Assembly: GCA_016699445.1 (NCBI GenBank) | Contig: CP064976.1 | Span: 1,449,125 to 1,513,124 of the forward strand | From: Deltaproteobacteria bacterium | GTDB taxonomy: Bacteria > UBA10199 > JACPAL01 > GCA-016699445 | DNA: 64,000 nucleotides | Reading direction: 5' to 3' | Shown here: positions 1 through 64,000 of the stretch, in pieces | How positions within the stretch are numbered: position 1 is the first letter of the stretch | Layout of the letters: every line of letters starts with the position of its first letter | Notes under the pieces: model-generated | The model's database searches: none | Seen by the model: the letters and a program-made list of their open reading frames with translations, nothing else | What the model was told of the DNA's origin: nothing | Program-made: the position numbers and the translations under genes

Positions 1-82
1 GAGTTTTAGAGGTGCCCACTAATAAAAAAACAAATCTCTAAAAAAATATATATAATTTAAGCATTCAGCATGCATTAAAACC

Positions 83-1591
83 TTGTACTCCTCACGGAAA
101 CCCCCTAGCAGCGCCAGTCATATGACAACGACATTACAAAATACCCTGACTTTTCAGGGTTTGGGTCTTTCAGACCATATTCTCAATGCATTGGATCGGC
201 TTCAGTTTAAGTCTCCAACGCCGATTCAGCATCAGTCACTGCCCGCAGCGATTGAAGGAAAAGATTTGATTGGAATCGCTCAAACGGGAACAGGTAAAAC
301 TCTCGCGTTTGGACTTCCCATGATTCAGCGTTTATCGGCTATCCAAGGAAAGTCTCTCGTACTTTTGCCCACACGTGAATTAGCATTGCAGGTCGCTCAA
401 GCTCTGCAACCTTTTCTCAGAAGTTATAATATGAAAACAGCCACATTAATCGGTGGCGAAAATTTTGGACTTCAATTGCGTGCCCTGCGTGAGAAGCCCC
501 GGATCATCATCGGGACTCCGGGTCGTGTGATGGATCATATTGAGCAAAAGACCATTCGTTTTGATGACACAAGAATTCTCGTGCTCGATGAAGCCGATCG
601 CATGTTGGATATGGGGTTTGCGCCTCAGATCAATGAGATTTTAAGACATGTCCCCAAAGAAAAGCAGACACTTCTTTTTTCGGCGACGATGCCTCCGGAC
701 ATTGTCAAGATCGCGGCGAATCACATGAAAATTCCTGTGCGTATCGAAGTGGCTCCTGCAGGAACGACAGCTGATAAAGTCGAACAAGAAATTATTTTTA
801 TGAATCGTGATGTGAAGGTGATTGTATTGGAATCGGTGGTTCGACAATCAACAGGTCCCGTATTGGTGTTTTCGCGTACCAAGCGTGGAGCGAAGAAAAT
901 TTGCCAAACGCTCAATCGCTTAGGTCATCACGCTGCTGAAATTCATGCTGATCGATCTCTTAATCAACGCAAAGAAGCCTTGGCAGGTTTTAAGAGTGGG
1001 AAATACCGCATCTTGGTAGCGACTGATATCGCAGCTCGCGGAATCGATGTGAACAATATCGAGCTGGTGGTGAATTTCGACCTCCCAGAAAATGCTGAAG
1101 ATTATGTGCATCGTATTGGTCGTACGGGCCGTGCAGGGAAGACAGGGAAGGCGATCTCTTTTGCGACACATGATCAAAAGAGCAATGTGCGATTGATCGA
1201 ACGGCTTATTCGAAAGACATTACGCATTGTTCCTGTGCCAGATCTTTCCAATTCTCCCAAAATTCCTCAGCCTTCAGCAGCTGAGTCGCGGGAAGATTCA
1301 CGACGTGACAGACCTCAAAGATCTTTTTCAAAACCTTCATCGGGTGGTGGTCGTGGGCGCTTTGATCGTTTTAAAAAAGACGGTCCTCGTTCTCGCACGG
1401 ATCGTCCTCGAGATGAGCGTTCCGGAAATCAATCGGCACGCCCATCCACACGTCCAGAGCGATCCCGATCAGATCGACCTTCAGCCAATCCAAATCCAAG
1501 AACGGATAGGGCCAGGCAAGATCGACGACAGGACCGACCGCAACGTATAGAACGTCCCAAAAATCCGGGTGGATCGATTAAACTATACTGA
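83..1591 (+). CDS. DEAD-box ATP-dependent RNA helicase with a long Arg/Ser/Asp-rich C-terminal tail
   Basis: Helicase motifs are present: Q-motif region, AQTGTGKT (Walker A), DEAD, SAT and HRIGRTGR. The last ~120 aa are low-complexity RS/RD/RP repeats. An alternative start at 122 (MTTTLQ) is possible. Confidence 0.9.
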   Translation: MYSSRKPPSSASHMTTTLQNTLTFQGLGLSDHILNALDRLQFKSPTPIQHQSLPAAIEGKDLIGIAQTGTGKTLAFGLPMIQRLSAIQGKSLVLLPTRELALQVAQALQPFLRSYNMKTATLIGGENFGLQLRALREKPRIIIGTPGRVMDHIEQKTIRFDDTRILVLDEADRMLDMGFAPQINEILRHVPKEKQTLLFSATMPPDIVKIAANHMKIPVRIEVAPAGTTADKVEQEIIFMNRDVKVIVLESVVRQSTGPVLVFSRTKRGAKKICQTLNRLGHHAAEIHADRSLNQRKEALAGFKSGKYRILVATDIAARGIDVNNIELVVNFDLPENAEDYVHRIGRTGRAGKTGKAISFATHDQKSNVRLIERLIRKTLRIVPVPDLSNSPKIPQPSAAESREDSRRDRPQRSFSKPSSGGGRGRFDRFKKDGPRSRTDRPRDERSGNQSARPSTRPERSRSDRPSANPNPRTDRARQDRRQDRPQRIERPKNPGGSIKLY

Positions 1592-1730
1592 GTCAGTGTG
1601 ATGTTTTCTCAAATATCTTTTTCACTCATACTTACTACCAAGTCCGCAGTTTAGACGACAGCGTGAGAGCGCTTTCTCTACGGACGACTGTACTAGAAGG
1701 GCGCAATGTGTAGACCAAATTAGCGCCCTG

Positions 1731-2747
1731 TCAGTAATCCTTCCTCATCAAAATCACTCCTGGAATCATCGGGAGCCAGAACGTAAACCCTCGTAGGATC
1801 AGAGTGGCCACAAGTGCAGTGCTGATGGGGATATGAGCTAGCGTAAGCATAGCAACAGAGCTGGATTCGAAGATGCCCAAACCTCCTGGGATGGGGCCTA
1901 AGGTTTCCACCACGTATGACATCATAAAACTCGCAAATAGCATGGGTAAAAAAGCGTCATACCCTAAAGCATGGAGGATGATGGTGAGCGTGGCTGTATC
2001 AAAAATAAAAACTCCCATCTGGAAAAAAATATTAGGGATGAGAATTTTAGGATGAACGGCCTGCTTGGGTGAGGCTGTATTGAGTACGGCCAAAAGTTTT
2101 TTGATAATAGAAAATCTTTCCAAATTTCTTTTCCATAGATTGTCTGTGGGGCGTGTCACGGCCCAGGCGGTAAACAAGATGAGACAGACAATGCACAAGA
2201 AAAAGAAAGCGATTTTTTGTACGAGCGAGCTCATTGAACTATGAGTCCATAAAATGCCAAGGCTTGCCATCACAGCGAGAGTGTACGCGGCATAGTAAGA
2301 ATAAAAATTAGCCAGCACTCCTGTGGTGGCTTTGGCTGGAGGGATATTTTGTTTGAGAAGTGAGCGTGTGATCAGAACAGTACCACCCACACCTCCGGTA
2401 GGAATCACTTGATCCACAAAAAGTTTTTTGACCCCCAGTTTCATCATAGAACGTATAGAAAGTCTTAAATCCAGATGATGCATAGTCCATCGCCACACGC
2501 AGGCTGAACAGATATAAGTGCAAAGTTGAAAAAAGAAGGCTAGGCTGATCCAGCGTGGATCCATAGTGCGAAAAGCTTCGACAACTTTTTTGCCTTCACC
2601 ATTATGGAGGGTGATGCCGATGACGAGGAATGTGAGGGCGATGAGTCCTGGAATATTGAGGAAAAATCGGGTCCACTTTCGAGGATTTTCTTGATCGATT
2701 GTCTGGGCCTGTGATGAGTCCATAAATTCAAAATAAATAACGATCAT
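1731..2747 (-). CDS. Integral membrane protein, flippase-like / lysylphosphatidylglycerol-synthase TM-domain family (UPF0104)
   Basis: Multi-pass hydrophobic 338 aa ORF with a GGVGGT-containing loop, typical of the LPG_synthase_TM family. The true start may be the internal Met (MDSSQ, ~2723). Confidence 0.55.
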   Translation of the reverse strand: MIVIYFEFMDSSQAQTIDQENPRKWTRFFLNIPGLIALTFLVIGITLHNGEGKKVVEAFRTMDPRWISLAFFFQLCTYICSACVWRWTMHHLDLRLSIRSMMKLGVKKLFVDQVIPTGGVGGTVLITRSLLKQNIPPAKATTGVLANFYSYYAAYTLAVMASLGILWTHSSMSSLVQKIAFFFLCIVCLILFTAWAVTRPTDNLWKRNLERFSIIKKLLAVLNTASPKQAVHPKILIPNIFFQMGVFIFDTATLTIILHALGYDAFLPMLFASFMMSYVVETLGPIPGGLGIFESSSVAMLTLAHIPISTALVATLILRGFTFWLPMIPGVILMRKDY

Positions 2748-3915
2748 GAATCTATTTCACAAACTTTGTCTGTATAGCCTTGTGGGTATTTTAGCAGGAT
2801 TGTCCTCGGCACTCTTAATATTGAGCCTTCAATATGTGACGGAGATTCGCCTAGCCCATGTCGAGCTTGTGTGGTTTTTGCCTGTCGCAGGATTTGTTTC
2901 AGGATGGATGTATACGCGATTTGGTAAAAATGTATCTTCAGGAAGTTCTCTGATTTTTGAGGAAATCCATGACCCCAAGCAGGCATTGCCACTCAGATTT
3001 GCCCCTCTTGTTTTTATCAATACCATTCTTACACACCTTTTTGGAGGCTCTGCAGGTCGAGAAGGGACGGCTGTCCAAATGGGTGCTTCTTTGGCAGATC
3101 AACTTTCTAAAGTCTTTAACTTAGCCAAAGAAGATCGACCCACACTTTTGAGAATGGGTTTGTCTGCGGCTTTTGGTTCTGCCTTGGGAGCCCCTTGGGC
3201 TGGGGCTTTGTTTGGTATGGAAGTCACCAAGCGTGGTCGTCTTTATTATCAAAAAATCTGGGAATGTATTTTTGCTTCATGGGTGGGGTACGGTGTGGCT
3301 CATGGAATATTATTATGGCTGCATGAACGTCCTGATTATCCTTCGATTGAAGTTGTGGATTATAATGTGAAAACAATTTTTTCGGTTTTGGTATTAGGTC
3401 TTATGACGGGTATTTGGGCACGATTATTTTCCAAAATGGTCCATTATTTGGAGCATTTTTTACAGAGAAAATTTTCATTAAGTTGGCAGATGTGTGTGGG
3501 GGGAGCTGTTCTTGTTCTTTTTTATAGTCTCTTTGGTCAACAGTATGCGGGATTGGGTATTCCAATGATTCAACAGTCTATTGATAAAAGTGTTTCCATT
3601 CAGACGCCATTTTTAAAAACGATCGCAACGGTTGTGACTGTGGGCAGCGGTTTTAAGGGAGGGGAGTTTGTTCCATTGGTTTTTATTGGGACTGGTTTGG
3701 GGAGTGCTTTGGCTGGTTGGTTGAAAGTGTCCGTACCTCTTTTGGCCTCATTAGGATTTGGGGCAGTCTTTGCAGGAGCGGCTAATGTGCCTCTGACATG
3801 CGCAGTACTCTTGATGGAAATTTTTGGGTCCAAGATAGGTATCTACGCGTTACTAGTATGCTACTTAAGTTATTTTGTTTCAGGAAGAAGAAGTATTTAT
3901 AAAGGTCAAAAGTAG
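2746..3915 (+). CDS. ClC-family voltage-gated chloride channel / H+-Cl- antiporter
   Basis: GGSAGREGTAVQMGAS, GSALGAPWAGALFGMEV and GEFVPLVFIGTGLGSA match the ClC selectivity-filter motifs (GSGIP-like, GREGT, GxFxP). About 10 TM helices. Confidence 0.85.
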   Translation: MNLFHKLCLYSLVGILAGLSSALLILSLQYVTEIRLAHVELVWFLPVAGFVSGWMYTRFGKNVSSGSSLIFEEIHDPKQALPLRFAPLVFINTILTHLFGGSAGREGTAVQMGASLADQLSKVFNLAKEDRPTLLRMGLSAAFGSALGAPWAGALFGMEVTKRGRLYYQKIWECIFASWVGYGVAHGILLWLHERPDYPSIEVVDYNVKTIFSVLVLGLMTGIWARLFSKMVHYLEHFLQRKFSLSWQMCVGGAVLVLFYSLFGQQYAGLGIPMIQQSIDKSVSIQTPFLKTIATVVTVGSGFKGGEFVPLVFIGTGLGSALAGWLKVSVPLLASLGFGAVFAGAANVPLTCAVLLMEIFGSKIGIYALLVCYLSYFVSGRRSIYKGQK

Positions 3916-3932
3916 ATCCATCTGTATATTCA

Positions 3933-4652
3933 TTAAAACATTTTTGGAAAATAAGCCCCAGTCTTTTTTTTATATTCCTGATAGTTTGGGAAAACAGACG
4001 TTAATTTTTTTTCTTCCAAATAGGCTCGGTAGCGTTGGAGGGGGATGAAAAGAAGGGTTAGAAAAATATTAAACCAAGAAGGAATCCACAAACACGATCC
4101 GATGGTGGTCAGTGTTTGGCCTATATATAAAGGGTGTCGGATATAACGATAAATCCCATTTTGAATCAGTCCTCGGGCCTGAATGACTATGCTGAAACAT
4201 GTTTTTAAATAATACAGACCAATAGCTAAAATAGTATTTCCAGCAATCAGCAAAATAACGGAGAGAATATGGGGATGCCCCATGTCAAAAGGATAAAACG
4301 GAGTAAAAATATTTTTTAAAAATGGAATATTTTGGATACGACTCCAATGACTCCAACCTGGAGACTCATAAATCAGATAAGAAAGTGAAGCGCAAAAGGG
4401 AGGAAAAAAACGTTCTGTCAAAGTCAAGGCGCGGGCGATGGGTGGTTTGCGGATGAGATAGCTGATAAAATAGAGCAAAAACGTCAGCATGATTAGAGAC
4501 CAATTGATATGAGCAAATAGGGTAAAAAGCTGAGGGTGATGTTGGTATTCCCGAATTCTGAGATCAATGCGGTAGAGGATATAAACAATAAAAAATAAAG
4601 CACCGGCTATTTTGAAAAAAGTTTCTCTATAAAGGCTGTTAAGAAATTTCAT
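3933..4652 (-). CDS. Membrane methyltransferase of the isoprenylcysteine carboxyl methyltransferase (ICMT)/phospholipid methyltransferase family
   Basis: C-terminal RHPLYIGQ...EEKKL...FPNYQEYKKKTGAYFP is the ICMT/PEMT signature. Several TM helices. Confidence 0.6.
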   Translation of the reverse strand: MKFLNSLYRETFFKIAGALFFIVYILYRIDLRIREYQHHPQLFTLFAHINWSLIMLTFLLYFISYLIRKPPIARALTLTERFFPPFCASLSYLIYESPGWSHWSRIQNIPFLKNIFTPFYPFDMGHPHILSVILLIAGNTILAIGLYYLKTCFSIVIQARGLIQNGIYRYIRHPLYIGQTLTTIGSCLWIPSWFNIFLTLLFIPLQRYRAYLEEKKLTSVFPNYQEYKKKTGAYFPKMF

Positions 4653-4909
4653 TTGGTGCTTTTCTTGTGTTTGCGCATGATTTGTTTTTTTTCATCCCGC
4701 GATAGTTTCTTGATAGCCGCCTCTCTTTTTAAAGCTTCTGATTTTGTGTCGTAGATTTCGTGGTAGAGAAGTTTTTTGAATCCAAATGCGCGTGTAAACT
4801 TAGCAGCTTTACCCGATTGGTGTTGCTGCATGCGTCTTTCTAAGTTGTTTGTGTACCCGGTGTAATATTTCCCGTCTGATGATTGGAGGATATAGACAAA
4901 ATGAGGCAC
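4649..4909 (-). CDS. GIY-YIG nuclease family protein
   Basis: FVYILQSSDGKYYTGYTNNLERRMQQH...KLLYHEIY...EALKREAAIKKLSR is a canonical GIY-YIG motif pair. Confidence 0.8.
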   Translation of the reverse strand: MPHFVYILQSSDGKYYTGYTNNLERRMQQHQSGKAAKFTRAFGFKKLLYHEIYDTKSEALKREAAIKKLSRDEKKQIMRKHKKSTK

Positions 4910-4917
4910 AAAAAGAT

Positions 4918-5103
4918 TTATTCTTCAGGCTCAGGAGGTGCTGGCTGATCGTGCTTTTCGACAAATTTTTTAATGTCTTCAATATGCTCAATCACAAGCT
5001 TGGCTTTCTTTAAACCAAACTGAAAAGGGTAACGATCTTCGGGTGTGTTTTTAAGGACAATCATGGGGTTGCCCTTGTACTCTGATTCTTCAACGATAGC
5101 CAT
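4918..5103 (-). CDS. Small acidic hypothetical protein (62 aa)
   Basis: ORF with an AAGGAG RBS 7 nt upstream of the ATG at 5103. The upstream part of the listed 74 aa ORF is probably not translated. No recognised domain. Confidence 0.4.
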   Translation of the reverse strand: MAIVEESEYKGNPMIVLKNTPEDRYPFQFGLKKAKLVIEHIEDIKKFVEKHDQPAPPEPEE

Positions 5104-5235
5104 TTCAAGCTCCTTAATTTTAGTTTTGCTAGAAAGCATCAAAAAGGCAGTCTTGTCATGAAAAAAATGGGGCTTACTTGGTAGACATTTTTTTCTTTTA
5201 ATTCTGAATATCTCTAGTAGAGGCGTCCATTCACT

Positions 5236-6046
5236 ATGAGCTCTAAAACAACCACATCTCTATATAAGACCGCGGGCTTTCTTTCCGAGAATCTCTGGGG
5301 TGTTCTTTCAGCTACGATACATAGTGCCGTCTCACGATTTTATACACGTCTTTATGAAACAAAATTGTCTCGCTATTTTATCGAACCCTATTGTGAATGG
5401 CAGTATCAGGATCGAAATCATCATTTAAAATTTCTTCCAGGCCGCAATAAATCTCGCTACGAATCCTTTCAGGATTTTTTTACGAGAGATTTTAAAGAAC
5501 CTCTCAAGATTACTTCAGAAGCTATCTGGCCTTGCGAAGGGGAAGTGTGTGATTATGAAGAGTCTATTTCGGAAAAACTCATCAATATTAAAGGTGATTT
5601 ACGTCCTATAAGGGCTATCTTTGGTGATACAGAGGGTCTGATCCCCTGATAATTACTATTTCACCAATATTTTTCTTCATAATAAAAATTATCATCACAT
5701 CCATGCCCCAGTGACAGGAAAAATTTTGAGGATGGAACGGATTCGTGGAAAACTTCTTCTCCTCCGTCCGCGTGCGTATCCAGGCCGTCCGTCTCTGCCA
5801 GCGATGCATAATGAACGTGTGAATGTGGATCTGGAAGATCTCCAAGGAAGACATTGGTTTTTGTCTATTGTGGGTGGGCCGGCTGTGGCGACAATTCAGA
5901 TGCTTCCAGAAATGCAAATCGGGAAGACAATTGAGATTGGGCAAAAGCTGGCAAGTTTTTATATGGGATCTACGTGTTGTATTGCTTCACCGATCAAGCC
6001 ACATACAAGTCTTCACCAGTCTGTTTCTGTCGGACAGCCTTTCTAA
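5236..6046 (+). pseudogene. psd: Second phosphatidylserine decarboxylase paralog interrupted by a +1 frameshift at ~5640
   Basis: The N-terminal part (ORF 5236..5649) has the FQDFFTR motif. The C-terminal part (frame 2, open from 5642) contains NYHHIHAP (compare DYHRFHFP in the intact psd at 36286..37146) and the FYMGSTCC (GST) motif. The frames join at a CCCC run. Confidence 0.6.
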
Positions 6047-6052
6047 GATTTT

Positions 6053-8162
6053 ATGAACACGCGAAAATTTTATTGGATGACAGGCCTTGTTTTACACAGC
6101 CTGATGTGGGTCTTCTTTTTCAGATTGGGCATTGATTTTCTCCAGAGTAGCCAAGACTCGTGGTACCAGCTAGCGCGCAATGAGTATTTTGATACTTTTA
6201 TCAAAGTGCAGTTGTCTCTATTGCCCTATTATCTGGCGATAGGCTTGCTTTTCTCTTTTTGTATCGAAAGGATTTTGGATTTTTTTCAAAAGCTCTGGCC
6301 ATCGTCGGGACTATTGAATCAAGGTTTTCGGTACACGATTGTCTTTACTTGGTTTTGGCTTTCTTGGGTGTCTCTTTCGTGGTTGAGTTATTATGCTAGC
6401 TGGTTGGTTCCTTTTTCAATGATGGAACAAAAATTGGGTTTTCGCATCACACATCATCAGCTAAAGATTTTATCCCCTCTGATTTATCTTAATTTTTTAT
6501 TCTTAATCAGTATCCCCATAGTTTCTTTGAAAAAATATTTTCATTTGATCACTTTAAAAAGAAGTCTGATTTTCTTTTTTTTAATCATCGGTATTTTAGG
6601 CTTAAAGTTTGGCCTTCCTTTTTTAAAAATTTCTCAGCATCCACAGACATCAACACAGCCCAATATTGTGATAATAGGTTCTGATGCTATGCGTGCTGAT
6701 CGTTTGGGTATTTATGGTTACTCACGACCAACGTCTCCTCATATCGATGCCATTGGTCGTGACGGGGTTGTGTGTGAGAGGATGTATGTCACAAGCCCTA
6801 GCACGAGTGAATCTCTCTTGTCCCTCATCACAGGACTCACACCTCGCGAGAGTGGGATCCGGTCGATTTTTTATGGGCCTGAAGATATTAAGCGCGTGAA
6901 AGAAAATCCGGGATTGTTCCGATTTTAAAACAAAAGGGCTACGCACAGTTGCTTTGGGTGATTGGTCTGGAAGTGATTTAGGGCGTTTGGCTGATTTTGA
7001 TTTGGCTGATGTTGAGCCTGAAATGAATTTTATCGATTATATCGACGAAGCGGCTCGTCGGATTCATCTGCCACTTTTGGCTTTTTTTGCTAACCCGCTC
7101 AATTCCTGGATAGCTCCTGATTTTGTAGGGCTACTCATTAGTAAACACACAGCCGAGTCGGCTCTTTCGATTGCTGAAAAAGAAATCGGTCAGGTATCAA
7201 AAATCGGCCAGCCACTTTTTATGTTTGTTTTTCTTTCGACGACCCATCTTCCATATGCGATTCCCGAAGGAGAACCTATTACTTTTGGTGATCCTAATTA
7301 CAAAGGTCTTCATGAACGACAGCTTAACTTTTCATCTCTGGATGCCATTTCAACAGCGGACTTAAGCCAAGAATTAAAAAATGATTCTCAAAGAATCAAA
7401 GATCTCTATGACAGCACTGTGTGGCGCTTTGATCAGCAAGTAGCGCGTATTGATACGGCTCTTAAGAAAAGTCATTTGAACAATACGATTTTTATCGTGC
7501 TGGCGGATCATGGGGAAGACCAGTGGGATCCGGGTGTGGGTTTGAGCCGGACTCTTCATGCGGGAGATCAGTCGATTCGTATTCCTTTTATTGTCCGGTG
7601 GCCGGATCATCTGAAGCCTCACAGGATTCAAAATTTGCTTCGAGCCACGGATGTGGTGCCGACTTTAGCGGATCTGGCAGATGCTACTGATGCTGCCAAT
7701 TTTGACAATTCTGAATGGAAAGAAAAGAGCTTTAAAAAACTTCTTGAAGGAGAAAGTCTGCCAGATGATCGCAGTGTTTTTATTGAGTCAGGAATTTCCT
7801 GGACGGGACCGACCTTGTATCCACCCGATGGGCCGCATTTGAGTTATCCCGGAGTGACAAGCTTGGCCGCTCCAGATCGCCGTATCGACTCGCAACTTCT
7901 CATCCCTCACGATAAATTGATGATGGTCATGAAAGCCAAAGATCGTGTTTTTATCCAAGGCCGTTATAAAGTGGCCTACCAACCTTTAAAAACAGGGCCA
8001 TTGGTGGATATGTGTGATCTGGAACAAGATCCGTGGTGTCAAAAAAGGCTTAAGCCTGACCCTCAATTGGCGCAAAAACTTAAAGCAGAAATCATGAAAG
8101 ATCCGGAAGAATTTTATTTAGCTTGGCCCCGAGAGGTTTTTGATCAGGGGTTTGCTCCATGA
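6053..8162 (+). CDS. Membrane-anchored sulfatase / alkaline-phosphatase-superfamily protein (LtaS/EptA-like), split by two closely spaced frameshifts at ~6880-6950
   Basis: Seven or more N-terminal TM helices. Then GSDAMRADRLG...SPSTSESLLSLITGLTP (sulfatase N-terminal metal-binding region with Ser/Thr in place of Cys). The second ORF continues with KGYrTVALGDW and LADHGED (sulfatase C-terminal motif). The intermediate frame 1 reads SGIVPILKQKGY, bridging the two ORFs. Confidence 0.6.
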
Positions 8163-8875
8163 AAAAATCTCTTTTTGTTTCTTCAGGAAAATATCTTCAG
8201 ATTAAAAATTTTGTAAAACCTGAGTTGTGTCAAAAATGGCAAAAACGTATTTTGTCGGATCGCAAATACTGGTCTCCAGGATTTAGTGGTTGGACATATG
8301 GTTTGGCTTGGTATGTTTTGATCGAACATGGAAATCTTCATCTCTATCATCATCAGGCGAAATCTTTGAATCAGCGGATTCAAAAATTACCTCAGTATCT
8401 TGAGGTGATGAAATCAGCGAGTCGTTATTTGGTAGGGCCTCAAGGGCAGAGAGATTTGCCCGTGCGTTCACGTGTGCAAAATTTGGGTCCGTATTGGTCT
8501 CTTTCTGGATTTCATATTAATCTAAATGCGGGTGATGGTGAGATTCATGCGGACTATGAAGGCCTGTCTCCATATCCCGAAATGCTTTTTCATTCGAAGA
8601 CACGGGCCTATAGTGCTGTGTTGAGTCTTTCAGTTCCCGATCAGGGTGGTGGTTTGTTTTTATGGGAGAAACGTCACCGAGCGGATCAGCCGATGAAATT
8701 GTCCAAAAAAGATAAACGGTATTTGAGCTATGAAGTAGGTGATCTCACTCTCTTTGATAGTTTTCTCTATCATCAAGTGGAAGGTTCGAAATCTAAAAAG
8801 AATTTTCGCATCACGGCTGTCATGCATTTCCTGTATCGTGAAAAACCTTATCCGCATTGGGAGTATTGGTTTTGA
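8159..8875 (+). CDS. Hypothetical protein, possible 2OG-Fe(II) oxygenase fold
   Basis: Spacing of H-x-D (GEIHADYEG), a distal His (FLYHQVEG) and Arg (RITAVMHF) resembles the HxD...H...R facial triad plus 2OG-binding Arg. Weak. Confidence 0.35.
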   Translation: MKKSLFVSSGKYLQIKNFVKPELCQKWQKRILSDRKYWSPGFSGWTYGLAWYVLIEHGNLHLYHHQAKSLNQRIQKLPQYLEVMKSASRYLVGPQGQRDLPVRSRVQNLGPYWSLSGFHINLNAGDGEIHADYEGLSPYPEMLFHSKTRAYSAVLSLSVPDQGGGLFLWEKRHRADQPMKLSKKDKRYLSYEVGDLTLFDSFLYHQVEGSKSKKNFRITAVMHFLYREKPYPHWEYWF

Positions 8876-8889
8876 AAACCTCACAGCTC

Positions 8890-9684
8890 ATGCCGGTTTT
8901 ATTTTTAGGTCATGGAAATCCCATGAACGCGATTCAAAAAAATCCTTTTACCCATATGTTGAAAGAGTTGGGTGTAAATATTCCAACACCTCGTTTGATT
9001 TTGTGTATCTCGGCGCATTGGATGACTCAGAGTACGTGGTTGACCCACATGCCAAAGCCTAAAACCATCCATGATTTTTCTGGTTTTCCTCAAGAGCTTT
9101 TTAATGTTGAATACCCAGCTCCCGGCAGTCCTCACGATGCGGAAAAAATCCAATCATTAATAACTGAAGCGAGTAGAGGTAGCGAAATTAGAAATTTATC
9201 CCTTCAGCTTGATGATCATCATTGGGGTTTAGATCATGGGACTTGGTCACTTCTTGTCCATATGTACCCACAAGCGACAATTCCCGTCATACAACTCAGT
9301 CTCGATCTTTCAAAGCCACCTGAGTTTCATTATCAGTTAGGACAACATTTAAGTGTTTTGAGAGAGCAGGGTGTTTTAATTATTGGCAGTGGAAACATTG
9401 TCCACAACCTCCGCATGATTAAATGGGAAGAAAACGCCGAGCCGTATGACTGGGCCATCGAGTTTGATCAGTGGGTGAAAGAAAAAATTTTAAAACGAGA
9501 TGATCTATCTCTTATCTCTGACGCTACGTCTTCCAAGTCAGGCCAACTGAGTATCCCCACTCCCGATCATTGGTACCCACTTCTCTATGCCCTGGGAGCC
9601 TCCCGAAAAACCGATGAAATCCATTTTGATTACGAAGCAATCGATCATGGCTCCATCGCAATGCGATGCGTGCGTTGGAAATAA
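8890..9684 (+). CDS. ygiD: Class III extradiol ring-cleavage dioxygenase, YgiD / 4,5-DOPA-dioxygenase family
   Basis: MPVLFLGHGNPMN...ISAHW...GLDHGTWSLLVHMYPQATIPVIQLSLD matches the YgiD family closely. Confidence 0.8.
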   Translation: MPVLFLGHGNPMNAIQKNPFTHMLKELGVNIPTPRLILCISAHWMTQSTWLTHMPKPKTIHDFSGFPQELFNVEYPAPGSPHDAEKIQSLITEASRGSEIRNLSLQLDDHHWGLDHGTWSLLVHMYPQATIPVIQLSLDLSKPPEFHYQLGQHLSVLREQGVLIIGSGNIVHNLRMIKWEENAEPYDWAIEFDQWVKEKILKRDDLSLISDATSSKSGQLSIPTPDHWYPLLYALGASRKTDEIHFDYEAIDHGSIAMRCVRWK

Positions 9685-9697
9685 AAAGGAAATAAAA

Positions 9698-10171
9698 ATG
9701 AAAAATTCAATTCGATCCGTCTTAGGGTTTTTAGGCTGGCTGGCTCTCTGTTTCGCTGCCGCCACTACAGGAATGATTTTTCCGACAGGTGAGTGGTACG
9801 CCCAACTCCAAAAGCCTACATGGAATCCACCCAATCAAATTTTCCCCATCATGTGGACGCTACTTTATCTCTTGATGGCCTTTGCAGCCTGGCGCGTGTG
9901 GAAAATCCACGGCTTCCAAAAAGCACGCTTGGCCTTAACTCTTTTTCTCATCCAGCTGGCTCTGAACACTTTATGGACCCCGCTCTTTTTCGGCTACCAC
10001 CATATGGGCTTAGCCTTTATCGACATTGTCCTGATGATAATTGCCGTGGCTGTCACAATCGTGTCCTTCAAACCCAAAGACAAAATCGCTGCCTTCATGC
10101 TCATCCCATATCTCGCGTGGATTTCTTTTGCTTCAGTATTGAATTGGACTCTTTGGAGATTGAATCAGTGA
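9698..10171 (+). CDS. tspO: TspO/MBR tryptophan-rich sensory protein
   Basis: Five TM helices with Trp-rich loops (WYAQLQKPTWNPPNQIFPIMWTLLY...LNTLWTPLFFG...LNWTLW). Start chosen at the ATG with an upstream AAGGAAA. Confidence 0.85.
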   Translation: MKNSIRSVLGFLGWLALCFAAATTGMIFPTGEWYAQLQKPTWNPPNQIFPIMWTLLYLLMAFAAWRVWKIHGFQKARLALTLFLIQLALNTLWTPLFFGYHHMGLAFIDIVLMIIAVAVTIVSFKPKDKIAAFMLIPYLAWISFASVLNWTLWRLNQ

Positions 10172-10213
10172 TGAAAATATTTTTCTCATTTATTTTTCAC
10201 ACCTATTTTCCCT

Positions 10214-10606
10214 ATGACAACCCCTCAATCCCAAATCACTACCTTCCTAAAATCTCAAGCCTTCGGAGTGGTGGGCGCTTCCAACGACCGAAGCAAATTT
10301 GGCAACCGCGTCTTGCGACATTATTTGGAACGTCACTTAAAAGTCTACCCCATCAATCCTAATGAAAGCCAAGTGGAAGGCTTAGCCTGCCTCTCATCTG
10401 TGAATGAATTGCCAGACGAGGTCATCAGCCTTTCCATCATCACACCTCCGGCAGTGACAGAAGAAATCGTCGAGGCGGCAATCGCAAAAGGAATTAAAAA
10501 CATCTGGATGCAACCAGGCGCCCAGAGTGCAAAGGCGATTGCTGTGTGTGAAAAAGCAGGGGTGAATGTGATTGGGGATGGGCGGTGTGTGTTGGTGGAG
10601 GTTTAA
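10214..10606 (+). CDS. CoA-binding domain protein (YccU/YneT family)
   Basis: FGVVGASNDRSKFGNRVLRHY...IWMQPGAQS...AGVNVIGDGRCVLV. Confidence 0.85.
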   Translation: MTTPQSQITTFLKSQAFGVVGASNDRSKFGNRVLRHYLERHLKVYPINPNESQVEGLACLSSVNELPDEVISLSIITPPAVTEEIVEAAIAKGIKNIWMQPGAQSAKAIAVCEKAGVNVIGDGRCVLVEV

Positions 10607-10663
10607 AAAATAAAATATAAATTTGCAGAGTTTGTGCTCAGTCGTGTGTTCCCCGAAGTGAAG

Positions 10664-12304
10664 TTAACATTCACGAATAGAGTTGCTTGATCTTTGAAGT
10701 GTAGGAAATAGTTCTTTAAACGTTTCTTCTAAGTGATCAAATCGCGCCGTCTGTTTATTCTCAGCGGTTACACTTAAATGAAAAAAATGACTTCCTTTTC
10801 CTTTCATCCAGCGATCTTTGGAAATATTAAAAATTTCTTTACACCCAATCTCTTCGATCCATTTTTCAAGTTCATGCAAAGACATAACTTCTAATCCCTG
10901 AATCCCTGTTTGTTCCAAGAGTCTAATGTTTTCAGCAAATTTGAGAAAGCTAGTTGCTTCTGTTGTTAAAGGTTCAAGGCAGCAAATAATACAAACAAAT
11001 TCATTTATTTCGTTTTTAGAATATTGTGAAAGTTTAGAGGGGTTTTTAGCAATATGAAGAAACTGGTCGAAAGCTTCGTAAGTTCTCTCGTAGGATTCTA
11101 CCAAAGAAGATGCTGGAAAAATTGTTTTGAATTCTTTTGAGCCAAAGCTTTTTTTAAATTCAATTAGTAGGCCCCTCTTATCTCCAAGTGGGATGAAAAA
11201 ATCTGGAATACTTTTATCTCTATTTCCAGGTAAAATAATATTATCAAAACAGACGTATGGGATAGAGTAGTAATCAAGAAAATAGGAAAAGTATTTATTA
11301 ACGGCTTCTCCTATTTTTCCTTGAATAGAACCTGACTCTGGATCACCGAATGCGTCTTGAATACGATCAAATAAATATCTAGAGTAAGCCAATATATAAT
11401 ACCAAGGCGATAGTAGTAGATAACTATGAATAGCGCTTTTATCTCCTCCTGTTACTTCGTCTCCTATCCATATTAAAGGCTGAGCTCCTAATGGGAGAGG
11501 TGCATATTTTTGATAAAATTCTGGAAGCATCAATACTTCTTCTTCATGCCATTTCCTAAAAATGCTTGTATTACAAGAGAAGCGTTCAGCAATTAATCGT
11601 AGTAAGTCTGAACTGACACCATATTTACTTTTCAAATTCTCATCTACGTGATTATCACGAATAAAGAATAGACCACTGCTATCTTTAATATTTTCAGCAA
11701 TAGTTAATATAAAAAAAGCACCCCTATAAAAATCAATGGGATGGAAACTCAAATATTTAGATAAGCCTTTAAAATAGTTTCCGTTCGTTGCTTCATCTAG
11801 GTATTTTTGTATAAGCCAATTCCTATAGGAAAAATTAAGATCAATGATCGCATGCATCCATTGTGATCCGACAGATCTGATAGGAAATAAATCAGCTGCA
11901 ATTAATCTGGATAACTCTTCTAAATCTGGGACATTTTGGATAAGTGGTTTGAGTGCTTGTGATGTGGATAAATCCTTTTTAATTACGGCCACTTCATTTG
12001 ATTCAAACCAACTCTGATCTATGTGTGCGTCTTTAACTTCAAGGTATTGATGGGAAAGGTTGATAATGTCTTTTTCTTCGGCCACCTTATCAACATCCTC
12101 ATTTGATAAAAAAGAGAGAACGCCTATCCTCGAAGCATAGGCTCTGCTTAAAAAGATATGATGATAAGGATCAGTTATTCTAAGAGATGAGGGATCTAAT
12201 TTCCAGATTTTCCAATTAAGCTTAGCACAGGTGATCAGAGTAGTGGATAGTTTGTACTTTTGAATCTTTTGAGTGAATTCATCGTAACTAATTAAATTTC
12301 CCAT
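10664..12304 (-). CDS. Orphan 546 aa hypothetical protein, AT-rich relative to neighbours, abutting tRNA-Asn
   Basis: Long uninterrupted ORF with no recognised family. The C-terminal region has a D...EFK-type arrangement (IPLGDKRGLLIEFKKS) reminiscent of PD-(D/E)xK nucleases. Codon usage is visibly more AT-rich than the flanks. Confidence 0.5.
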   Translation of the reverse strand: MGNLISYDEFTQKIQKYKLSTTLITCAKLNWKIWKLDPSSLRITDPYHHIFLSRAYASRIGVLSFLSNEDVDKVAEEKDIINLSHQYLEVKDAHIDQSWFESNEVAVIKKDLSTSQALKPLIQNVPDLEELSRLIAADLFPIRSVGSQWMHAIIDLNFSYRNWLIQKYLDEATNGNYFKGLSKYLSFHPIDFYRGAFFILTIAENIKDSSGLFFIRDNHVDENLKSKYGVSSDLLRLIAERFSCNTSIFRKWHEEEVLMLPEFYQKYAPLPLGAQPLIWIGDEVTGGDKSAIHSYLLLSPWYYILAYSRYLFDRIQDAFGDPESGSIQGKIGEAVNKYFSYFLDYYSIPYVCFDNIILPGNRDKSIPDFFIPLGDKRGLLIEFKKSFGSKEFKTIFPASSLVESYERTYEAFDQFLHIAKNPSKLSQYSKNEINEFVCIICCLEPLTTEATSFLKFAENIRLLEQTGIQGLEVMSLHELEKWIEEIGCKEIFNISKDRWMKGKGSHFFHLSVTAENKQTARFDHLEETFKELFPTLQRSSNSIREC

Positions 12305-12388
12305 ATAAGATCCAAATCCGGGTACTCAGGTAGTTATTTTACTCTGAATTCCGGAGACAGACGACTGACCCCAAGTTTTATTAAATAA

Positions 12389-12420
12389 AAAAAGCCACCT
12401 AATGGTGGCTTTTTTTTATT
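12389..12420 (-). terminator. Bidirectional rho-independent terminator downstream of tRNA-Asn
   Basis: A-run, then the GCCACC-taat-GGTGGC hairpin, then a T8 run. Confidence 0.6.
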
Positions 12421-12421
12421 G

Positions 12422-12493
12422 CTCCGGGGGCGGGATTCGAACCCGCGACCAAGTGATTAACAGTCACCTACTCTGCCGCTGAGCTACCCCGGA
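12422..12493 (-). tRNA. tRNA-Asn (GTT)
   Basis: Reverse complement TCCGGGGTAGCTCAGCGGCAGAGTAGGTGACTGTTAATCACT...GCGGGTTCGAATCCCGCCCCCGGAG folds as a cloverleaf with anticodon loop CTGTTAA. Confidence 0.85.
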
Positions 12494-12657
12494 AAATGCT
12501 TTGCGGCTGCTATCAGAGGCTTTTTTTGAGTGCAACCTGAAATCCTAAGCATAAATTTAAATTTTCTATCCATTCCCCATTCCCCATTCCATAGAAGAAT
12601 TCTGTCTTGACGATTGCTCGGAGAGTGATCACTCTCCAGACATCTTAAGGAGGCTTT

Positions 12658-13497
12658 ATGGCTTGGTTTAAAAGAATATTTTTATTTTTAGCGGTCAATA
12701 TCCTGGTTGTCGCGACTATTTCTATTTTGCTTCAAGTGCTTGGGGTGAAGCCTTATCTGACGCGCTATGGGATGGATTATCAGTCGTTGGCGGTTTTTTG
12801 TCTGATTTGGGGTATGGGAGGCGCTTTTATTTCGCTTCTTTTGTCCAAACAAATGGCCAAGTGGATGATGGGTGTTCACATCATCGATGGAAATACTGGA
12901 AGTCGTGAAGAAAGGCTTCTGATTCAGATGATCCAGGGCCTTTCGCAAAAAGCAGGTCTTTCGAAAATGCCGGAAGTGGGGATTTATGAATCGCCCGAGA
13001 TTAATGCTTTTGCAACAGGGCCTACAAGATCCAATTCTTTGGTCGCCGTCTCGCGTGGCCTTTTAAATCGTATGAATGAGACTGAAATTGAAGGTGTCTT
13101 GGGTCATGAAATTACGCATATTGCTAATGGTGACATGGTGACGATGACGTTGCTTCAAGGTGTGGTGAATGCGTTTGTGATGTTTTTGGCTCGTGTGATT
13201 GCCTTTGCGATTGCTAACTCAGGCCGTGATCGTGAAGACCGTCGTGGGGGAGGGTCCTACTTCATGATCCAATTTGCTTTAGAAATGGTTTTTATGATTT
13301 TAGGCTCGATGATAGTTGCCGCCTTTTCGCGCTATCGTGAATTCCGCGCCGATGCCGGCAGTGCTCAAGTAGCCGGCCGCGAGAAAATGATCTCAGCCCT
13401 TCAGGCTTTGCAGCGTGTTTATGAATTGCCCATTCCTGAAAACACTGCTCCCGCATTTCAATCGATGAAAATCTCTTCGCATAAAGGGGTTTCCTAA
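12658..13497 (+). CDS. htpX: Protease HtpX (M48 zinc metalloprotease)
   Basis: N-terminal TM helices, HEITHIANGD (HExxH), and GSYFMIQFALEMVF with the downstream EFRAD typical of HtpX. Confidence 0.9.
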   Translation: MAWFKRIFLFLAVNILVVATISILLQVLGVKPYLTRYGMDYQSLAVFCLIWGMGGAFISLLLSKQMAKWMMGVHIIDGNTGSREERLLIQMIQGLSQKAGLSKMPEVGIYESPEINAFATGPTRSNSLVAVSRGLLNRMNETEIEGVLGHEITHIANGDMVTMTLLQGVVNAFVMFLARVIAFAIANSGRDREDRRGGGSYFMIQFALEMVFMILGSMIVAAFSRYREFRADAGSAQVAGREKMISALQALQRVYELPIPENTAPAFQSMKISSHKGVS

Positions 13498-13600
13498 GAC
13501 TCTTTGCGTCACATCCTCCGCTTGAGGCGAGGATTGAGAGACTTCGTAAATTGTAATTTATAGAAGAAACTTTTTCCTTCCTTAAACCGATAACCTATCC

Positions 13601-14011
13601 ATGATATATTTTCGATCTACACCGGATTGTTTAAAAGTAGTTCCACCTTCAACTGTTGAAGGTATTAATGTTCCTGTAGTGGCTACAGCTATTTTCTCAA
13701 CAGCTCAGAAAATTAATGAGTATGTGGCTGCAGCCGTCGGATTTTTAGCAAAAAATTTATCTTTAGGTGTTGAGTCTAAAGTTCTCCTTTGGAGAGCTCT
13801 TGCTAAAGAGATTGAGTGTAGAGCTCCTGGTTTTGTATCAGATTTCTTTTGGGATAAAGATGGTAACTATGTCTTCGCAGGCGCTCTAAACGAGGGTGCT
13901 ATTCTTGTAATTAACCCAAAAAATGGAGATATTTTTACAGGTAAGATACCAGGTGGATTCTTAGGCTTAGGAATAGATACGGCGATGGCAAATTTAAGAC
14001 CGATTTCTTAA
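13601..14011 (+). CDS. Hypothetical protein
   Basis: 136 aa ORF with no recognised motif. Confidence 0.35.
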   Translation: MIYFRSTPDCLKVVPPSTVEGINVPVVATAIFSTAQKINEYVAAAVGFLAKNLSLGVESKVLLWRALAKEIECRAPGFVSDFFWDKDGNYVFAGALNEGAILVINPKNGDIFTGKIPGGFLGLGIDTAMANLRPIS

Positions 14012-14496
14012 TTAAACTTCAACGTCTTCAAGAAATTTTGAAAAGGTCGGAAGTAGAGGTCGAATTGATCAGCCGGAAAGCTTCCCGTTAAATTGAGGGC
14101 AAGAAGGTCTTTCATCAGAGTCAATTGGACTTGTTTGACGATTTGTCCGGGCTTGATGTCTGGCGGAGGGGCGCCTTGAGGTTGTTGGGCTGCAAGCATT
14201 TGCTTCATGGCAGAGACGTCCCATGTGCAGACCATTTGAATGCCAGGGACGCCAGCGACAACCACGTCACGTTCGTCGTTCACTTGAAAATCACGGATAC
14301 CGCGATTGGTGATTGACTGCTTGATGCGATCAAAATACTGACGCAGAGGAATTGGCTGAGGCAATCTCTCTTTGGTCATGATGATGTTTGGTTTTACGTT
14401 CTTATCCGGAGAAGGAATTGTGAAAGTCATCATTCCTTGGTCTTGCCAGTTGGCTGGAATTTCGAACTCGATATCATTAACAATAATTTTTCCCAT
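14008..14496 (-). CDS. Hypothetical protein (DcrB/DUF1795-like guess)
   Basis: Start trimmed to MGKIIVNDIEFEIPANW. The upstream part of the listed ORF overlaps the rluA start on the other strand and looks non-coding. Confidence 0.4.
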   Translation of the reverse strand: MGKIIVNDIEFEIPANWQDQGMMTFTIPSPDKNVKPNIIMTKERLPQPIPLRQYFDRIKQSITNRGIRDFQVNDERDVVVAGVPGIQMVCTWDVSAMKQMLAAQQPQGAPPPDIKPGQIVKQVQLTLMKDLLALNLTGSFPADQFDLYFRPFQNFLKTLKFN

Positions 14497-14553
14497 AGTT
14501 TTTGGAAGGTAGCATCGATAGGACTGGCTTGAAAAGCATTTTTTGAAAAAATT

Positions 14554-15510
14554 ATGAAACAAGATAACACACCGAGTCAGAATACGTATCAAGTGGCGAG
14601 TCTTTATCACGGGCAGAGGATTGATCGTGTGATCCAGTCAATGACGGCCATGAGTCGTAAAAAAGTAAAAGCTTTATTGGATCATGGTCAGGTTTGGGTG
14701 AATCAAAAGAAGATCGTGATTGCGTCTTGGGAAGCTAAAAAGGGCGATAAGATTGAGATTCGTACCAAAGAAGAGCTTTCGGAAAATCCTATCAGCGCCG
14801 ATGAATATTTTTTAAAAGTCGTGCATCACGATAAGGATATTTTGGTCGTTGAGAGGGATGCCGGTGTCCCTTGTGAGACTTCGCTCATTTCCACACGACC
14901 GACATTAGTCGCTATTATCAATGCTTATTTGAAGCGTCGTTATAAACATTTGCCCCATCATTATGTGGGTCTTGTGCATCGGTTGGATCAGGATACGTCT
15001 GGTCTTATGGTGTATTCTCTCAGTAAAGACGCAAATAAAATTATTTCCCAATTTAAAAAGCATACCATTCAAAGAAAATATTTGGCGATTGTGCAAGGCT
15101 CTTTAAAAAAGAGTGAAGGAACTATTAAGAGCTATTTGAAAAAGAGTGAGCTTCTTAAAGGTGGAAAAAAAGTCACAGAGTCCACTGAAGAATCAGGTCA
15201 ATTGGCTGTGACACAGTACCGATTGATTGAATGTTATCCCCGAGCGTCTTTGGTGGAGTTGACCTTAAACACCGGTCGCACACATCAAATCCGTGTGCAT
15301 ATGGCGAGCTTGGGGCATCCTGTGATTGGCGATAAGGTGTATGGAGCTAAGCCAAAAGGTGATGAACGATTAATTTCATTCCCAAGACAAGCCCTCCACG
15401 CAAGCTACTTGGCCTTTTATCATCCTATCACCAGTGAGCCGATGGAGTTTAAGTCAGAACTTCCCAAAGACTTGAAGAAGCTTCTGATCAAGCTTCGAAA
15501 ATCAGTCTAG
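14554..15510 (+). CDS. RluA-family 23S rRNA pseudouridine synthase with N-terminal S4 domain (RluC/RluD type)
   Basis: S4-like RIDRVIQSMTAMSRKKVKALLDHGQVWVN, and the catalytic HRLDQDTSGLMVYS with its Asp. Confidence 0.85.
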   Translation: MKQDNTPSQNTYQVASLYHGQRIDRVIQSMTAMSRKKVKALLDHGQVWVNQKKIVIASWEAKKGDKIEIRTKEELSENPISADEYFLKVVHHDKDILVVERDAGVPCETSLISTRPTLVAIINAYLKRRYKHLPHHYVGLVHRLDQDTSGLMVYSLSKDANKIISQFKKHTIQRKYLAIVQGSLKKSEGTIKSYLKKSELLKGGKKVTESTEESGQLAVTQYRLIECYPRASLVELTLNTGRTHQIRVHMASLGHPVIGDKVYGAKPKGDERLISFPRQALHASYLAFYHPITSEPMEFKSELPKDLKKLLIKLRKSV

Positions 15511-16548
15511 TTTCTGAATCACCGTGTCTTTGTAAATACGTGCCTGCTTTTCCATTTTTACTAAATCCCCACGTTCGAGTTGATCGAAAAGATGATTGTT
15601 AAAGGCTTCGTCTTTATCCTGCCGCATAGCACGGAGGAGGTGAGGGAGATTGCCGGGTCCGCAGAGGAGGCGTTCGGTTTTTCCTTTGGAATTGAGCGGG
15701 CCTGAAACAACACGCCACTCTTGGTTAGAATAGGTTTTGGGTTTTTTGCCTAAGAGAAGAAAAGAACATTTAAGATATTCTTTTTTAATACCGGCCAAAT
15801 GATCGAGTTTGGCAATCCAATCGGGGATTCTCCAATCGATGTAGGTGTGGCACCAGTCGCGATTGTTTTCAGCCAGCATGGGACATTCTCTTTGGTGAAG
15901 GCAGGGCGAGAGTATTGAAATGACTTCGTGGGTGATCAGCTCGTCATGAAGTTTCATGAGCTCGCGAGATGTGAGGCGGAGAGCGGGCTCCATCAAGAAT
16001 ATTTTTCCGGACTCATCTTGATATTTTTGCAGACCTTCCACCAGATGCAGACGTTTTTCTCGAGGGAATTCATTCAAAAAATTGAGAGCGAAAATTAGAT
16101 CAAATTTTTGATTGGGAAGCAGTTGAGAGATCTTTTGATTAAAGAGATTTCCAACAATGATTTGAACCGTGGAAGAGATTTTTTTGTCCGGGAATTTTTT
16201 TCTTAATTCGTTGAGTAAACTATCATGAAAAGCTTGAGCATCTTGTAAGGCCAATCGATTTTGATCGATCAATGTCCAGTGCATTTCTAAAGATTCTGCT
16301 TCAGGAAGAAGGGATTCTTCCACAGCTTGAAACGTTCCCATGAGAGCCGTCCCGGGACCACAGCCTAAATCAAGAAAGCGAAGGGAGATGTTTTTAGAGG
16401 GAGTGAGCGCTTGAGTCCTTTGAAGAAGGCTGGTGACTTTGAGGGCATTTACGGGAAGGAAATACAAAATATAACCTGACCGGTATTCTTTTTGATTGAG
16501 ATAATTTTGAGGGAGCGAGCTGCGCTCTTGTGTGAAGGCTTCACTCAA
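15502..16548 (-). CDS. Class I SAM-dependent methyltransferase, Rsm22-like with C-terminal Cys-rich region
   Basis: FLDLGCGPGTALMG (motif I), and C-terminal SPCLHQRECPM...WCH cysteine cluster as in Rsm22 (PF09243) proteins. Confidence 0.55.
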   Translation of the reverse strand: MSEAFTQERSSLPQNYLNQKEYRSGYILYFLPVNALKVTSLLQRTQALTPSKNISLRFLDLGCGPGTALMGTFQAVEESLLPEAESLEMHWTLIDQNRLALQDAQAFHDSLLNELRKKFPDKKISSTVQIIVGNLFNQKISQLLPNQKFDLIFALNFLNEFPREKRLHLVEGLQKYQDESGKIFLMEPALRLTSRELMKLHDELITHEVISILSPCLHQRECPMLAENNRDWCHTYIDWRIPDWIAKLDHLAGIKKEYLKCSFLLLGKKPKTYSNQEWRVVSGPLNSKGKTERLLCGPGNLPHLLRAMRQDKDEAFNNHLFDQLERGDLVKMEKQARIYKDTVIQKLD

Positions 16549-16832
16549 TTCGCGAATTCCTTTGGCAAAAAAACGATAATCCCCTTCGGTAAATTCGGGT
16601 TTATCTGCAAAATTTTCTTTTCGTGTGCCGACAAAAAATTTTTTTGACGTACTTTTTGATCATGTATTCCCAATGAGCTGGAATCGTCGGAAGCGATTGG
16701 GTTTTCTTATAAGCCATAGGGAAGAGCCTGTATCTGAGAGGGAAAAATGATTCAAAGCTTAATTGTGAACATCTGCTTGCGCAGTTTTGAAACCTTGCTT
16801 ATGTTGCGGGCCTAACAAAAAAGGAGATAGTC

Positions 16833-17252
16833 ATGAAGAAATTAGTTTTTGGAATTCTCGTTACACTCTTTACCACACAATTATTAGCTGCTGGAGGCAA
16901 AATGGTCACAACACCCACAGGATTAAAATACGAAGATGCAAAAATCGGAGAAGGTGCTGAGGCCACAAAAGGCAAGCAAGTCTCTGTGCATTACACGGGA
17001 TGGCTCAATGAAAAAGGTCAAAAGGGAAAGAAGTTTGATAGTTCTCTCGATCGTGGACAACCCTTTCAATTTGGCTTGGGTGCTGGAATGGTGATTCAAG
17101 GTTGGGATGAAGGTGTGGCCGGGATGAAAATCGGCGGTAAGCGCACACTCTATATTCCTTCAAAATTGGGCTATGGAGCTCAAGGTGCTGGTGGGGTGAT
17201 TCCTCCAAATGCGGATCTTATTTTTGATGTCGAATTATTAGGCGTGAAGTAA
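16833..17252 (+). CDS. FKBP-type peptidyl-prolyl cis-trans isomerase, secreted
   Basis: Signal peptide, then VSVHYTGWL.NG..FDSS...PFQFGLGAGMVIQGWDEGVAGMKIGGKRTLYIPSKLGYG...IPPNADLIFDVELL. Confidence 0.9.
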   Translation: MKKLVFGILVTLFTTQLLAAGGKMVTTPTGLKYEDAKIGEGAEATKGKQVSVHYTGWLNEKGQKGKKFDSSLDRGQPFQFGLGAGMVIQGWDEGVAGMKIGGKRTLYIPSKLGYGAQGAGGVIPPNADLIFDVELLGVK

Positions 17253-17253
17253 T

Positions 17254-17445
17254 TTAAGTTTCGATTTGAGGTTTTTTCTTGTTGGATTTTTGTCCATAGC
17301 CATAAGGGCAATGCCGACATCCACTTTCGCAGCAGTAACCTCGATTGAAAAGATAGTCGGCAGTTAAGACCATCTTCCCATCGGGATCATAGTAAAAATC
17401 TTTTCCTTCTTTTAAGGACTGATTGTTTGGATCCTGTGATGACAT
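17254..17445 (-). CDS. Small Cys-rich protein (DUF5522-like)
   Basis: FYYDPDGKMVLTADYLFNRGYCCESGCRHCPYGY; conserved small protein pattern. Confidence 0.45.
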   Translation of the reverse strand: MSSQDPNNQSLKEGKDFYYDPDGKMVLTADYLFNRGYCCESGCRHCPYGYGQKSNKKKPQIET

Positions 17446-17461
17446 AAATTGAATATGAAAT

Positions 17462-17494
17462 AAAAAAGCCCTAGCTAGCTAGGGCTTTTTTATT
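17462..17494 (-). terminator. Bidirectional rho-independent terminator after tRNA-Leu
   Basis: A6, then the GCCCTAGCTAGCTAGGGC palindromic hairpin, then T6. Confidence 0.6.
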
Positions 17495-17495
17495 A

Positions 17496-17577
17496 TGCCG
17501 GGAGGGGGACTCGAACCCCCATGGGTTACCCCATACGCACCTCAAACGTACGTGTCTGCCAGTTCCACCATCCCGGC
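17496..17577 (-). tRNA. tRNA-Leu (GAG)
   Basis: Reverse complement GCCGGGATGGTGGAACTGGCAGACACGTACGTTTGAGGTGCGT + long variable arm + GGGGGTTCGAGTCCCCCTCCCGGCA. Anticodon loop TTGAGGT. Confidence 0.85.
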
Positions 17578-17595
17578 TTAAAAAAGAAATGCCCC

Positions 17596-17958
17596 CTACT
17601 TTTTCTCTTCTGGTTTTGTCAATGGAGCAGAAGAGGGGGTTGTTGAGGGAGTTTCGATAGGGGCTGCTTCTGAAGCAGGTTGAGCTGATGCAGGAATAGC
17701 CACTTTTTCAAAAACAGATTGAGACGCTTTTTTTCGTGAAATAACGACCAAACTTAATGACGTGATCATAAAGCCAATCGCCACAAAAGTTGTAATTTTA
17801 TTAAGGAATGTCGCAGCTCCACGAGGGCCAAAAAGAGCTTGAGAACTTCCAGCTCCAAAAGCTGCTCCAACATCAGCGCCTTTTCCTGCTTGGAGCAAGA
17901 TGACGATGATGAGGAAAATACAGAGGCAAAAATGAATAATCGTTAACAACGTTTCCAT
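17596..17958 (-). CDS. secG: Preprotein translocase subunit SecG
   Basis: Two TM helices with [27 protein letters not shown]. Conserved position downstream of tpiA. Confidence 0.85.
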
Positions 17959-17984
17959 AGATATCCTTTAAAAGTTGGAGGTCC

Positions 17985-18752
17985 TTAACTACTTGAATGC
18001 CGAGATTCAATGATTTTTAAGAATTTTTCAGGAAAAAGGCTGGCTCCACCAACCAGAAGACCGTCAATATTGGGAATTCTTAAAAAGATTCCCGAATTTT
18101 CACTATTCACACTACCACCATAAAGAATTCGCATCGTATTGGCTGTCGGTGCGTCGTAGAGACGGCCCAAGTAATTTCGGATAAAGTAAGCTGCTGATTC
18201 AATTTCTTTTTCAGTGGGTGTTTCGCCGCTGCCAATGGCCCAGACAGGTTCGTAGGCGACAACAATATTCTTCGCTTCACTCATTGGAATAGCACTCAGA
18301 GCTTTTTTGAGTTGGCTCTCCAAAACATTTTCTGTTTTTCCAGAAGCTCTCTGATCCCGCGTCTCGCCGATGCATAGAATGGGAATAAGTTCTTGAGCCA
18401 CTGCGGACGCTACTTTTTTACAAACGGCTTCATCAGTTTCGGCAAAATACTGACGACGTTCCGAATGCCCAATAATGACATAATCACAGGCAATTTCTTT
18501 TAAAAAGACGCCCGAGATTTCTCCTGTATAAGCTCCTTCAGCTTCCCAATGCATGTTTTGAGCCGCAAGTTTGATCGTGGGCATTTCTTGAAGCATGACA
18601 TAAGCTGAATAAAGAGAGGTAAAAGGAGGTGCGACGACAACGTCGACTTCAGGGGATTCAAGTTTGTGATGCAGTTCGGTGATGAGTTTTAAAGTCTCTT
18701 CAACCGTACCATTCATCTTCCAGTTGCCAACTATGATGGGTTTTCGCGCCAT
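17985..18752 (-). CDS. tpiA: Triosephosphate isomerase
   Basis: IVGNWKMNG, IGHSERR, AYEPVWAIGSG. Confidence 0.95.
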   Translation of the reverse strand: MARKPIIVGNWKMNGTVEETLKLITELHHKLESPEVDVVVAPPFTSLYSAYVMLQEMPTIKLAAQNMHWEAEGAYTGEISGVFLKEIACDYVIIGHSERRQYFAETDEAVCKKVASAVAQELIPILCIGETRDQRASGKTENVLESQLKKALSAIPMSEAKNIVVAYEPVWAIGSGETPTEKEIESAAYFIRNYLGRLYDAPTANTMRILYGGSVNSENSGIFLRIPNIDGLLVGGASLFPEKFLKIIESRHSSS

Positions 18753-18801
18753 AAAAAGATCCTCTTCTAAACCCTCCCCCCTTGCGGGGATGGGTAGGGG
18801 C

Positions 18802-19991
18802 TTAGGGTTCTAAAGCTTTTAATCCCGGCAATTCTCGCCCTTCTAAATATTCAAGAGTCGCTCCACCACCGGTGGAAAGATGTGTAATCTTATCAGAGAC
18901 ACCACTTTTCTGAACAGCCGCCACACTTTCGCCTCCACCGACAACAGATTCAGCACCAGAGTCCGCAATGGCTTTAGCTACGGACATAGTGCCTGTGGCA
19001 AAAAGAGGTATTTCGAAAACACCCATAGGTCCATTCCAAAAAATGGTCTTGGCGCCTTGAAGAATTTCCCGATAGCGCGCTTGTGTTGCAGGTCCAATAT
19101 CCAGTCCCATATCTGTGGGTTTCAATTTAGTTACAATCTGTGTTGAGACATCAGCAGCTACTTTATCTGCAACTACATGATCTTGAGGAAGATATACTGG
19201 AATATTATAATTTTTTGCTTTTTCCAAAATTCGTTCTGCTAAGTGGATCTTATCCATCTCAACTAATGAGTTTCCGATTTCAATGCCTTGAGCACGTAGA
19301 AATGTATAAACCAAACCACCACCCAAAAGCAGTCCGTCTACTTTGGTGATCAGATTTTCAATCAAGCCAATTTTGTCTGAAACCTTGGCTCCACCCAAGA
19401 CAGCATAGAAAGGTTTTGCAGGATTTTTGCTCAATTTTTCCAAAAATTGGACTTCTTTGGCGACGAGAAACCCCATTCCCTTTTCTGAAAAGTAAGACAC
19501 CATTCCTGATGTGGAGGCATGTGCCCGGTGTAAAACTCCAAAAGCATCGGAGATATACACTTGAGCCAGCTGTGCTAACGCTTGAGAAAAGTTAGGGTCA
19601 TTAGCCTCTTCTTCAGGATGAAATCGAAGATTTTCAAGAAGGAGGATATCTCCGTCTTTGAGTTCCAGAGCGAGTTTTTTAACAGCATCCCCAATGCAGT
19701 CTTCAGGAAAAATGACATCTTTGCCTAAAAGTTGGGAAAGCCGTTCAGCCACAACTTCTAAACTATATTTTGATTCTTTTCCTTTGGGTCGTCCTAGATG
19801 AGAACCAATGATGATCTTAGCTTTTGATCCAGAAGATATTGAATCGTGGGAAGTGCTTCACGGATTCGTGTATCATCTAATATTTTTTTAGGATCTGATT
19901 TGTCGCGAGGGATGTTGAAATCCACCCGTAAAAAAACGCGTTTTCCAGAAACTTGAAGCTGGGTGATAAGGAGGGGAGATTTGTTTGCCAT
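18802..19991 (-). CDS. pgk: Phosphoglycerate kinase, interrupted by a single-nt frameshift at ~19796 (homopolymer)
   Basis: N-terminal fragment: [12 protein letters not shown]...[18 protein letters not shown]. The main frame continues upstream of its ATG as [31 protein letters not shown]. The two frames meet at a T4/A4 run. Confidence 0.85.
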
Positions 19992-19998
19992 AAAACGA

Positions 19999-21024
19999 TT
20001 ATAGGGTTTGGCCGACCATGGTGGCCAAGTCGATCATTCGGTGTGAAAAACCTGTTTCATTATCATACCAGGCCATCACTTTTACCATGTGTTCACCAAC
20101 AACGTTGGTCAATGCCGTATCAATGTGTGTTGATTCCCAGGTTCCATTAAAATCAATCGAGACTAAGGGTTCTTCAGAACAAGCCAAAATTCCATTTAAA
20201 GAGCCTTTGGCTGCGGCTCTAAAGGCATCGTTGACCGCTTCTTTTGTTGCTGGCTTTTGCGTGATGACAACAAGATCCACCATAGAGACATTGGGAGTCG
20301 GAACACGAATGGCCACACCATCCATTTTGCCGGCAAGTTCTGGCATGACAATGCCGATCGATTTTGCAGCACCCGTGGTTGTGGGAATCATCGAAAGAGC
20401 TCCTGCCCGTGCACGACGCAAGTCTTTATGGTACTTATCCAAAATCTTTTGGTCGTTGGTGTAGGAATGAATGGTGGTCATAAACCCTTTTTCAATCCCA
20501 AAATTATCATGCAAAACTTTTGAAACAGGAGCCAAACAATTGGTCGTACAAGAAGCATTTGAAAGAATATGATGTTTGGAAGGATCGTAATTCTTGTCAT
20601 TGACACCTAAGACAATAGTTAAATCTGGATTTTTAGCAGGTGCAGAGATGATGACTTTTTTAGGGCCTGTCTTTAAATGCAAGGCGGCGGCGTCGCGTTC
20701 TGTAAACTTTCCGGTACATTCCAGAACAATATCAACTTTCTGTTCACCCCAAGGTGTCTGATCCGCTTCGCGAGTGGAGGAGAGTGCAATGCGGTGAGTT
20801 TTCCCGATAATAAGACTGTCTTTTCCCTCGGCCTGGAGATCTGTATGAAGACGTCCATGAACTGAATCATACTTGAGGAGATGTGCAAAAGAAGAAGCCT
20901 CTGTCTTGTCATTGATCATGACAATGTCGATGTCTTCAAAGTTTCTTTCAACCCAAGCCGAAATTATTCCTTTTCCAATCCGACCCAGACCATTGATTCC
21001 AATACGGGGTTTTTTCTTAGACAT
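19999..21024 (-). CDS. gap: Type I glyceraldehyde-3-phosphate dehydrogenase
   Basis: [21 protein letters not shown], and the full GAPDH fold. Confidence 0.95.
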
Positions 21025-21070
21025 AGTGTCAGGCGCCGCTAGCCGATGATGTTTTGAGCGTCAACCATAA

Positions 21071-21343
21071 CTAACGGCCTCTCTTGGACATTTCTTCTTC
21101 GCAGTATTTTTTATAAATAATGTCCCATTCACGACTTCCTTCAAAGACACCACGCTTTAAAGAGGCGATTTTGGCTCTTGCAATGTCATCCACTTCATCT
21201 TCTATTTTGAAATAATCATGGAGCATCTTCTTCAACTCTCGAAGTGTCTTATCTTCATCGGGATAATCCACCAGCATATCATTATAGATGCCGTCATGAA
21301 TCAAATGCGCTAAATGTGAAATACGGTCTTCTGAAAATTTCAT
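21071..21343 (-). CDS. DUF507 family protein
   Basis: Small acidic protein, adjacent paralogous partner; the pattern matches the DUF507 tandem pairs. Confidence 0.45.
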   Translation of the reverse strand: MKFSEDRISHLAHLIHDGIYNDMLVDYPDEDKTLRELKKMLHDYFKIEDEVDDIARAKIASLKRGVFEGSREWDIIYKKYCEEEMSKRGR

Positions 21344-21621
21344 AGTATAAACTTTCTCTCTTTGATGAGCTGTTTTTTAATCATGGTAAAAGCTTTTTGA
21401 GAATCAATAGCTCCTGAGGCTATCTGAGACTTGTATTGATCCATAAGCTTTCGAGCATCACGTTCGATAGTAGCTTCTTCATCAAGATTTTTCTGAAATA
21501 CCGCTTCAATTTTAGCTTCAATCTTGTCTTCACCCACCAAAGGCTTGATGAGATTTTGAGATTTTAAAAAACGCAGGATCTTGATGGAGAGTGTTTTGAT
21601 TTCTTCTTTTTTGAGGGACAT
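21340..21621 (-). CDS. DUF507 family protein (partner)
   Basis: 4-nt overlap with the downstream DUF507 gene; similar size and charge profile. Confidence 0.45.
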   Translation of the reverse strand: MSLKKEEIKTLSIKILRFLKSQNLIKPLVGEDKIEAKIEAVFQKNLDEEATIERDARKLMDQYKSQIASGAIDSQKAFTMIKKQLIKERKFIL

Positions 21622-21663
21622 GGGCTGTCATTAGCCATGATAAGAAATAAAACTCAAATTTAA

Positions 21664-22212
21664 TTAACCAACATACACAGGCCCTTTGCCTTCTTCGATT
21701 TTTCCGGATTGGGTGAGGGCTTTGAGTTTTTTGACATAGAGCTCTCGTTTGAGTTGGGAAAGTTTGTCGACTAAGAGTCGGCCATCGAGATGGTCGATTT
21801 CGTGTTGGAAGGCGACTGCTTGCAAGTCTTCGGCAAAAAATTTGGTTGGTTTGCCTTTAGCATCAAAGCCTTCGACGATGATCTTTTTGGATCGCTCCAT
21901 AGGGAGTGTGAGTTGAGGTAATGAAAGACATCCTTCTTCCCAGATAATTTTTTCTTCTTTGGTTGTGATGACAGGATTGATAATCGCTTTGGGATCCGCT
22001 TTATGTTGTCCTTCTTCGGCTAATCCCACATCTATGACTAATATTCTTTTTGAAATAGCCACTTGAGGAGCCGCGAGTCCAACACCGGGTGCGGCGTACA
22101 TGGTTTCAAACATGTCTTCGATGAGTTTTTCCAAATTTTTATCAAATTTTTCCACGGGTGTGGAAATCTTTTTTAAAACAGGATCCGGGTAGTGAACTAT
22201 TTTTAATATCAT
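21664..22212 (-). CDS. def: Peptide deformylase
   Basis: GVGLAAPQV, EGCLSLP, QHEIDHLDG. Confidence 0.95.
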   Translation of the reverse strand: MILKIVHYPDPVLKKISTPVEKFDKNLEKLIEDMFETMYAAPGVGLAAPQVAISKRILVIDVGLAEEGQHKADPKAIINPVITTKEEKIIWEEGCLSLPQLTLPMERSKKIIVEGFDAKGKPTKFFAEDLQAVAFQHEIDHLDGRLLVDKLSQLKRELYVKKLKALTQSGKIEEGKGPVYVG

Positions 22213-22227
22213 AAATTCAGCCTATTA

Positions 22228-24228
22228 TTACATCATGTCGACGGGGTCTACATTGACCAAAAGTCGCATTGTTGAGGATAGGTGATTCTTGTTAAAGTCG
22301 TCAAGGACGCGTCTTAAGGCAGGCTGAATTTTAAGATAAGATTTGGTCTTAATCAGTAGCTTCCATCGGTAATATTCCCTGATTTTTTCAATCGCATGAG
22401 GCCCTGGTCCTAGAATAATCGCTAAGTTTGCCGGTAGAGTGGAGGTGATTTTTTTAGTTAATAACTGAATCTTTTGAATCACATCTGATTGTTTTTTTCC
22501 AGCCAAACGAATTTCAATCATGCGACAAAACGGTGGGTAATTGGCCTCTTCACGCTCTTGCAGCTCTCGTTCGTAAAACCCCTCACTGTTGTGAGTCATG
22601 GCAAATTCGAGACTTGGATGGTCAGGAAAATAAGATTGAATCAAGACAGTCCCGGGTTTTTCATGCCGTCCAGCGCGACCAGAAACTTGGGTGATCATTT
22701 GGAATGTGCGTTCGGAAGAACGAAAGTCGGGAAGATGTAAGGCGGCATCGGCATCCAAAATACACACCAGAGTGAGTTGAGGATAATCATGTCCTTTGGT
22801 GACCATTTGAGTGCCGATGAGGATGTCGATTTCGCCTTTTTTCATTTTTTCCAAAGTTGTGAGCCAGGATTTTCCTTTAGCACTGTCTCGATCCAGGCGA
22901 CCTAAGCGCGCTGATGGGAAAAATTTTCTTAACTCTTCTTCAACACGCTCGGTGCCATAACCTGTATAGTGTTTTGTATCTTTGCCACAGCTTTGACAGA
23001 GTGGAAGATAAGGATGAATCGTATCACAATAATGACAAATGAGTTCGGCTTTGGTTTTGCTTTTGTGCAAAGTCAGCGTGATGTCACATTGCTCACACAT
23101 GGGGACATCACCACAAGTGCGGCAAATCACAAAAGGGGCAAATCCACGTCTGTTAAAAAATACAAGGCTTTGGTTTTTATTTTTTAAATTTTCTTCGATG
23201 GCATTGAGTAATGGGAGTGAAAAAATCCCGAGTTCTTTATTGGACTTCTGATTTCCCATGTTTCGAAGATCAATCGTTTCAACTTTTGGAAGAGCAATGC
23301 CGGTGGCGCGTTCCATAAGTAAGATTCTCTTAATCTTGCCACTTTTTACTCGATGAATCATTTCTAAAGAAGGTGTCGCTGAGCCTAAGACAATTTTGAT
23401 TTTTTCATGTTCGCCGCGCCAGAGAGCCAGATCGCGAGCATGATAACAAAAACGTTCATCTTGCTTGTATGAAGAATCATGCTCTTCGTCGATGACGATG
23501 AGTTTGAGTTTTTGAAAGGGAAGAAAAATGCCGGAACGTGTGGCGATCACAAGAGAAAGATGTCCTTCTCGGACATCCGTCCAGGTTTTCAGACGTTGGG
23601 CAGGAGTGAGTCCGCTGTGATAAATTCCTACACGTATTCCCAAACTTTCAAATCGACCAATCGTTTGAGGCGTGAGTCCGATTTCAGGTACCAGAATCAA
23701 AACCTGTCCATCTTGATTTAGGATGGCTTGAGAAATCTTTCGATAAATTTCTGTTTTTCCACTGCCTGTGATCCCATGAATGAAAGTAGGTTCTAATGTT
23801 TTTAAAATATCGTCGATAGCATCTTGTTGAGTCGTTGTAAGCTGTACAGGAGCTTCAAAAGAAAAGTCGGGTGAATGACTGACGTCCTTTACTGCTCTTT
23901 TGATTTTTGATTTTTTAATTTCACTTAGTGAGGCGGGTAAAAAATGCCGAAACACTTCACCTAGAGGTGTCAGATAATAAGCGGATGCCCATTTCATCAG
24001 GTCGAGCTGATGTTGATTGAGCAAAGGCTCAGTATCTAAAGTCTCGATGATTTCTTTGGTTTTAAAATTGGGTTTAGTTGTGTGAATATCGAGAACACAT
24101 CCAACATATTTTTTATTTCCCACAGGGACAACACAACGCATGCCACGCTCGAGGCCTGTAAGGCTTTCTGGAATCTCGTAGGTAAAAGCTTGCGAGAGAT
24201 GGAGTGGGAGAATGATGTCGGCGAACAT
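22228..24228 (-). CDS. priA: Primosomal protein N' (replication restart helicase PriA)
   Basis: GITGSGKTEIY (Walker A), VIDEEHD, Cys-rich zinc region CRTCGDVPMCEQC...CHYCD...CQSCG, and C-terminal helicase motifs. Confidence 0.95.
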   Translation of the reverse strand: MFADIILPLHLSQAFTYEIPESLTGLERGMRCVVPVGNKKYVGCVLDIHTTKPNFKTKEIIETLDTEPLLNQHQLDLMKWASAYYLTPLGEVFRHFLPASLSEIKKSKIKRAVKDVSHSPDFSFEAPVQLTTTQQDAIDDILKTLEPTFIHGITGSGKTEIYRKISQAILNQDGQVLILVPEIGLTPQTIGRFESLGIRVGIYHSGLTPAQRLKTWTDVREGHLSLVIATRSGIFLPFQKLKLIVIDEEHDSSYKQDERFCYHARDLALWRGEHEKIKIVLGSATPSLEMIHRVKSGKIKRILLMERATGIALPKVETIDLRNMGNQKSNKELGIFSLPLLNAIEENLKNKNQSLVFFNRRGFAPFVICRTCGDVPMCEQCDITLTLHKSKTKAELICHYCDTIHPYLPLCQSCGKDTKHYTGYGTERVEEELRKFFPSARLGRLDRDSAKGKSWLTTLEKMKKGEIDILIGTQMVTKGHDYPQLTLVCILDADAALHLPDFRSSERTFQMITQVSGRAGRHEKPGTVLIQSYFPDHPSLEFAMTHNSEGFYERELQEREEANYPPFCRMIEIRLAGKKQSDVIQKIQLLTKKITSTLPANLAIILGPGPHAIEKIREYYRWKLLIKTKSYLKIQPALRRVLDDFNKNHLSSTMRLLVNVDPVDMM

Positions 24229-24229
24229 G

Positions 24230-25688
24230 CTATTTTTTCTTTTCTAATATATTTTTGCCAATAGAAGTGATTCGATATTTTTGCATGCGACTATTAGGTT
24301 TATCGGGAAGAGTCATTTCAATAAATCCTTCTTTTAATGCTGGCAGGATATAAGCTTCTCTGAAGTGCATACGATCTTTTAGCCCCAGTCTTTTTTGTAA
24401 TTCTTGACGATCCATCTCTCCTTTCAAAACGGTCAGAAGACCTTCGACTTGAGGGGTGACTTGAGGGGTGACTTGAGGGGTGACTTGAGGGGTGACTTCC
24501 TCGGTCAGAGTTGGTGATAGCGGAACAGTCACGGAAAATGTATCACTTTCAATGAAGACAGGTTTTCCTGCTTGAGGCGCATAAAATGGTAGATACTTAT
24601 TTACATTGTTAACACCCGAACCAAGCTCTTCATAACGACCGAGCTGAATCAAAAATTTACAGAGAGTTGGATTTTTTGGGTAAGGTGTAAAATGTTTTGG
24701 ATCAATGGGTCCGCGGCCGTGAGGAATGTTTGGATTTTTAAATTCTATACGATCTTTGTAGATGATCATAGTGGCTGGAGCGGCACTGGTGTATTCTCGA
24801 TGAGCAATAATATTGGCTACAAGCTCACGAAAAATACGAGCTCTGAGGCTGACGCTGGTGGTGCCTTCTAAATAAAAAGGATCATCAAGATGTTTATCGA
24901 CAAATCCCATGAGTAAATCGAAAGCGTCGATGAGATTGGTGCGAACGATGAGGCGATCATCGTAACGGTCTATATCGCGCCGACGCACGAGAGCATCAAA
25001 TTTGTAACCAGGTACAATGCTTTGAATAATTTCATCTGTGCCAAACATGAGAGCTGCCGCCAGTGTGTATCCATCTTGGCCGGTAAAAACATCTTTTCGG
25101 ACAAATCCTGCAATGTGCAGAAGTTGTAGAGGTGTTAATTGAGCCCAAGGATGCTGTGGATGACGCTGCCGCATGAGAATTTTGGCTTTTTCAAAAAGGT
25201 CAGGATTTAAATCTGTCATTGTTAAAAAAGGTAAAACACGCTGCTCAGTAAAAAACTGAGTTTGCGATTAACCAGTCCTGCAATGCGATTCAAATCAGCA
25301 ATTCGGTAGTCACCATCTTCGCTGCGTAAAAAAACAGCTCCCCCTGATTTATGTACTTGAGAGCTGGCGGGTACCTGGATTTTTATAATCCACTTTCCAT
25401 CTATTTTTCTTCATGAGGAAATAATAAATAAGGAGGGTCTAATTTAGAGGGATTGTTGGAGAGATTTGAGATGTCTGACTTGATGTGTTCAACAGAGTCT
25501 GGATCGATACCGACAACATGGCCATTATTATCAATTCCCAAGACAATCATCCCTCCATCCAAATTAAGAAAAGAACAGACTGTTTCAAAAAGATTTTTAG
25601 GAATCTCTCGGAAGGCTTCTTTAAATTCTAAACAAGTTGTTTCTTTTGATCCAAAAGGATTTTTTTTATTCATGAGTTTTCCATCCAT
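24230..25688 (-). CDS. ATP-binding protein with AlbA_2 (Schlafen-like) N-domain and HATPase_c_4 (RecG-C-terminal-like) C-domain; two frameshifts between 25220 and 25400
   Basis: ORF 25401..25688 encodes the AlbA_2-type N-domain. A third frame is open across 25220-25400 (IDGKWIIKIQVPASS...RIADLNRIAGLVNRK). The main ORF has ELVANIIAHREY and ELGSGVNNV, plus a C-terminal winged-helix-like tail. Includes the TPQV x4 repeat. Confidence 0.6.
24441..24490. repeat. Perfect 12-bp tandem repeat (ACTTGAGGGGTG) x4 inside the coding region, encoding (TPQV)4
   Basis: ggggtgacttgaggggtgacttgaggggtgacttgaggggtgactt seen directly. Confidence 0.9.
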
Positions 25689-25712
25689 TTGGAAAATTCT
25701 GTGAAGGCAGTA

Positions 25713-25786
25713 TCGGGGCGACTGGATTTGAACCAGCGGCCTCTTGCTCCCGAAGCAAGCGCTCTACCAGGCTGAGCTACGCCCCG
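25713..25786 (-). tRNA. tRNA-Pro (CGG)
   Basis: Reverse complement CGGGGCGTAGCTCAGCCTGGTAGAGCGCTTGCTTCGGGAGCAAGAGGCCGCTGGTTCAAATCCAGTCGCCCCGA. Anticodon loop TTCGGGA. Confidence 0.85.
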
Positions 25787-25894
25787 CATATTCGGGCTTT
25801 AATGGCGTCGTTTGAAATAAAATGAAAGCAAAATTTTTGGAAGGAGTGAAAGCCGTTGACAAGATTCTTTTTGGAAGCACATACCGCACACCGC

Positions 25895-27001
25895 ATGGCG
25901 AAAAAAAATGAGACTGAAAATTTTAAAATAGAACTAACCGATCCTTCCAAGAAAAAAGAAAAACTGGAAGTCTTGTCTCACCCTATCAAAGCCGTTGATT
26001 TGAATGTTTCCAAATCCATTTCTGAACTCGTTGATTCTTTTAAAAATATGTCAATCCAAGCGCGCAATATCGGCAAATGTGCCGAAGTGCTGGATCATAT
26101 GTTGACCGATCCGGATCGTCCGACAGTGATGCTGGGGCTTGCTGGGCCTTTGATTGCAGCAGGTTTACGTAAGACGATTCGTGATATGGTGGCCTATGGG
26201 ATGGTGGATGTGATTGTCTCGACTGGCGCTGTTCTTTATCAGGATATTTATCAAGCACGTGGATTTTCGCATTTCAAAGGGACAGCTGAAGCCGATGATC
26301 GCAAGCTTCGAGATCTTTATATTGATCGTATTTACGATACCTATTTGGATGAAGAAAAAGTTTGGGAGACTGATTGTTGGATTGGACAATTTGCCGATAC
26401 GCTGACGCCAGGTCATTACTCCTCGCGAGATTTTTTATCGAGATTGGGAAGTACGTTGGATGATGATGAGTCTATTGTGGCCACGGCTGTCAAAAGAGGT
26501 GTTCCTATTTTTGCTCCAGCGATTAATGATTCATCGATTGGGATTGGGCTCACGGAACATTATCACCGCTGTGTCACAACAGGTCGCGCAGGTGTTTCTA
26601 TTGATTCGATTCGGGATAATTACGAGCTCACACAGATAGCTGTGAAATCAAAAAAAACAGCAGCCATTTATGTGGCTGGTGGTGTGCCTAAAAATTACAT
26701 CAATGACTCTGTGGTGATGGGCTATATTTTTGGAAAAGATTCGGGTGGTCATTCCTATGCTCTTCAAGTGACGACCGATGCGCCTCATTGGGGTGGACTT
26801 TCGGGAAGTACTTTGGATGAAGCGACATCGTGGGGAAAAATTAATAAAAAAGCCGATAAAGCCATGGCTTTTGTGGAACCTTCAGTGTCTCTGCCTTTAT
26901 TAGTAGGGTATTCACTTCAGAAAAAGCTGGCTCAAAATCGCAAGCCTCTCATTTATAAGTGGGATAATCACATCCTAAATTCTTTAGAAGTTTCCGTCTG
27001 A
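25895..27001 (+). CDS. Deoxyhypusine synthase-like protein (homospermidine synthase-type fold)
   Basis: GLAGPLIAAGLRKTIRDMVAYGMVDVIVSTGAVLYQDIY...AIYVAGGVPKNY and the conserved C-terminal region of the DHS family. Start set at ATG 25895. Confidence 0.8.
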   Translation: MAKKNETENFKIELTDPSKKKEKLEVLSHPIKAVDLNVSKSISELVDSFKNMSIQARNIGKCAEVLDHMLTDPDRPTVMLGLAGPLIAAGLRKTIRDMVAYGMVDVIVSTGAVLYQDIYQARGFSHFKGTAEADDRKLRDLYIDRIYDTYLDEEKVWETDCWIGQFADTLTPGHYSSRDFLSRLGSTLDDDESIVATAVKRGVPIFAPAINDSSIGIGLTEHYHRCVTTGRAGVSIDSIRDNYELTQIAVKSKKTAAIYVAGGVPKNYINDSVVMGYIFGKDSGGHSYALQVTTDAPHWGGLSGSTLDEATSWGKINKKADKAMAFVEPSVSLPLLVGYSLQKKLAQNRKPLIYKWDNHILNSLEVSV

Positions 27002-27106
27002 TTCTTTTCGCCTAGTTTTTAAGCAGTGCTCAAAAAAGAAGCTGATTAAAAGAAATCGTAAAAAATAAAATCATTATTTTTCAGTGACTTAATTTTTTAA
27101 AATCGT

Positions 27107-27122
27107 TGGCATTGTCTTTGCT
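27107..27122 (+). promoter_or_regulatory. Sigma-54 (RpoN) -24/-12 promoter upstream of the porin-amt-glnK operon
   Basis: TGGCAT-tgtct-TTGCT fits TGGCAC-N5-TTGCW with GG and GC spaced exactly 10 nt apart, ~60 nt upstream of the porin start codon. Confidence 0.55.
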
Positions 27123-27183
27123 CAAGGCGGAAGCAGGAACTGTCTTTTTAGTTTTTATTAACTTTCAACCAGAGGAGTCAAAA

Positions 27184-28305
27184 ATGAGGAAACACCTCAA
27201 GTATACAAGTCTGTTGGTCGCTGTGGGAATGATCGGGATGTCCCAGGTTTCCAGAGCAGAAGAAAAAGCAGCTGGCAGTTTTTGGGATAACACCAAAGTA
27301 ACGGGGTCGTTGGATACGAGTTATAACTATAATTTGAATCGTCCTTTGAACACAGGGGCTGGAGCTACGAGTCCCTATCGTTTGTATGACGCTACTACAA
27401 ATAGCTTCAATGTTAATCTCGTTGAATTGGCCATCGAGAATGCACCTGCTGATTGGTTAACTTTCAGAACTGATTTAGATTTTGGTAGTGATGCAAAGTT
27501 GAACAATACTTTGGAAGCTTTCGGTGCTGGTACTGAGATTTTCAATCTTCAACAAGCCTATGCTTCTATCAAAGCTCCTATTGGAAATGGTTTGACCTTT
27601 AAAGTGGGTAAGTTTGTGACATTACATGGAGCGGAAGTTATTGAATCTGCTTACAACAGCAATAGCTCTCGTGGATTGCTTTTTAGCTATGCGATTCCAA
27701 TTACGCACACAGGCATTATGGCTAATTATGCATTTAATGACCAAATCTCTTTGGATTTGGGAGTTGTGAATGGTTGGAATAATGTTTCTGATATCAACAG
27801 CGGAAAAAGTATCCATGGTATGTTAACCATTAAGCCGTTTGAAAAGTTGACATGGTTGGTGGGTGGTACTTTTGGTCCTGAAAATCCAGGTAATGATGCC
27901 AAATGGCGTAGTTTGATTGATACAACGTTGACTTATGCTGTGAATGATCAGTTGTCTTTGTCTGCCAATTACGACTGGCTCCGTGATCGTGGTCTTACAG
28001 GATCTTCTGGAGTCTCTGATGTTCAAGGTATTGCAGCCTATATTAACTACAAAGCTTCTGATACATGCGGTCTTTCTCTCAGAGGTGAATATCTTCGTGA
28101 TGACGTTAACTTTGCTCTTGCAACGACTCCTTCTAACAAAATCTATGAAGGTACTTTAACAACTCATTACTACTTTGCTGATGGTTTCGATCTTCGTTTC
28201 GAATTCCGTCATGATCAAGGAAACAACGCCTCCTTTACTAAAGGTAGCGGCAGTACTCGTAAGTTTCAAGACACCATCGGAAGTCAGCTCGTTTACTCGT
28301 TCTAA
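27184..28305 (+). CDS. Outer-membrane beta-barrel porin (nitrogen-regulated, Amt-associated)
   Basis: Signal peptide MRKHLKYTSLLVAVGMIGMSQVSRA; alternating amphipathic beta-strand pattern; C-terminal aromatic (…QLVYSF). GAGGAG RBS. Confidence 0.55.
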   Translation: MRKHLKYTSLLVAVGMIGMSQVSRAEEKAAGSFWDNTKVTGSLDTSYNYNLNRPLNTGAGATSPYRLYDATTNSFNVNLVELAIENAPADWLTFRTDLDFGSDAKLNNTLEAFGAGTEIFNLQQAYASIKAPIGNGLTFKVGKFVTLHGAEVIESAYNSNSSRGLLFSYAIPITHTGIMANYAFNDQISLDLGVVNGWNNVSDINSGKSIHGMLTIKPFEKLTWLVGGTFGPENPGNDAKWRSLIDTTLTYAVNDQLSLSANYDWLRDRGLTGSSGVSDVQGIAAYINYKASDTCGLSLRGEYLRDDVNFALATTPSNKIYEGTLTTHYYFADGFDLRFEFRHDQGNNASFTKGSGSTRKFQDTIGSQLVYSF

Positions 28306-28412
28306 TTATTTTTATCGATCTGCCTGAAGCGAAAGCTTCAGGCACTCGAAGAGTTCTCTCTCGGCCGGGAGGGTTCTTTGGGTGTTCATTTTAAAAGAAT
28401 AGGAGACAATTT

Positions 28413-29975
28413 ATGACAGTATTAAAAAAGATGTTTGGTTCTATAAAGTTTCGTTGGCTCCTGGCTTCATCACTTTCAATATTGGTATTGCTTGTGATGT
28501 TTCCCACAATGCTGGTTCATGCAGGAGATCCAACAGGTGCGAGCTTGGGTAGTGCTGCTGATATCGCAGCGGCGACTCCTGGCCAGCCCACATTAGAAGA
28601 AGTCGCGATTCAAGTTGGTCATAATAAGATTTCAATCAATTTTGTTTGGACATTGATTACTGGTTTTATCGTCATGTTTATGCAGGCTGGATTTGCGATG
28701 GTGGAAGCAGGTTTTACACGTGCTAAAAACGTCGCTCACACCATGTCCATGAATTTCATGATCTACCCATTGGGTATGTTTGGGTTTTGGGTGTGTGGAT
28801 TTGCCCTCATGTTTGGTGGTGTTGGTCCCTTAGCCACCCTGGGCGGTGAAAATATTCTGAACAACCCTGTGACCATCACGCTCTTTGGTAAGAGTATGAA
28901 TATACTGGGTTGGAAAGGATTTTTCTTAAGTGGTGATTGCTATGCTCCTGCCATCTACACCATGTTCTTATTTCAAATGGTATTTATGGATACGACAGCA
29001 ACGATCCCAACAGGATCGATGGCAGAGCGCTGGAGATTTTTGCCCTTTGTGATTTACGGTTTATGCGTTGGTACTATTCTCTATCCTGTTTATGGATGCT
29101 GGGTTTGGGGTGGTGGTTGGTTGGCAACACTCGGTGCTAACTTTGGATTAGGTCATGGTCATGTGGATTTCGCAGGATCGTCTGTTGTTCACTTAAGTGG
29201 TGGTGTGATCGCTCTTGTGGGTGCTAAACTGATCGGTCCTCGTGTCGGTAAATATAATAAAGATGGTTCTCCAAATGCCATTCCAGGACATCATATTCCA
29301 ATGGCTGTTGTAGGAACATTTATCCTTTGCTTCGGTTGGTTTGGTTTCAATCCTGGTAGTACATTGTCAGGTGGTGATTTACGCATGTCGGTTGTCGCTA
29401 CAAACACGATGTTGGCAGGTACTGCCGGTGCTCTGACTTCAATGGCCTATATGTGGTTGAAGTTTGGTAAACCTGATATTTCCATGATTTGTAATGGTCT
29501 CTTGGCAGGTTTGGTAGCCATCACAGCACCCTGTGCTTTTGTGAATAGTATCAGCGCTGTTATTATCGGTGGTATCGCTGGATTGCTCGTGATTTGGGCT
29601 GTCTTCTTTGTTGAACGTACTTTGAAAATTGATGATCCCGTGGGTGCGATTGCTGTTCACGGTGTGAATGGTGCTTTTGGTACTCTCTGTGTGGGTCTCT
29701 TCTCCGATGGTACTTATGGAGAGGGTTGGAATGGTGTGGCTGGCGGTGTGAAAGGCCTCTTTTATGGAGATGCCTCACAACTCGTAGCTCAAAGCATTGG
29801 TGTCTTAGCCAACTTTGTCTACATCGGTATTGCTAGCTATATTGTTTTCAAGGTCATTAATATGATTTCACCTCTCCGTAACTCTGACGAAGAACAAATG
29901 GAAGGTCTCGATATTCCTGAAATCGGTGTTCATGGATATCCTGAATTCACTCTTGTCAAAACACACGGAAACTAA
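28413..29975 (+). CDS. amt: Ammonium transporter (Amt family) with cleavable signal peptide
   Basis: 11 TM core with the Amt signatures DFAGGTVVH-like (DFAGSSVVHLSGG) and GAFGTLCVGLF. Confidence 0.95.
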   Translation: MTVLKKMFGSIKFRWLLASSLSILVLLVMFPTMLVHAGDPTGASLGSAADIAAATPGQPTLEEVAIQVGHNKISINFVWTLITGFIVMFMQAGFAMVEAGFTRAKNVAHTMSMNFMIYPLGMFGFWVCGFALMFGGVGPLATLGGENILNNPVTITLFGKSMNILGWKGFFLSGDCYAPAIYTMFLFQMVFMDTTATIPTGSMAERWRFLPFVIYGLCVGTILYPVYGCWVWGGGWLATLGANFGLGHGHVDFAGSSVVHLSGGVIALVGAKLIGPRVGKYNKDGSPNAIPGHHIPMAVVGTFILCFGWFGFNPGSTLSGGDLRMSVVATNTMLAGTAGALTSMAYMWLKFGKPDISMICNGLLAGLVAITAPCAFVNSISAVIIGGIAGLLVIWAVFFVERTLKIDDPVGAIAVHGVNGAFGTLCVGLFSDGTYGEGWNGVAGGVKGLFYGDASQLVAQSIGVLANFVYIGIASYIVFKVINMISPLRNSDEEQMEGLDIPEIGVHGYPEFTLVKTHGN

Positions 29976-30323
<348 letters not shown>

Positions 30324-30361
30324 TGTCTGAACCACACTAGGTGACTGCGAGTAACTCTCTC

Positions 30362-30405
30362 AAGGCAGGGCTTCTTTTTAGAGGCCCTGCCTTGGTTTTA
30401 TTTTT
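30362..30405 (+). terminator. Rho-independent terminator after glnK
   Basis: AAGGCAGGGC-loop-GCCCTGCCTT hairpin followed by GGTTTTATTTTT. Confidence 0.6.
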
Positions 30406-30461
30406 AATAATTAACTGTTTTTTGACTTGCCAAACTAGTCAGTATCAAGAAGGGAAGCGCG

Positions 30462-32003
30462 ATGTTTAAATTCATAACGCCCAAATTAGCTGCATTTTTA
30501 ACCATGATTGCAGCTTTGACGATCACATCATCTGTTGCTTCAGCTCAGCAAGCTGTCCCTGTATTGCAGGTTCAGTTGCCACCACAAGCTGTGGCTCAGG
30601 CAGCAGTCGTTCCGACAACAACTGCAGTATCTTCCATAGCTTCTTCAAAAGAAGCCGATTTGGAACAAAGAATCAGCGATCTTGAAGCTTATATTAACAA
30701 CACGGCCAGAGGTTCTGACGCTGTTGACTCTAAAGTAACTTCAAAAATTGGTGGGGCAGGGCCTGGCCATAATGCGTGGATGATGATTTCAGCGGCTTTA
30801 GTTCTTTTTATGACTCTACCAGGGCTGGCTTTATTTTATGGTGGTCTTGTTAGGACTAAAAATGTGCTTTCAGTTTTAGCTCAATGTTTAGGTATTACAG
30901 GGCTTGTGACTATTTTATGGTGGGCCGTAGGTTATAGCCTCGTGTTTGCTCCTGGTGGTGCCATCCTTGGTGACTTGAGGCATGCTTTCTTTGCTGGAGT
31001 TGATGGTAATCCCAATACCAATTATGCCTACTGGGTATCGCACAATATTTTTGCCATCTATCAAATGATGTTTGCGATTATTACGCCTGCTTTAATTGTA
31101 GGAGCCATTGCCGAGCGTATGAAGTTTGGTGCGATTATGTTGTTTGTCGCCCTTTGGATGTTTGTCGTTTATTTTCCTTTGGCACACATGGTGTGGGGTA
31201 TTACCGGGATGATGAATGGTGTTTGGAATGCAGATGCCTCAATTAAGGCGGTCGATTTTGCGGGTGGTACTGTTGTTCATATGTCTTCCGGTTGGTCGGC
31301 CTTGATTCTCTGTCTCATTTTAGGAAAACGACTTGGTTTTGGAAAAGATCATTTTCCTCCACACAGCATGGTTTTGTGTATGGTGGGGACGGGGATGTTG
31401 TGGGTGGGTTGGTACGGATTCAATGCAGGTAGTGCTGTCGCAGCTGATGGTGTAGCGGCCAATGCTTTTGTGACAACAACTATAGCCGCAGCGGTAGCTT
31501 GTTTTACTTGGGGATTTATAGAGTATGTCCTTAAAGGAAAGCCCAGTATTTTAGGCTTCTGCTCAGGTGCTGTAGCAGGACTAGTCGTGATCACACCAGC
31601 TTGTGGTTTTGTGACAGTCTCATCAGCTATTATTATTGGTCTTTTGGCAGGGAGCGTTTGTTTTATCGCCTGTTACAAACTCAAACATATTTGTGGGTAC
31701 GATGATGCTTTGGATACGTTTGGTGTTCACGCTATTGGTGGTACGATGGGTGCCTTACTCACAGGATTTTTTGCAACGGCTGATGTAAATGCAAATCTTC
31801 TAACAAATCTTAAAGATATTGTTGGAAAAACTTTGTGGTGGGAGCAATTAAAAGCGATGGGTTTGACGATAGTTGTTTCTATTGTGGCCACAGTCGTCAT
31901 TGCCGCTATTGTGAAGTCTGTTGTGGGGCTTCGTCCGACTCCAGAACAAGAACAGGAAGGCTTGGATCAAACGGATCATGGAGAAGTTGGATATCATTTT
32001 TAA
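30462..32003 (+). CDS. amt: Second ammonium transporter (Amt family) with ~90 aa N-terminal periplasmic extension
   Basis: Signal peptide, Gln/Ala/Val-rich spacer with a short coiled-coil (EADLEQRISDLEAYINN), then a canonical Amt core (DFAGGTVVHMSSG, GFFATADVN). Confidence 0.9.
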   Translation: MFKFITPKLAAFLTMIAALTITSSVASAQQAVPVLQVQLPPQAVAQAAVVPTTTAVSSIASSKEADLEQRISDLEAYINNTARGSDAVDSKVTSKIGGAGPGHNAWMMISAALVLFMTLPGLALFYGGLVRTKNVLSVLAQCLGITGLVTILWWAVGYSLVFAPGGAILGDLRHAFFAGVDGNPNTNYAYWVSHNIFAIYQMMFAIITPALIVGAIAERMKFGAIMLFVALWMFVVYFPLAHMVWGITGMMNGVWNADASIKAVDFAGGTVVHMSSGWSALILCLILGKRLGFGKDHFPPHSMVLCMVGTGMLWVGWYGFNAGSAVAADGVAANAFVTTTIAAAVACFTWGFIEYVLKGKPSILGFCSGAVAGLVVITPACGFVTVSSAIIIGLLAGSVCFIACYKLKHICGYDDALDTFGVHAIGGTMGALLTGFFATADVNANLLTNLKDIVGKTLWWEQLKAMGLTIVVSIVATVVIAAIVKSVVGLRPTPEQEQEGLDQTDHGEVGYHF

Positions 32004-32369
<366 letters not shown>

Positions 32370-32411
32370 TCATTTAAACAATGAATAACATAATTAAGGA
32401 GGAAGTATAAT

Positions 32412-33839
32412 ATGGCTATGACACCAAAAGACGTTGTCTCCTTTGCCAAAGAAAACAAAACGGCAATGGTAGATATTAAATTCACCGACTTCCCAGGTAC
32501 CTGGCAACATTGGACTTGTCCCGTGTCTCAGTTTTCTGAAGAAGTTTTCGAAAGAGGATTTGCTTTCGATGGATCTTCCATCCGCGGATGGCAGCCAATC
32601 AACGCTTCAGATATGGCAATGATTCCTGATCCTTCAACTGCGAGAATGGATCCGTTCAATAAATTACCCACGCTCAGCTTGATTGCCGACATCGTGGATC
32701 CTATCACCAAACAGCCTTACAGCCGTGATCCTCGCTATGTGGCGAAGAAAGCTGAAGCCTACGTGAAGTCCACAGGTATCGGTGATACCATTTATTTTGG
32801 GCCTGAAGCTGAATTTTTTATTTTTGATACAGTTCGTTTTGACAGCACACAAAATAGTTCGTTCTTTCATGTGGATTCTTCCGAAGGTCGTTGGAACTCC
32901 GGAAAAGAAATCCTTCCTGATGGAAGTAAAAACCTTGGTTATTTACCAAACTACAAAGGTGGCTATTACCCCGTGTCTCCTAACGACACATTAGGTGATC
33001 TCCGCGCTGAAATTTGTATTGAGCTTGAAAAATTGGGATTGAGCGTTGAAGCCCAGCATCACGAAGTGGCCACAGGTGGTCAGTGCGAAATTGATTTCCG
33101 TTTCTCCACTTTGACAGCTACAGCCGACAACTTGATGTGGTTTAAATATGTCGTGAAAAATGTGGCTCGTCGTTATGGAAAGACTGCGACCTTCATGCCA
33201 AAACCTCTCTTTGGTGATAATGGTTCTGGAATGCATTGCCATCAATCCATCTGGAAAGGTGACAAGCCTCTTTTTGCTGGTGATAAGACCGGTGGACTTT
33301 CCGAAATGGGAATTCACTACATCGGTGGTATCTTGAAGCATGCGAAAGCCATCGCTGCTTTCACAAACCCAACGACAAATTCTTACCGTCGTTTGGTCCC
33401 TGGTTATGAAGCTCCTGTAAACTTAGCTTATTCTGCTCGTAACCGTTCTGCTGCGATCCGTATTCCAATCGTCAATTCTCCAAAACAACGACGCATTGAA
33501 GTACGTTTCCCTGATCCTTCAGCCAATCCTTACCTGGCCTTTGCTGTGATGTTGATGGCTGGTATTGATGGAGTGCAAAATCGTCTGGATCCAGGTGAGC
33601 CTCTGGATAAGAACATCTATCATCTCTCTCCTGAAGAAGCGAAGAATGTCCCTCAAATGCCTGGCAGCCTCACAGAAGCCTTGTCATCTTTGGAGCAGGA
33701 CAACGCCTTCATGATGAAGGGTGATGTGTTCACGGAAGACGTGATCAGCACATGGATTGATTATAAAGTGGAAAACGAAGTGGATCCTGTCCGTCTTCGC
33801 CCAGTGCCTCAAGAGTTCGCACTTTATTTTGATATCTAG
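32412..33839 (+). CDS. glnA: Glutamine synthetase type I
   Basis: 475 aa. Includes the N-terminal beta-grasp, the catalytic region and the adenylylation-loop region [16 protein letters not shown]. Confidence 0.95.
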
Positions 33840-33861
33840 AAGAGTAGTGAATGAAAAATTA

Positions 33862-33897
33862 AAAGCCCTGTACCTTTTGGTGCAGGGCTTTTTTTAT
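33862..33897 (+). terminator. Rho-independent terminator after glnA
   Basis: AAGCCCTGTACC-tttt-GGTGCAGGGCTT hairpin followed by T7. Confidence 0.65.
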
Positions 33898-33962
33898 GTG
33901 CTATTTTGACATTCATTACAAACTTCATTATAAACTTCATTCTTTCAAAAGGAGAACGCACA

Positions 33963-35015
33963 ATGAAGAAACAAGGAATTTTGGTTTTAATCGCGATGAG
34001 CTTGGTAGCCTGTAATGGTAAATCTGGACAAGCACCAGCAGCTATAGCGCCAGCCGCGCAACCCGCCACCGCAACGGCCTCAACCGGAGATGTACTAGCC
34101 CGCGTGAATGGCGAAAATATTACGACAGATGATGTTAAAAAAGTGTCAGGTTCCAAATTGGCCCAAGCGGAAATGGAACTTTACGACGTCAGAAAAGACG
34201 GCATTGATCAGATTATTGATGACAAAATCTTAAGTGCTGAAGCAACTTCTCAGAATGTCAGCAAAGATGATTTGATGAAGAAAAATGTCAACGACAAGAT
34301 CAAAATTGAAGATAAGGATGTCGAAAAGTTTTACAACGAAAAGAAAGATCAGATGCAGGGTAAGAAGCTGGACGAAGTGAAGCCTAATATTAAAAGCTAT
34401 CTCTTTCGTGAAAAGTTTCAAAAAGCTTATGGTGAGTACGTGGGTGGCTTGAGAAAGAAAGCTAAGATTGAAATGTTGATCAAAGCTCCCAAAATTGAAG
34501 TCGCTGAAGGTGACGATAATCCTTCAATGGGTCCCAAAGATGCTCCTATCAAAATTGTTGAGTTTACAGATTATCAGTGCCCTTTCTGTGGTCGTGCCCG
34601 GCCAGCTATTAATCAAGTTATGGAAGCCTATAAGGGAAAAGTTCGTTACACTCTTCGAGATTTTCCACTGTCATTTCACCAAGATGCTGTGAAAGCTCAT
34701 GAAGCGGCTCATTGTGCGGGTGAACAAGGAAAATATTGGGATATGAATCATAAGCTTTTTGCGGCTCAACAAGCGATCAAAGTGGATGATTTGAAAAAAT
34801 ATGCAGGTGAAATTAAACTTAATCAAAAGAAGTTTGATGAGTGCTTGGATTCTGGAAAATTCACTGGAAAAGTGAATGCCAATCAGGCTTACGGCGAAAC
34901 TGTCGGCGTGAGTGGAACACCGGCCTTTTTTATTAACGGACGTATGTTGTCAGGTGCTCGTCCTTTTGAAAACTTCAAGTCCATCATTGATGATGAACTT
35001 CGTTCTGCTGAATAA
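33963..35015 (+). CDS. Lipoprotein with a C-terminal DsbA-like thioredoxin domain and an N-terminal SurA-N-like domain
   Basis: Lipobox LVAC at the signal peptide end; CPFC active site (DYQCPFCGRA); C-terminal ...GTPAFFING of DsbA-family proteins. Confidence 0.7.
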   Translation: MKKQGILVLIAMSLVACNGKSGQAPAAIAPAAQPATATASTGDVLARVNGENITTDDVKKVSGSKLAQAEMELYDVRKDGIDQIIDDKILSAEATSQNVSKDDLMKKNVNDKIKIEDKDVEKFYNEKKDQMQGKKLDEVKPNIKSYLFREKFQKAYGEYVGGLRKKAKIEMLIKAPKIEVAEGDDNPSMGPKDAPIKIVEFTDYQCPFCGRARPAINQVMEAYKGKVRYTLRDFPLSFHQDAVKAHEAAHCAGEQGKYWDMNHKLFAAQQAIKVDDLKKYAGEIKLNQKKFDECLDSGKFTGKVNANQAYGETVGVSGTPAFFINGRMLSGARPFENFKSIIDDELRSAE

Positions 35016-37146
<2,131 letters not shown>

Positions 37147-37247
37147 TAGAGAATGGGTTGATTCATAAGGACGGAACCGTATCTTTTTTTATAAATTCTG
37201 TCATGTCGAAAGCCCAAGCTGTAGAAAATCAAAAAAGGAGAGAGCTT

Positions 37248-37694
37248 ATGGAAATTAAAGAAGGCGTCGAAGCCCCTAATTTTAAGCTGAAAAATCAAAA
37301 AGGTGAAGAGGTTAGTCTCAGTCAGTTTCGAGGGAAGAAAAATGTGGTTCTTTATTTCTATCCTAAAGATGACACTCCGGGTTGTACCAAAGAAGCCTGT
37401 ACGTTTCGGGATCAGTATGAAGTGTTTATGAAACAAGGTGCCGAAGTGATTGGTGTCAGTTCTGATAGTGTAGATTCTCATTCCAAATTTTCACAAAAAT
37501 ACCATCTTCCATTTTCATTGCTTTCAGATGAGGGGGGCGCTTTGAGAAAATTGTATAATGTCCCCAAGACTATGGGACTTTTTCCTGGGCGTGTGACCTA
37601 TGTGATTGACCGAGAAGGGATAGTGAGAAAAGTTTTTTCTTCCCAACTGAATGCCACCCAACATGTTGAAGAAGCTTTGAAAGCTCTTCAGTGA
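37248..37694 (+). CDS. bcp: Thioredoxin-dependent thiol peroxidase (Bcp / PrxQ)
   Basis: FYPKDDTPGCTKEACTFRD with peroxidatic and resolving Cys. The start is placed at the MEIKEG Met, which has an AGGAGAG RBS. Confidence 0.9.
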   Translation: MEIKEGVEAPNFKLKNQKGEEVSLSQFRGKKNVVLYFYPKDDTPGCTKEACTFRDQYEVFMKQGAEVIGVSSDSVDSHSKFSQKYHLPFSLLSDEGGALRKLYNVPKTMGLFPGRVTYVIDREGIVRKVFSSQLNATQHVEEALKALQ

Positions 37695-37698
37695 ACTC

Positions 37699-38328
37699 TT
37701 GAAATCTTCACAGCCAATTTTCCCATCAGTTGATCAAGCTGACGAACAGGGTTTGCTAGCTTATGGAGGAGAACTCAGTGTTCATTTTTTGGAAAATGCT
37801 TACCGCCATGGTATTTTCCCTTGGCCTCAAGTAGGGTTGCCGATTTTATGGTTTGCACCACCTCAGAGAGGCATTCTTGATTTTCAAGATTTTCATCTTC
37901 CTTCACGGTTTTTAAGAGAAATAAAAAATAAAAATTGGGAATTTAAAATCGATCATGATTTTCAATCGGTGATTTGTGAATGCGCCAAACAAAAGCGCAA
38001 ACGACAAAAGGGAACATGGATTTTGCCTGAGATGATTTTAGCTTATATTGATTTCCATGAAGCCGGTTTTGCCCATAGTTTTGAAGTGTACGAAAAAGGT
38101 CGGTTGATTGGTGGTCTTTATGGTGTGTGGCTCGGTGACTATTTCGCGGGTGAAAGCATGTTTCATCTAGAAACCGGAGTTTCGAAATTTGCCCTCATGA
38201 AAACCGTCGAGTATCTTAAGAAAAAAGGTCTGACATGGATGGATACTCAAATGGTGACCCCTCTTTTGAAATCATTTGGTGGGAAGGAGATTCCGAGGAA
38301 AGAGTTTATGGAGAGGTTGAATAAGTAA
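37699..38328 (+). CDS. aat: Leucyl/phenylalanyl-tRNA--protein transferase
   Basis: GLLAYGGELSVHFLENAYRHGIFPWP...FHEAGFAHSFEVY...GGLYGV...GESMFH. Confidence 0.9.
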   Translation: MKSSQPIFPSVDQADEQGLLAYGGELSVHFLENAYRHGIFPWPQVGLPILWFAPPQRGILDFQDFHLPSRFLREIKNKNWEFKIDHDFQSVICECAKQKRKRQKGTWILPEMILAYIDFHEAGFAHSFEVYEKGRLIGGLYGVWLGDYFAGESMFHLETGVSKFALMKTVEYLKKKGLTWMDTQMVTPLLKSFGGKEIPRKEFMERLNK

Positions 38329-38342
38329 AAGTCTACTTTTAG

Positions 38343-38373
38343 TGGTCCACTATTAGTGGACCACTTTTAATGG
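38343..38373 (+). terminator. Rho-independent terminator after aat
   Basis: Perfect AGTGGTCCACT-att-AGTGGACCACT palindrome followed by TTT. Confidence 0.55.
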
Positions 38374-38405
38374 ACAATTAATGAGAACCTGCTTAAAAAG
38401 AGCCC

Positions 38406-39539
38406 ATGAATCCAGAGAAAGCCTTTAAATACGATGTTTTGATTAATGCAGAGGATCTTTGTGATCGGGAATTTGAACAGCAAGATTTCCTCAAGCGGGC
38501 TAAGGCGAAAAAACGCACTATTGTTTTTGCGCCTCGGCGTTATGGAAAAACGTCTCTCATCAAGAATGTTGTTGGCAACTCATTCTTTAACTTAAGTCGA
38601 AATCATCTGGTTCTTTTTTTTGATCTCATGGACGTTCAAAGTATGGAGTCCATTGCCAAACGCCTTCATCATGGAATTACCCAGGCGCTTTCCCGACGAT
38701 TTCCAGTCAAAACTCTTCTTAAAAACGCCACGGACTATTTGAAAGGATTTTCTCTGCAGATGGATATGGACCCAGTGACAGGGCAACCGTCTCTTTCAAT
38801 GAATGTCAAAGGAAGAGAAGTTGAAAATGAAATGACTCATCTGATGGCTGCCATCAAGACGCTATCTCAGAAATATCCCACCCTGATTATTTTGGATGAA
38901 TTCCATGATATTACCTTCGTCCCTGAAGCCGAGGCATTATTTCGCGGAGTTCTTCAGGAATTGGGTGAGTCGGCTGTGTTTATTTTGGGCTCAAAACGAC
39001 ATCTTTTGACGTTGATGTTTCAGGATGCGCGAGCGCCTCTCTTTCAATATGGAGATGAGATTCATTTAAATCCCATAGCTCTTGAAGACTGGCTCGATTA
39101 TTTTCGAGAAAGAATGACTCCCAATAAAATCATCATTGGTGAGGAAGAACTGAAGTGGATTCTTGAAACTCTGTGCGATGTCCCTAATGCTATCTGCGAG
39201 TTTGGCGCGTGGTTGCTGGATAACATCCCCTCGGGAATGACTTTATCCGTCGGTGTCATCAAACAGTCTCTGGATCTGATGGTAGAGAACAAACAGAGTT
39301 ATGCATATATGCTGCAAGGCTATACTGAAAAAGAGCTCGATTTGATGACGGTGATAGCAAAAAATAAATTTACCCTGGAGCCGCACGCCGAATCGTTCTT
39401 GAAACTCATACGGGTTTCTAAATCCACTGTAGGGAAAATCGTAAAGAAATTCATGGATCGGGGATTGATCGAGTATGAATTGGAAAAGGGCTACCGTCTT
39501 TCAGACCCTCTTATGGGGCATTACTTGGCCACTCGGTAA
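38406..39539 (+). CDS. AAA-family ATPase (DUF234/archaeal-ATPase-like) with C-terminal winged-helix-like region
   Basis: Walker A VFAPRRYGKTSL, Walker B IILDEFHD, and C-terminal KFMDRGLIEYELEKGYRLSDPLM. Confidence 0.7.
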   Translation: MNPEKAFKYDVLINAEDLCDREFEQQDFLKRAKAKKRTIVFAPRRYGKTSLIKNVVGNSFFNLSRNHLVLFFDLMDVQSMESIAKRLHHGITQALSRRFPVKTLLKNATDYLKGFSLQMDMDPVTGQPSLSMNVKGREVENEMTHLMAAIKTLSQKYPTLIILDEFHDITFVPEAEALFRGVLQELGESAVFILGSKRHLLTLMFQDARAPLFQYGDEIHLNPIALEDWLDYFRERMTPNKIIIGEEELKWILETLCDVPNAICEFGAWLLDNIPSGMTLSVGVIKQSLDLMVENKQSYAYMLQGYTEKELDLMTVIAKNKFTLEPHAESFLKLIRVSKSTVGKIVKKFMDRGLIEYELEKGYRLSDPLMGHYLATR

Positions 39540-41143
39540 AATTTTCTTCCACCACATGACAGCTACACCCGCCGCTGCTGTTAGCTCCGGGTGTTTCTCC
39601 AGGGTTAGGGTTGTTGCCTGCAGAACCTGATGTTCCGGAGTCTCCACCCGTTCCAGAAGATCCACCTGTGCCACCAGAGCCAGAAGGCCCACCAGTGGCC
39701 AAAGTTCCCCCACTGCCGCTGGATCCACCTGTTCCACTTCCGCCACCACTACCTCCAGAAGATCCACCTGAGCCGTTAGACCCACCGCTACCACTGGATC
39801 CGCCAGTGCCCTCTCGTTGGCAAGTGGCCGAGCATCCATCTCCAGAAATGCTATTTCCATCGTCGCAGGTTTCATTTCCCATCACGATGAAGTCAGGGCA
39901 GATAGCTTCCACGGGGCCTATATCGCAATTAGTGTCTCGCATGCAGCCTAGTTGATAGGGTACAGGATGAAAAATATAAGCCTGTCCAATATCATTCAGA
40001 TTATTTTCAAACCCATTACAATCCAACGTGTTTTGATCTATGGCGGATGCTCCTATGCTTCCCGGAAAGTAAGTTTTGTAAGTGTCGTTATAAACAATCG
40101 CGGGTGTATTGCTTACAATGTCTGGAAGAAGGGAAGTGCTTCGAGTGACAGGACATGCGAAGCGATCAGAAGTCCCGATGATGTTTTTTCCTAATGAAAA
40201 AAGAGTAGAGGACCCCTCTATTCCACTCATATAACAATCAGAACCTGTTGCTATTGATGGCGACACGTTGTTATTCGAAATAATACTGTTTTTGATACTG
40301 CTAAAGGAGTTTTGCATCACAATGCCTGGATATACATTCGACGTGTTTGCTGTAATGATAGAATTCCAAAGTGCAAAATTGACCCCTATCACATACAAGC
40401 TGGTTCCAGTATTTCCAAAGATAGATGAGTTTTGAATATAAAGATTGGGACGTAGGATTGATGTTGAATAGCTCCGAGCAAAGATACCTATACCATTATT
40501 TTCATAAATCGAACTTTTTGAAATAAGTAATGTCGCTGCATTAGTTGAGCAGGAGTCTAGAGGAAGATATCCAAGATAGATACCATGGCTTCTATTTTGG
40601 GTGATGACTGAGTTTTCAAGAGAGACAAATAAATTACATGCACTGCTGATATAAAGACCTCTTAGACCTCCTCTAATATCAAGCTTTTCTAATTTGACAT
40701 CAGAACGAGGCCCTCCATCAGAAAATATTTTGATCACATCGCTTGTTGTGAATGTATCTGTTCCCGAAATGATAGCCCGGTTGTTGTTCGTTGTAGTTAT
40801 TAATAGAGAATGACTTATGAATAAAGAGCTGATGGGGGTGGGTCCATAGCCGCTTAACAGGAGCCCTTGCGTAAGAGTATAAGACTGTCCTCCAATCAGC
40901 AAAATCGTATCTTGTTGTCCAAAATCACTACCTGTATTGGTGCAACCCCCTAAGTTGGATGATATATTGACCGATTCAATAGCCTCTCGTAACGAACATG
41001 TCGTATTCGGCATCGGAGTATCATACTCATCCACTGTCGTATTCACCCGAATCGTTGCAGCCTCAGCTGAGGAGAGAGTTAGGAGAATGAACGAGAGAAA
41101 AACGAGAGAAAAGATTTTTAGATGTTGGTTCTGGAAATTTCAT
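39511..41143 (-). CDS. Secreted right-handed beta-helix (PbH1 repeat) protein with a ~90 aa Gly/Ser/Thr-rich C-proximal stalk; probable frameshift in the signal-peptide region (~41115-41140)
   Basis: Repeated IxGN/SxI beta-helix rungs (NSSIFGNTGTSLYV, NSIITANTSN, SSIKNSIISNN). C-terminal (GSG/GTG)n run. ATG at 41143 with a GGAG RBS; the signal peptide (…IFSLVFLSFILLTLSSAEA) sits one frame off downstream of an A5 run. Confidence 0.6.
39590..39830. repeat. Low-complexity GGN/AGY-codon repeat tract (encodes the Gly/Ser/Thr stalk)
   Basis: Degenerate repeats of ccacc(a/t)g(t/a)gg / ggatccacc units. They produce spurious ORFs 39501..39875(-) and 39611..39955(+) in the other frames. Confidence 0.7.
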
Positions 41144-41494
41144 AAAGCTCCATAGTTTTTTATTCAAAGTTTGGAAAACATAAAATTGTCACACAGGCTT
41201 GCGTGTTATGAAAGTTTTTTTTGATTTTTTAATTTTGACGCCAATTCTCGACTTTCAATCCCTTCATCCTCAAAAACTCTTTTTCATTCGAAGTGACGAA
41301 AATAAGGTTTCGATTTTTGGCTGTGCCCTTTCAGGATTTAAAAGAAGATGCTTTTTCTTTTTTGTTTAAGAAGCTTTGAATGGCTTCAGGAATGGTGCAT
41401 TCCGCTCTCACTTATAAAGAAAGATGTATTATTTGTACAAAATAGACAGAACTAATCTATTTACAGCAATATTATGTTCATTTAGACTATAAAA

Positions 41495-41797
41495 ATGACT
41501 CAAAAAACCATTCCATCGACGGAATTAAAGCAACATTTAGGAGATTATTTGGGGAAAGTCGTTCACGGCGGCCAGACTTTTCTGATTGAAAAGCACGGTA
41601 AAGCCGTAGCTGCTTTGGTGCCAATCGAAACTATTGTGCTAAAAAATCAATCCTCCCCGAAAACACCTTGGGCTCTTGAGTTGGAAAAATTGGCTGAGGA
41701 TATTTTCGAATCTAATAAAAATAAAAACTTGGGACCTTCAGATGCCGTTCAGCTCGTGAATGATGCTCGAGATGAAGAGGATAGGCGATTGCTATGA
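41495..41797 (+). CDS. Type II antitoxin, Phd/YefM family
   Basis: STELKQHLGDYLGKVVHGGQTFLIEKHGKAVAALVPIE; 4-nt ATGA overlap with the downstream PIN toxin. Confidence 0.8.
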   Translation: MTQKTIPSTELKQHLGDYLGKVVHGGQTFLIEKHGKAVAALVPIETIVLKNQSSPKTPWALELEKLAEDIFESNKNKNLGPSDAVQLVNDARDEEDRRLL

Positions 41798-42234
41798 ATG
41801 ATGGGATATGCATCGACGCCAATATTTTCGTGTCTACCCAAGATATTTTGGAGCCTCATTATCGAACCAGTGTCAACGTTCTCCAAGAAATAGAAACTCA
41901 ATCGAAGCCCATTTTTATTCCTGCCGTCTTTCTTTTTGAAACGACTTCCGTGCTCCATCGAAAACGCCTTCAAGGCCTCTTGACCACAGACCAAGCTCTC
42001 AGATCTTTTGACTTGCTCAGAAGGCTTCCTTTTTTGGCGCACTGGGATCTGGAAATTTTGGAAGAAGCTCAAAGAATGGCTTCAATGGCGGGAGTGAAAA
42101 GAATCAACGACTACACCTACGTTGCCGTTGCTCAAAAAAGAAAAATCCCATTTGTGACATTAGATGAACAGCTCATCAAAACGGGTAAACAGTTTTATTC
42201 CCAGATTGTGCATGCTTCTAATTTCCATTTCTAA
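41794..42234 (+). CDS. vapC: Type II toxin, PIN-domain (VapC-like) ribonuclease
   Basis: N-terminal ICIDANIFV (first acidic residue), followed by Thr/Ser and distal Asp residues characteristic of PIN. Translationally coupled to the antitoxin. Confidence 0.8.
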   Translation: MNDGICIDANIFVSTQDILEPHYRTSVNVLQEIETQSKPIFIPAVFLFETTSVLHRKRLQGLLTTDQALRSFDLLRRLPFLAHWDLEILEEAQRMASMAGVKRINDYTYVAVAQKRKIPFVTLDEQLIKTGKQFYSQIVHASNFHF

Positions 42235-42431
42235 ACCTTTTCATTGATCTGAGACTTAGGTATCATTCGAGGTATGTTTCAAAAACGCCTTTTAGGACTA
42301 GTGTTCATCACCCTTTTTTTGACGCATTGCAATCCAACGGATACGACCCTGGGTTCGGGGGGGAGTGGTGGAAGTGTGTCTGATTTTTTTAGCGCCTTAT
42401 TGCCCAACGCTTCCAAGTCATTAGGAGATTT

Positions 42432-43006
42432 ATGAATTGGTTTCAGTCTATCATTATGGCTTTTATTCCGATCTTTGTAGCGATTGATCCACTGGGGATG
42501 GTGCCTGTTTTTTTATCGATGACTCAGGGATTGATCCTCTCAAAGTGAAGACAATTGCCAATCAGGCCACTTGGACGGCAGCTGCGATTGCCATTGGTTT
42601 TGTTTTTTTAGGGAAAATTGTTTTTAAAGCATTGGGTATTACGATTCCTGATTTTCAAATAGCGGGTGGATTGGTGTTGTTGGCGATTGCTATTAAAGAT
42701 CTTTTGTTTCAGGCCGAACGCATTCCGTTGTCTCAGGAGAGTATTGGTGTTGTTCCTTTAGGGATGCCACTAGTGGCGGGCCCGGCTTTGATTACGTCTT
42801 TGATCGCGTTGGTAGACACGGTTGGTATTCTCTCTACGGTTATTGCTTTGGGTATTAATCTGGTTCTGGTTATTATTACTTTTCGTTATGCGGCCAAACT
42901 GGCTTCATGGGTGAGTGTTTCAGGGATGAAAGCTATGGCCAAAATTGTGTCTCTTTTATTGGCCGCGATTGCAGTGAATATGATTCGTCGTGGAATAAAT
43001 TTATAA
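42432..43006 (+). CDS. marC: MarC-family (UPF0056) inner-membrane protein, with 1-nt frameshift at ~42527 (GGG versus GGGG)
   Basis: MNWFQSIIMAFIPIFVAIDPLGMVPVFLSMTQG, then a frame change to (I)DPLKVKTIANQATWTAAAIAIGF...; six TM helices overall. Confidence 0.75.
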
Positions 43007-43065
43007 ATTGTTTTGATAAATTTAAAGACGCTAGTTAAGCACGTCTTCCTTTTCCTTTTAAATTT

Positions 43066-43152
43066 AAGGAGGGGTGGCCGAGTGGTTGAAGGCTCCAGTC
43101 TTGAAAACTGGCGTACCCGCAAGGGTACCGTGGGTTCGAATCCCACCCCCTC
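43066..43152 (+). tRNA. tRNA-Ser (TGA)
   Basis: GGAGGGGTGGCCGAGTGGTTGAAGGCTCCAGTCTTGAAAACTGG + long variable arm + GTGGGTTCGAATCCCACCCCCTCCG. Confidence 0.85.
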
Positions 43153-43256
43153 CGTATTTAAGTCTTTGTTTTGACCTCCCTTTTTAAAATGAGTGCAAAA
43201 AAACAAAAAGCTTAAGGTTTTTTAAGATTCTCCGTTTAGTCCTGTAGGAGGAAGGT

Positions 43257-44417
43257 ATGTCATCGGGACTCAGGGGGGTATCGATAGCTAATGAAGCGGC
43301 GCATAAAGTTCATTCAGCTTATGCGACAAAGTTGAGTATGCAGCAGATAGGTCATGGCTCGCTTCAAAAAACCTCCTTTGGGGTGAAATCTAATAAAGTT
43401 TTTCAAACCAATGAATTTAGTCGTTTTCAGGAATCCAACAAGGATCTCTTTCATGTCATCTCAAAGTCGGACAAAGCTAAAGAGATTTATTCCAAAAAAG
43501 ACATCCGAACAAGAGATGATCTGGTTGATGTGGTCGCTCAAGCGGCGAATGAAAACTTATCGGGTGATGCAAAAAATATTCTGACAAAAGATAAGCTCAA
43601 AGAGGATCCGTTTATGGCTTCCATTATTGCCATGAATACGGGTGGTATTAAAGATATCTTAAACAAAGAGGCATCAGTCGCTGACAAGTTGTTAAGTGGT
43701 GACGCAGAAACTTCTAGAAAAGAAGCTATGAGTCAGTTGGCCGATAAAGCTTCAAGCCTTTTTGAAAAAGATCATGTGCTCAACGATAAAAAGTTTTTTG
43801 AAGAAAATCCGAAGGCTGCTGTTTATGTGATTAAAAATAAAGATGTCGTGCGTGATTTTACTGAAACTCAGGCAGGTAAGGATCGTGCAGAAGTATTTCG
43901 AGATGAAATACGCAGAGGGGTTAATCAGACAATCGTTACAAATGAAACCAATGATTTTGTTCAATCCAATCTCCAGTCAGGAACCTATAATAAAGACTTT
44001 TTAAATAATAATTCTGATTTTACTGATTATATCGCGGCGAGCTTAATCTTGGATGACAAGCCTACTGTGGCTAAAGTCTTAAAAGATAATCCTCATTATA
44101 ACCTTCAAAACAGAGTCGTAAAAGATCAGTTTAATGAAGATGATGTGACTCGTGATATTGTGGCCAAACAAGCTTCTGAAAAGTTGGGCCCTGAGTCGAA
44201 TCTGACAGAAGCCGATTTGAAAAAACGGACAGGGCTAGCTCAATTAATTTTAAAAAATGTGTCCTTGCAGGATGAGTTTAAAAAAGAAGATTCACAGTCA
44301 GATTTTTCAATTTTACTCAGAAACGAGCGACCGCATCTTGAAACAAGCAAAGAAGTTTTTCAAAGGCAGTTTCGAACCGAATTAAAAGAAAGGACTCTCG
44401 TGTCTGTGATTGCTTAA
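43257..44417 (+). CDS. Hydrophilic Lys/Asp-rich hypothetical protein, no TM, between the two tRNA-Ser genes
   Basis: 386 aa ORF with a GGAGGAAGG RBS 6 nt upstream. No recognisable domain; composition resembles a secreted or effector-like protein. Confidence 0.5.
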   Translation: MSSGLRGVSIANEAAHKVHSAYATKLSMQQIGHGSLQKTSFGVKSNKVFQTNEFSRFQESNKDLFHVISKSDKAKEIYSKKDIRTRDDLVDVVAQAANENLSGDAKNILTKDKLKEDPFMASIIAMNTGGIKDILNKEASVADKLLSGDAETSRKEAMSQLADKASSLFEKDHVLNDKKFFEENPKAAVYVIKNKDVVRDFTETQAGKDRAEVFRDEIRRGVNQTIVTNETNDFVQSNLQSGTYNKDFLNNNSDFTDYIAASLILDDKPTVAKVLKDNPHYNLQNRVVKDQFNEDDVTRDIVAKQASEKLGPESNLTEADLKKRTGLAQLILKNVSLQDEFKKEDSQSDFSILLRNERPHLETSKEVFQRQFRTELKERTLVSVIA

Positions 44418-44589
44418 ACTTAAACCCAATTCGCTTAGGGACCCTCCTTTAGGCTTAAATGTGGGGCCTCACGATCCTAGGCGAACCCCAAAGACCCCAG
44501 TGAGGCCCCACATGTATGTTACCTGTGAAGACTTTTAAAAACGCTCGCCTCAGCTGTCGTGAAGGCAGCAGGCTCAAAAAGAGCGTCAA

Positions 44590-44628
44590 AGTGCGGCGAG
44601 GATTAAAACCCTCGCCGGTTTTATTTTA
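44590..44628 (+). terminator. Rho-independent terminator in the structured noncoding region
   Basis: GCGGCGAGG-attaaaac-CCTCGCCGG hairpin followed by TTTTATTTT. Confidence 0.5.
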
Positions 44629-44663
44629 GGATCTCAAATTTTCAGATTATTGTTTTGAAAATA

Positions 44664-44752
44664 CGGAGGAGGAGGGATTCGAACCTCCGATACGGTATTA
44701 CCCGTATAACGGTTTAGCAAACCGCCGCCTTCAGCCACTCGGCCACCCCTCC
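44664..44752 (-). tRNA. tRNA-Ser (GCT)
   Basis: Reverse complement GGAGGGGTGGCCGAGTGGCTGAAGGCGGCGGTTTGCTAAACCG + 20-nt variable arm + GGAGGTTCGAATCCCTCCTCCTCCG. One mismatch in the T-stem. Confidence 0.8.
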
Positions 44753-44848
44753 CACATTTCCTGAATTTCACTGGACTTCGTGAAACGAGACACGCCATTA
44801 TCGTTTGAAATATTTTAATGTCAATTTGTAACTCTCCTTAATGTAAAA

Positions 44849-47078
44849 ATGAAACAAGAATCTAAAAAAAATAAAAAAAGAAAAGGTCTCCCTTGGGGAC
44901 TTTTCCTCTTTGTTTGTGTGATGGGTCTTGGGCTGTATGTTGTGGCCTTAGACATGCAAATTCGTAAAAAGTTTGAATCTCATCGGTGGAATCTTCCTTC
45001 AAGAATCTATTCGGATTCCTATGCTCTTTATCCAGGCCGTTTAGTGGATCCTTCTGAAATTGAAGCCCGTCTGGATCGGTTGGGTTATAAAAAAGGCCTA
45101 CCGGACCTAAAAATGTGGGAGAATATATAAGGGGAGCTAATCAGGTTTCTATTTTTCTCCACAGTTTTTCGTATCCTTCGGGCGATATTGATGGAGTTCC
45201 TATCCAAATCAGTTTTGCAGAGCGTAAGATCACATCGATTGTGCGTTTGGATAATCAGGAAGTTTTAAAAACAGTGAAGCTTGAACCTGAGCTTGTTGCT
45301 TCTATTTTTGATGAAAAAATGGAAGACCGTACCTTGGTGTCCATGACTGATATCCCTGATGCTCTTCTCAATGCCGTGGTAGCTGTGGAGGATGAGCGCT
45401 TTTATTCTCACCATGGGGTAGATCCTATTGGTTTGGCAAGGGCACTATTGGTAGATTTGGTTCATTTAAAAGCCGTGCAGGGTGGAAGTACTCTGACTCA
45501 GCAATTGGTTAAAAATTATTTTCTGACTTCCAAAAAGACTTTTGGGAGGAAGTTAAATGAAATGGTGATGGCTCTCATTTTGGAAGCTCGTTACACCAAA
45601 GAGGAAATTCTAGAAGCTTATCTTAACGAAATTTATTTTGGCCAACGTGGAGCTGTCTCTGTGACCGGTGTGGAAGAAGCCGCTAAAATGTTTTTTTCCA
45701 AAAGTGTGAGTCAGCTTTCCATTGCCGAATGTGCGCTGATAGCGGGTGTTATTCGATCTCCAGGGGAATATTCGCCTTTTCGTAATATCAACAAAGCCTA
45801 CGATCGTCGCAATTTTGTCCTTAAAATGATGTGGAGTCAGGACGTCATCGATGATCGTGAATATGCGGATGCTAAAAAAGAGAAGATTATATTGTCTCCT
45901 GTGAATAATCGCTTTTTGCGAGCGCCTTATTTTGTCGATTTTATTCAGACTCAGCTGAAATCAGATTATTCAACCGATGTGCTCAAATCAGAAGGCTTGA
46001 GAATTTTTACTACACTAGATCCTTTGGCTCAGGATATTGCTGAAGAAGCTTTGCAAAAGCATTTGGAAAAGCTGGAGGCTGACAAGCCCAAACTCAAAAA
46101 GAATCGTGAAGAAGGCAAAACTCTCGAAGGTGTTTTTGTAGCTGTGCAGCCTCAGACTGGAGCGATACGCGCTTTTGTCGGGGGCGGGATTATGAAGTGA
46201 GTCAGTTTGATCGTGTAACTGAGGCGCATCGACAGCCAGGTTCGGCTTTTAAACCTTTTGTCTATCTCACAGCTCTTAATCAAGAAGGTGGAAAATATAC
46301 GTTGGCTTCGACTCTTGAAGACACGTCTTTTACGGTGAAGAGCGGGGATAAAAATTGGTCGCCTGAAAACTATGATAAACAAGAGCATGGGACGGTTCCA
46401 ATGCGAGAAGCTCTTGAGCAGAGTATGAATATTGCCACAACACGCTTAGCAATGGATGTGGGTCTTGATTTGGTTGTGGACATGGCTCATGGGGCAGGGA
46501 TCGATAGTCCTTTAGATCCTGTACCTTCTCTTGCTTTAGGCGCTTTTGAAGTGACGCCTTTGGAATTGATTCGTGCGTATACGATTTTTCCTAATCAGGG
46601 TACACGTACAGAGCCTGTGGCATTGATGAATGTAGTCACGCGCGATGGTGTCTTGCTTGATAAGAAAAGTTATCAGATGAAACGTGTGATTTCTCCGGAA
46701 GTAGCCTATCTCATGAATAATCTTTTGCGAGGTGTGGTGGATCGTGGAACAGCCGCTTCTTCACGAACGATGGGTTTTTCGGGATTAGCTGCAGGGAAGA
46801 CGGGAACGACGTCTGATTACAAAGACAGTTGGTTTGCAGGATATACTCCGGATTTGTTGGCGGTGTCTTGGGTGGGCTATGATGATAATACCTCGACGGG
46901 ATTGTCAGGAGCTTCGGGACCGTTGCCGATTTGGACAGAATTTATGAAGCGAATGAATCCTCCAGGGGCTTCTCAGGCAGATTTTTCAGCGACTGATAAT
47001 ATTGTGATGGTGAAGTTTGAAAGAGATGGGAAGAGTTATGAAGAGCCTTTTATCAAAGGAACAGAACCGAATGATTAA
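44849..47078 (+). CDS. mrcA: Class A penicillin-binding protein 1A (bifunctional glycosyltransferase/transpeptidase), with two single-nt frameshifts at ~45120 and ~46193
   Basis: N-terminal TM anchor. GT51 motifs: EDERFYSHHGVD, GGSTLTQQLVKN, RKLNEM. Then transpeptidase motifs: GSAFKP (SxxK), SxN region and GKTGTT (KTG). The frames join as ...VGGG|DYEVSQFDRV at a G-run. Confidence 0.85.
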
Positions 47079-47496
47079 ATATATTGGTCTCGTTTTAATT
47101 TTATTTGTCATGAGTTGTGTGAAGCCAGCCACTCATAAAACTCACTCTGATGTCAAAGTCACGCATAAGTCCCCTGTCGTGATGGCTAAAAATAATGAAG
47201 TGACACCTGAACGAACAGCCGCTCAGCACTTGGTTGAGATGGGAAAAGACGCTGTGGCTCAAAATCATTATGATCAAGCCACCGACTCCTTTCAGGAAGC
47301 GATGGCGGTCGATCCTTCTTATGGGGTGTCTTTTTTAGAACTCGCGAAGCTTAAATACCATTTGGGGAATATCGACGAATCCAAAAGCCTTTTGGAAAAA
47401 GCCTCATCTCTTTTAAGTCATGAGCCTGATTGGGAAAGTCTCTGGCAACCCGAAATTGAAAATTTCAAAGCAACTTTTCTCACGCCTGCTCGATAA
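47071..47496 (+). CDS. Small lipoprotein with TPR-like repeat
   Basis: MIKYIGLVLILFVMSC lipobox, followed by TPR-like helices (AQNHYDQATDSFQEAMAVDPSYG...LAKLKYHLGN). Confidence 0.5.
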   Translation: MIKYIGLVLILFVMSCVKPATHKTHSDVKVTHKSPVVMAKNNEVTPERTAAQHLVEMGKDAVAQNHYDQATDSFQEAMAVDPSYGVSFLELAKLKYHLGNIDESKSLLEKASSLLSHEPDWESLWQPEIENFKATFLTPAR

Positions 47497-47505
47497 TCAT
47501 GGCTT

Positions 47506-48834
47506 ATGGATTCGATTGCTCTCCGTGCCCATGTGCATAGTTTTTTTTCAATAGGGACGTGTCATTTAGAAGGCATAGAAAGAAAACTGTTAGGAAGTTT
47601 TTTTACACCCTCCTCGCTATACAGAGAATTAAAAGCGGAGGATTGTTATACAGCTAAGGCACTCGCTACGATCTTGGATTCAAACGCTCATCTCAATCAC
47701 TTTGGGACAGAAAAGTTTGCTGCGGCGGGTGTTTTTTTGAGAAAAACGTTAAGTGAAGTGGATGGGTTTAAAAGGACGGATCAATTAAATCGTTTTGTGG
47801 ATTTGATGAAACAAGGCCTTCTCTGGAGTGGCTTGGAAAGATTATTTTCCGAAAGCGGTTATAGTCGTCCGGCATTTTCAAAAATGAATCCTTATATTTC
47901 TGATCCTATTGAAAGCGCTATTTTTGATCGAGCTTGCATGTCTCCTTTGGGAGCCGTGTTGATGGTTCGTACGGGGCAAATCTTGAACCCTCTCCAATAT
48001 GATGCCTCTGCCCTAGACCCTTCTCAAACCTATGATCGATTAGTAGAAATGGCGACACCCACACGTGTTAAAGAAGAAATGAGTCTTGAAGATAGGATTA
48101 TTGCTGCTCAAAAGAGTGGGCTTTCTTTAAGAGACATAGCGGCTCAAAGAATCGGTACAGCGGATACAGGTTATATTCTGAATCAAAAACTAGCAGAAAA
48201 AATAGTCGCTGTTGTGTCAGCAATGAAAGACTTTTCAGACGCTGACAGGAATCTTTTAAGAGAAAAATATGAAGATTGTTTAAGCGCATGGATCTATCTG
48301 CATTTGTCAGGGCAGTCTGTGTCTGTCTCTGATTTGTTAGTTTTTTTTCAAGAATGGGTAGAGTCGGGAGTTTTTCTTCCTCCCTTTATGAATGATCTTT
48401 TTATACTCGCAGATTCTTTGAAAAGACAAAATAGGATTCGGATCGTTTCAGGACGTGAGATGGAATGTCTGATTCGATCTCAAACTCCATTTTCAAAAAA
48501 TCCTACACATGGATTTTTTGATCCTCATAGTGGACTTATTTACATACGAGACATTTCCAATGTTATCAGCGATGACGCTGAATTGATCAATGCTTTCATC
48601 TTTCGAATGCAAGCTTTGATAAGCTCTTTAGAGGAAGCGCGTCATATTGGAGAAAATCTGGGGCCTCTTCCTCAACGACAGCAAAAAATTGTGCGTCACG
48701 CTCATATCAAAGCCGTACAGCTTTTTTGGACCTGTCAGACGACGAGTGATAATGAGTTGTTGCTTATGAAAAAATTAGGAATGGATTTTGGAGACTACTG
48801 CTGCCTCGAAAGTCCTTTTTTAGATCATTCTTAG
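47506..48834 (+). CDS. Effector-like hypothetical protein, paralog A (degenerate HExxH)
   Basis: C-terminal ~110 aa aligns with paralog B (FFDPHSGLIYIRD...MQALISSLEEARH). The metal-binding His residues are replaced. Confidence 0.5.
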   Translation: MDSIALRAHVHSFFSIGTCHLEGIERKLLGSFFTPSSLYRELKAEDCYTAKALATILDSNAHLNHFGTEKFAAAGVFLRKTLSEVDGFKRTDQLNRFVDLMKQGLLWSGLERLFSESGYSRPAFSKMNPYISDPIESAIFDRACMSPLGAVLMVRTGQILNPLQYDASALDPSQTYDRLVEMATPTRVKEEMSLEDRIIAAQKSGLSLRDIAAQRIGTADTGYILNQKLAEKIVAVVSAMKDFSDADRNLLREKYEDCLSAWIYLHLSGQSVSVSDLLVFFQEWVESGVFLPPFMNDLFILADSLKRQNRIRIVSGREMECLIRSQTPFSKNPTHGFFDPHSGLIYIRDISNVISDDAELINAFIFRMQALISSLEEARHIGENLGPLPQRQQKIVRHAHIKAVQLFWTCQTTSDNELLLMKKLGMDFGDYCCLESPFLDHS

Positions 48835-48859
48835 AATCAGAATATTTTAGGCAACTTTT

Positions 48860-50230
48860 ATGGGAGATGGACGAAGAGGGAGTATGGTTGCTTCTCCGAA
48901 TTTTGTAGTCCCTTTAAAACCCTCTCCCGTAGTGGTTTATCCTATCAATGTGATTCAGGATCAATTGGGGAAAATCGCTCTGCCTGAAGTTCAGAAATCA
49001 AAGCTATCCCGTCTTGTTTTGCAGTGTGAAGATGCCAATACAGACTCCATGTATTATCGGATGGAAGCTCTGCGTTTCTGCTTTCTTTCACGCGCCAATG
49101 ACACCTATCACGGCAATCTTACTTTAGCTCACATGGAATGTTTTGTTCGTGATCTCTTGAAAGATCCTGATGAAAGTAAGGCCTTGCAAGCTCTGCAATC
49201 TTTGTTTCGAAAAATGGATTCAGGTTTGTCTTTAAGTGATTTGGAAAAACTGTTTAAAGCCTACGACTATGAATCATCTCATCGAAAGCAGAGGGCTATT
49301 GATTATAAGACTTTTGATGACAACTATCACGGAGTGGAATCTCTTCGTACTTTGATTGAAGCTTCTCCTGCGTCTGGTATTATTTCGACTCGAGTGGATC
49401 ATCTACTCTCCGCACAGGGACAAAGAAGAAATCCGATTTGTGTGCCGGATCAGGTAGAAGATCTTGTTGGTGATAGAAAGTTGAGGGATTTGACTCAATC
49501 TTTAATGTCTTTGGCGACTTTTTTAAAAAAAGAAAAATCTATTTCTGATTTATCTCTAGAAGAAATTGCAAGAGCTCTTCATGGCTCTCACTACACAGGT
49601 TTTATTGAGGATCAGAGACTCACCATCCGTATGGCTCAAGTTTTAAGAGAAATGATGGTGATTTCCAAAGACAGTTTGGAGAGTAATCGAAAAAACTTTT
49701 TAAGAAAAGTGGATGAGATGTGGAAAGAGCGTACAGCAGGACCCTTACGTCTAGACCCTGATTCCGAGATACTGCCATTTTTAGAGTCTTCTGATTTTTT
49801 GAGATCTTCTAAAGTTTTTTCTTCTCTCGTTGAGATTGTTGGAGGGATTCGGCTTCGTGTCATTTCTGATGAAAAATTTGAAGATGAAAAAAAGAAATAT
49901 CCAGATCTTCCTGAGGATTGTTCCCTTGCCTTTTATGACAGACGTCAAAGAACTATTTTTTTGAGAGATTACTCTCGTGATTTGGATGTGAGCTTAGGGA
50001 GTGACCCTTTAATTCAAAGAATAGATGCTGTGATGCATGAGCTGGAGCATGTGAGACATTTTTCAAAAAAAACAAAATATTTAAAAACACGTCATCATAT
50101 TTTGGTATCTGAAGGACAATCTCGTGCAGTTGAGGGATTGTGGCGTTATTTCCATCATTCGAGCGCCGATCTTCAATTAGCCCATCGTCTGGGATTATCG
50201 GTGGGTGCTTTGTGGTGTTTGGATTTGTGA
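48860..50230 (+). CDS. Effector-like hypothetical protein, paralog B with intact zincin HExxH motif
   Basis: C-terminal FYDRRQRTIFLRD...IDAVMHELEHVRHF; no signal peptide or TM. Confidence 0.5.
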   Translation: MGDGRRGSMVASPNFVVPLKPSPVVVYPINVIQDQLGKIALPEVQKSKLSRLVLQCEDANTDSMYYRMEALRFCFLSRANDTYHGNLTLAHMECFVRDLLKDPDESKALQALQSLFRKMDSGLSLSDLEKLFKAYDYESSHRKQRAIDYKTFDDNYHGVESLRTLIEASPASGIISTRVDHLLSAQGQRRNPICVPDQVEDLVGDRKLRDLTQSLMSLATFLKKEKSISDLSLEEIARALHGSHYTGFIEDQRLTIRMAQVLREMMVISKDSLESNRKNFLRKVDEMWKERTAGPLRLDPDSEILPFLESSDFLRSSKVFSSLVEIVGGIRLRVISDEKFEDEKKKYPDLPEDCSLAFYDRRQRTIFLRDYSRDLDVSLGSDPLIQRIDAVMHELEHVRHFSKKTKYLKTRHHILVSEGQSRAVEGLWRYFHHSSADLQLAHRLGLSVGALWCLDL

Positions 50231-50266
50231 TCTATAAAAATATTTCTTGAAAAATATTTCCTGAAA

Positions 50267-53200
50267 TTAATTTCTGCGTCGAGGCGGTGTTTCTACTGTA
50301 GGTCCACGGGCGGCGGTTTGCAGCGTGCTGTCACCTTCTTGAGTCTGTGTACTTCCCTCTATTTCCAAGCCTCTATCAGTGATCCTGCCATTGTGAGTTA
50401 ACGTATGACCTTCAACGCGAGTGACAATCTGTAATCTATCATTCATGTGAATTTCACTTCCGCTATCCACCAAGTGACCATTGATTAAAACAACATTACC
50501 CTCTTGAATGTTGACGTTCCATGTGTGGCCGTCATTAGATCTTCTGAAAATTATAGGAGGAATCGTTTGAGGTGTTAATCTGGGAAGATTAACATTGGTC
50601 ATCGTTGGAAAGGTAGGTGCTTGCCCCCCTACGGTGATCAGATTTACCGAGGGATTTATATTTACAAAAGCGGGTAATGCCATGTTGGGGTTTGTCGAAT
50701 CACCGAAGTCAGGCTCAACGACAGTGGCATCAGTCGAAGCTGCTGCGGGAGTAGCCCGTCGTGATAAACTATTGGCTCGTTCCAAGTCTTGGCTTGTTAC
50801 GTTCATACTATCATCAAGAAGCATCATTCGTTCCTCTAATCGAGGATTCGTTACATAATGATCTCCCGCACGTGTAATAAATCCACGAGCCAAGGCTTCT
50901 TCCCGGGAAATAGAAAAGCGACTTTGTTCTCTTCTATTCATTGAATGGAGTGTTACCGTGAGATTTGGTGCATTAGCATCCAGGATACGAGTGCTTACTA
51001 AGACTTGTCCTGTCAGGACTCCAAAGCCTTGGGAGCTATCCCTGATGGAAAGGGTTTCAGCTCCTCCTTCAGAATTTTGAATGGATAAATCTCCAATGGG
51101 GACTTCGCTGTGAGAGATTGTTGGATTATTAATTTCTACAAATCTTCCAGTAATATTTAAGCGAATCCTTCCACCGGGAGGGAGTGTATAAGGTATTGGA
51201 GGTGTTGCAATACGACGTTGAGCTGGAGTGGTGTATCCTACCGGAACGTCATGACGAGGGAATAGTGTCGGTTGATCTTGTTGTACTACTGAAAGTCCGT
51301 TTGCACTCAAATTCCAATTACCATCTTGAGTGGGTGCCCCATCTCGAATCAGCATATTGCCATCGTTGTCGTAATCTACAGTAAAATGTTGGTTGGATAT
51401 ATTCTGGCCTGCCTCTGGAATATTGGAACGTCCAAAGATTGTGCGAGGGCCTTGAGTGGTCAGTGTGGATGTCGTGGTGTTTTGAATCTGGTCTTCTCAT
51501 GACGGGAAGAGATTCTATTCCTGGAAGCTGTGGTGAAGACCGAGATGGTTGAGCTGACGGAGAAGGTGTTGACATGGCTTGGGCAGGCAATTGAGCGAGA
51601 GGATCGTGAAATATAAATCTCCCCACAATAGTTTCACTCATACCCAGCCATGAGTTTTTGACAAGACTCACTTGATCACCTTCTCTAAATCCTGATCTTA
51701 ATGTATTCGGATCTGTCACTTCACTTCCTTGCCGAACGACACGCCAACGATGTCCTGAAGGTAATGTTGAATTGCTAAAAGTCCAGTAGGACTCTTGAGA
51801 GTTTGGCTTTGTGGCCCGTACAATTTCAAAACTATGCCCTCCGATCGTTCCGGGAGAAGGCTGATTGGGATTTCCAGTGATAGTAATTGGAGCGCCTACC
51901 GGAAGTGGTCTTCCATTTCCTAGAGGTCCTGAAGGTCCAATCCCTCCAGCTAATCCCCAAACAGCTGCGAGAAGGGGATTTGTCATCAAAGCATGTGGAC
52001 CGGGACGCATTGGACGGGACGTTGGTGCGGCATCACTCCTTCTGGTATGTTCTGGGTTAATCGCTTGAAAATGCACCACTGCTCCATCAGCTCCTCCCAA
52101 CCTCCACTCTGTCTCACTGATTTCCGTGATGGGAATATTCTGTTCTCGAGCCTGATTTCTTAAAGCTAATTTGGCATTGTTTCGAGCCCCAACAGAGTGA
52201 GTGATCGTTAGGGAGCGTTCTCCAGGATTGAATAAGTATCCGAGGCCTGCAGGTCTTTCTCCAGGAGATGCGAGAGGGTTATTGCAAAAATTATAAATGG
52301 GTGTCGCAATGGGTTGGGTGAATGGAATCGTCTCGGGCCCTGTAGTAGGACGTGTGTTGTTGGTGGCGTGGGTGGTCGTTGTAGGGGTGTCGTGAACAAT
52401 AAAATGACGAGCTGTATCGCCTTCTCCGACGATCACATGGTCTCCCACATTCAGAGGAAAATCGAGGCGTCTTTGGCTTGCTGGAATTAATTCTTCTGCT
52501 CCTGATGTGTGCCAGACAGTGACCGGGACTCCGGTTTGATTATTAACTAAAAGTCTTCCATCGTCTGATCGTGTAAAAGACAGATGCGCAGAGGCGCCCC
52601 TTAAGACAGAGACATTACGCCTTTCTCCAGAATGAAGAGGATGACCTCCAAGATTGATGATTTGAGGTGTCGATTCCGTCTGAGGTGGAGGCGTATAAGC
52701 TGATGCCCCAATCGCTACGGTCGAGCTGATTGGAAGTCGAGGGTCAGGTCTTGTGGCAGAGATTCTTCCTGTTCGTGATTCTCTTACAGAATTTTGTGGC
52801 AGTGACGGAGTGGTCGCCCCTACACTGCTAGGAGTCGATCTTCGAGATGGTGTCCTACCAAAAATAGCTCCTCCTAATCCACCATCAGCTCCTAAAATTG
52901 AAAACGTCAGTCCCAGGCCTGGAGAACGGAAGGGATTTGATAATCGCATGTCATTGGCTTGAGCGAGAGCATCGACCAGTTGTTGGGTTTGAGCATGTTC
53001 TTCTGCTGTAACGATGTCCCGTACAGCCACATGTTGTTCGAGTCGTTGTCTTGCGGCGACAGCTGCTCGGAGCCGATCTCGTACCTCACTGCCACGTCCT
53101 TCGCCCTGCGTGAAATAACGATTCCAGGCTTGACCGGCTTCCTGACTGGTTCTGACAGCGGCTTCATACCGCCCTCTCACACGCGAGAGTGCCACTTCTC

Positions 53201-55716
53201 TTGCCGCTCCGTGAAGACGACCTAAAATCGGTGACGTTGTGAGATGTCCCACACGCATGCCTAAGATGAAGAGAGCATTGTCCTGCAATGCTTGAGTACT
53301 GTTTAATGTTTCGTTGGTGGCACGGCTCAAATCAAAACGACTGTGGTAGATATCGGAAAAATTACGTTCGGCAAAACCCCATGTTTGAACCGCCGCTAAT
53401 TCAGGGACTATAGCTGCAGTATTTACGGCGGTGCTTGTCAATCCGTCTTGGGCGACGCGCGCGGCTCGAGCTTGGATAAGAGAGATCTCGGTGGCGGATC
53501 GTGTGCTGTTTGCAGCGAAGGTGCCTTCATGAATCAATTGTCGTTCAGCAATACGAGCATAAGCCGTTTGTTGAACCAAACGAAGTGTTTCTCCGATGAA
53601 AACATTGTTTCCAAAATTTCTTATATAATCTTCGCCATACCGTTCCAGATTTTCAGCTCCGGTTTGACTGCTGTCATGCAAGTTGTTCGTGCCCAACAAA
53701 ACATCAGAGGCCGCATAGTGAGCTAGTTGAAAAGCAGGCGTGGTTGCTGCTGTATAAAGAAGTCGGGTGCCTAAGGCAGCTTCTCCAGCTTCGATAGTCA
53801 GAGCTGTTTCGGGTAAGAGGAGAAGGCCTGCGGCATTCATTGTAGCAGCCGCAGCCGCCACAATGCCCAAGCTGAGACCAGCTTGTAAGCGTCCTGTGAA
53901 CACATGATGATCTTGCAGCTCTTGCCCCACTTGAGCTTGTTCGAGTTGAATAAAGTCATGTCGGGCTTGATCGAGACGTCCAGCGTTTAGATCCTCTCCG
54001 ATATTTTCGTAGCGGTGGATCAATTCTTCATACCGACTTGCGAAATCCGAAGTGCCTCCTTGAGCCGCACTTGCCCACGTGTTGATATAATCACCTGTTC
54101 GTATTTGAGGAAGTATCGTGCGATACATTTCGATGCGGCTGCGGATGGATTCTTGTAAAAGGGCTGTATCCATTTGACCCATGATTGATTGGTAATGCTC
54201 GAGTCGCACGCCCACATCAGAAAAATTTCCGTTTTGAGTTTGTACTCGTCTCATCTCGTCAGTGAGTTCAGGATTATTGGCTTCATGAAGCTCAGAATTG
54301 ATTAAAAGCCGCGCTTGCTCTTCGTCGCTACGCAGAGTGAATCTTACGGCCTCTGTGAGATTTTGAAGTATGTGAGGATCGTTGTGAGTCATGGCAACGA
54401 CTCGATTTTGCATCACTGTATTTTCTTGCTGCAGTTGTCGTAATCTTACTTCTTCAGGAGAAGGCTCAATCTCACCATCTATTTCAGAAGAGCCGCGTCC
54501 ACTGCGGACAGGATGAGAATGTTGCCGAAGAGCTTCGAGGCGATTGACCTCTTGAGATATTTCCTGACCACTCACTTGAAGACGTCTTAAAAGATCTTCT
54601 CGAGTTTGTTGCAAAGCAAGGGGTGGGAGACTTTCTGAAGAAGCATTTTCCAAAACTCTCAAACTTTGGTGAAGAGTCTCTATCGATGACAAACTTTCCT
54701 GAAGACGTCGTCGTGCCTGAAATCCTGGATTGTTTTCTAGATCTCGATGTTGAGTTTCTTGAACACGATTAAGAAATTGAAACAATGGATGAGGATGTTC
54801 GCGGTCGAGAGGATTGCCATACGTGTGATGAATGAAGTGAGTCTCTCTTTCTAAATCTTCAAGTCTGACCGTTTCATCTAGAGGATGCTGGTTGTTGATA
54901 TCAGCCACAGCTCCCGACATGGCTCTGGCCATTTCTTGTTCCCGAGGATTGGAAGAGCGAGCAAGCGTTTCGTAGGTTCTGATGATGGGGAGATTGCTTA
55001 TGATATCTGTGGAAGGAAGATAGGGACTTTGTTCTTCACGGACATCATAATACTCTAGATGTATGCCTCGAGAAGAAACAGGGTAATGATCTTGAATGAT
55101 GCCAATCATGCGCTCTCGGTGTGTATGCGCTTGGTAATAATTCCATGTAGTCGTAGCGATGTGTTGTCCATCAGCGGTGTTGCGAGCACGGTGATGAACA
55201 GCCCCCATGAGTAATAGTTCTCTCGCGCTCGACGAGTGTGCGAAATCCTTCAGAACGAATCTGTCCAGCGGCTTTCATGCGGCTTAAGTGTATGGAGAGT
55301 TGTGAGAGCTCTGCTAAACGAGCGTGCTGGCTGAAAGGTCGATCGGGATGACGTGCTTGTTCTCTTTCCATCGTCTCTGTGAGTCGATGAATTTCATTTT
55401 TTATTTGGTCTTCGAGCCGATCGACTTCGGATCGGTTTTGTAAAGAAGCAGCTGTCGTTGAGGGAGATGTTGGAGCCGCAATCGGTACCATGCCCGCCGC
55501 TCCGCGAAAGAGAGGATTAGTGGGGGCTATATTGGTTGTCCCTGGAGAGAGTGAAATGCTTGGAAGCGACAAGCTGAATCCGGGAGTGATAAAATGAGGT
55601 GTCGGTGGTGAAGGCTCCATGCCTCCAGGGCTTGGAGTTTCTGGAGTTTCCGGACGAGAGTGTGGTGTTCGATGGATACTTGGATAGGTAGGTGGTTGTC
55701 GGATGTGCTTCACCAT
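50267..55716 (-). CDS. Giant (~1,815 aa) Pro-rich / coiled-coil protein with central bilobed hydrophobic domain; reconstructed across two homopolymer frameshifts (~55200 G5 run; ~51480 A4 run)
   Basis: Listed ORFs 55171..55716, 51318..55208 and 50267..51355 are consecutive with overlapping ends. Removing one G at the catGGGGGctg run gives ...ERTITHGAVHHRARN. Removing one A at ttcAAAAcacc gives ...PVMRRPDSNTTTSTLTTQGPR... The N-terminus is PT/SP-rich. The centre has two hydrophobic helices ~50 aa apart (GLSLGIVAAAAATMNAAGLLLL ... ALGTRLLYTAATTPAF). Confidence 0.5.
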
Positions 55717-55874
55717 AAACGTCTAAACGGCACTTTCAGACGTTATCTTGAGCAATACCAATGCCTGGCATAATGCCAAAAAAGGCAATCTAATCAGTGA
55801 TTTTCGATCAAAGTGAGAATATTAAAGATAATTATTCTCATTATGAGAATAAGTGAGGTCTGCCAGTTGCACTA

Positions 55875-57833
55875 TTAGCCGATCAGATCTGTAATTTCGG
55901 AAAGGATTGTGTTCAGTTCAAAATCCTTCGGTGTGTAGACGCGTTTGACACCCATTTGAAGAAGGCCGGGTTTGTCGGCTTCTGGGATGATGCCTCCCAC
56001 AACCACTGGAATATTGTCCAAGCCCGCTTTTTTCATGCGAGCCATGATGTCTGCGAGAAGCTCATTATGAGAGCCCGATAAAATAGAGAGTCCGACAACA
56101 TGAGCACCTTCATCACGAGCGGCAGAGACGATTTGTTCAGGAGTGAGACGGATACCTTGATAAATCACTTCAAAACCCGCATCGCGTGAACGAACGGCGA
56201 TTTGTTCGGCACCATTGGAGTGTCCATCAAGTCCAGGTTTCCCAACGAGCATGCGGATGCGTCCGCCGATTTTTTGGCTTTTAGCTTCTACTTTAGCTCG
56301 AAGGTTTTTGAACACTTCTGCATCTGGATCTGCTGATTGTTGAGCCGCGACTCCCGTAGGGCCACGGTATTCTCCAAAAACTTCCCGCAAGGCGAATGAC
56401 CATTCACCTGTCGTCACGCCAGCATGAGCACATGCGATCGACGCAGGCATAATATTCTTATTATTTTTAGCCGCCATCATGAGATCCTCGAGAGATTTTT
56501 TGACAGCGGATTCATCACGTTTATTTCTAAAGTCATTCAATCGAGCGATCTGATCTTTTTCGGCTTGAGGATCGACTTTCAAAATTCCACCATCAGAACC
56601 CACGGTGAGGGGTGACGTCTCTGTTTCTGGAAAACAATTCACTCCCACAACTTTAAGTTCTCCCTTTTCAATTCTTCGAATACGATCTGCATGGGAGGCG
56701 ACAAGTGATTGCTTCATGTAATCAATCGACTTCATAGCGCCACCCAGAGACGCAATTTTTTCCATTTCTTTTTTGGCGCCAGCGATAAGATCATTCACTT
56801 TAGCTTCAATGACATTTGATCCGTTGAAAATATCTTCATATTCCAAAAGATCCGTTTCATAAGCCAAAATCTGCTGCATCCGAAGGGCGAGTTGTTGATC
56901 CCAAGGACGTGGAAGGCCTAAAGCTTCATTCCATGCGGGAAGTTGAATCGCACGGGCACGTGCATCTTTGGAAAGAGTGACGGCAATCATTTCATAAATG
57001 ATACGAGCAATATTATTTTCAGGCTGACGTTCGGTAAGTCCTAGAGAATTAACCTGCACACCATAGCGGAGCATGCGGTATTTCGGATCTGTGACCCCAT
57101 AACGTGTGAGCGTGAGTTCATCCCACATTTTGACAAGAGCACGCATCTTGCACATTTCTTCAATGAAACGAACTCCGGCATTCACAAAAAACGAAATACG
57201 ACCGACGACTTTGGGAAAATGTTCTGGAGACACTTTTCCAGAATCGCGCACGGCATCTAAAACAGAAATGGCATTAGAGAGAGCAAAAGCAATTTCCTGC
57301 ACGGGTGTCGCCCCGGCTTCTTGAAGATGATAGCTGCAAATATTGATGGGATTCCATTTAGGAACTTGATTGACGGTAAAAGCAATCATGTCGACGATGA
57401 GTCTTAAGGAATGCTCGGGAGGAAAAACATAAGTGCCGCGAGAAAGATATTCTTTAATGATATCGTTTTGAGTCGTGCCTTGTAGAGCTTTAACATCACC
57501 ACCTTGTTTCTCAGTAGTCGCAATATACAAAGCCAAGAGCCAAGCGGCTGTGGCATTGATCGTCATCGATGTGTTCATTTTTTCTAAAGGAATACCATCA
57601 AAGAGCGTCATCATGTCCCCAATGTGTGAAATAGGCACGCCTACTTTTCCGACTTCACCGTGAGACAGTACATGATCCGAATCGTAACCCGTTTGTGTGG
57701 GAAGATCGAAGGCGACCGAGAGGCCTGTCTGTCCTTTGGAGAGATTGGTTTTATAGAGATGGTTGGAGGCTTGAGCGGAACTATGTCCCGAATAGGTGCG
57801 CATCAACCAGGGATTTTCACGTTTTGTCGTCAT
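55875..57833 (-). CDS. Coenzyme B12-dependent acyl-CoA mutase, single-chain (methylmalonyl-/ethylmalonyl-CoA mutase family)
   Basis: N-terminal mutase TIM barrel (YSGHSSAQASNHLYKTNLSKGQTGLSVAFDLPTQTGYDSDH) plus a C-terminal B12-binding domain (GKPGLDGHSNGAEQIAVRSRDAGFEVIYQG...VVGLSILSGSH). Confidence 0.9.
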   Translation of the reverse strand: MTTKRENPWLMRTYSGHSSAQASNHLYKTNLSKGQTGLSVAFDLPTQTGYDSDHVLSHGEVGKVGVPISHIGDMMTLFDGIPLEKMNTSMTINATAAWLLALYIATTEKQGGDVKALQGTTQNDIIKEYLSRGTYVFPPEHSLRLIVDMIAFTVNQVPKWNPINICSYHLQEAGATPVQEIAFALSNAISVLDAVRDSGKVSPEHFPKVVGRISFFVNAGVRFIEEMCKMRALVKMWDELTLTRYGVTDPKYRMLRYGVQVNSLGLTERQPENNIARIIYEMIAVTLSKDARARAIQLPAWNEALGLPRPWDQQLALRMQQILAYETDLLEYEDIFNGSNVIEAKVNDLIAGAKKEMEKIASLGGAMKSIDYMKQSLVASHADRIRRIEKGELKVVGVNCFPETETSPLTVGSDGGILKVDPQAEKDQIARLNDFRNKRDESAVKKSLEDLMMAAKNNKNIMPASIACAHAGVTTGEWSFALREVFGEYRGPTGVAAQQSADPDAEVFKNLRAKVEAKSQKIGGRIRMLVGKPGLDGHSNGAEQIAVRSRDAGFEVIYQGIRLTPEQIVSAARDEGAHVVGLSILSGSHNELLADIMARMKKAGLDNIPVVVGGIIPEADKPGLLQMGVKRVYTPKDFELNTILSEITDLIG

Positions 57834-57884
57834 CGTGCCTGCTTAAAAAAACAATTTAAGAGGGTCAAGGAATTGAAAAAGATG

Positions 57885-59965
57885 TTACGTTGTGGGTTCG
57901 CCTGAAATGGGCTCTTCTGGTTTAGGAGCTTCAGGAGTCGGTGTTTCAGGAGCCGGACTCGATGTTTCTGCAGCTGCTTCTGAGGGGGGTTCGGGTTTTG
58001 TTTCTAAAGGTATTTCTTGAACCTGTTCAGGTGTTTCTGGGGCCGGTTGAGAAAGGAGTGCTTCCATTGATTTGTCAACAAGGGCTGGAATAAAAACTGT
58101 AAAAGTTGTTCCTTTGTTAAGTTCAGAATTCACCAGAATAATACCTTTGTGATCGGCTACGATGGCGTGAAGAGTAAATAGCTTAATTTCTTCTCCTGTA
58201 TCCACTTGAGAGCTTTTGGCTTGAGAGGAAGAATCAAACATCTTGTTTAGGACTTCTTCCGAAATACCAGTGCCCGTATCTGAAACGACAATTTTTACAT
58301 AAAACCCTTTTGTCAACTGAGGTACTTCCGTTTCAGTATTTTTAGATTCTTGATGGTTGGTTGCGATGAGAGACAATTTGCCACCTGACGGCATAGCATC
58401 TCGTGCATTAAACGCCAAATTCATGATGACCTTTTCAAGATGAGAGGCCACACCCATGATGGGAAAAAGTTGTGGGTCTAATTCTAGGCTGAGAACTACT
58501 TTGTCCGTGAGAATTTGGGAAAGTGCTTGATGTGTTTTGGTGATTATTTCTGAAAGATTAATTTTTGATTTTTCAGGAACGGCTGTTTTTGAGAGAAGTA
58601 AAAGTTGATTAATAACCTGTGAGGCTCTTTCAGCAGATTTTTTTACTACTTCCATTTTTTTAAACTCTCCGGGTAGTTCGGTGAGTTTTCCTAAAAGTAA
58701 ATTGGAATATGCTAATATAGGAGTGATGTGACTTTGAAAGTCATTGGCTGTTTGCTGGATGACCTTATTCATAAAATCTGATTTTTGTGTTTGAAATAAT
58801 TGCCTCTGAGAAGCTTCAAGTGCGGATCTCATTTGAGCCAAAAGATTCAAGGCTCGTGTGCGACTGTACATCAAAGACCACACAAAAGTAGCCAGTGACA
58901 GGCTCAGTAAAGTCCCGATCATCCAAATCCAACGAGAGTTGAGTTTGATTGATTTGTAAATACTGGATTCCAGCCAAACAGATTCTGGTATGGCTGTGAT
59001 CACACGCCATTTGCCTTCATCTTTAATATCCAGAGGAACGGATTTTATATAGGCATAACCTGGAAGATTTTCTTCCTCTAGGAGAGTTGATAAATCATCA
59101 TGTATTTTCTGAGGTGTATCCGGGTGAGAGAGTGTGAAGCCATGGTTGGAATTCAGGATAAAGTAAGGATACTCAAGAAGTTTGGATAAGACCGATGTTC
59201 TTAAAACAGCTGTGATCATGCCTCGAAGAACCCCATTGCTTCCATAAAAAGGGACGGAATAGATGACTCCTTGGCGAGGATTGTCATTTTTCTTTTCAAT
59301 ATCGAGAGCTGTCATTTCAGAATTGTCACAAGTAATGATTTCCTGACTGACCAGAGCAGGGAAATTTAAATTAGTGAAGTTATCAACATTGCCAAAATAG
59401 CGGTGAAAATATTCCAGCTGTTTTTTCATCTCTTGATATTCAAAGTGCTCGACTTCTTCCAGATTGATTTTATCCTTTTCAGTATCTCCAGTTTTGCCTG
59501 AAATAAAATTATCAAAGCTTTTGATAGGGGCTTCTGGTTTTCCTGTATTGGGATCTATCCTGTCTGGATCTAAACTTTCTGGAACGATATAAATTTCGGA
59601 AACAGAAATGGAAGAGAAGAGATTGTTATAAATTTCCTGAACGGTGATTTCAGAATCATTAAAATTAGTTCCATACCGATCAACCTGTTGAACTCCAGGA
59701 AGCAGAGCAATGGTTCTCAGCGAGTTGTAAATAATATTGAGGTGAGTATGAATAATTTCTTCATTTTTCCCCAATCGTTGAGCCCAATCTTTTTGAAATA
59801 AAAGAAGGCCATACTCGATATCTTTTTACTCATTTTTGTGATGACCCACTGGGTAGTGAAGAGTCCACAAGTAAAAGCTATCAGGGCGACAATGAAAACA
59901 TTTCGAAAGCTGCTAAAAAAACCTTTTTTACTTTTTTCTACGTCTCTTTGAGATTTTTTGGGCAT
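57885..59965 (-). CDS. Sensor histidine kinase with periplasmic sensing domain and Pro/Glu-rich C-terminal tail; 1-nt frameshift near ~59790 (A5 versus A6)
   Basis: ORF 59717..59965 encodes the cytoplasmic N-terminus and TM1 (VFIVALIAFTCGLFTTQWVI). The main ORF has TM2, a DHp region (FQSHITPILAYSNLL) and HATPase_c (LAFNARDAMPSGGKLSL, SDTGTGIS, G-box GTTF). Adding one A to the AAAAAG run joins the frames (FYFKKDWAQRLGKNEE). Confidence 0.8.
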
Positions 59966-60042
59966 GTGTCCGCTTTCAGTTGCGAAACGCCTATTTTATC
60001 TAAAATGGAGCCTTTTCCAAGATGATTCTTGCTTGGGGATTT

Positions 60043-60993
60043 TTATTTGGAAGGAACAAAAGAGACGAGGGAGGTTGTTGTGCTGATGAGCTTTCTGAGA
60101 GCTTTTTCGCTTTCAAGGGAGTTCTCTGATTTAGATTCAATGAGTGCCACAGCGGTAATTATTTTAAACACTTGTTCGAGAAAAGCGATTGGAGAATTGC
60201 ATGCGTGAAAACTTATGCTGTGATCTGTCAGAATAATTTGGCTTTCTGCATTCAGAGTATTTTTATCAAAGAAGTCATCCGAATCAAGATCCGTAGAGAG
60301 GGTTTTAAAGCTAACTTTTCCTTTGGTTGTAGCATAGGCTAACAAATGAAGGTATTCAGCTGTTTCTCTAAATAAACGTGCGAGCTCTCTGCCCACCCTT
60401 CTTTCAAGAATGGAGAAGTAAGGATAAAATGCCTGAATAGTCTTGATATCACTTTCCCAATCCATTTTTTGATGGCGTGCAGATTCATTTTTTTGCAGGT
60501 TGGGAGTGGTTCGGGCTATTGGAGATGTTGTCTGAAGAAATGAAAGAATTTTTTTAATCAGGATATTCTGTGCTATATAAACTCTTTGAGTTGAAATTCC
60601 TAAAATATCAGCAATGTCTGGGCATTTCAGATCCCCATGTCGTGTATGTCTTGGAAATACTTCGAGGCCTCCAATCATGATGGCCCCTTCTCCATAAAGC
60701 ATCTGCATCACAACTCTTTGGGAAATGGTCAGTGTTTCACAAAAAGCATCCCATGGTTTTTGATCATGAGGAACGGCTGCAAATATTCCAGAAGTGTGGT
60801 CTGAAGAATGTCTATCAGACCAATAAGGAGCTGCTATGGAAAGTGGTTGGTTTTGATTCCGTATAAAAATCAAAGCGGCAGCAACGGTTTCAGGTTTGGG
60901 ACGTGTTGCCGCAAATCCTGCCTGGATGTCAGATGGCAATGCCTCCATCAAAGGTCTATGAATCTCTGAAATAGGAGCTAAAGGTAAAACCAT
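60043..60993 (-). CDS. Hypothetical protein with sigma-70 region-4-like helix-turn-helix
   Basis: DLKCPDIADILGISTQRVYIAQNILIKKI resembles an ECF/sigma-70 region-4 HTH. Rest unknown. Adjacent to the histidine kinase. Confidence 0.4.
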   Translation of the reverse strand: MVLPLAPISEIHRPLMEALPSDIQAGFAATRPKPETVAAALIFIRNQNQPLSIAAPYWSDRHSSDHTSGIFAAVPHDQKPWDAFCETLTISQRVVMQMLYGEGAIMIGGLEVFPRHTRHGDLKCPDIADILGISTQRVYIAQNILIKKILSFLQTTSPIARTTPNLQKNESARHQKMDWESDIKTIQAFYPYFSILERRVGRELARLFRETAEYLHLLAYATTKGKVSFKTLSTDLDSDDFFDKNTLNAESQIILTDHSISFHACNSPIAFLEQVFKIITAVALIESKSENSLESEKALRKLISTTTSLVSFVPSK

Positions 60994-61107
60994 AGCACTT
61001 TATCGAACCCCCCTTCGAAAAGTTGCCTAGTTAGACGTCTTTTTACTGAAAACTAGTAATGCGCTGCGTTGTTGGTCGCGAAACCCGAACAAAAGAGCGA
61101 AAGCGGC

Positions 61108-62286
61108 TTATGCCCGTTTTTTAATTAAAAGTCTTCTTTCAATTTCAAAAATCTTTTCGGGAATTTTTTCCTTACCAAGATCCTTCTTATCGTTTTCTTT
61201 AATGAAGAGATCTGCTCCAAATTTTTCCATGGCTTCTTTAGGCCGGATGTTTTTGATTCCGATTAATTGCATGGTGACGATGCCGGCATTGAGTCCTGTC
61301 GTACCTTCTTCTTTAGAAATAACTCGAGAGATGGCATAAACCGTGTCATTCGCGAAGGCTGGTTGTGTGTGATAGCCTTCTGTATAACCAAAATCCCATA
61401 AAGCATTTTCACTCACATCACGCGACGCCAAGCCTGCAAGCCACGCAAAAACCAACCCTCCATAGACAATGGGTTCGCCACTCATGGGGCCTTGTCGGCC
61501 TGTGGAATAAAGACGGTCAAAGTGAAGTGGATGCGTATTCATGACCCGGTATGTCCAAGCCATATGTTCGTGAGTGATCGTACGACCATTGGGATGCACA
61601 ATGATATCGCCGACATTCAAATCTTCAAAATAGCTTCTGACCCCAGTGAGATTGGCTGGAAACTTTCCACTGCTGACAGGGATATCCAGAGAGATCGCTT
61701 CTCCTTCAGGCACTTGAGGGAAAGGCTGTCCGCTGATGGTCGACGCTTCGCTGGGTTTTCCTGCGGGAGCCACCATGATTTTGCGATCATATTGGAGCAC
61801 CAATTCTTCTTTTTGATTTAAAGCAATCGTGCGGATCGTGACGATTCCAGGTTTTCCTTCTTTTTGCTGACGCTTCAAGACTTTGGTCAATGCGCGCAAC
61901 GTGTCGCCGGGATAAACGGTTTTTAAAAAGTGAACATCATAATAACCCAGATTGGCGATCGCTTTTTCAGAATCGTTTTGAACCCCTAAAGAAAGCGCAA
62001 TATTCATGACCATCAGAGGAGAGACAACGACATCGCTAAATCCATGGGCTTTAGCGAATTCAGCATTGAGATAAAGGGGGTTGGATTCCATGAAGTTGGT
62101 CGCAAACTCGATCGCAAAAGCCCGATCAATGGTCACGCCACGAGGATGACAAAAAACTTCCCCTTCATTAAAGTCTTCCAACACACGACCATATTGAGGG
62201 TATTTGACTTTATCGAGAGTGACAGCGGCTTCTTTTGATTTTTCGACAATTTTCTTGTCGATCGTGATAGTTTTGAGGGCGGACAT
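61108..62286 (-). CDS. Double hot-dog MaoC-family (R)-specific enoyl-CoA hydratase (mesaconyl-CoA hydratase-like)
   Basis: Two MaoC-like domains in one chain ([21 protein letters not shown]... and [22 protein letters not shown]...). Start set at MSALK (ATG 62286) with an AAAGGAGA RBS. Confidence 0.65.
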
Positions 62287-62374
62287 AGAGTTTCTCCTTT
62301 TGAATAAGAAAGCCTCACTAAAAATTTCACGTTTGAGACGCAACTTTTTTTCAGGATCGGCGAAGGATTTCATT

Positions 62375-63349
62375 ATGCAAGTTAGCCCTGCCATCCCCAT
62401 GGCCACATTTGAACATTTGCCAGCTGATACCCAGTGCCCACTGGTTAAGGTAGGCTTTTCAGCTCGGGCTTTGTTTGATCTTGAAAAAACTCCAGGTCAA
62501 AGCTTGGAAGTCTGGTTGAAGGAACAGCGTGGTAAGGCCAAAGAACCATTAAAACCCGCATCAGGGATGCCTCTTTTTAGAAAGTTGTTGGCTCTCAATC
62601 GGCTTTGTCCTGATGATAAAACTTTGGTGGGGGTTCATGTGTTTAGTAAGCTCACTCCAGAATTTGCCGGTCGATTTCATGATTCATTAGATAGTTTACA
62701 GCTAAATACTGATTGTGAACGGTCTCACGTATCATTTTCTTATTTGAATGGAGCAAGCCCTCTTCCATTTCTACAGGCAATGGGGATCAATCTATATTTA
62801 TCGGCCAATCAATCACTGGTTGAACAAGCCCTGGCAGCAGGAATTGGGGCGGCTGTTTTACAGACAGAAGTCGATCCTGATCATCAGGCTCTTAATGGTA
62901 ATTCACCACTCAAAATAGCTCTGGATGGGGATTCATGTATTTTTGATGATGAAGCCGACAAACTTTATAAGTCTGGCGGATTAACTGCAGTATGGCAAAG
63001 CGATGCTGAAAAAAGAGATAAAGCTCTTGGGCAAGGTCCACTCCACAAGTTTCTTGTAGGTATAAATAATGTCAGGCGTTGTTTCCCACGAGAGATCGCA
63101 CAAAGCCCTCTTTTACTCTACTTGGTAACAGCTCGAGGATTTAATAATAAACCACGTGTATTTAGTACAATGAATGATCTTGAACTCGCATTTGATGGGG
63201 CTCACTTTTTAAGTGGAGAATCAAAAGAGCCTGTTTTGAGAGGCATCGCTCCTCATCTTTTCTCGATGATAGCAAAAAGAATATTGGAGCTGCAGTATCA
63301 GCAAGCATTCCTGCAGGTCATGTTCCTTGGGGGGCCGGTATGGCATTAG
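62375..63349 (+). CDS. HAD-like 5'-nucleotidase of the cN-IA type (pfam06189-like)
   Basis: [23 protein letters not shown] matches the DGDxxxFxDEA catalytic motif of cN-I-type nucleotidases. Start set at MQVSPAIP (62375). Confidence 0.5.
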
Positions 63350-63415
63350 GTACTAAATAAGAATAGGCTTTGATTGTTCTTGTGACTCTCTCAGAGACCC
63401 ATTAGTCCGTTTTTC

Positions 63416-64000
63416 GTGAAGTCCATTCTCCATTCAGTTTTCGCATTAGAAAATTTTCGTCACGGGCAGGAAGAGATTGTTCAAGCCGTTGTGGCAGGTC
63501 GGGATATTTTGGCTGTGATGGCGACCGGATCGGGGAAATCTTTGTGTTATCAATTGCCAGCTGTTGCGAATTCAAAACGTTGTTTGGTTGTCTCACCTTT
63601 AATCAGTTTGATGGATGATCAAGTAGCTAAGCTTAATTTGTTAAAAATTCCTGCCGTCGCGACGCATTCAGGAAATAAAAACAAAAGTGATTGGGAAAAC
63701 GATGACCGATCTCAAGCATTGAGCGATTGGGCTCAGAAAAAATTAAATCTTCTCTATGTCTCTCCAGAACGTATTGCGAAGCCTGAGTTTTTTTCATTCC
63801 TCAAAAATAATCCTCCTGATTTTGTCGCCATTGATGAGGCTCACTGTATTGCCCAATGGGGACATGATTTTAGGGAAGAATATCGTTTGTTGGGTCGATT
63901 AAAAAAGGAATTAGCCTGCTCGGTCATTGCCTTAACAGCAACAGCGACTCCCGAAGTACAAAAAGAAATCGTTGAATCTCTTTATCTGTCATCGCCACTC
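63416..64000 (+). CDS. recQ: RecQ-family ATP-dependent DNA helicase, 5' portion (continues beyond window); GTG start
   Basis: FRHGQEEIVQAVVAGRDILAVMATGSGKSLCYQLPA (motif I), VSPLISLMDDQ, LLYVSPER, AIDEAHCIAQWGHDFR (DEAH), TATATPEV (motif III). Not in the supplied ORF track because it lacks an ATG and has no stop in-window. Confidence 0.75.
   Translation, partial: MKSILHSVFALENFRHGQEEIVQAVVAGRDILAVMATGSGKSLCYQLPAVANSKRCLVVSPLISLMDDQVAKLNLLKIPAVATHSGNKNKSDWENDDRSQALSDWAQKKLNLLYVSPERIAKPEFFSFLKNNPPDFVAIDEAHCIAQWGHDFREEYRLLGRLKKELACSVIALTATATPEVQKEIVESLYLSSPL

Follow-up and report, generated by a model that had tools for sequence, protein, structure and literature searches.

The window analysed here is a stretch of 64,000 nt of a Deltaproteobacteria bacterium (assembly GCA_016699445.1, contig CP064976.1, positions 1,449,125–1,513,124, forward strand). 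Among its roughly 60 genes, ~13 (about 22%) are broken, almost all by frameshift, and about 17 frame changes are spread over these 13 genes, namely, a psd paralog, a sulfatase gene, the HtpX gene, an Rsm22-like methyltransferase gene, pgk, an AlbA_2/HATPase_c_4/Fic-like_C gene, copy 2 of glnB, the main psd gene, a beta-helix/DUF4215 gene (candidate), marC, the PBP1A gene, a giant protein gene and a histidine kinase gene. An earlier note on this DNA had counted at least eleven frameshifts; these are present, the one in the beta-helix gene only probably, but the count was too low, with the sulfatase and AlbA_2 genes holding two each, and HtpX, the Rsm22-like gene and the main psd gene were missing from its list.

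Two references were used to locate the lesions. The first was a sister strain, represented by independent Logan contigs of SRA run SRR12404947 (its sequencing platform is assumed), which overlaps the window over 21.3 kb at 97.5–98.8% identity; it is a different strain, of 1–2.5% divergence, and its contigs L083, L085, L086 and L087 were aligned with the window at the nucleotide level. The divergence between the two strains is mosaic, ranging from 0% over 1.3 kb to about 9% at 15.7–16.6 kb. The second was a relative of 85% identity, compared by tblastn and at the protein level, and distant homologues and Pfam profiles were used for other sites. Exact-protein look-ups of GAPDH, the 546-aa ORF, glnB1, GIY-YIG, the 2OG oxygenase and the PEMT-like gene gave no match, leaving the psd paralog, sulfatase and glnB copy 2 sites without a near-identical reference. 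A genome scan with PGK as query detected only relatives at ≤60% identity and no same-species genome, and a metagenome scan with the giant protein as query detected no relatives. The contig of the window itself did not turn up in the protein index, and a homology search with five repaired proteins fused into a single query gave no match.

Seven lesions were compared base by base with the sister strain, which was intact at all seven covered sites, the window being always shorter, by 1 or 2 bases. Near the C-terminus of HtpX (13486–13489, + strand), the window has G4 against G5 in L083, so that the protein ends at 279 aa instead of 299; homologue P0121, likewise of 299 aa, is 99% identical. In the Rsm22-like methyltransferase gene (16633–16645, − strand), A6T7 replaces A7-G-T7, a 2-nt deletion that leaves an ORF of 348 aa instead of 405 aa. 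The pgk lesion (19822–19825, − strand) is a 1-nt deletion, seen in the nucleotide alignment, giving T4 on the + strand (A4 in the coding strand) against five in the sister strain; L085 encodes an intact 400-aa PGK, and the window fragments match Pfam PGK at 1–49 and then 46–379. The main psd gene is frameshifted near its N-terminus (37129–37135, − strand), with T7 against T8 in L086; tblastn switched frame at 37110–37134, and the PSD of the relative aligned only from its residue 14. In marC (42527–42531, + strand), one non-repeated T is missing, GGGTATT of the sister strain reading GGGATT in the window; L086 encodes an intact 191-aa MarC, with which the relative agrees, and the Pfam match of the window MarC begins at profile position 37. 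At site b of the giant protein gene (55219–55226, − strand), the L087 alignment showed 2 nt ('CA') missing from a non-homopolymer, GC/AG-rich context amid clustered substitutions, together with a tblastn frame switch at 55198–55226. A C5 run at 55202–55206 was rejected as the position of this lesion, the run being the same in both strains and the actual 2-nt loss lying at ~55223. In the histidine kinase gene (59823–59827, − strand), the nucleotide alignment likewise showed a deletion, with T5 on the + strand (A5 in the coding strand) against six in the sister strain, of which L087 encodes an intact 693-aa kinase.

Seven further lesions are 1-nt deletions, as judged from the 85% relative, distant homologues or Pfam. 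Two of them lie in the PBP1A gene (+ strand), and the relative confirms both. Site a (45089–45094) has A6 and needs A7 to give ...RLGYKKRPT... of the relative, with a switch of tblastn HSPs at 45079–45094, and site b (46180–46184) has G5 and needs G6 to give ...AFVGGRDYE..., with a switch at 46173–46185. The full-length homologue P0001 has 741 aa and is 85% identical, and in the window fragments the Pfam match of UB2H begins at 25 and that of the transpeptidase at 33. The sulfatase gene (+ strand) changes from frame 2 to frame 1 at 6900–6912, by a 1-nt deletion near GGG at 6910–6912, and from frame 1 to frame 0 at 6927–6950, by a 1-nt deletion in an AAAAGGG or TACGCAC stretch. Its fragments match Pfam Sulfatase at 1–66 and then 153–300, and the repair with two shifts (...NPG-IVPILKQKGY-RTVALGDW...) scored 131.9 bits, against 115.8 bits with one shift. 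Both junctions of the AlbA_2 gene (− strand) were placed by distant homologues. At the first (25380–25384), T5 on the + strand (A5 in the coding strand) is one base short; homologue P0338 reads ...PYLLFPQGEQVDNKWVIK..., and the window reads ...PYLLFPHEEK and then IDGKWIIK.... The Pfam AlbA_2 match extended from 1–66 (47 bits) in the first fragment only to 1–116 (66 bits) after repair. At the second (25250–25255), A6 on the + strand (T6 in the coding strand) is one base short; homologues read ...NRKLGIFTEQRVFP..., the window reads ...NRKLSF and then FTEQRVLP..., and homology of the C-terminal fragment begins at residue 3–5. The start of glnB copy 2 (32035–32040, + strand) reads ATG plus A6, giving MKKSKP*, and A7 would give a different N-terminus (11 protein letters not shown). 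As written, the P-II match starts at profile position 2, which corresponds to residue 11 of an open frame between two stops and without a start codon, and the repaired N-terminus matched P-II at 1–44.

Three of the 17 lesions require a +1 shift, which either one inserted base or the loss of two would explain. In the psd paralog, a C4 run (5643–5646, + strand) falls within the sole interval open in both frames (5638–5648); the fragments matched Pfam PS_Dcarbxylase at 1–59 and then 67–194, and the repaired protein matched at 1–194 with 97 bits. Site a of the giant protein gene (51440–51497, − strand) also needs a +1 shift, for which the candidate positions are a T4 run at 51480–51483 and, immediately upstream, an AGAAGA stretch. 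There, the N-terminal half of an FHA-like domain lacks a start codon, and the protein of the relative, a single ORF of 1998 aa, gave HSPs in frame −3 down to 51567 and in frame −1 from 50791. In the beta-helix/DUF4215 gene, a frameshift is possible, and considered probable, at 41115–41119 (− strand), between the ATG at 41143 (MKFPEPTSK) and the signal peptide KIFSLVFLSFILLTLSSAEA; the sole basis for this call is that the signal peptide lacks an in-frame start codon, and the gene was not found at the corresponding position in the sister strain or the 85% relative. The genes listed in the earlier note are split across frames, their fragments being consecutive parts of one family or homologue, except for the beta-helix gene, for which the signal peptide is the only sign. 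Across the repaired proteins, Pfam matches were single and contiguous, with scores above those of the fragments.

Four other candidates were examined and rejected. The chain of overlapping ORFs at 8.1–10.6 kb consists of four separate genes, encoding a 2OG oxygenase, LigB, TspO and a CoA-binding protein, and the overlap of PBP1A with a TPR gene at 47.0 kb represents two genes, as in the relative. The DUF507 halves (21071–21621) overlap by ATGA at a junction identical in the sister strain, which is a natural two-gene arrangement, and a tblastn frame switch at 14.4–14.7 kb was antisense noise.

The changes were strongly biased towards deletion. Deletions account for 14 of the 17 lesions and for all 14 resolved ones, with no clear insertion among the 17; the support for ten of the 17 is at the protein level only. 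In the first 12 kb compared with the sister strain, indels occurred in 0/187 runs of four bases, 2/78 of five, 0/38 of six, 1/12 of seven and 2/2 of eight, and every run-length change was a contraction, one of them intergenic (T7 in the window against T8 at 42314–42320). Five of the seven directly observed lesions lie at runs that count at least 4 bases in the window and 5 or more in the sister strain, and such runs make up 11% of bases (enrichment of direct events, binomial P = 3e-4). The same association was dropped for the inferred sites, as about 30% of random intervals of the same size contain a run of at least 4; the enrichment is therefore backed by the directly observed events only. 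Run lengths at the lesion sites are 3–7, some runs are of G or C, and two sites have no run. The earlier description of all lesions as single-nucleotide changes at homopolymer runs was wrong: two of the lesions seen directly remove 2 nt each, marC loses a lone T and giant site b loses 'CA', while the junctions of giant site a and the sulfatase gene have runs of only 3–4, not rarer than chance in such intervals. Several of its positions were 25–35 nt off, for example 19796 for pgk, 45120 for PBP1A site a and ~59790 for the kinase.

On the basis of these sequence comparisons, we consider it very probable that the frameshifts are sequencing or assembly errors and that the real genes of the organism are most likely intact. 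The assembly consensus would have dropped 1–2 bases at many places, mostly in runs of 5–8 identical bases and at a few places beside short runs or in low-complexity sequence, as expected if this is the deletion-biased homopolymer error of an unpolished or low-coverage, nanopore-like long-read assembly. Each dropped base would shift the frame and cause ORF callers to split or truncate the ~13 genes. What was observed is the indels themselves, with their direction, their context and their rise with run length, as well as intact genes in both the sister strain and the relative and the signature of selection. The technical cause and the platform are inferred from these comparisons; and since the reference is a sister strain diverged by 1–2.5%, its intact genes do not prove those of the window strain intact. 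The earlier preference for sequencing errors over pseudogenes is supported by the sister strain (intact at 7/7), the direction of deletion, the run-length dependence and selection.

A consensus built over mixed, co-occurring strains, rather than the basecalling of homopolymers, might be the source of some lesions, in particular of the 2-nt losses where the sequence is locally divergent. The mosaic pattern of divergence between the window and the sister strain agrees with such a mixture, as does the position of the giant site b deletion amid clustered substitutions. The mixture nevertheless leaves unexplained why HtpX, pgk, the main psd gene and the kinase gene show clean contractions by one base in sequence that is otherwise identical, and we regard it as unlikely. 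A mixed-strain consensus is also an assembly artefact; therefore, the overall conclusion would be the same.

Selection on the broken genes bears on whether the lesions could be real and very recent mutations in a mutator or decaying lineage, with about a fifth of genes inactivated by homopolymer slippage. Homopolymers are natural hotspots of slippage, deletions are naturally favoured in bacteria, and contraction of such runs is typical of replication slippage and of loss of mismatch repair. The reference is a different strain. Against this, the broken genes are under strong purifying selection both before and after each lesion, with pN/pS of 0–0.17 downstream (0.17 for the giant protein). Synonymous-to-nonsynonymous counts past the lesion were 74:7 for the Rsm22-like gene, 5:0 for PGK, 5:0 for the kinase and 2:1 for MarC, and the 340 aa of PGK after the frameshift are 100% identical to the sister protein. 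No in-frame stops were found in the broken genes, and nonsense codons and large deletions were absent from every one of them, as were clear insertions from all 17 lesions. Natural coding indels between the two strains, of 12, 3 and 9 nt, were all multiples of three; these indels are filtered by selection and the 1–2-nt deletions of the window are not. The lesions fall in central genes (pgk, PBP1A twice and main psd) and ignore both essentiality and the boundary between coding and non-coding DNA, as the T8-to-T7 contraction at 42314 shows. Two genes were struck twice within 35–130 nt and are otherwise undamaged. A mismatch-repair deficient or newly host-restricted strain would be an example of such a lineage. 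Taken together, a real mutational origin appears very unlikely, and it is a shade less probable still that every run has its true length in the window, with real and recent 1–2-nt deletions in about a fifth of the genes of this uncultured bacterium, including pgk and a class A PBP. If the run lengths were true, the organism would be a hypermutator in mid-collapse or a lineage that tolerates frameshifts via widespread recoding.

Recoding, that is, programmed ribosomal frameshifting or transcriptional slippage at runs that would make the interrupted frames functional as written, can practically be dismissed: several sites are A or T runs, and PBP1A site a is an A-rich stretch that we take to resemble sites where lysine tRNAs can slip, but the frameshifts are not conserved, the same proteins (PBP1A, MarC, PGK, kinase and giant protein) being single unbroken ORFs in the sister strain or the 85% relative, the runs are only 4–7 long, the lesions of marC and giant site b lie outside any repeat, and shifts would be required in both directions, some from 2-nt deletions. 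Transcriptional slippage rescues frames at long A/T tracts of about 9 or more, and no tract of that length was found at the frameshift sites.

The frameshifts are a data-quality problem and not new biology. Under errors of the assembly, ORF-based annotation inflates the counts of hypothetical proteins and pseudogenes in this contig, and false losses of glycolysis, cell-wall synthesis and PII signalling could be suggested. Any other finding in the window that depends on ORFs that are short or overlap, or on 'truncated' domains, should be compared with the lesion coordinates first, and conclusions at the level of genes require that the contig be polished with short reads or guided by a reference.

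Comparable damage has been described in long-read assemblies. In an assembly of older chemistry, 23.3% of genes were annotated as pseudogenes, 89% of them frameshift-only, and most of the frameshifts were deletions in homopolymers, a few being losses of non-repeated bases (PMC12007338); homopolymer indels of nanopore consensus sequences are likewise known to fragment gene calls (PMC9262707). With unpolished long-read assemblies of bacteria and MAGs (nanopore R9-type or PacBio CLR), the window shares deletion-biased 1–2-nt errors that concentrate in homopolymers at a run-length-dependent rate, frameshifts in about 20% of genes, a minority of non-repeat deletions and lesions that are absent from short-read assemblies. 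Errors of this kind are measured by IDEEL-type tests and corrected by tools such as Kastor. The window differs from these assemblies in that runs as short as 4–5 (true length 5–6) are affected, which would point to older chemistry or low coverage. Flow-based sequencing (454 pyrosequencing and Ion Torrent) likewise left homopolymer frameshifts that fragment genes in older assemblies, and early Acinetobacter genomes were reportedly revised in this context (PMC6861863). These platforms over-call as well as under-call run lengths and seldom lose a non-repeated base, whereas the resolved events of the window are all deletions, two of them outside runs. A high share of interrupted genes is also found in true pseudogene-rich genomes, such as those of Mycobacterium leprae and recently host-restricted symbionts, which carry mixed lesions under relaxed selection and keep core metabolism intact. 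In contrast, the window has 1–2-nt deletions only, strong purifying selection and lesions in core genes.

A search with the window's HtpX retrieved a 99% identical protein of 299 aa (279 aa in the window) encoded in Logan contigs assembled from SRA run SRR12404947. For this sister strain, a genome different from that of the window, four contigs (L083, L085, L086 and L087; 97.5–98.8% nucleotide identity) covered 21.3 kb of the window for base-level comparison, leaving approximately 43 kb without a near-identical reference. This alignment is the decisive comparison. Exactly seven frame-breaking coding differences were detected, and all seven were deletions in the window: G5 to G4 in HtpX (13486), A7-G-T7 to A6-T7 in an Rsm22-like gene (16633–16645, 2 nt), a run of five to four in pgk (19822–19825; placed at ~19796 in the earlier note), T8 to T7 in the main psd gene (37129), GGGTATT to GGGATT in marC (42530), loss of 'CA' at site b of the giant protein (~55223, 2 nt; previously ~55200) and a run of six to five in the histidine kinase (59823–59827; previously ~59790). 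An intergenic T8 of the sister strain was likewise T7 in the window (42314). The remaining inter-strain indels were either located in divergent intergenic DNA or left the reading frame intact, namely one of 12 nt in pgk, one of 3 nt in the gene for the giant protein and one of 9 nt at 62.26 kb. The 12-nt indel lies in the PGK N-terminus (19904–19914, minus strand), directly past the conserved VDFN(V/I)P motif, where the sister strain carries VDFNVPLSSKHDKSD and local synonymous divergence is raised.

The earlier note had described every lesion as a single-base change within a homopolymer. The sister alignments contradict both generalizations, as two lesions are 2-nt deletions (Rsm22-like and giant site b) and two lie outside runs (marC and giant site b). 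Apart from the beta-helix case, which stays a candidate, the sites that it listed are real, with several coordinates 25–35 nt off. The HtpX, Rsm22-like and main psd lesions were absent from its list; since three of seven were thus missed in the covered 21 kb, further unlisted lesions are likely elsewhere in the window.

At each listed site, stop-to-stop ORFs and three-frame translations showed adjacent fragments on the same strand in different frames, and the fragments of split genes matched consecutive parts of single Pfam models: PS_Dcarbxylase 1–59 then 67–194 (psd paralog), Sulfatase 1–66 then 153–300, PGK 1–49 then 46–379, and AlbA_2 1–66 followed by a C-terminal fragment with HATPase_c_4 and Fic-like_C. 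The second glnB copy matched P-II from profile position 2, within a frame that lacks a start codon, MarC matched from position 37, and PBP1A showed UB2H from 25, a complete transglycosylase and a transpeptidase from 33. Joining the fragments gave a single contiguous match with a higher score for each protein, including PS_Dcarbxylase 1–194 (97 bits) and AlbA_2 1–116 (66 bits, against 47 before repair); the sulfatase scored higher with two shifts (131.9 bits) than with one (115.8 bits). The psd paralog, both sulfatase junctions and glnB2 were assigned from Pfam together with narrow intervals open in both frames. For the AlbA gene, a full HMMER search aligned homologues of 490–560 aa from residue 3–5 of the C-terminal fragment and residue ~143 of the homologue, and the homologue sequences place both junctions at runs (T5 at 25380–25384 and A6 at 25250–25255), each requiring one extra base. 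The frameshifted glnB is the second copy in a cluster of three ammonium-transporter genes in a row (28413–33839), with a P-II gene after the first and the second.

A PGK search found no same-species genome among species representatives, the best matches being uncultured MAGs of ≤60% identity. The repaired PBP1A retrieved an uninterrupted homologue of 741 aa, 85% identical, which lies on a contig of 208 kb in GCA_964555055.1. The region around this homologue shows synteny with the window, and MarC, PBP1A and the giant protein are each encoded there by one ORF (191, 741 and 1998 aa, respectively). By tblastn of this relative's proteins against the window, PBP1A switches frame at 45079–45094 (A6 run; LGYKKRPT in the relative) and 46173–46185 (G5 run; FVGGRDYE), marC switches at ~42530, and the giant gene switches twice. 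Site a of the giant gene is confined to 51440–51497, because the ORF runs uninterrupted in the relative and an FHA-like domain has, for its N-terminal half, no separate start codon in the window.

In total, approximately 17 frame changes affect 13 of the roughly 60 genes in the window, so that the 12 sites in 10 genes (5.6–59.8 kb) reported earlier were an undercount; 10 of the 17 are placed by protein-level evidence alone. Fourteen are deletions and three need a +1 shift (1-nt insertion or 2-nt deletion), with no clear insertion among the 17. Within the first 12 kb compared, the share of differing runs climbed with run length (0 of 187 four-mers, 2 of 78 five-mers, 0 of 38 six-mers, 1 of 12 seven-mers and 2 of 2 eight-mers), all by contraction. 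Five of the seven directly observed events fell at runs covering 11% of bases (P = 3e-4), whereas a run of ≥4 in an interval of comparable size is ordinary for the inferred sites (P about 0.3), indicating that the homopolymer link is real, but not universal.

The segment 38300–41440 carries a 377-aa ORF (38406–39539) and a secreted beta-helix/DUF4215 protein (39511–41143, minus strand), neither of which is at the corresponding position in the sister strain or the 85% relative; the sister strain has a Leu/Phe-tRNA-protein transferase gene followed directly by Phd/PIN, and the segment looks like a strain-specific island. As the beta-helix gene is missing from both references, its frameshift stays a candidate; the indication is that a short frame opening with ATG precedes a signal peptide that lacks a start codon. 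The Phd/YefM-PIN toxin–antitoxin pair (41495–42234) adjoins marC. A second strain-specific insertion is 62300–63410, where an ORF of 381 aa (62204–63349) is without counterpart in contig L087 and the flanks are joined directly; a Phd-ParE pair lies at 6130–6704 of L087, just beyond the common stretch. The giant protein (50267–55716, minus strand; ~1,820 aa), whose sole Pfam match is a weak one to FHA close to the C-terminus, is 31–44% identical to that of the relative, compared with 85% for PBP1A, and a search of JGI metagenome contigs yielded no relatives; it appears to be fast-evolving and lineage-specific. At synonymous sites, the Rsm22-like gene (15730–16613) diverges by 0.30 from its sister-strain counterpart, compared with 0.01–0.05 for its neighbours, and its pN/pS is 0.026; it was likely imported by recombination from a lineage more distantly related. 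DUF507, a single 182-position Pfam family, is encoded by two genes of ~90 aa each that overlap by ATGA (21071–21621, minus strand); a frameshift was considered and rejected, since the identical junction in the sister strain indicates a natural split.

Real pseudogenization is expected to bring nonsense mutations and relaxed selection and to spare essential genes. However, codon-level comparison with the sister strain detected no in-frame stops in the broken genes and strong purifying selection on both sides of each lesion, with downstream synonymous:nonsynonymous counts of 74:7 (Rsm22-like), 5:0 (PGK), 5:0 (kinase) and 2:1 (MarC) and a pN/pS of 0.17 for the giant protein. PGK past the frameshift is identical to the sister protein over 340 residues (100%), central genes are among those with lesions, and two genes carry two lesions each while otherwise undamaged. 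Natural inter-strain indels keep the reading frame, which the 1–2 nt deletions break. Programmed frameshifting or slippage rescue would need a conserved frameshift or long A/T tracts, and neither was observed at the window sites. The intact sister genes, together with these observations, make it very probable that the frameshifts are assembly errors of technical origin and not pseudogenes, as the earlier note had proposed. The frameshifts are of low biological interest, and gene calls on this contig are untrustworthy until polishing.

The lesion profile of the window matches the error profile of published unpolished long-read assemblies, in which homopolymer indels fragment gene calls (PMC9262707). 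In an older-chemistry assembly, 23.3% of genes were annotated as pseudogenes, 89% of these by frameshift only, and the errors were mostly homopolymer deletions, with non-repeated bases deleted at small incidence (PMC12007338).

Follow-up and report, generated by a model that had tools for sequence, protein, structure and literature searches.

The question raised by this locus is what a long, AT-rich gene lying beside a tRNA gene encodes, and how the gene came to be there. An earlier note on the window (the whole stretch of 64,000 nucleotides that was analyzed) had described the gene as an orphan with a possible nuclease motif, and had read it as a horizontally acquired single-gene defense or toxin module inserted next to the tRNA gene, a classic integration hotspot. 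We examined the layout and composition of the locus, the relatives and predicted structure of the protein, and the surroundings of its relatives, and then compared the explanations that these results allow.

Layout and base composition of the locus

The gene and the two features next to its start are the following:

10664–12304, minus strand: intact 546-aa open reading frame (ORF) with an ATG start (ORF call), deposited as "hypothetical protein IPJ69_08150"
~12387–12417, no strand assigned: bidirectional intrinsic-terminator-like hairpin in the gap separating the ORF start from the 3' end of tRNA-Asn (sequence and fold)
12421–12493, minus strand: intact tRNA-Asn (GTT) gene (ARAGORN; Rfam tRNA, 68.8 bits)

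Both ARAGORN and Rfam thus confirmed the tRNA gene that the earlier note had placed beside the ORF; its 3' end points toward the ORF start. The strong bidirectional terminator described earlier was also found. Its sequence is A7-GCCACC-TAAT-GGTGGC-T8, and its folding energy of −18.2 kcal/mol (z = −4.5) was equaled by none of 200 shuffled sequences; a consensus terminator scan overlooked this hairpin, and folding was its confirmation. No hairpin was found at the 3' end of the ORF. The gaps flanking the ORF, of 57 and 116 nt, were free of ORFs, and an intrinsic-promoter scan of the 116-nt upstream gap gave no convincing promoter. Upstream of the ATG the reading frame stays open for just seven codons. 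The ORF is intact, with no decay, and aligns over its full length to the 114 homologs described below.

The adjoining genes encode a CoA_binding_2 protein and an M48 (HtpX-type) peptidase, in agreement with the CoA-binding and htpX neighbors named earlier, and the window neighbors as a group (PEMT, sulfatase, an oxygenase, LigB, TspO, CoA-binding, HtpX, and DcrB) are housekeeping genes. Neither a second defense gene nor an integrase gene was found near the ORF in the window. The methyltransferase gene at 15502–16548 belongs to the syntenic core genome and is also present in L009, the nearest relative.

Base composition sets the gene apart. Its GC content (0.340) and GC3 (0.261) were the lowest among the 42 window ORFs of at least 200 aa, for which the mean GC was 0.424 (sd 0.028) and the mean GC3 was 0.377 (sd 0.049), so the AT-rich codon usage remarked on earlier was borne out. 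The gene is the sole gene in a sharp-edged, low-GC block of ~1.8 kb extending from ~10600 to 12400, and it is compositionally foreign. At nine of nine family loci, moreover, the GC content of the family gene was below that of its flanks.

A rare protein family and its predicted structure

An exhaustive HMMER search found 114 homologous representatives or clusters at E<1e-3, 60 of them at E<1e-10. Most of these relatives align over their full length and are 510–560 aa long, and identities are 16–31%; the closest homolog among 15 billion proteins is about 31–33% identical. By sequence comparison, then, the 546-aa gene belongs to a rare, unnamed family of about 530-aa proteins comprising at least 114 clusters. 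A close homolog was absent from 5.8 billion clusters, where a word-indexed search with either the protein or the family profile returned the query alone, and no exact match turned up for the ORF or for either of the flanking proteins. The family is patchily distributed, with singleton clusters, and no member was found at 80 htpX loci of related lineages. Its named hosts are limited to Bdellovibrio, Bdellovibrionales, and Myxococcus, with Bdellovibrio sp. HCB290 and Myxococcus qinghaiensis among them. Scans of Pfam, NCBIfam, PADLOC, PHROGs, and PDB sequences with the protein and 40 family members gave nothing significant, and a literature search by family accessions found no paper. The gene is therefore not the orphan it had been taken for; the statement that it has no recognizable family holds for curated libraries but not beyond them, since the 114 distant homologs exist. 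The large unknown ORFs that adjoin family genes at L001 and L004 were considered as possible paralogs and rejected, as no paralogs were found.

The relatives made a confident structural model possible. With an alignment of 40 sequences AlphaFold gave a pLDDT of 89.6 and a pTM of 0.91, compared with a pLDDT of only 35 from the single sequence. The model divides the protein as follows:

11345–12304, minus strand: N-terminal all-helical domain, about residues 1–320 (AF2 secondary structure, pLDDT mostly >90)
10664–11344, minus strand: predicted C-terminal PD-(D/E)xK-type nuclease domain, about residues 321–546, plus the stop codon (AF2 model, Foldseek, Pfam)
11153–11203, minus strand: codons for P367-D368 through E382-F383-K384 (family conservation)

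The N-terminal domain, whose residues W31, R143, Q148, R161, W252, and P276 are conserved in the family, had no relatives outside the family in Pfam, NCBIfam, PADLOC, or PDB. We infer that it is a putative recognition or sensor domain.

The core of the C-terminal domain has the order α-β-β-β-α-β, with the elements H326–345, E369–374, E377–384, H398–420, and E435–442 in the AF2 model. Whole-chain Foldseek searches of PDB and BFVD gave no match at E≤1e-3. The best was Nt.BspD6I (E 0.04, probability 0.96, 281 aligned columns, TM about 0.2), and the weak top matches (Nt.BspD6I, BstEII, Bse634I, Hef/XPF, an endonuclease I-like viral protein, and RecU) were all nucleases of the same fold. Sub-threshold Pfam matches were to NERD (2 of 40 members), PDDEXK_15, and TnsA-like N. 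At the level of statistical significance, neither sequence nor whole-chain structure tied the protein to a known nuclease family.

The motif in the window protein is spaced as P367-D368, 13 residues, and E382-F383-K384. Conservation at covered sites in the family was close to complete: D368 in 96 of 99 sequences, E382 in 95 of 96, K384 in 94 of 96, Q414 in 93 of 93, and G332 in 101 of 102. The position before the catalytic Asp is P or A across the family, i.e., (P/A)D368. A Glu at position 336 in helix 1, present in 62 of 101 family sequences, is replaced by Asn in the window protein; E333 is close by. In the model D368 lies at the start of strand 369–374, and E382 and K384 lie on strand 377–384, which together form a canonical β-hairpin; the active-site geometry was judged solely from this placement of secondary structure. 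The peptide quoted earlier as carrying the motif, IPLGDKRGLLIEFKKS, corresponds to residues 371–386. D368 falls in the "IPDFF" segment just ahead of it, and D375, within it, is unconserved in the family. The proposed PD-(D/E)xK motif was thus right in kind, given the near-invariant D, E, K, and Q residues and the β-hairpin of the model, but wrong in its Asp, which is D368 and not D375. Family conservation and the model together support a PD-(D/E)xK-like assignment for the C-terminal domain.

Family loci and insertion history

Defense, toxin-antitoxin, or mobile-element (integrase) genes were found within 10 kb of the family gene at eight of nine sampled family loci. The defense and toxin-antitoxin contexts, by locus, were RES-Xre with DarTG and NYN; ApeA, directly adjacent; SIR2 with HerA and DUF4917; two CD-NTases with Cap15; AbiTii with DUF4062; and Mrr with VapC. 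Integrase genes lay 0.2–4 kb from the family gene at three loci, and an excisionase-like HTH_17 gene and DNA_pol_A were present at L004. L172 had no obvious defense context; there the gene (GC 0.38) lies between a cyclase and a transporter gene in flanks with a GC of 0.55. In a PADLOC scan, 80 ORFs neighboring family genes matched 142 families, many at E<1e-40; in the control, 105 ORFs around htpX matched 56 families, most of them generic, with a best E of 1.7e-39. These observations support an association of the family with defense islands.

The neighbors differ from locus to locus. All-against-all BLASTP of the nine loci found none in common, and a conserved downstream partner, suggested by a 224-aa gene at L001, was rejected because the neighbors proved to be non-homologous across loci. 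Nor was an adjacent cognate methyltransferase gene, the criterion for a Type II or IIS restriction-modification system, found in the window or at any of the nine family loci. The earlier description of the gene as a single-gene module is in keeping with this lack of a conserved partner.

Integration at the tRNA gene fared differently. A second copy of the tRNA-Asn 3' end, whose presence the earlier note had proposed to check, was found nowhere in the window: the 22-nt segment occurs once, with up to 3 mismatches allowed. With no integrase nearby and no repeat of the tRNA end, tRNA-targeted integration of the 546-aa gene is unsupported. The segment resembles tRNA-associated genomic islands in its atypical composition and its position directly after the 3' end of a tRNA gene, and differs from them in consisting of a single gene. 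An imperfect AT-rich direct repeat, D4, brackets the low-GC block:

10599–10615, plus strand: left copy, overlapping the stop codon of the CoA-binding gene; weak
12374–12390, plus strand: right copy, abutting the A-run of the terminator; weak

The two copies are identical at 14 of 17 nt, a level reached by 9 of 500 mononucleotide shuffles, and D4 was rejected as evidence of insertion because this is close to chance. Relatives were compared for an empty site. In L009 (contig CAZKQW010000005.1; HtpX 85%, genome scan) the homology ends at window position ~12606 with a rearrangement at the junction, and both the tRNA gene and the left flank are absent. A metagenome scan with the CoA-binding gene returned only relatives of at most 65% identity, which lacked synteny.

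Function of the protein

We consider it likeliest, with a probability of roughly 0.6, that the gene was acquired horizontally and that its product is a stand-alone nuclease of an undescribed family, with a role in single-protein defense against phages or plasmids. The argument is that a rare family, in which a helical domain is fused to a nuclease domain and whose genes usually keep company with defense genes, is most probably an acquired single-gene defense nuclease. Guilt by association suggests a defense or toxin function; nuclease activity, a DNA substrate, a sensor role for the N-terminal domain, and a defense phenotype are what we infer. The proposed protein would consist of a new helical domain of ~320 aa fused to a C-terminal PD-(D/E)xK domain in which the residues for metal binding and catalysis (P/A-D368, E382-x-K384, and Q414) are all in place. 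The N-terminal domain may recognize or sense a target, for instance some mark of foreign DNA or a sign of infection, and would then license the nuclease domain to cut DNA. A methyltransferase, an antitoxin, or another conserved partner would be unnecessary, and the arrangement would be functionally analogous to that of Type IV restriction enzymes or Shedu-type nucleases. The earlier reading of an acquired single-gene defense or toxin module is supported by the foreign composition, the lack of a conserved partner, and the location of relatives in defense or mobile islands; its tRNA route is not supported.

The reading that comes nearest to this one makes the protein an abortive-infection or toxin-type effector, in which the N-terminal domain restrains the nuclease until activation leads to degradation of host DNA and to death or arrest. 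Its architecture and island context would be identical to those of a defense nuclease that cuts foreign DNA, neighbors at family loci include DarTG, RES-Xre, CBASS, AbiTii, and VapC, and no family locus has a methyltransferase that would protect self DNA. Nevertheless, a conserved antitoxin or partner gene is absent, which excludes a classical toxin-antitoxin pair, and self-targeting and foreign-targeting are indistinguishable from the present data; we regard such an effector as unlikely. An ordinary housekeeping DNA-repair nuclease of the lineage, foreign in appearance only, is highly improbable. The housekeeping surroundings in the window would suit it, but the extreme compositional deviation, the absence from 80 related htpX loci, a nearest homolog only about 31–33% identical among 15 billion proteins, the patchy distribution in singleton clusters, and the location of relatives in defense islands all speak against it.

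Two further explanations look to mobile DNA, and we give each of them rather little weight. In one, the gene is a selfish, self-propagating nuclease gene, resembling a free-standing homing endonuclease or a solitary restriction gene, whose cutting drives its own insertion and upkeep with no benefit to the host. Homing endonucleases of the PD-(D/E)xK type exist, which provides a precedent, and the single-gene footprints with sharp GC edges (the ~1.8-kb block in the window; 0.38 against 0.55 at L172) would fit, as would the marginal direct repeat bracketing the window block, were it not near chance level. Against this, most loci carry the gene as cargo of larger islands with their own integrases, intron, intein, and phage contexts are all absent, and the databases contain none of the near-identical copies that active spread would be expected to leave. 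In the other, which we find equally hard to favor, the protein serves a mobile element in maintenance or DNA processing, e.g., as a nuclease for recombination or repair or as an anti-defense factor, and the window copy is the remnant of a lost element. The integrases within 0.2–4 kb at three loci and the HTH_17 and DNA_pol_A genes at L004 would agree with this, and so would the position of the window copy beside a tRNA gene with its 3' end turned toward the ORF, as is usual for tRNA-integrated elements. However, the neighboring element genes vary between loci, the window has no integrase, tRNA-derived repeat, or further element gene, and the ORF is intact and shows no decay.

The stand-alone defense nuclease that we favor can be compared with four known groups. 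Like the PD-(D/E)xK superfamily, it has (P/A)D and ExK on a β-hairpin followed by a helix with a conserved Gln, and an α-β-β-β-α-β core, and its best weak structural and Pfam neighbors are all members; unlike them, it matches no curated clan model at threshold and carries a 320-aa N-terminal domain with no detectable relative. Type IIS enzymes such as Nt.BspD6I and FokI combine a large N-terminal recognition domain with a C-terminal PD-(D/E)xK cleavage domain. The window protein shares their size (about 550–600 aa) and overall plan, and Nt.BspD6I was its top PDB match, but that match is non-significant, its N-terminal domain has no significant structural match, and the adjacent methyltransferase gene is missing. 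Type IV enzymes (Mrr and the MspJI family) are solitary, lack a methyltransferase, join a PD-(D/E)xK domain to a recognition domain, and occur in defense islands; functionally they are the nearest parallel for how a lone nuclease can be tolerated. In contrast to them, the window protein has no Mrr_cat, Mrr_N, or SRA-like domain in Pfam and no PADLOC Type IV match, and specificity for modified DNA would be pure conjecture. Shedu (SduA, DUF4263) is likewise a single-gene defense, in which a C-terminal PD-(D/E)xK nuclease follows an N-terminal domain that varies; here, however, the only SduA match was non-significant (PADLOC E 0.008, 1 of 40 members) and fell at residues 69–139, in the N-terminal region, and neither the window protein nor the family matched DUF4263 in Pfam.

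We conclude that this is probably a new family of stand-alone defense nucleases, with a putative function. Many candidate defense nucleases of similar general plan are already known, so that the finding adds to a familiar theme and does not open a new one. For method, the lesson is that a protein can appear to be an orphan to curated libraries and word-indexed search while an exhaustive profile search recovers its distant relatives, which here lifted the model from a pLDDT of 35 to 90 and revealed the catalytic motif. More tentatively, the family might be an unrecognized single-protein anti-phage system in which the helical N-terminal domain is a new sensor or DNA-recognition module gating a restriction-type nuclease. 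Because the named hosts are solely Bdellovibrio, Bdellovibrionales, and Myxococcus, such a system may be concentrated in predatory bacteria, where it might help to tell self DNA from that of prey or invaders. If confirmed, the family would be a compact (about 1.6 kb) single-gene addition to the defense-nuclease repertoire, and its relative-less recognition or sensor domain would inform how lone nucleases avoid self-damage and might provide a scaffold for DNA recognition.

The 546-aa gene and its neighborhood

Reading 5′ from the ATG of the gene under study, only seven more sense codons come before a stop. The features around it are as follows.

Features at the 546-aa gene
10664–12304, minus strand: uninterrupted 546-codon ORF (ORF call)
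~12387–12417, directly after tRNA-Asn: perfect hairpin A7-GCCACC-TAAT-GGTGGC-T8 (sequence and folding)
12421–12493, minus strand: tRNA-Asn(GTT) (Rfam, 68.8 bits)
left flank of the ORF: CoA_binding_2 protein (Pfam)
right flank of the ORF: M48/HtpX peptidase, htpX (Pfam)

The tRNA precedes the ORF by 116 nt on their common strand, and thus its 3′ end points toward the ORF. The hairpin (−18.2 kcal/mol; z = −4.5 relative to shuffles) lies between an A-run and a T-run and is predicted to be able to stop transcription in both directions. It was absent from the output of a simple consensus terminator scan; no comparable hairpin was found at the 3′ end of the ORF. Both the GC content (0.340) and GC3 (0.261) of the ORF were the lowest among the 42 window ORFs of at least 200 aa (means 0.424 and 0.377), and a fine-scale profile showed a sharp-edged block of ~0.33 GC (~10600–12400) between flanks of 0.44–0.52. 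The earlier note was therefore accurate about the ORF beside the tRNA, the strong bidirectional terminator, the AT-richness, and the CoA-binding and htpX neighbors.

The wider surroundings are housekeeping genes (PEMT-like, sulfatase, oxygenase-like, LigB, TspO, and DcrB). Two consecutive plus-strand ORFs, 6053–6928 and 6954–8162, match positions 1–66 and then 157–300 of the Pfam Sulfatase profile; they look like the N-terminal and C-terminal parts of a single sulfatase gene interrupted by a frameshift or stop, either a pseudogene or a MAG assembly error. As called, the DcrB-like ORF (14008–14610, minus strand) overlaps the RluD-like pseudouridine synthase ORF (14554–15510, plus strand) head to head by 57 nt. 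Both ORFs are also kept in L009, the locus from the nearest genome found; for the DcrB-like ORF, the called GTG start is probably too far upstream.

The composition of the gene and its position beside tRNA-Asn are compatible with insertion. Unlike tRNA islands, which have an integrase and an att repeat, this locus has neither: no integrase was found among the neighbors in the window, and the direct repeat of the tRNA-Asn 3′ end that the earlier note suggested looking for was missing, there being no second copy in the 64 kb with up to 3 mismatches allowed in 22 nt. The sole repeat bracketing the low-GC block was an imperfect AT-rich direct repeat, AG(G/T)TTTA..AAATAAAA, at 10599–10615 and 12374–12390 (14/17 nt identical). 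It flanks the block exactly, the left copy overlapping the CoA-binding stop codon and the right copy abutting the tRNA terminator. A repeat of this quality was equalled in 9 of 500 mononucleotide shuffles, a marginal result in a test lenient toward A/T runs; the repeat could be a target-site relic or due to chance.

The HtpX of L009 is 85% identical to that of the window, and the two share htpX, DcrB, the RluD-like gene, and a methyltransferase on the right side. Homology ends at window position ~12606, and within 10 kb L009 has neither tRNA-Asn nor the left-flank gene. Relatives of the CoA-binding gene in a metagenome scan were all at most 65% identical and lacked synteny; exact-sequence look-ups gave no matches. 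None of 80 htpX loci from related lineages contained a family member, and the closest homologue of the 546-aa protein in the protein databases was only ~31–33% identical. Horizontal acquisition of the gene is therefore well supported, whereas its integration directed by the tRNA is doubtful.

There is a second variable spot on the far side of htpX. Window positions 13538–14007 contain a 136-aa ORF (13601–14011, plus strand; GC 0.38) with no Pfam match, and the same position in L009 (10885–13331) is occupied by an unrelated ~2.4-kb segment with a 404-aa ORF. Thus, lineage-specific DNA borders htpX to its left and to its right.

A divergent family with a nuclease-type C-terminal domain

The 546-aa protein, deposited as 'hypothetical protein IPJ69_08150' on a 2.75-Mb contig of a MAG labelled Deltaproteobacteria bacterium, had no significant match in Pfam, NCBIfam, PADLOC, PHROGs, or PDB sequences, and a word-indexed search of 5.8 billion clusters returned only the protein itself. 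Exhaustive phmmer against 1.84 billion representatives, however, gave 114 proteins at E<1e-3 (60 below 1e-10 and 13 below 1e-30), so the gene is not the orphan it had been called. Most are 510–560 aa long and can be aligned over their whole length, at 16–31% identity. The gene therefore belongs, intact, to a genuine but rare and divergent family without a name. The word-indexed search had missed every one of the 113 other members, also when an alignment that included 39 of them served as the query; 'orphan' calls from a word index alone would be wrong for families this divergent.

Records were consulted for 30 members, and 3 of them gave an organism name: Myxococcus qinghaiensis, Bdellovibrio sp. 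HCB290, and a Bdellovibrionales MAG. Each of the named entries carries the annotation 'hypothetical protein', and nearly all form singleton clusters. The named hosts (loci L004 and L169; proteins P0005, P0014, and P0023) are all predatory bacteria, with names on just 3 of 30 and sampling bias possible. Judging from its HtpX relatives, the window genome is probably Bdellovibrionota-like.

In the 40-member family alignment, P276, P300, G332, D368, E382, and Q414 were invariant, and 90% of rows or more had K384. In a 114-sequence alignment, the counts among members covering each site were 101/102 for G332, 96/99 for D368, 95/96 for E382, 94/96 for K384, and 93/93 for Q414. The family motif is (A/P)-D-F x12 (I/V)-E-x-K ... 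W..R...A..Q-C, represented in the window protein by P367-D368 ... E382-F383-K384. The earlier note had pointed to a possible D-x(n)-E-x-K motif in residues 371–386; that peptide does hold the conserved ExK, but its Asp, D375, is unconserved, and the conserved Asp, D368, precedes the peptide by three residues.

AlphaFold2 with the 40-member alignment gave a model with pLDDT 89.6 and pTM 0.91 (35.4 without an alignment). The model is all-helical to about residue 320, followed by helix 326–345, strands 369–374 and 377–384, helix 398–420, strand 435–442, helix 448–459, strand 470–475, and helix 476–500. In the model, this order is the alpha-beta-beta-beta-alpha-beta of the restriction-endonuclease fold, with D368 opening strand 2, E382 and K384 on strand 3, and Q414 on the next helix. 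Whole-chain Foldseek found nothing at E<=1e-3; its leading hits were uniformly nucleases of this fold, in the PDB Nt.BspD6I (E 0.04, prob 0.96), BstEII, Bse634I, Hef/XPF, and a CdiA-CT toxin, and among viral models an endonuclease I-like protein, PD-(D/E)XK proteins, and RecU. A Pfam scan of 40 members gave only sub-threshold matches, recurrently to NERD, PDDEXK_15, and TnsA-like N. We regard the nuclease-fold assignment as well founded, although it comes with no significant database match. The protein shows the motif and the topology that define the PD-(D/E)xK superfamily but matches none of the curated family models, DUF4263/SduA and Mrr_cat among them. The N-terminal domain has conserved residues of its own (W31, R143, Q148, R161, and W252) and no detectable relative; it is a putative recognition or sensor domain.

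Loci of family members

Nine independent loci were retrieved.

Genes near the family gene
L001–L003: RES-Xre, DarT-Macro (DarTG), NYN, giant AAA_11/AAA_12 helicase
L004 (Myxococcus): HTH_17, integrase, DNA_pol_A
L005: integrase
L006/L007: ApeA HEPN protein, with the family gene directly downstream
L008: integrase directly upstream; Mrr, large helicase, VapC
L169 (Bdellovibrio): DUF4917, HerA-like, SIR2_2
L170: AbiTii, DUF4062, PT-TG toxin
L173: two CD-NTases, Cap15, IS91 transposase

By Pfam, L172 had no defense, toxin, or mobile genes of such kinds. When 6 kb on each side of the family genes were taken, 80 ORFs reached 100 aa or more; they matched 142 PADLOC families at E<=1e-5, often with very strong E values (PDC-S21, 8e-125; HerA, 3e-114; LmuB, 2e-90; DarG, 2e-84; CBASS cyclase, 1e-83; Type IV REase, 7e-73; SIR2, 3e-70). 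The control, 105 ORFs picked by identical criteria from nine unrelated loci around htpX, matched 56 families, mostly generic helicase/ATPase models, with a best value of 1.7e-39. The family gene was AT-richer than its flanks in 9/9 loci, by up to 15–17 points. Neither homologous neighbors between family loci nor a nearby paralogue was found; thus the gene has no conserved partner.

The locus of the closest homologue (L001, 1–18203; also L002 and L003) is a dense island, its helicase being an 1818-aa AAA_11/AAA_12/MTES_1575 protein, with several large ORFs (535 and 530 aa) for which Pfam gave nothing. Just 10 nt after the family gene, a 224-aa gene begins there that is not conserved in other loci. 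In L172 (10001–11575), the family gene (GC 0.38) lies between guanylate-cyclase and MFS transporter genes in a genome of GC 0.55, with no mobile-element gene nearby; it is the clearest example in the family of a bare single-gene insertion.

Proposed function

We favor, with a probability of roughly 0.6, a stand-alone defense nuclease. On sensing an infection cue or foreign DNA through its N-terminal domain, the protein would cleave DNA with its PD-(D/E)xK domain; neither a methyltransferase nor an antitoxin would be required. Type II systems have a methyltransferase, whereas none is adjacent to the gene in the window or at any family locus, and toxin-antitoxin modules have a partner gene, which this gene lacks. 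In function, Type IV restriction enzymes and Shedu are the nearest parallels.

An abortive-infection-type effector directed against the cell itself would have an identical anatomy; we consider it unlikely. The window and L172 show single-gene footprints that suggest a selfish, homing-type nuclease gene. This reading is improbable, as family genes also occur as cargo of islands and near-identical copies are lacking, and we give no greater weight to a factor for mobile-element maintenance or anti-defense. A housekeeping repair nuclease is the least probable, and very much so.

The earlier note's proposal of a horizontally acquired single-gene defense or toxin module was largely right, except for the orphan status, the place of the catalytic Asp, and the unproven role of the tRNA. 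The family is new and uncurated, on a known theme: a sensor domain joined to a restriction-fold nuclease in defense islands.

Follow-up and report, generated by a model that had tools for sequence, protein, structure and literature searches.

A zincin-like gene pair facing a giant FHA gene: a possible native signalling module in a Deltaproteobacteria bacterium

Three consecutive genes without housekeeping signature, two of them tandem paralogues and the third a giant gene that converges on them, raise the question of whether they constitute an imported set of secreted effectors or a module proper to the genome that carries them. They lie in the window, i.e., the whole stretch of 64,000 nt of contig CP064976.1 that was analysed (locus tags IPJ69_08375 and IPJ69_08385 in the GenBank record). 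A preliminary description of this DNA favoured effectors of a secretion system.

Layout and reconstruction of the locus

Both tandem ORFs reported in the preliminary description, hereafter A and B, were found. They share the orientation of the PBP1A and TPR lipoprotein genes, with 9 nt between the end of the TPR gene and the start of A and 25 nt between A and B, and the giant gene opposes them tail to tail:

44849..47496, + strand: genes of PBP1A and of a small TPR lipoprotein (Pfam Transgly, Transpeptidase and TPR matches)
47506..48834, + strand: gene A, 442 aa, predicted pseudo-zincin, i.e., a catalytically dead paralogue (ORF, paralogy, family HMM, catalytic columns)
48860..50230, + strand: gene B, 456 aa, intact gluzincin-like family member (family alignment, AlphaFold2 model)
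50267..55716, - strand: giant gene, a single ORF of 1,815 aa after correction of two 1-nt homopolymer indels (frames, reconstruction, orthologues)
55202..55206: homopolymer C5 (+ strand; G5 in gene orientation), frameshift site 1, with one base fewer making frames 1 and 2 continuous
51480..51483: homopolymer T4, frameshift site 2, also repaired by the loss of one base; the 98.4%-identical strain L003 has T3 and an open frame

The giant protein does have about the predicted size (~1,800 aa), but it is not encoded by one ORF in the window, where the gene as sequenced occupies three overlapping frames (55716-55171, 55208-51318 and 51355-50267). It is likely that these frameshifts are assembly errors, since several observations converge. 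With the homologues P0003 and P0004, tblastn locates the frame switch between 55201 and 55232, and the orthologues read through the site 1 junction. Over the 7.2 kb shared by the window and L003, there are only three indels, all in homopolymers, and the L003 version restores an ORF each time (twice in PBP1A, once in the giant gene). PBP1A, intact in L003 (743 aa), is split into three ORF pieces in the window by two homopolymer indels, and PGK is broken likewise. The uninterrupted orthologues of the giant protein comprise P0004 (1,927 aa), P0003 (1,471 aa) and, in L004, a protein of 1,998 aa.

The gene order SerRS ... Leu/Phe-transferase ... MarC ... PBP1A, TPR lipoprotein, zincin, giant gene is conserved, even though the identity of the giant protein among the relatives can be as low as ~31% (range 31-61%); PBP1A, TPR lipoprotein and zincin follow each other in the same order in L002, L003, L004 and L005. 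The scan of the window ORFs, with a lower limit of 150 aa, revealed housekeeping genes and no secretion-system, integrase or transposase gene. The higher GC content initially attributed to the locus is true of the giant gene (0.45-0.52 vs 0.424) but not of A and B (0.40). Moreover, this rise is confined to GC1 and GC2, i.e., to amino-acid composition, whereas the GC3 of the locus (0.33-0.41) equals the background (0.378 +/- 0.043). The codon-usage deviation that might have been expected was not seen either, synonymous usage being ordinary (z between -1.4 and +1.2). Since GC3 and codon usage equal the background and synteny is conserved, the locus looks like a native, vertically inherited module rather than an imported effector island.

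Genes A and B and their family

A and B were correctly recognized as paralogues (25% identity, E 1e-15, BLASTP). However, the alignment covers ~424 aa, i.e., their full length, and not only the C-terminal module that they were thought to share. The family to which they belong, represented by 37 members retrieved by an exhaustive HMMER search on which all counts in catalytic columns are based, has no sequence match in Pfam, NCBIfam, PADLOC or the PDB; A matches the family HMM at E 4.6e-80. A SprT/Wss1 or other known zincin family had been envisaged, but no Pfam zincin family matched A or B and the SprT-like and WLM families matched none of the 37 members. The putative active site of B comprises two elements:

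50036..50050, + strand: HELEH (HExxH), residues 393-397 of B, on predicted helix 382-401 (family conservation and model)
50111..50113, + strand: Glu418 of B, candidate third zinc ligand, on the next predicted helix 411-432 (conservation and model)

These positions are conserved in 92-95% of the family (H393 in 34/37 members; E394, H397 and E418 in 35/37 each), and the alignment indicates that the HELEH of B is no chance match. Departures are confined to A, to its orthologue P0007 from L002, and to one residue of P0006, in which Glu replaces the first His of HExxH. Where the family has H, E, H and E, A has S, S, E and H, its SSLEE being aligned with HELEH. The Glu418 column, 21 residues past His397 in B, is occupied by H in A and by Q in P0007, which is also devoid of the catalytic residues. 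Dead paralogues recur in the family, and the L002 lineage retains the dead copy alone.

The AlphaFold2 model of B (pLDDT 83.4, pTM 0.86) predicts an all-helical N-terminal region of ~330 aa followed by a beta-beta-beta/helix/helix module, HExxH and Glu being on consecutive helices after the three-stranded sheet. Foldseek gave weak matches to the minigluzincins 2ejq and 4qhi, with modest fold scores. Most members of the family bear an additional hydrophobic N-domain (~300 aa) and one is a fusion with SIR2. Judged from alignment and model, this family, rare and without earlier annotation, carries the signature of gluzincins (HExxH, with Glu on the helix that follows). B is likely an active zincin that would bind zinc and cleave proteins, while A appears from its catalytic columns to be a pseudoenzyme. 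As B keeps all four residues and A has lost all four, the early proposal of an active enzyme paired with a pseudo-enzyme is borne out by the 37-member alignment.

A is nevertheless a maintained gene, given that it retains conserved non-catalytic positions (G85, M119, G122, R178, R387, R399, H400, R411 and G445), has a pN/pS of ~0.28 relative to the sister strain L003 and has an orthologue kept in L002. The dead copy that stands alone in L002 and the Glu found instead of the first His in P0006 suggest that catalysis is not always required.

The giant protein, its promoter and its counterparts

The following features were delineated in the giant gene and upstream of it:

55835..55849: perfect 15-nt palindrome TTCTCATAATGAGAA, ~70-85 nt upstream of the sigma-54-type promoter (sequence match)
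55751..55765, - strand: putative sigma-54-type promoter GGCAT-N5-TTGCT, 35-49 nt 5' of the giant gene ATG (motif match)
55432..55716, - strand: Pro/Ser/Thr-rich N-terminal 95 residues, probably disordered (composition and consensus of four homologues)
53793..53903, - strand: sole strong hydrophobic segment, residues ~605-641, VFTGRLQAGLSLGIVAAAAATMNAAGLLLLPETALTI (Kyte-Doolittle 1.96)
51122..51457, - strand: FHA domain, reconstructed residues ~1420-1531 (Pfam FHA and alignment)

The giant protein begins with a stretch rich in Pro, Ser and Thr, which precedes ~500 aa of helical region in which L, R, E and Q abound. The conserved hydrophobic segment comes next, then another helical region that is likewise conserved, and finally Ser/Thr/Pro linkers with beta-rich modules, one of which is an FHA domain. 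The Pro-rich N-terminus noted beforehand is confirmed (P 20%, S 13% and T 12% in residues 1-100), with short motifs conserved in orthologues. Coils are hinted at by the L/R/E/Q-rich composition and by sub-threshold PDB matches to myosin and tropomyosin coils. The Ala/Gly-rich hydrophobic segment hardly varies among four homologues (its invariant columns extend from G448 to L470 of the central ORF) and may either anchor the protein in a membrane or form a buried helix. The next hydrophobic segments are weak (1.3-1.4) and 300 and 600 aa off, so that the two helices ~50 aa apart previously proposed, and with them an Inc-like bilobed domain, are not borne out by the hydropathy scan. As expected, that scan and inspection revealed no signal-like N-terminal hydrophobic segment in A, B or the giant protein.

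The FHA signature residues GR and S-x-x-H are present in the window protein (FGRS ... SNQH), whose Pfam FHA match is below the cut-off (14.6 bits, E 0.046); the aligned position of the orthologue P0004 (24.3 bits) and the giant protein of L004 (22.1 bits) exceed it, while P0003 is devoid of the FHA-containing C-terminus. The N-terminal ~950 aa, which nothing known matches, are conserved (31-59% identity), whereas the C-terminal content varies among the window protein, P0003, P0004 and the L004 protein.

The sigma-54-type motif has only two matches in the window, the other one preceding a porin, amtB, amtB, glnA cluster. It is placed 34-49 nt before the giant gene start in L001, L002, L004 and L005, exactly as GGCAC-N5-TTGCT in L002 and L004. 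In L004 and L005, an identical palindrome precedes the giant gene at the same distance, and the L002 variant differs by one central base on the best-matching strand and retains the half-sites. Motif and palindrome are positionally conserved in four lineages, and the palindrome is a candidate site for an enhancer-binding protein.

It should be emphasized that the arrangement recurs in other uncultivated bacteria. Each of the 15 informative family loci (~12 lineages) has its zincin gene or array in convergent orientation with a large or giant gene. Such partners follow the zincin gene in, among others, the window, L002, L004/L005, L006, the P0009 and P0011 contigs, L007, L008, L009, L010, L012 and L013. 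Gaps between zincin and partner are small or negative; in L004 and L007, for instance, the two genes overlap by 4 nt. The long-form members found in other lineages lie away from PBP1A and are again opposite a giant gene. In L001, a protein kinase gene instead of a zincin comes after the giant gene, shortly before the contig ends. Distant partners can be enormous (5,841 aa in L006, 6,261 and 5,845 aa in the P0009 and P0011 contigs, at least 3,330 aa in L009 and at least 3,295 aa in L010; 985 aa in L007) and include HD and RelA/SpoT-like matches. FHA was found in the L006 partner (38.6 bits, plus an HD domain), in the neighbour of P0009 (precomputed match) and, with a custom profile, in the L009 and L010 partners. 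These proteins form at least two groups that share no BLAST or HMM similarity beyond FHA.

Possible roles and comparison with known systems

The best explanation, put forward tentatively and at somewhat less than an even chance, is a native signalling module in which a cytoplasmic protease and a pseudoprotease act on or with a scaffold reading phospho-threonine. From motif and model, B would be a cytoplasmic zinc peptidase and the giant protein its dedicated target or partner, which B may process, turn over or gate; A could be a subunit that binds or regulates without catalysing. The giant protein would be a conditionally expressed, possibly membrane-anchored scaffold, its expression requiring sigma-54 and an enhancer-binding protein if the predicted promoter is functional, and might read threonine phosphorylation through its FHA domain. 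What ties the zincins to the giant protein is gene adjacency, the convergent genes not being co-transcribed. Altogether, we infer a role in intracellular signalling or regulation rather than a secreted effector set.

This proposal has to be weighed against others, beginning with the initial framing, in which all three genes came by horizontal transfer and encode effectors or translocators of a T3, T4 or T6 secretion system and the giant protein inserts in a host membrane through a bilobed domain. The lack of signal-like segments, the restriction of these unannotated genes to some lineages, the combination of Pro-rich N-terminus, helical regions and hydrophobic segment, and sub-threshold Pfam matches to Yop-YscD_cpl (L004 and L006 giant proteins) and T3SS_needle_E (P0003) would fit; yet the Yop-YscD_cpl matches are explained by FHA likeness, and FHA domains are typically intracellular readers of phospho-threonine. 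Native GC3 and codon usage, a housekeeping neighbourhood kept across relatives with giant proteins 31-61% identical, a single hydrophobic segment and the absence of secretion-system, integrase and transposase genes from the scanned ORFs of the window make this origin improbable. A conflict or polymorphic-toxin-like system, with a conserved N-terminal "delivery" part, swappable C-termini, a processing zincin and its dead form as immunity protein or antidote, is unlikely. It would account for the contrast between conserved N-termini and differing C-termini, for the recurrent dead paralogues, for the SIR2 fusion and for the enormous partners with HD and RelA/SpoT-like matches, common in conflict systems. 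However, PADLOC models match none of the components, no recognisable toxin domain was found, and the variable part consists of FHA and beta-rich modules. Moreover, immunity genes are normally small and co-directional, and the locus is syntenic, single-copy and devoid of mobile-element hallmarks.

A and B could also be accessories of cell-wall synthesis co-transcribed with PBP1A and the TPR lipoprotein gene, their adjacency to the giant gene being incidental in this lineage. Shared strand, short gaps and the order kept in L002 to L005 speak for it, and FHA proteins do regulate peptidoglycan synthesis in actinobacteria (FhaA and PknB). This is doubtful: in other lineages, the long-form members lie away from PBP1A but still opposite a giant gene, and A and B, having neither signal peptide nor membrane segment, would not reach the periplasm. 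Lastly, the giant gene could be a true pseudogene, with A decaying after duplication and HELEH arising by chance, as the two frameshifts, the loss of every catalytic residue in A and the 3'-terminal 362 codons of the giant gene relative to L003 (one synonymous and seven non-synonymous differences, both small counts) might suggest. Such decay is highly improbable, considering that the three indels relative to L003 are all homopolymeric and break otherwise intact genes including the essential PBP1A and PGK, that orthologues of 1,927 and 1,998 aa are intact, that the motif is kept in 34-35 of the 37 family members, and that A has a low pN/pS and an orthologue in another genome.

Compared with known systems, the signalling module proposed here shows partial likenesses. 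The GG-N10-GC geometry and a palindrome ~70-85 nt upstream recall sigma-54/enhancer promoters of the glnA/NtrC type, although the promoter is putative here and the window holds no enhancer-binding protein gene. Chlamydial Inc proteins and T3SS translocators likewise lack a signal peptide and have helical, possibly coiled-coil regions on either side of a hydrophobic segment. However, the transmembrane helices of Inc proteins come as a close pair, whereas the giant protein has one segment (~26-37 aa); in addition, its C-terminus bears FHA, its codon usage is native and secretion genes are absent nearby. FHA scaffolds such as mycobacterial FhaA, and the FHA-like domains of YscD/CdsD, have the GR and SxxH signature in common with it. 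The kinase gene beside the L001 orthologue and the Ser/Thr/Pro-rich linkers recall kinase-signalling scaffolds, though FHA is a small part of the 1,815 aa; the T3SS context of YscD/CdsD is absent and the YscD-type Pfam matches are below cut-off.

Like B, SprT/Wss1 (WLM) proteases carry HExxH in a small alpha/beta module, but the conserved third residue is here a Glu at least 21 residues downstream. Selecase and other minigluzincins (PDB 4qhi and 2ejq) and the predicted zincin-like metalloprotease Acel_2062 (PDB 3e11) resemble B in that a small sheet precedes the HExxH helix and the Glu ligand is ~20 residues on, on the next helix. Sequence similarity to them is not detectable, and B adds its helical N-terminal region, to which most members add the hydrophobic N-domain. 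Finally, ImmA/IrrE (COG2856) and MtfA, which binds Mlc, are cytoplasmic HExxH proteases, each with a specific partner or substrate that it binds directly or that is encoded close by. They offer a working analogy only, homology not being detected: their partner is a small repressor, whereas here the zincin and partner genes are convergent and not co-transcribed, cleavage is putative, and the presumed partner is a giant FHA protein of 1,800-6,000 aa.

Zincin-like paralogues and their family

Two adjacent genes of the locus, A and B, lie on the plus strand downstream of a PBP1A gene followed by a small TPR lipoprotein gene; 9 nt separate the latter from A, and 25 nt separate A from B.

47506-48834 (+): gene A, zincin-like protein, 442 aa
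48860-50230 (+): gene B, zincin-like protein, 456 aa

The preliminary description presented them as tandem paralogues sharing a C-terminal module. Their tandem paralogy holds, but the likeness is not confined to this module: the two proteins are 25% identical (E 1e-15) with homology over ~424 residues, and thus the paralogy is full-length. The HELEH motif is indeed intact in B (residues 393-397) and the metal-ligand positions are altered in A (SSLEE), as had been noticed. None of the five ORFs of the locus (A, B and the three frames of the giant gene convergent to them) has a Pfam or NCBIfam match.

Word-indexed searches were nearly empty, as B matched itself alone and the A/B profile matched A-like sequences (a 98% variant of A) and B, so that an exhaustive search was required. 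Run with a profile against 1.84 billion representatives, this search yielded, at E 1e-3 or better, a family of 37 representative proteins (clusters), most of which are 700-980 aa long and carry the A/B-like region at their C-terminal end. The near-invariant columns of the 37-sequence alignment include, in B numbering, H393 (34/37 by direct count), E394, H397 and E418 (35/37 each). Departures from these residues are confined to A (S, S, E, H), P0007, a family member from a relative (R, T, K, Q), and P0006, another member, which has a Glu at the first His only. The typical motif of the family is HExEHWRHF ... R..RLVSE.MA.LEE.

Gluzincins are characterized by an HExxH motif on one helix, to which the following helix adds a Glu placed at least ~18 residues beyond the second His. 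In B, the HELEH motif lies on predicted helix 382-401 and E418, 21 residues past H397 on predicted helix 411-432, is the candidate third metal ligand; both gluzincin motif features can thus be recognized in its sequence and model. The spacing from the second His to the Glu is longer in the long forms of the family than in B. An AlphaFold2 prediction of B from a 3-sequence alignment was unusable (pLDDT 39), and the 37-sequence alignment was used instead (pLDDT 83.4, pTM 0.86). This model is all-helical to about residue 327, followed by strands 331-335, 357-360 and 365-369, then by the helix bearing HELEH and the one bearing E418. A Foldseek search with it gave nothing at E < 0.5; the weak matches include the minigluzincins 2ejq and 4qhi and deuterolysin. 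The case for a gluzincin-type C-terminal module in B, built on the motif, the order of secondary-structure elements and the partial fold matches, is good though not conclusive. Of the folds proposed for this module, a SprT/Wss1-like one lacks support, as neither A, B nor any of the 37 members matches SprT-like or WLM in Pfam.

More generally, Pfam recognizes no family in A, B or the 37 members except SIR2 and DUF2802, in one member each, NCBIfam gives no match for A, B or eight family members, and the A/B family profiles found only chance matches among PDB sequences. The SIR2 domain (Pfam E 4e-44) is fused upstream of the zincin-like region in P0018, a 901-aa member.

B is fully equipped in this respect, and A is a copy lacking all four catalytic residues: it matches the family HMM at E 4.6e-80 and retains nine other conserved positions. 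Comparison with L003, a Logan contig from a near-identical strain (98.4% identical to window 44717-51881), gives 11 synonymous and 11 non-synonymous differences in A (22 in total, pN/pS 0.28) and 2 and 3, respectively, in B. Homologous, devoid of catalytic residues and maintained as a gene, A has the sequence features of a pseudoenzyme paralogue. In the same comparison (47506-50230), pS is about sixfold higher in A (0.038) than in B (0.007), on small counts; this could be due to recombination or to differing constraint. A and P0007 each find the other as best match (113 bits); the sequences nearest to B are P0006, P0010 and the long forms. P0007, the A orthologue, is present in L002, a locus from a lineage where the dead copy alone occupies the position. 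The reciprocal match implies that the A/B duplication predates the split from the L002 lineage.

The giant gene, its product and its putative promoter

The minus strand carries, convergent to A and B, a giant gene preceded by two sequence elements:

50267-55716 (-): giant gene, 1,815-aa protein with a probable FHA domain after correction of two homopolymer indels
55751-55765 (-): sigma-54-type element GGCATTGGTATTGCT, 35-49 nt upstream of the giant-gene ATG
55835-55849: perfect palindrome TTCTCATAATGAGAA, ~70-85 nt upstream of the sigma-54-type element

This gene was initially taken for a single ORF. As deposited, it consists of three overlapping frames (55716-55171, 55208-51318 and 51355-50267, minus strand), and deletion of one base at each junction gives a clean ORF of 1,815 aa. 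The window and L003 differ by three indels only, all in homopolymer runs: A6/A7 and G5/G6 in the PBP1A gene and T4/T3 at 51480 in the giant gene. L003 has an unbroken PBP1A gene (743 aa) and an uninterrupted giant frame. The other junction coincides with a G5 run, where the match to the intact homologues P0003 and P0004 shifts to another frame (between 55201 and 55232). In the window, PBP1A is in three pieces and phosphoglycerate kinase is split likewise in two, which favours assembly error over decay of the giant gene. The assembly thus appears to carry systematic homopolymer-length errors, and ORF-based readings of the window need care. The frameshift sites are 45089, 46180, ~19752-19794, 51480 and 55202. 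A sulfatase split into two ORFs (6053-8162) and a MarC-family ORF (42545-43006) missing ~38 N-terminal profile positions may be damaged in the same way.

The homologues of the giant protein include P0003 (1,471 aa, 59% identity over residues 26-938), P0004 (1,927 aa, 49% identity) and the 1,998-aa protein of L004, a related locus (31% identity over 12-946 and 33% over 1249-1812). Their N-terminal ~950 aa are conserved and their C-terminal content varies. Residues 1-100 are rich in Pro (20%), Ser (13%) and Thr (12%), and residues 100-640 are enriched in L, R, E and Q. The preliminary description saw a bilobed, Inc-like hydrophobic core in this protein. This does not hold: there is only one strong hydrophobic segment (~605-641, peak 616-634, Kyte-Doolittle 1.96), nearly invariant among homologues, and the weaker ones (934-952 and 1242-1260, Kyte-Doolittle at most 1.4) are at least 300 aa distant.

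A probable FHA domain is found at residues ~1420-1531. Its Pfam PF00498 score (14.6 bits, E 0.046) is below the 20.7-bit gathering cut-off, which is exceeded at the aligned position of P0004 (24.3) and in the L004 giant protein (22.1). The phospho-threonine-binding signature is recognizable (FGRS ... SNQH) and aligns with the GR and S-x-x-(H/N) of these two proteins. In L001, another locus with a giant gene, a protein kinase gene comes next after it. Additional FHA copies suspected by eye at ~1040-1130, 1285-1390 and 1735-1800 are not significant. PDB sequence searches with the giant-protein profile gave chance matches only, and its search against genome and metagenome collections gave no matches.

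The element GGCATTGGTATTGCT has the -24 GG and -12 GC with the 10-nt spacing (TGGCAC-N5-TTGCW) by which sigma-54-dependent promoters are recognized in sequence, and is therefore a putative promoter of this type. GGCAY-N5-TTGCW occurs twice in the window, versus 0.48 expected. A sigma-54-type element also lies 34-49 nt upstream of the giant-gene start in L001, L002, L004 and L005. Furthermore, the palindrome TTCTCATAATGAGAA is identical in L004 and L005 despite giant proteins only ~31% identical, and L002 has a variant that retains the half-sites. In L007, a 10.8-kb contig, four sigma-54-type matches are found on the minus strand (903-917, 3608-3622, 4256-4270 and 8762-8776): three directly upstream of minus-strand genes, the fourth ~220 nt upstream of the gene for a 985-aa partner, which adjoins a short-form zincin. 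Taken together, these sequences point to a giant-gene expression that would depend on sigma-54 and an enhancer-binding protein.

The second match in the window, at 27108-27122 (+), is upstream of a cluster (27106-33839) encoding an OmpL-like porin, two tandem amtB ammonium transporters and the glutamine synthetase glnA. This cluster resembles a classical sigma-54 (nitrogen) regulon. The window also encodes a deoxyhypusine synthase homologue (Pfam DS, E 3e-87), an enzyme uncommon among bacteria, which adjoins a protein with a Fic-like C-terminal part and HATPase_c_4 (25856-27001 (+) and 24230-25219 (-)).

Tail-to-tail pairing with large genes

At the loci with sufficient flank around a family member, which were those surveyed, a convergent large gene comes after this member, with a tiny gap or overlapping ends. 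This pairing extends across the family.

Convergent partners of members of the zincin-like family (locus or contig; partner; junction)
Window; 1,815 aa; 36-nt gap
L002; 1,471 aa
L004 / L005; 1,998 / 1,923 aa; 4-nt overlap
L006; 5,841 aa; behind a 168-aa ORF
P0009 contig; 6,261 aa; 5-nt gap
P0011 contig; 5,845 aa
L007; 985 aa; 4-nt overlap
L008; at least 2,119 aa; behind two extra ORFs
L009; at least 3,330 aa
L010; at least 3,295 aa
L012; at least 848 aa
L013; 667 aa
P0010 contig; convergent ORF ending at the contig end

In the window, the 36 nt between the convergent stop codons (50231-50266) are AT-rich and contain the direct repeat AAAAATATTTC twice; no terminator-like hairpin was found in this gap. 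One may speculate that, with such terminator-less 3' ends, expression of the two sides interferes mutually.

Among the partners, that of L006 contains an FHA domain (38.6 bits) alongside an HD domain, and those of the P0009 contig, L009 and L010 contain FHA as well. Homology between the window-type giant proteins and the long-form partners was considered and rejected, as no BLAST link joins them and they have the FHA alone in common. In the same way, kinase or PP2C-like regions suspected in the L006 and L007 partners have no Pfam support at E up to 0.1. No relevant publication emerged from literature searches on giant-gene/FHA systems and on STL-UBA genomes.

In L008, L010 and L012, separate adjoining ORFs encode the hydrophobic N-domain seen in the long forms, and the L013 partner protein contains it (E ~1e-45); modules are thus shuffled within the zincin neighbourhood. 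The hydrophobic region of the giant protein (residues 590-960) was also considered as a homologue of this N-domain, with an hhalign probability below 1%. An enriched N-domain HMM matched the window protein at E 0.29 and that of L004 at E 0.052, neither of them significant, so that a "Rosetta-stone" link was dropped. L008 (7987-14532, MAG STL-UBA2) carries three co-directional ORFs, a long-form zincin with HEFEH and then two N-domain-only ORFs, the convergent giant gene lying behind this array and another large ORF, at least 2,587 aa long, upstream of it. This indicates that tandem arrays with incomplete copies recur in the family. L006 (1169-6142, JGI 3300020129) encodes, ~4 kb upstream of its zincin/giant pair, a 1,657-aa protein combining protein kinase, TPR, GAF and sigma-54-activator regions, possibly an enhancer-binding regulator linking Ser/Thr phosphorylation to sigma-54.

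Origin and possible role of the locus

The locus had been described as GC-richer than its surroundings. This is true of the giant gene, whose pieces have a GC content of 0.45-0.52 (0.45-0.51 in 1-kb steps across 51-56 kb versus 0.425 for the whole window), but not of A and B (0.40), and no foreign codon signature accompanies it. The excess is at codon positions 1 and 2 (GC2 0.48-0.57 versus 0.38), whereas GC3 is ordinary (0.32-0.41 at the locus versus 0.378 +/- 0.043 for other genes) and within-family synonymous codon frequencies are too (z -1.4 to +1.2). The rise thus reflects a protein rich in Pro, Ala, Gly, Arg and Thr and not foreign DNA. Furthermore, synteny is retained in L002, L003 and L004, and the window ORFs that were scanned include no integrase. 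The locus is therefore native and syntenic, and the idea of a horizontally acquired island has to be abandoned. The reading as secretion-system effectors appears unlikely: nothing measured here supports it, and no secretion genes were seen within the 64-kb window. In sum, the locus is not an island, nor can it be shown to be a set of effectors. Near the locus, a 511-aa ORF (39511-41046, minus strand) has an unusually high GC2 (0.53), with a borderline match to the Cys-rich repeat DUF4215, and is lineage-specific.

B could be a cytoplasmic zinc peptidase acting on or with the giant protein, and A its non-catalytic partner. The giant protein would then be a conditionally expressed, possibly membrane-anchored scaffold reading phospho-threonine. 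Other readings have to be weighed against this scaffold-and-peptidase arrangement. Pseudogene decay, which the interrupted giant frames and the lost catalytic residues of A might suggest, is improbable: the giant gene is intact once corrected, and A is maintained. An accessory role in the cell wall would suit the PBP1A neighbour, and the pairing with large genes recurs across loci. A conflict system is a further reading, which the recurrent dead copies could accommodate; PADLOC defence-system models gave no match.

It is tentatively proposed, as a reading that we hold to be possible and yet rather doubtful, that the zincin-like family, in which dead paralogues recur and the hydrophobic N-domain is detachable, forms with its tail-to-tail giant partner an undescribed two-part system of uncultivated bacteria. 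In this system, a metalloprotease/pseudoprotease would control a sigma-54-induced scaffold of 1,800-6,300 aa reading phospho-threonine, as a new proteolytic switch on Ser/Thr signalling or a new conflict system.

Whatever its role, this rare protease-like family lies outside every curated library and has a clear catalytic signature as well as natural "dead" copies. Through a very consistent gene arrangement, it is linked to proteins of up to 6,261 aa, which rank among the largest recorded in bacteria. If this coupling is functional, it would give a first handle on the role and control of giant FHA-bearing proteins in uncultivated bacteria, and the active/inactive pair is a natural one for the study of pseudoprotease evolution. 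It should be emphasized that the three odd genes include one broken by the assembly and that the GC anomaly is a matter of amino-acid composition. With its tandem intact and dead copies, the locus reveals a new gluzincin-like family; compared with known zincins, it is a new variant at the family level, whose very consistent link to giant FHA proteins is hitherto undescribed.
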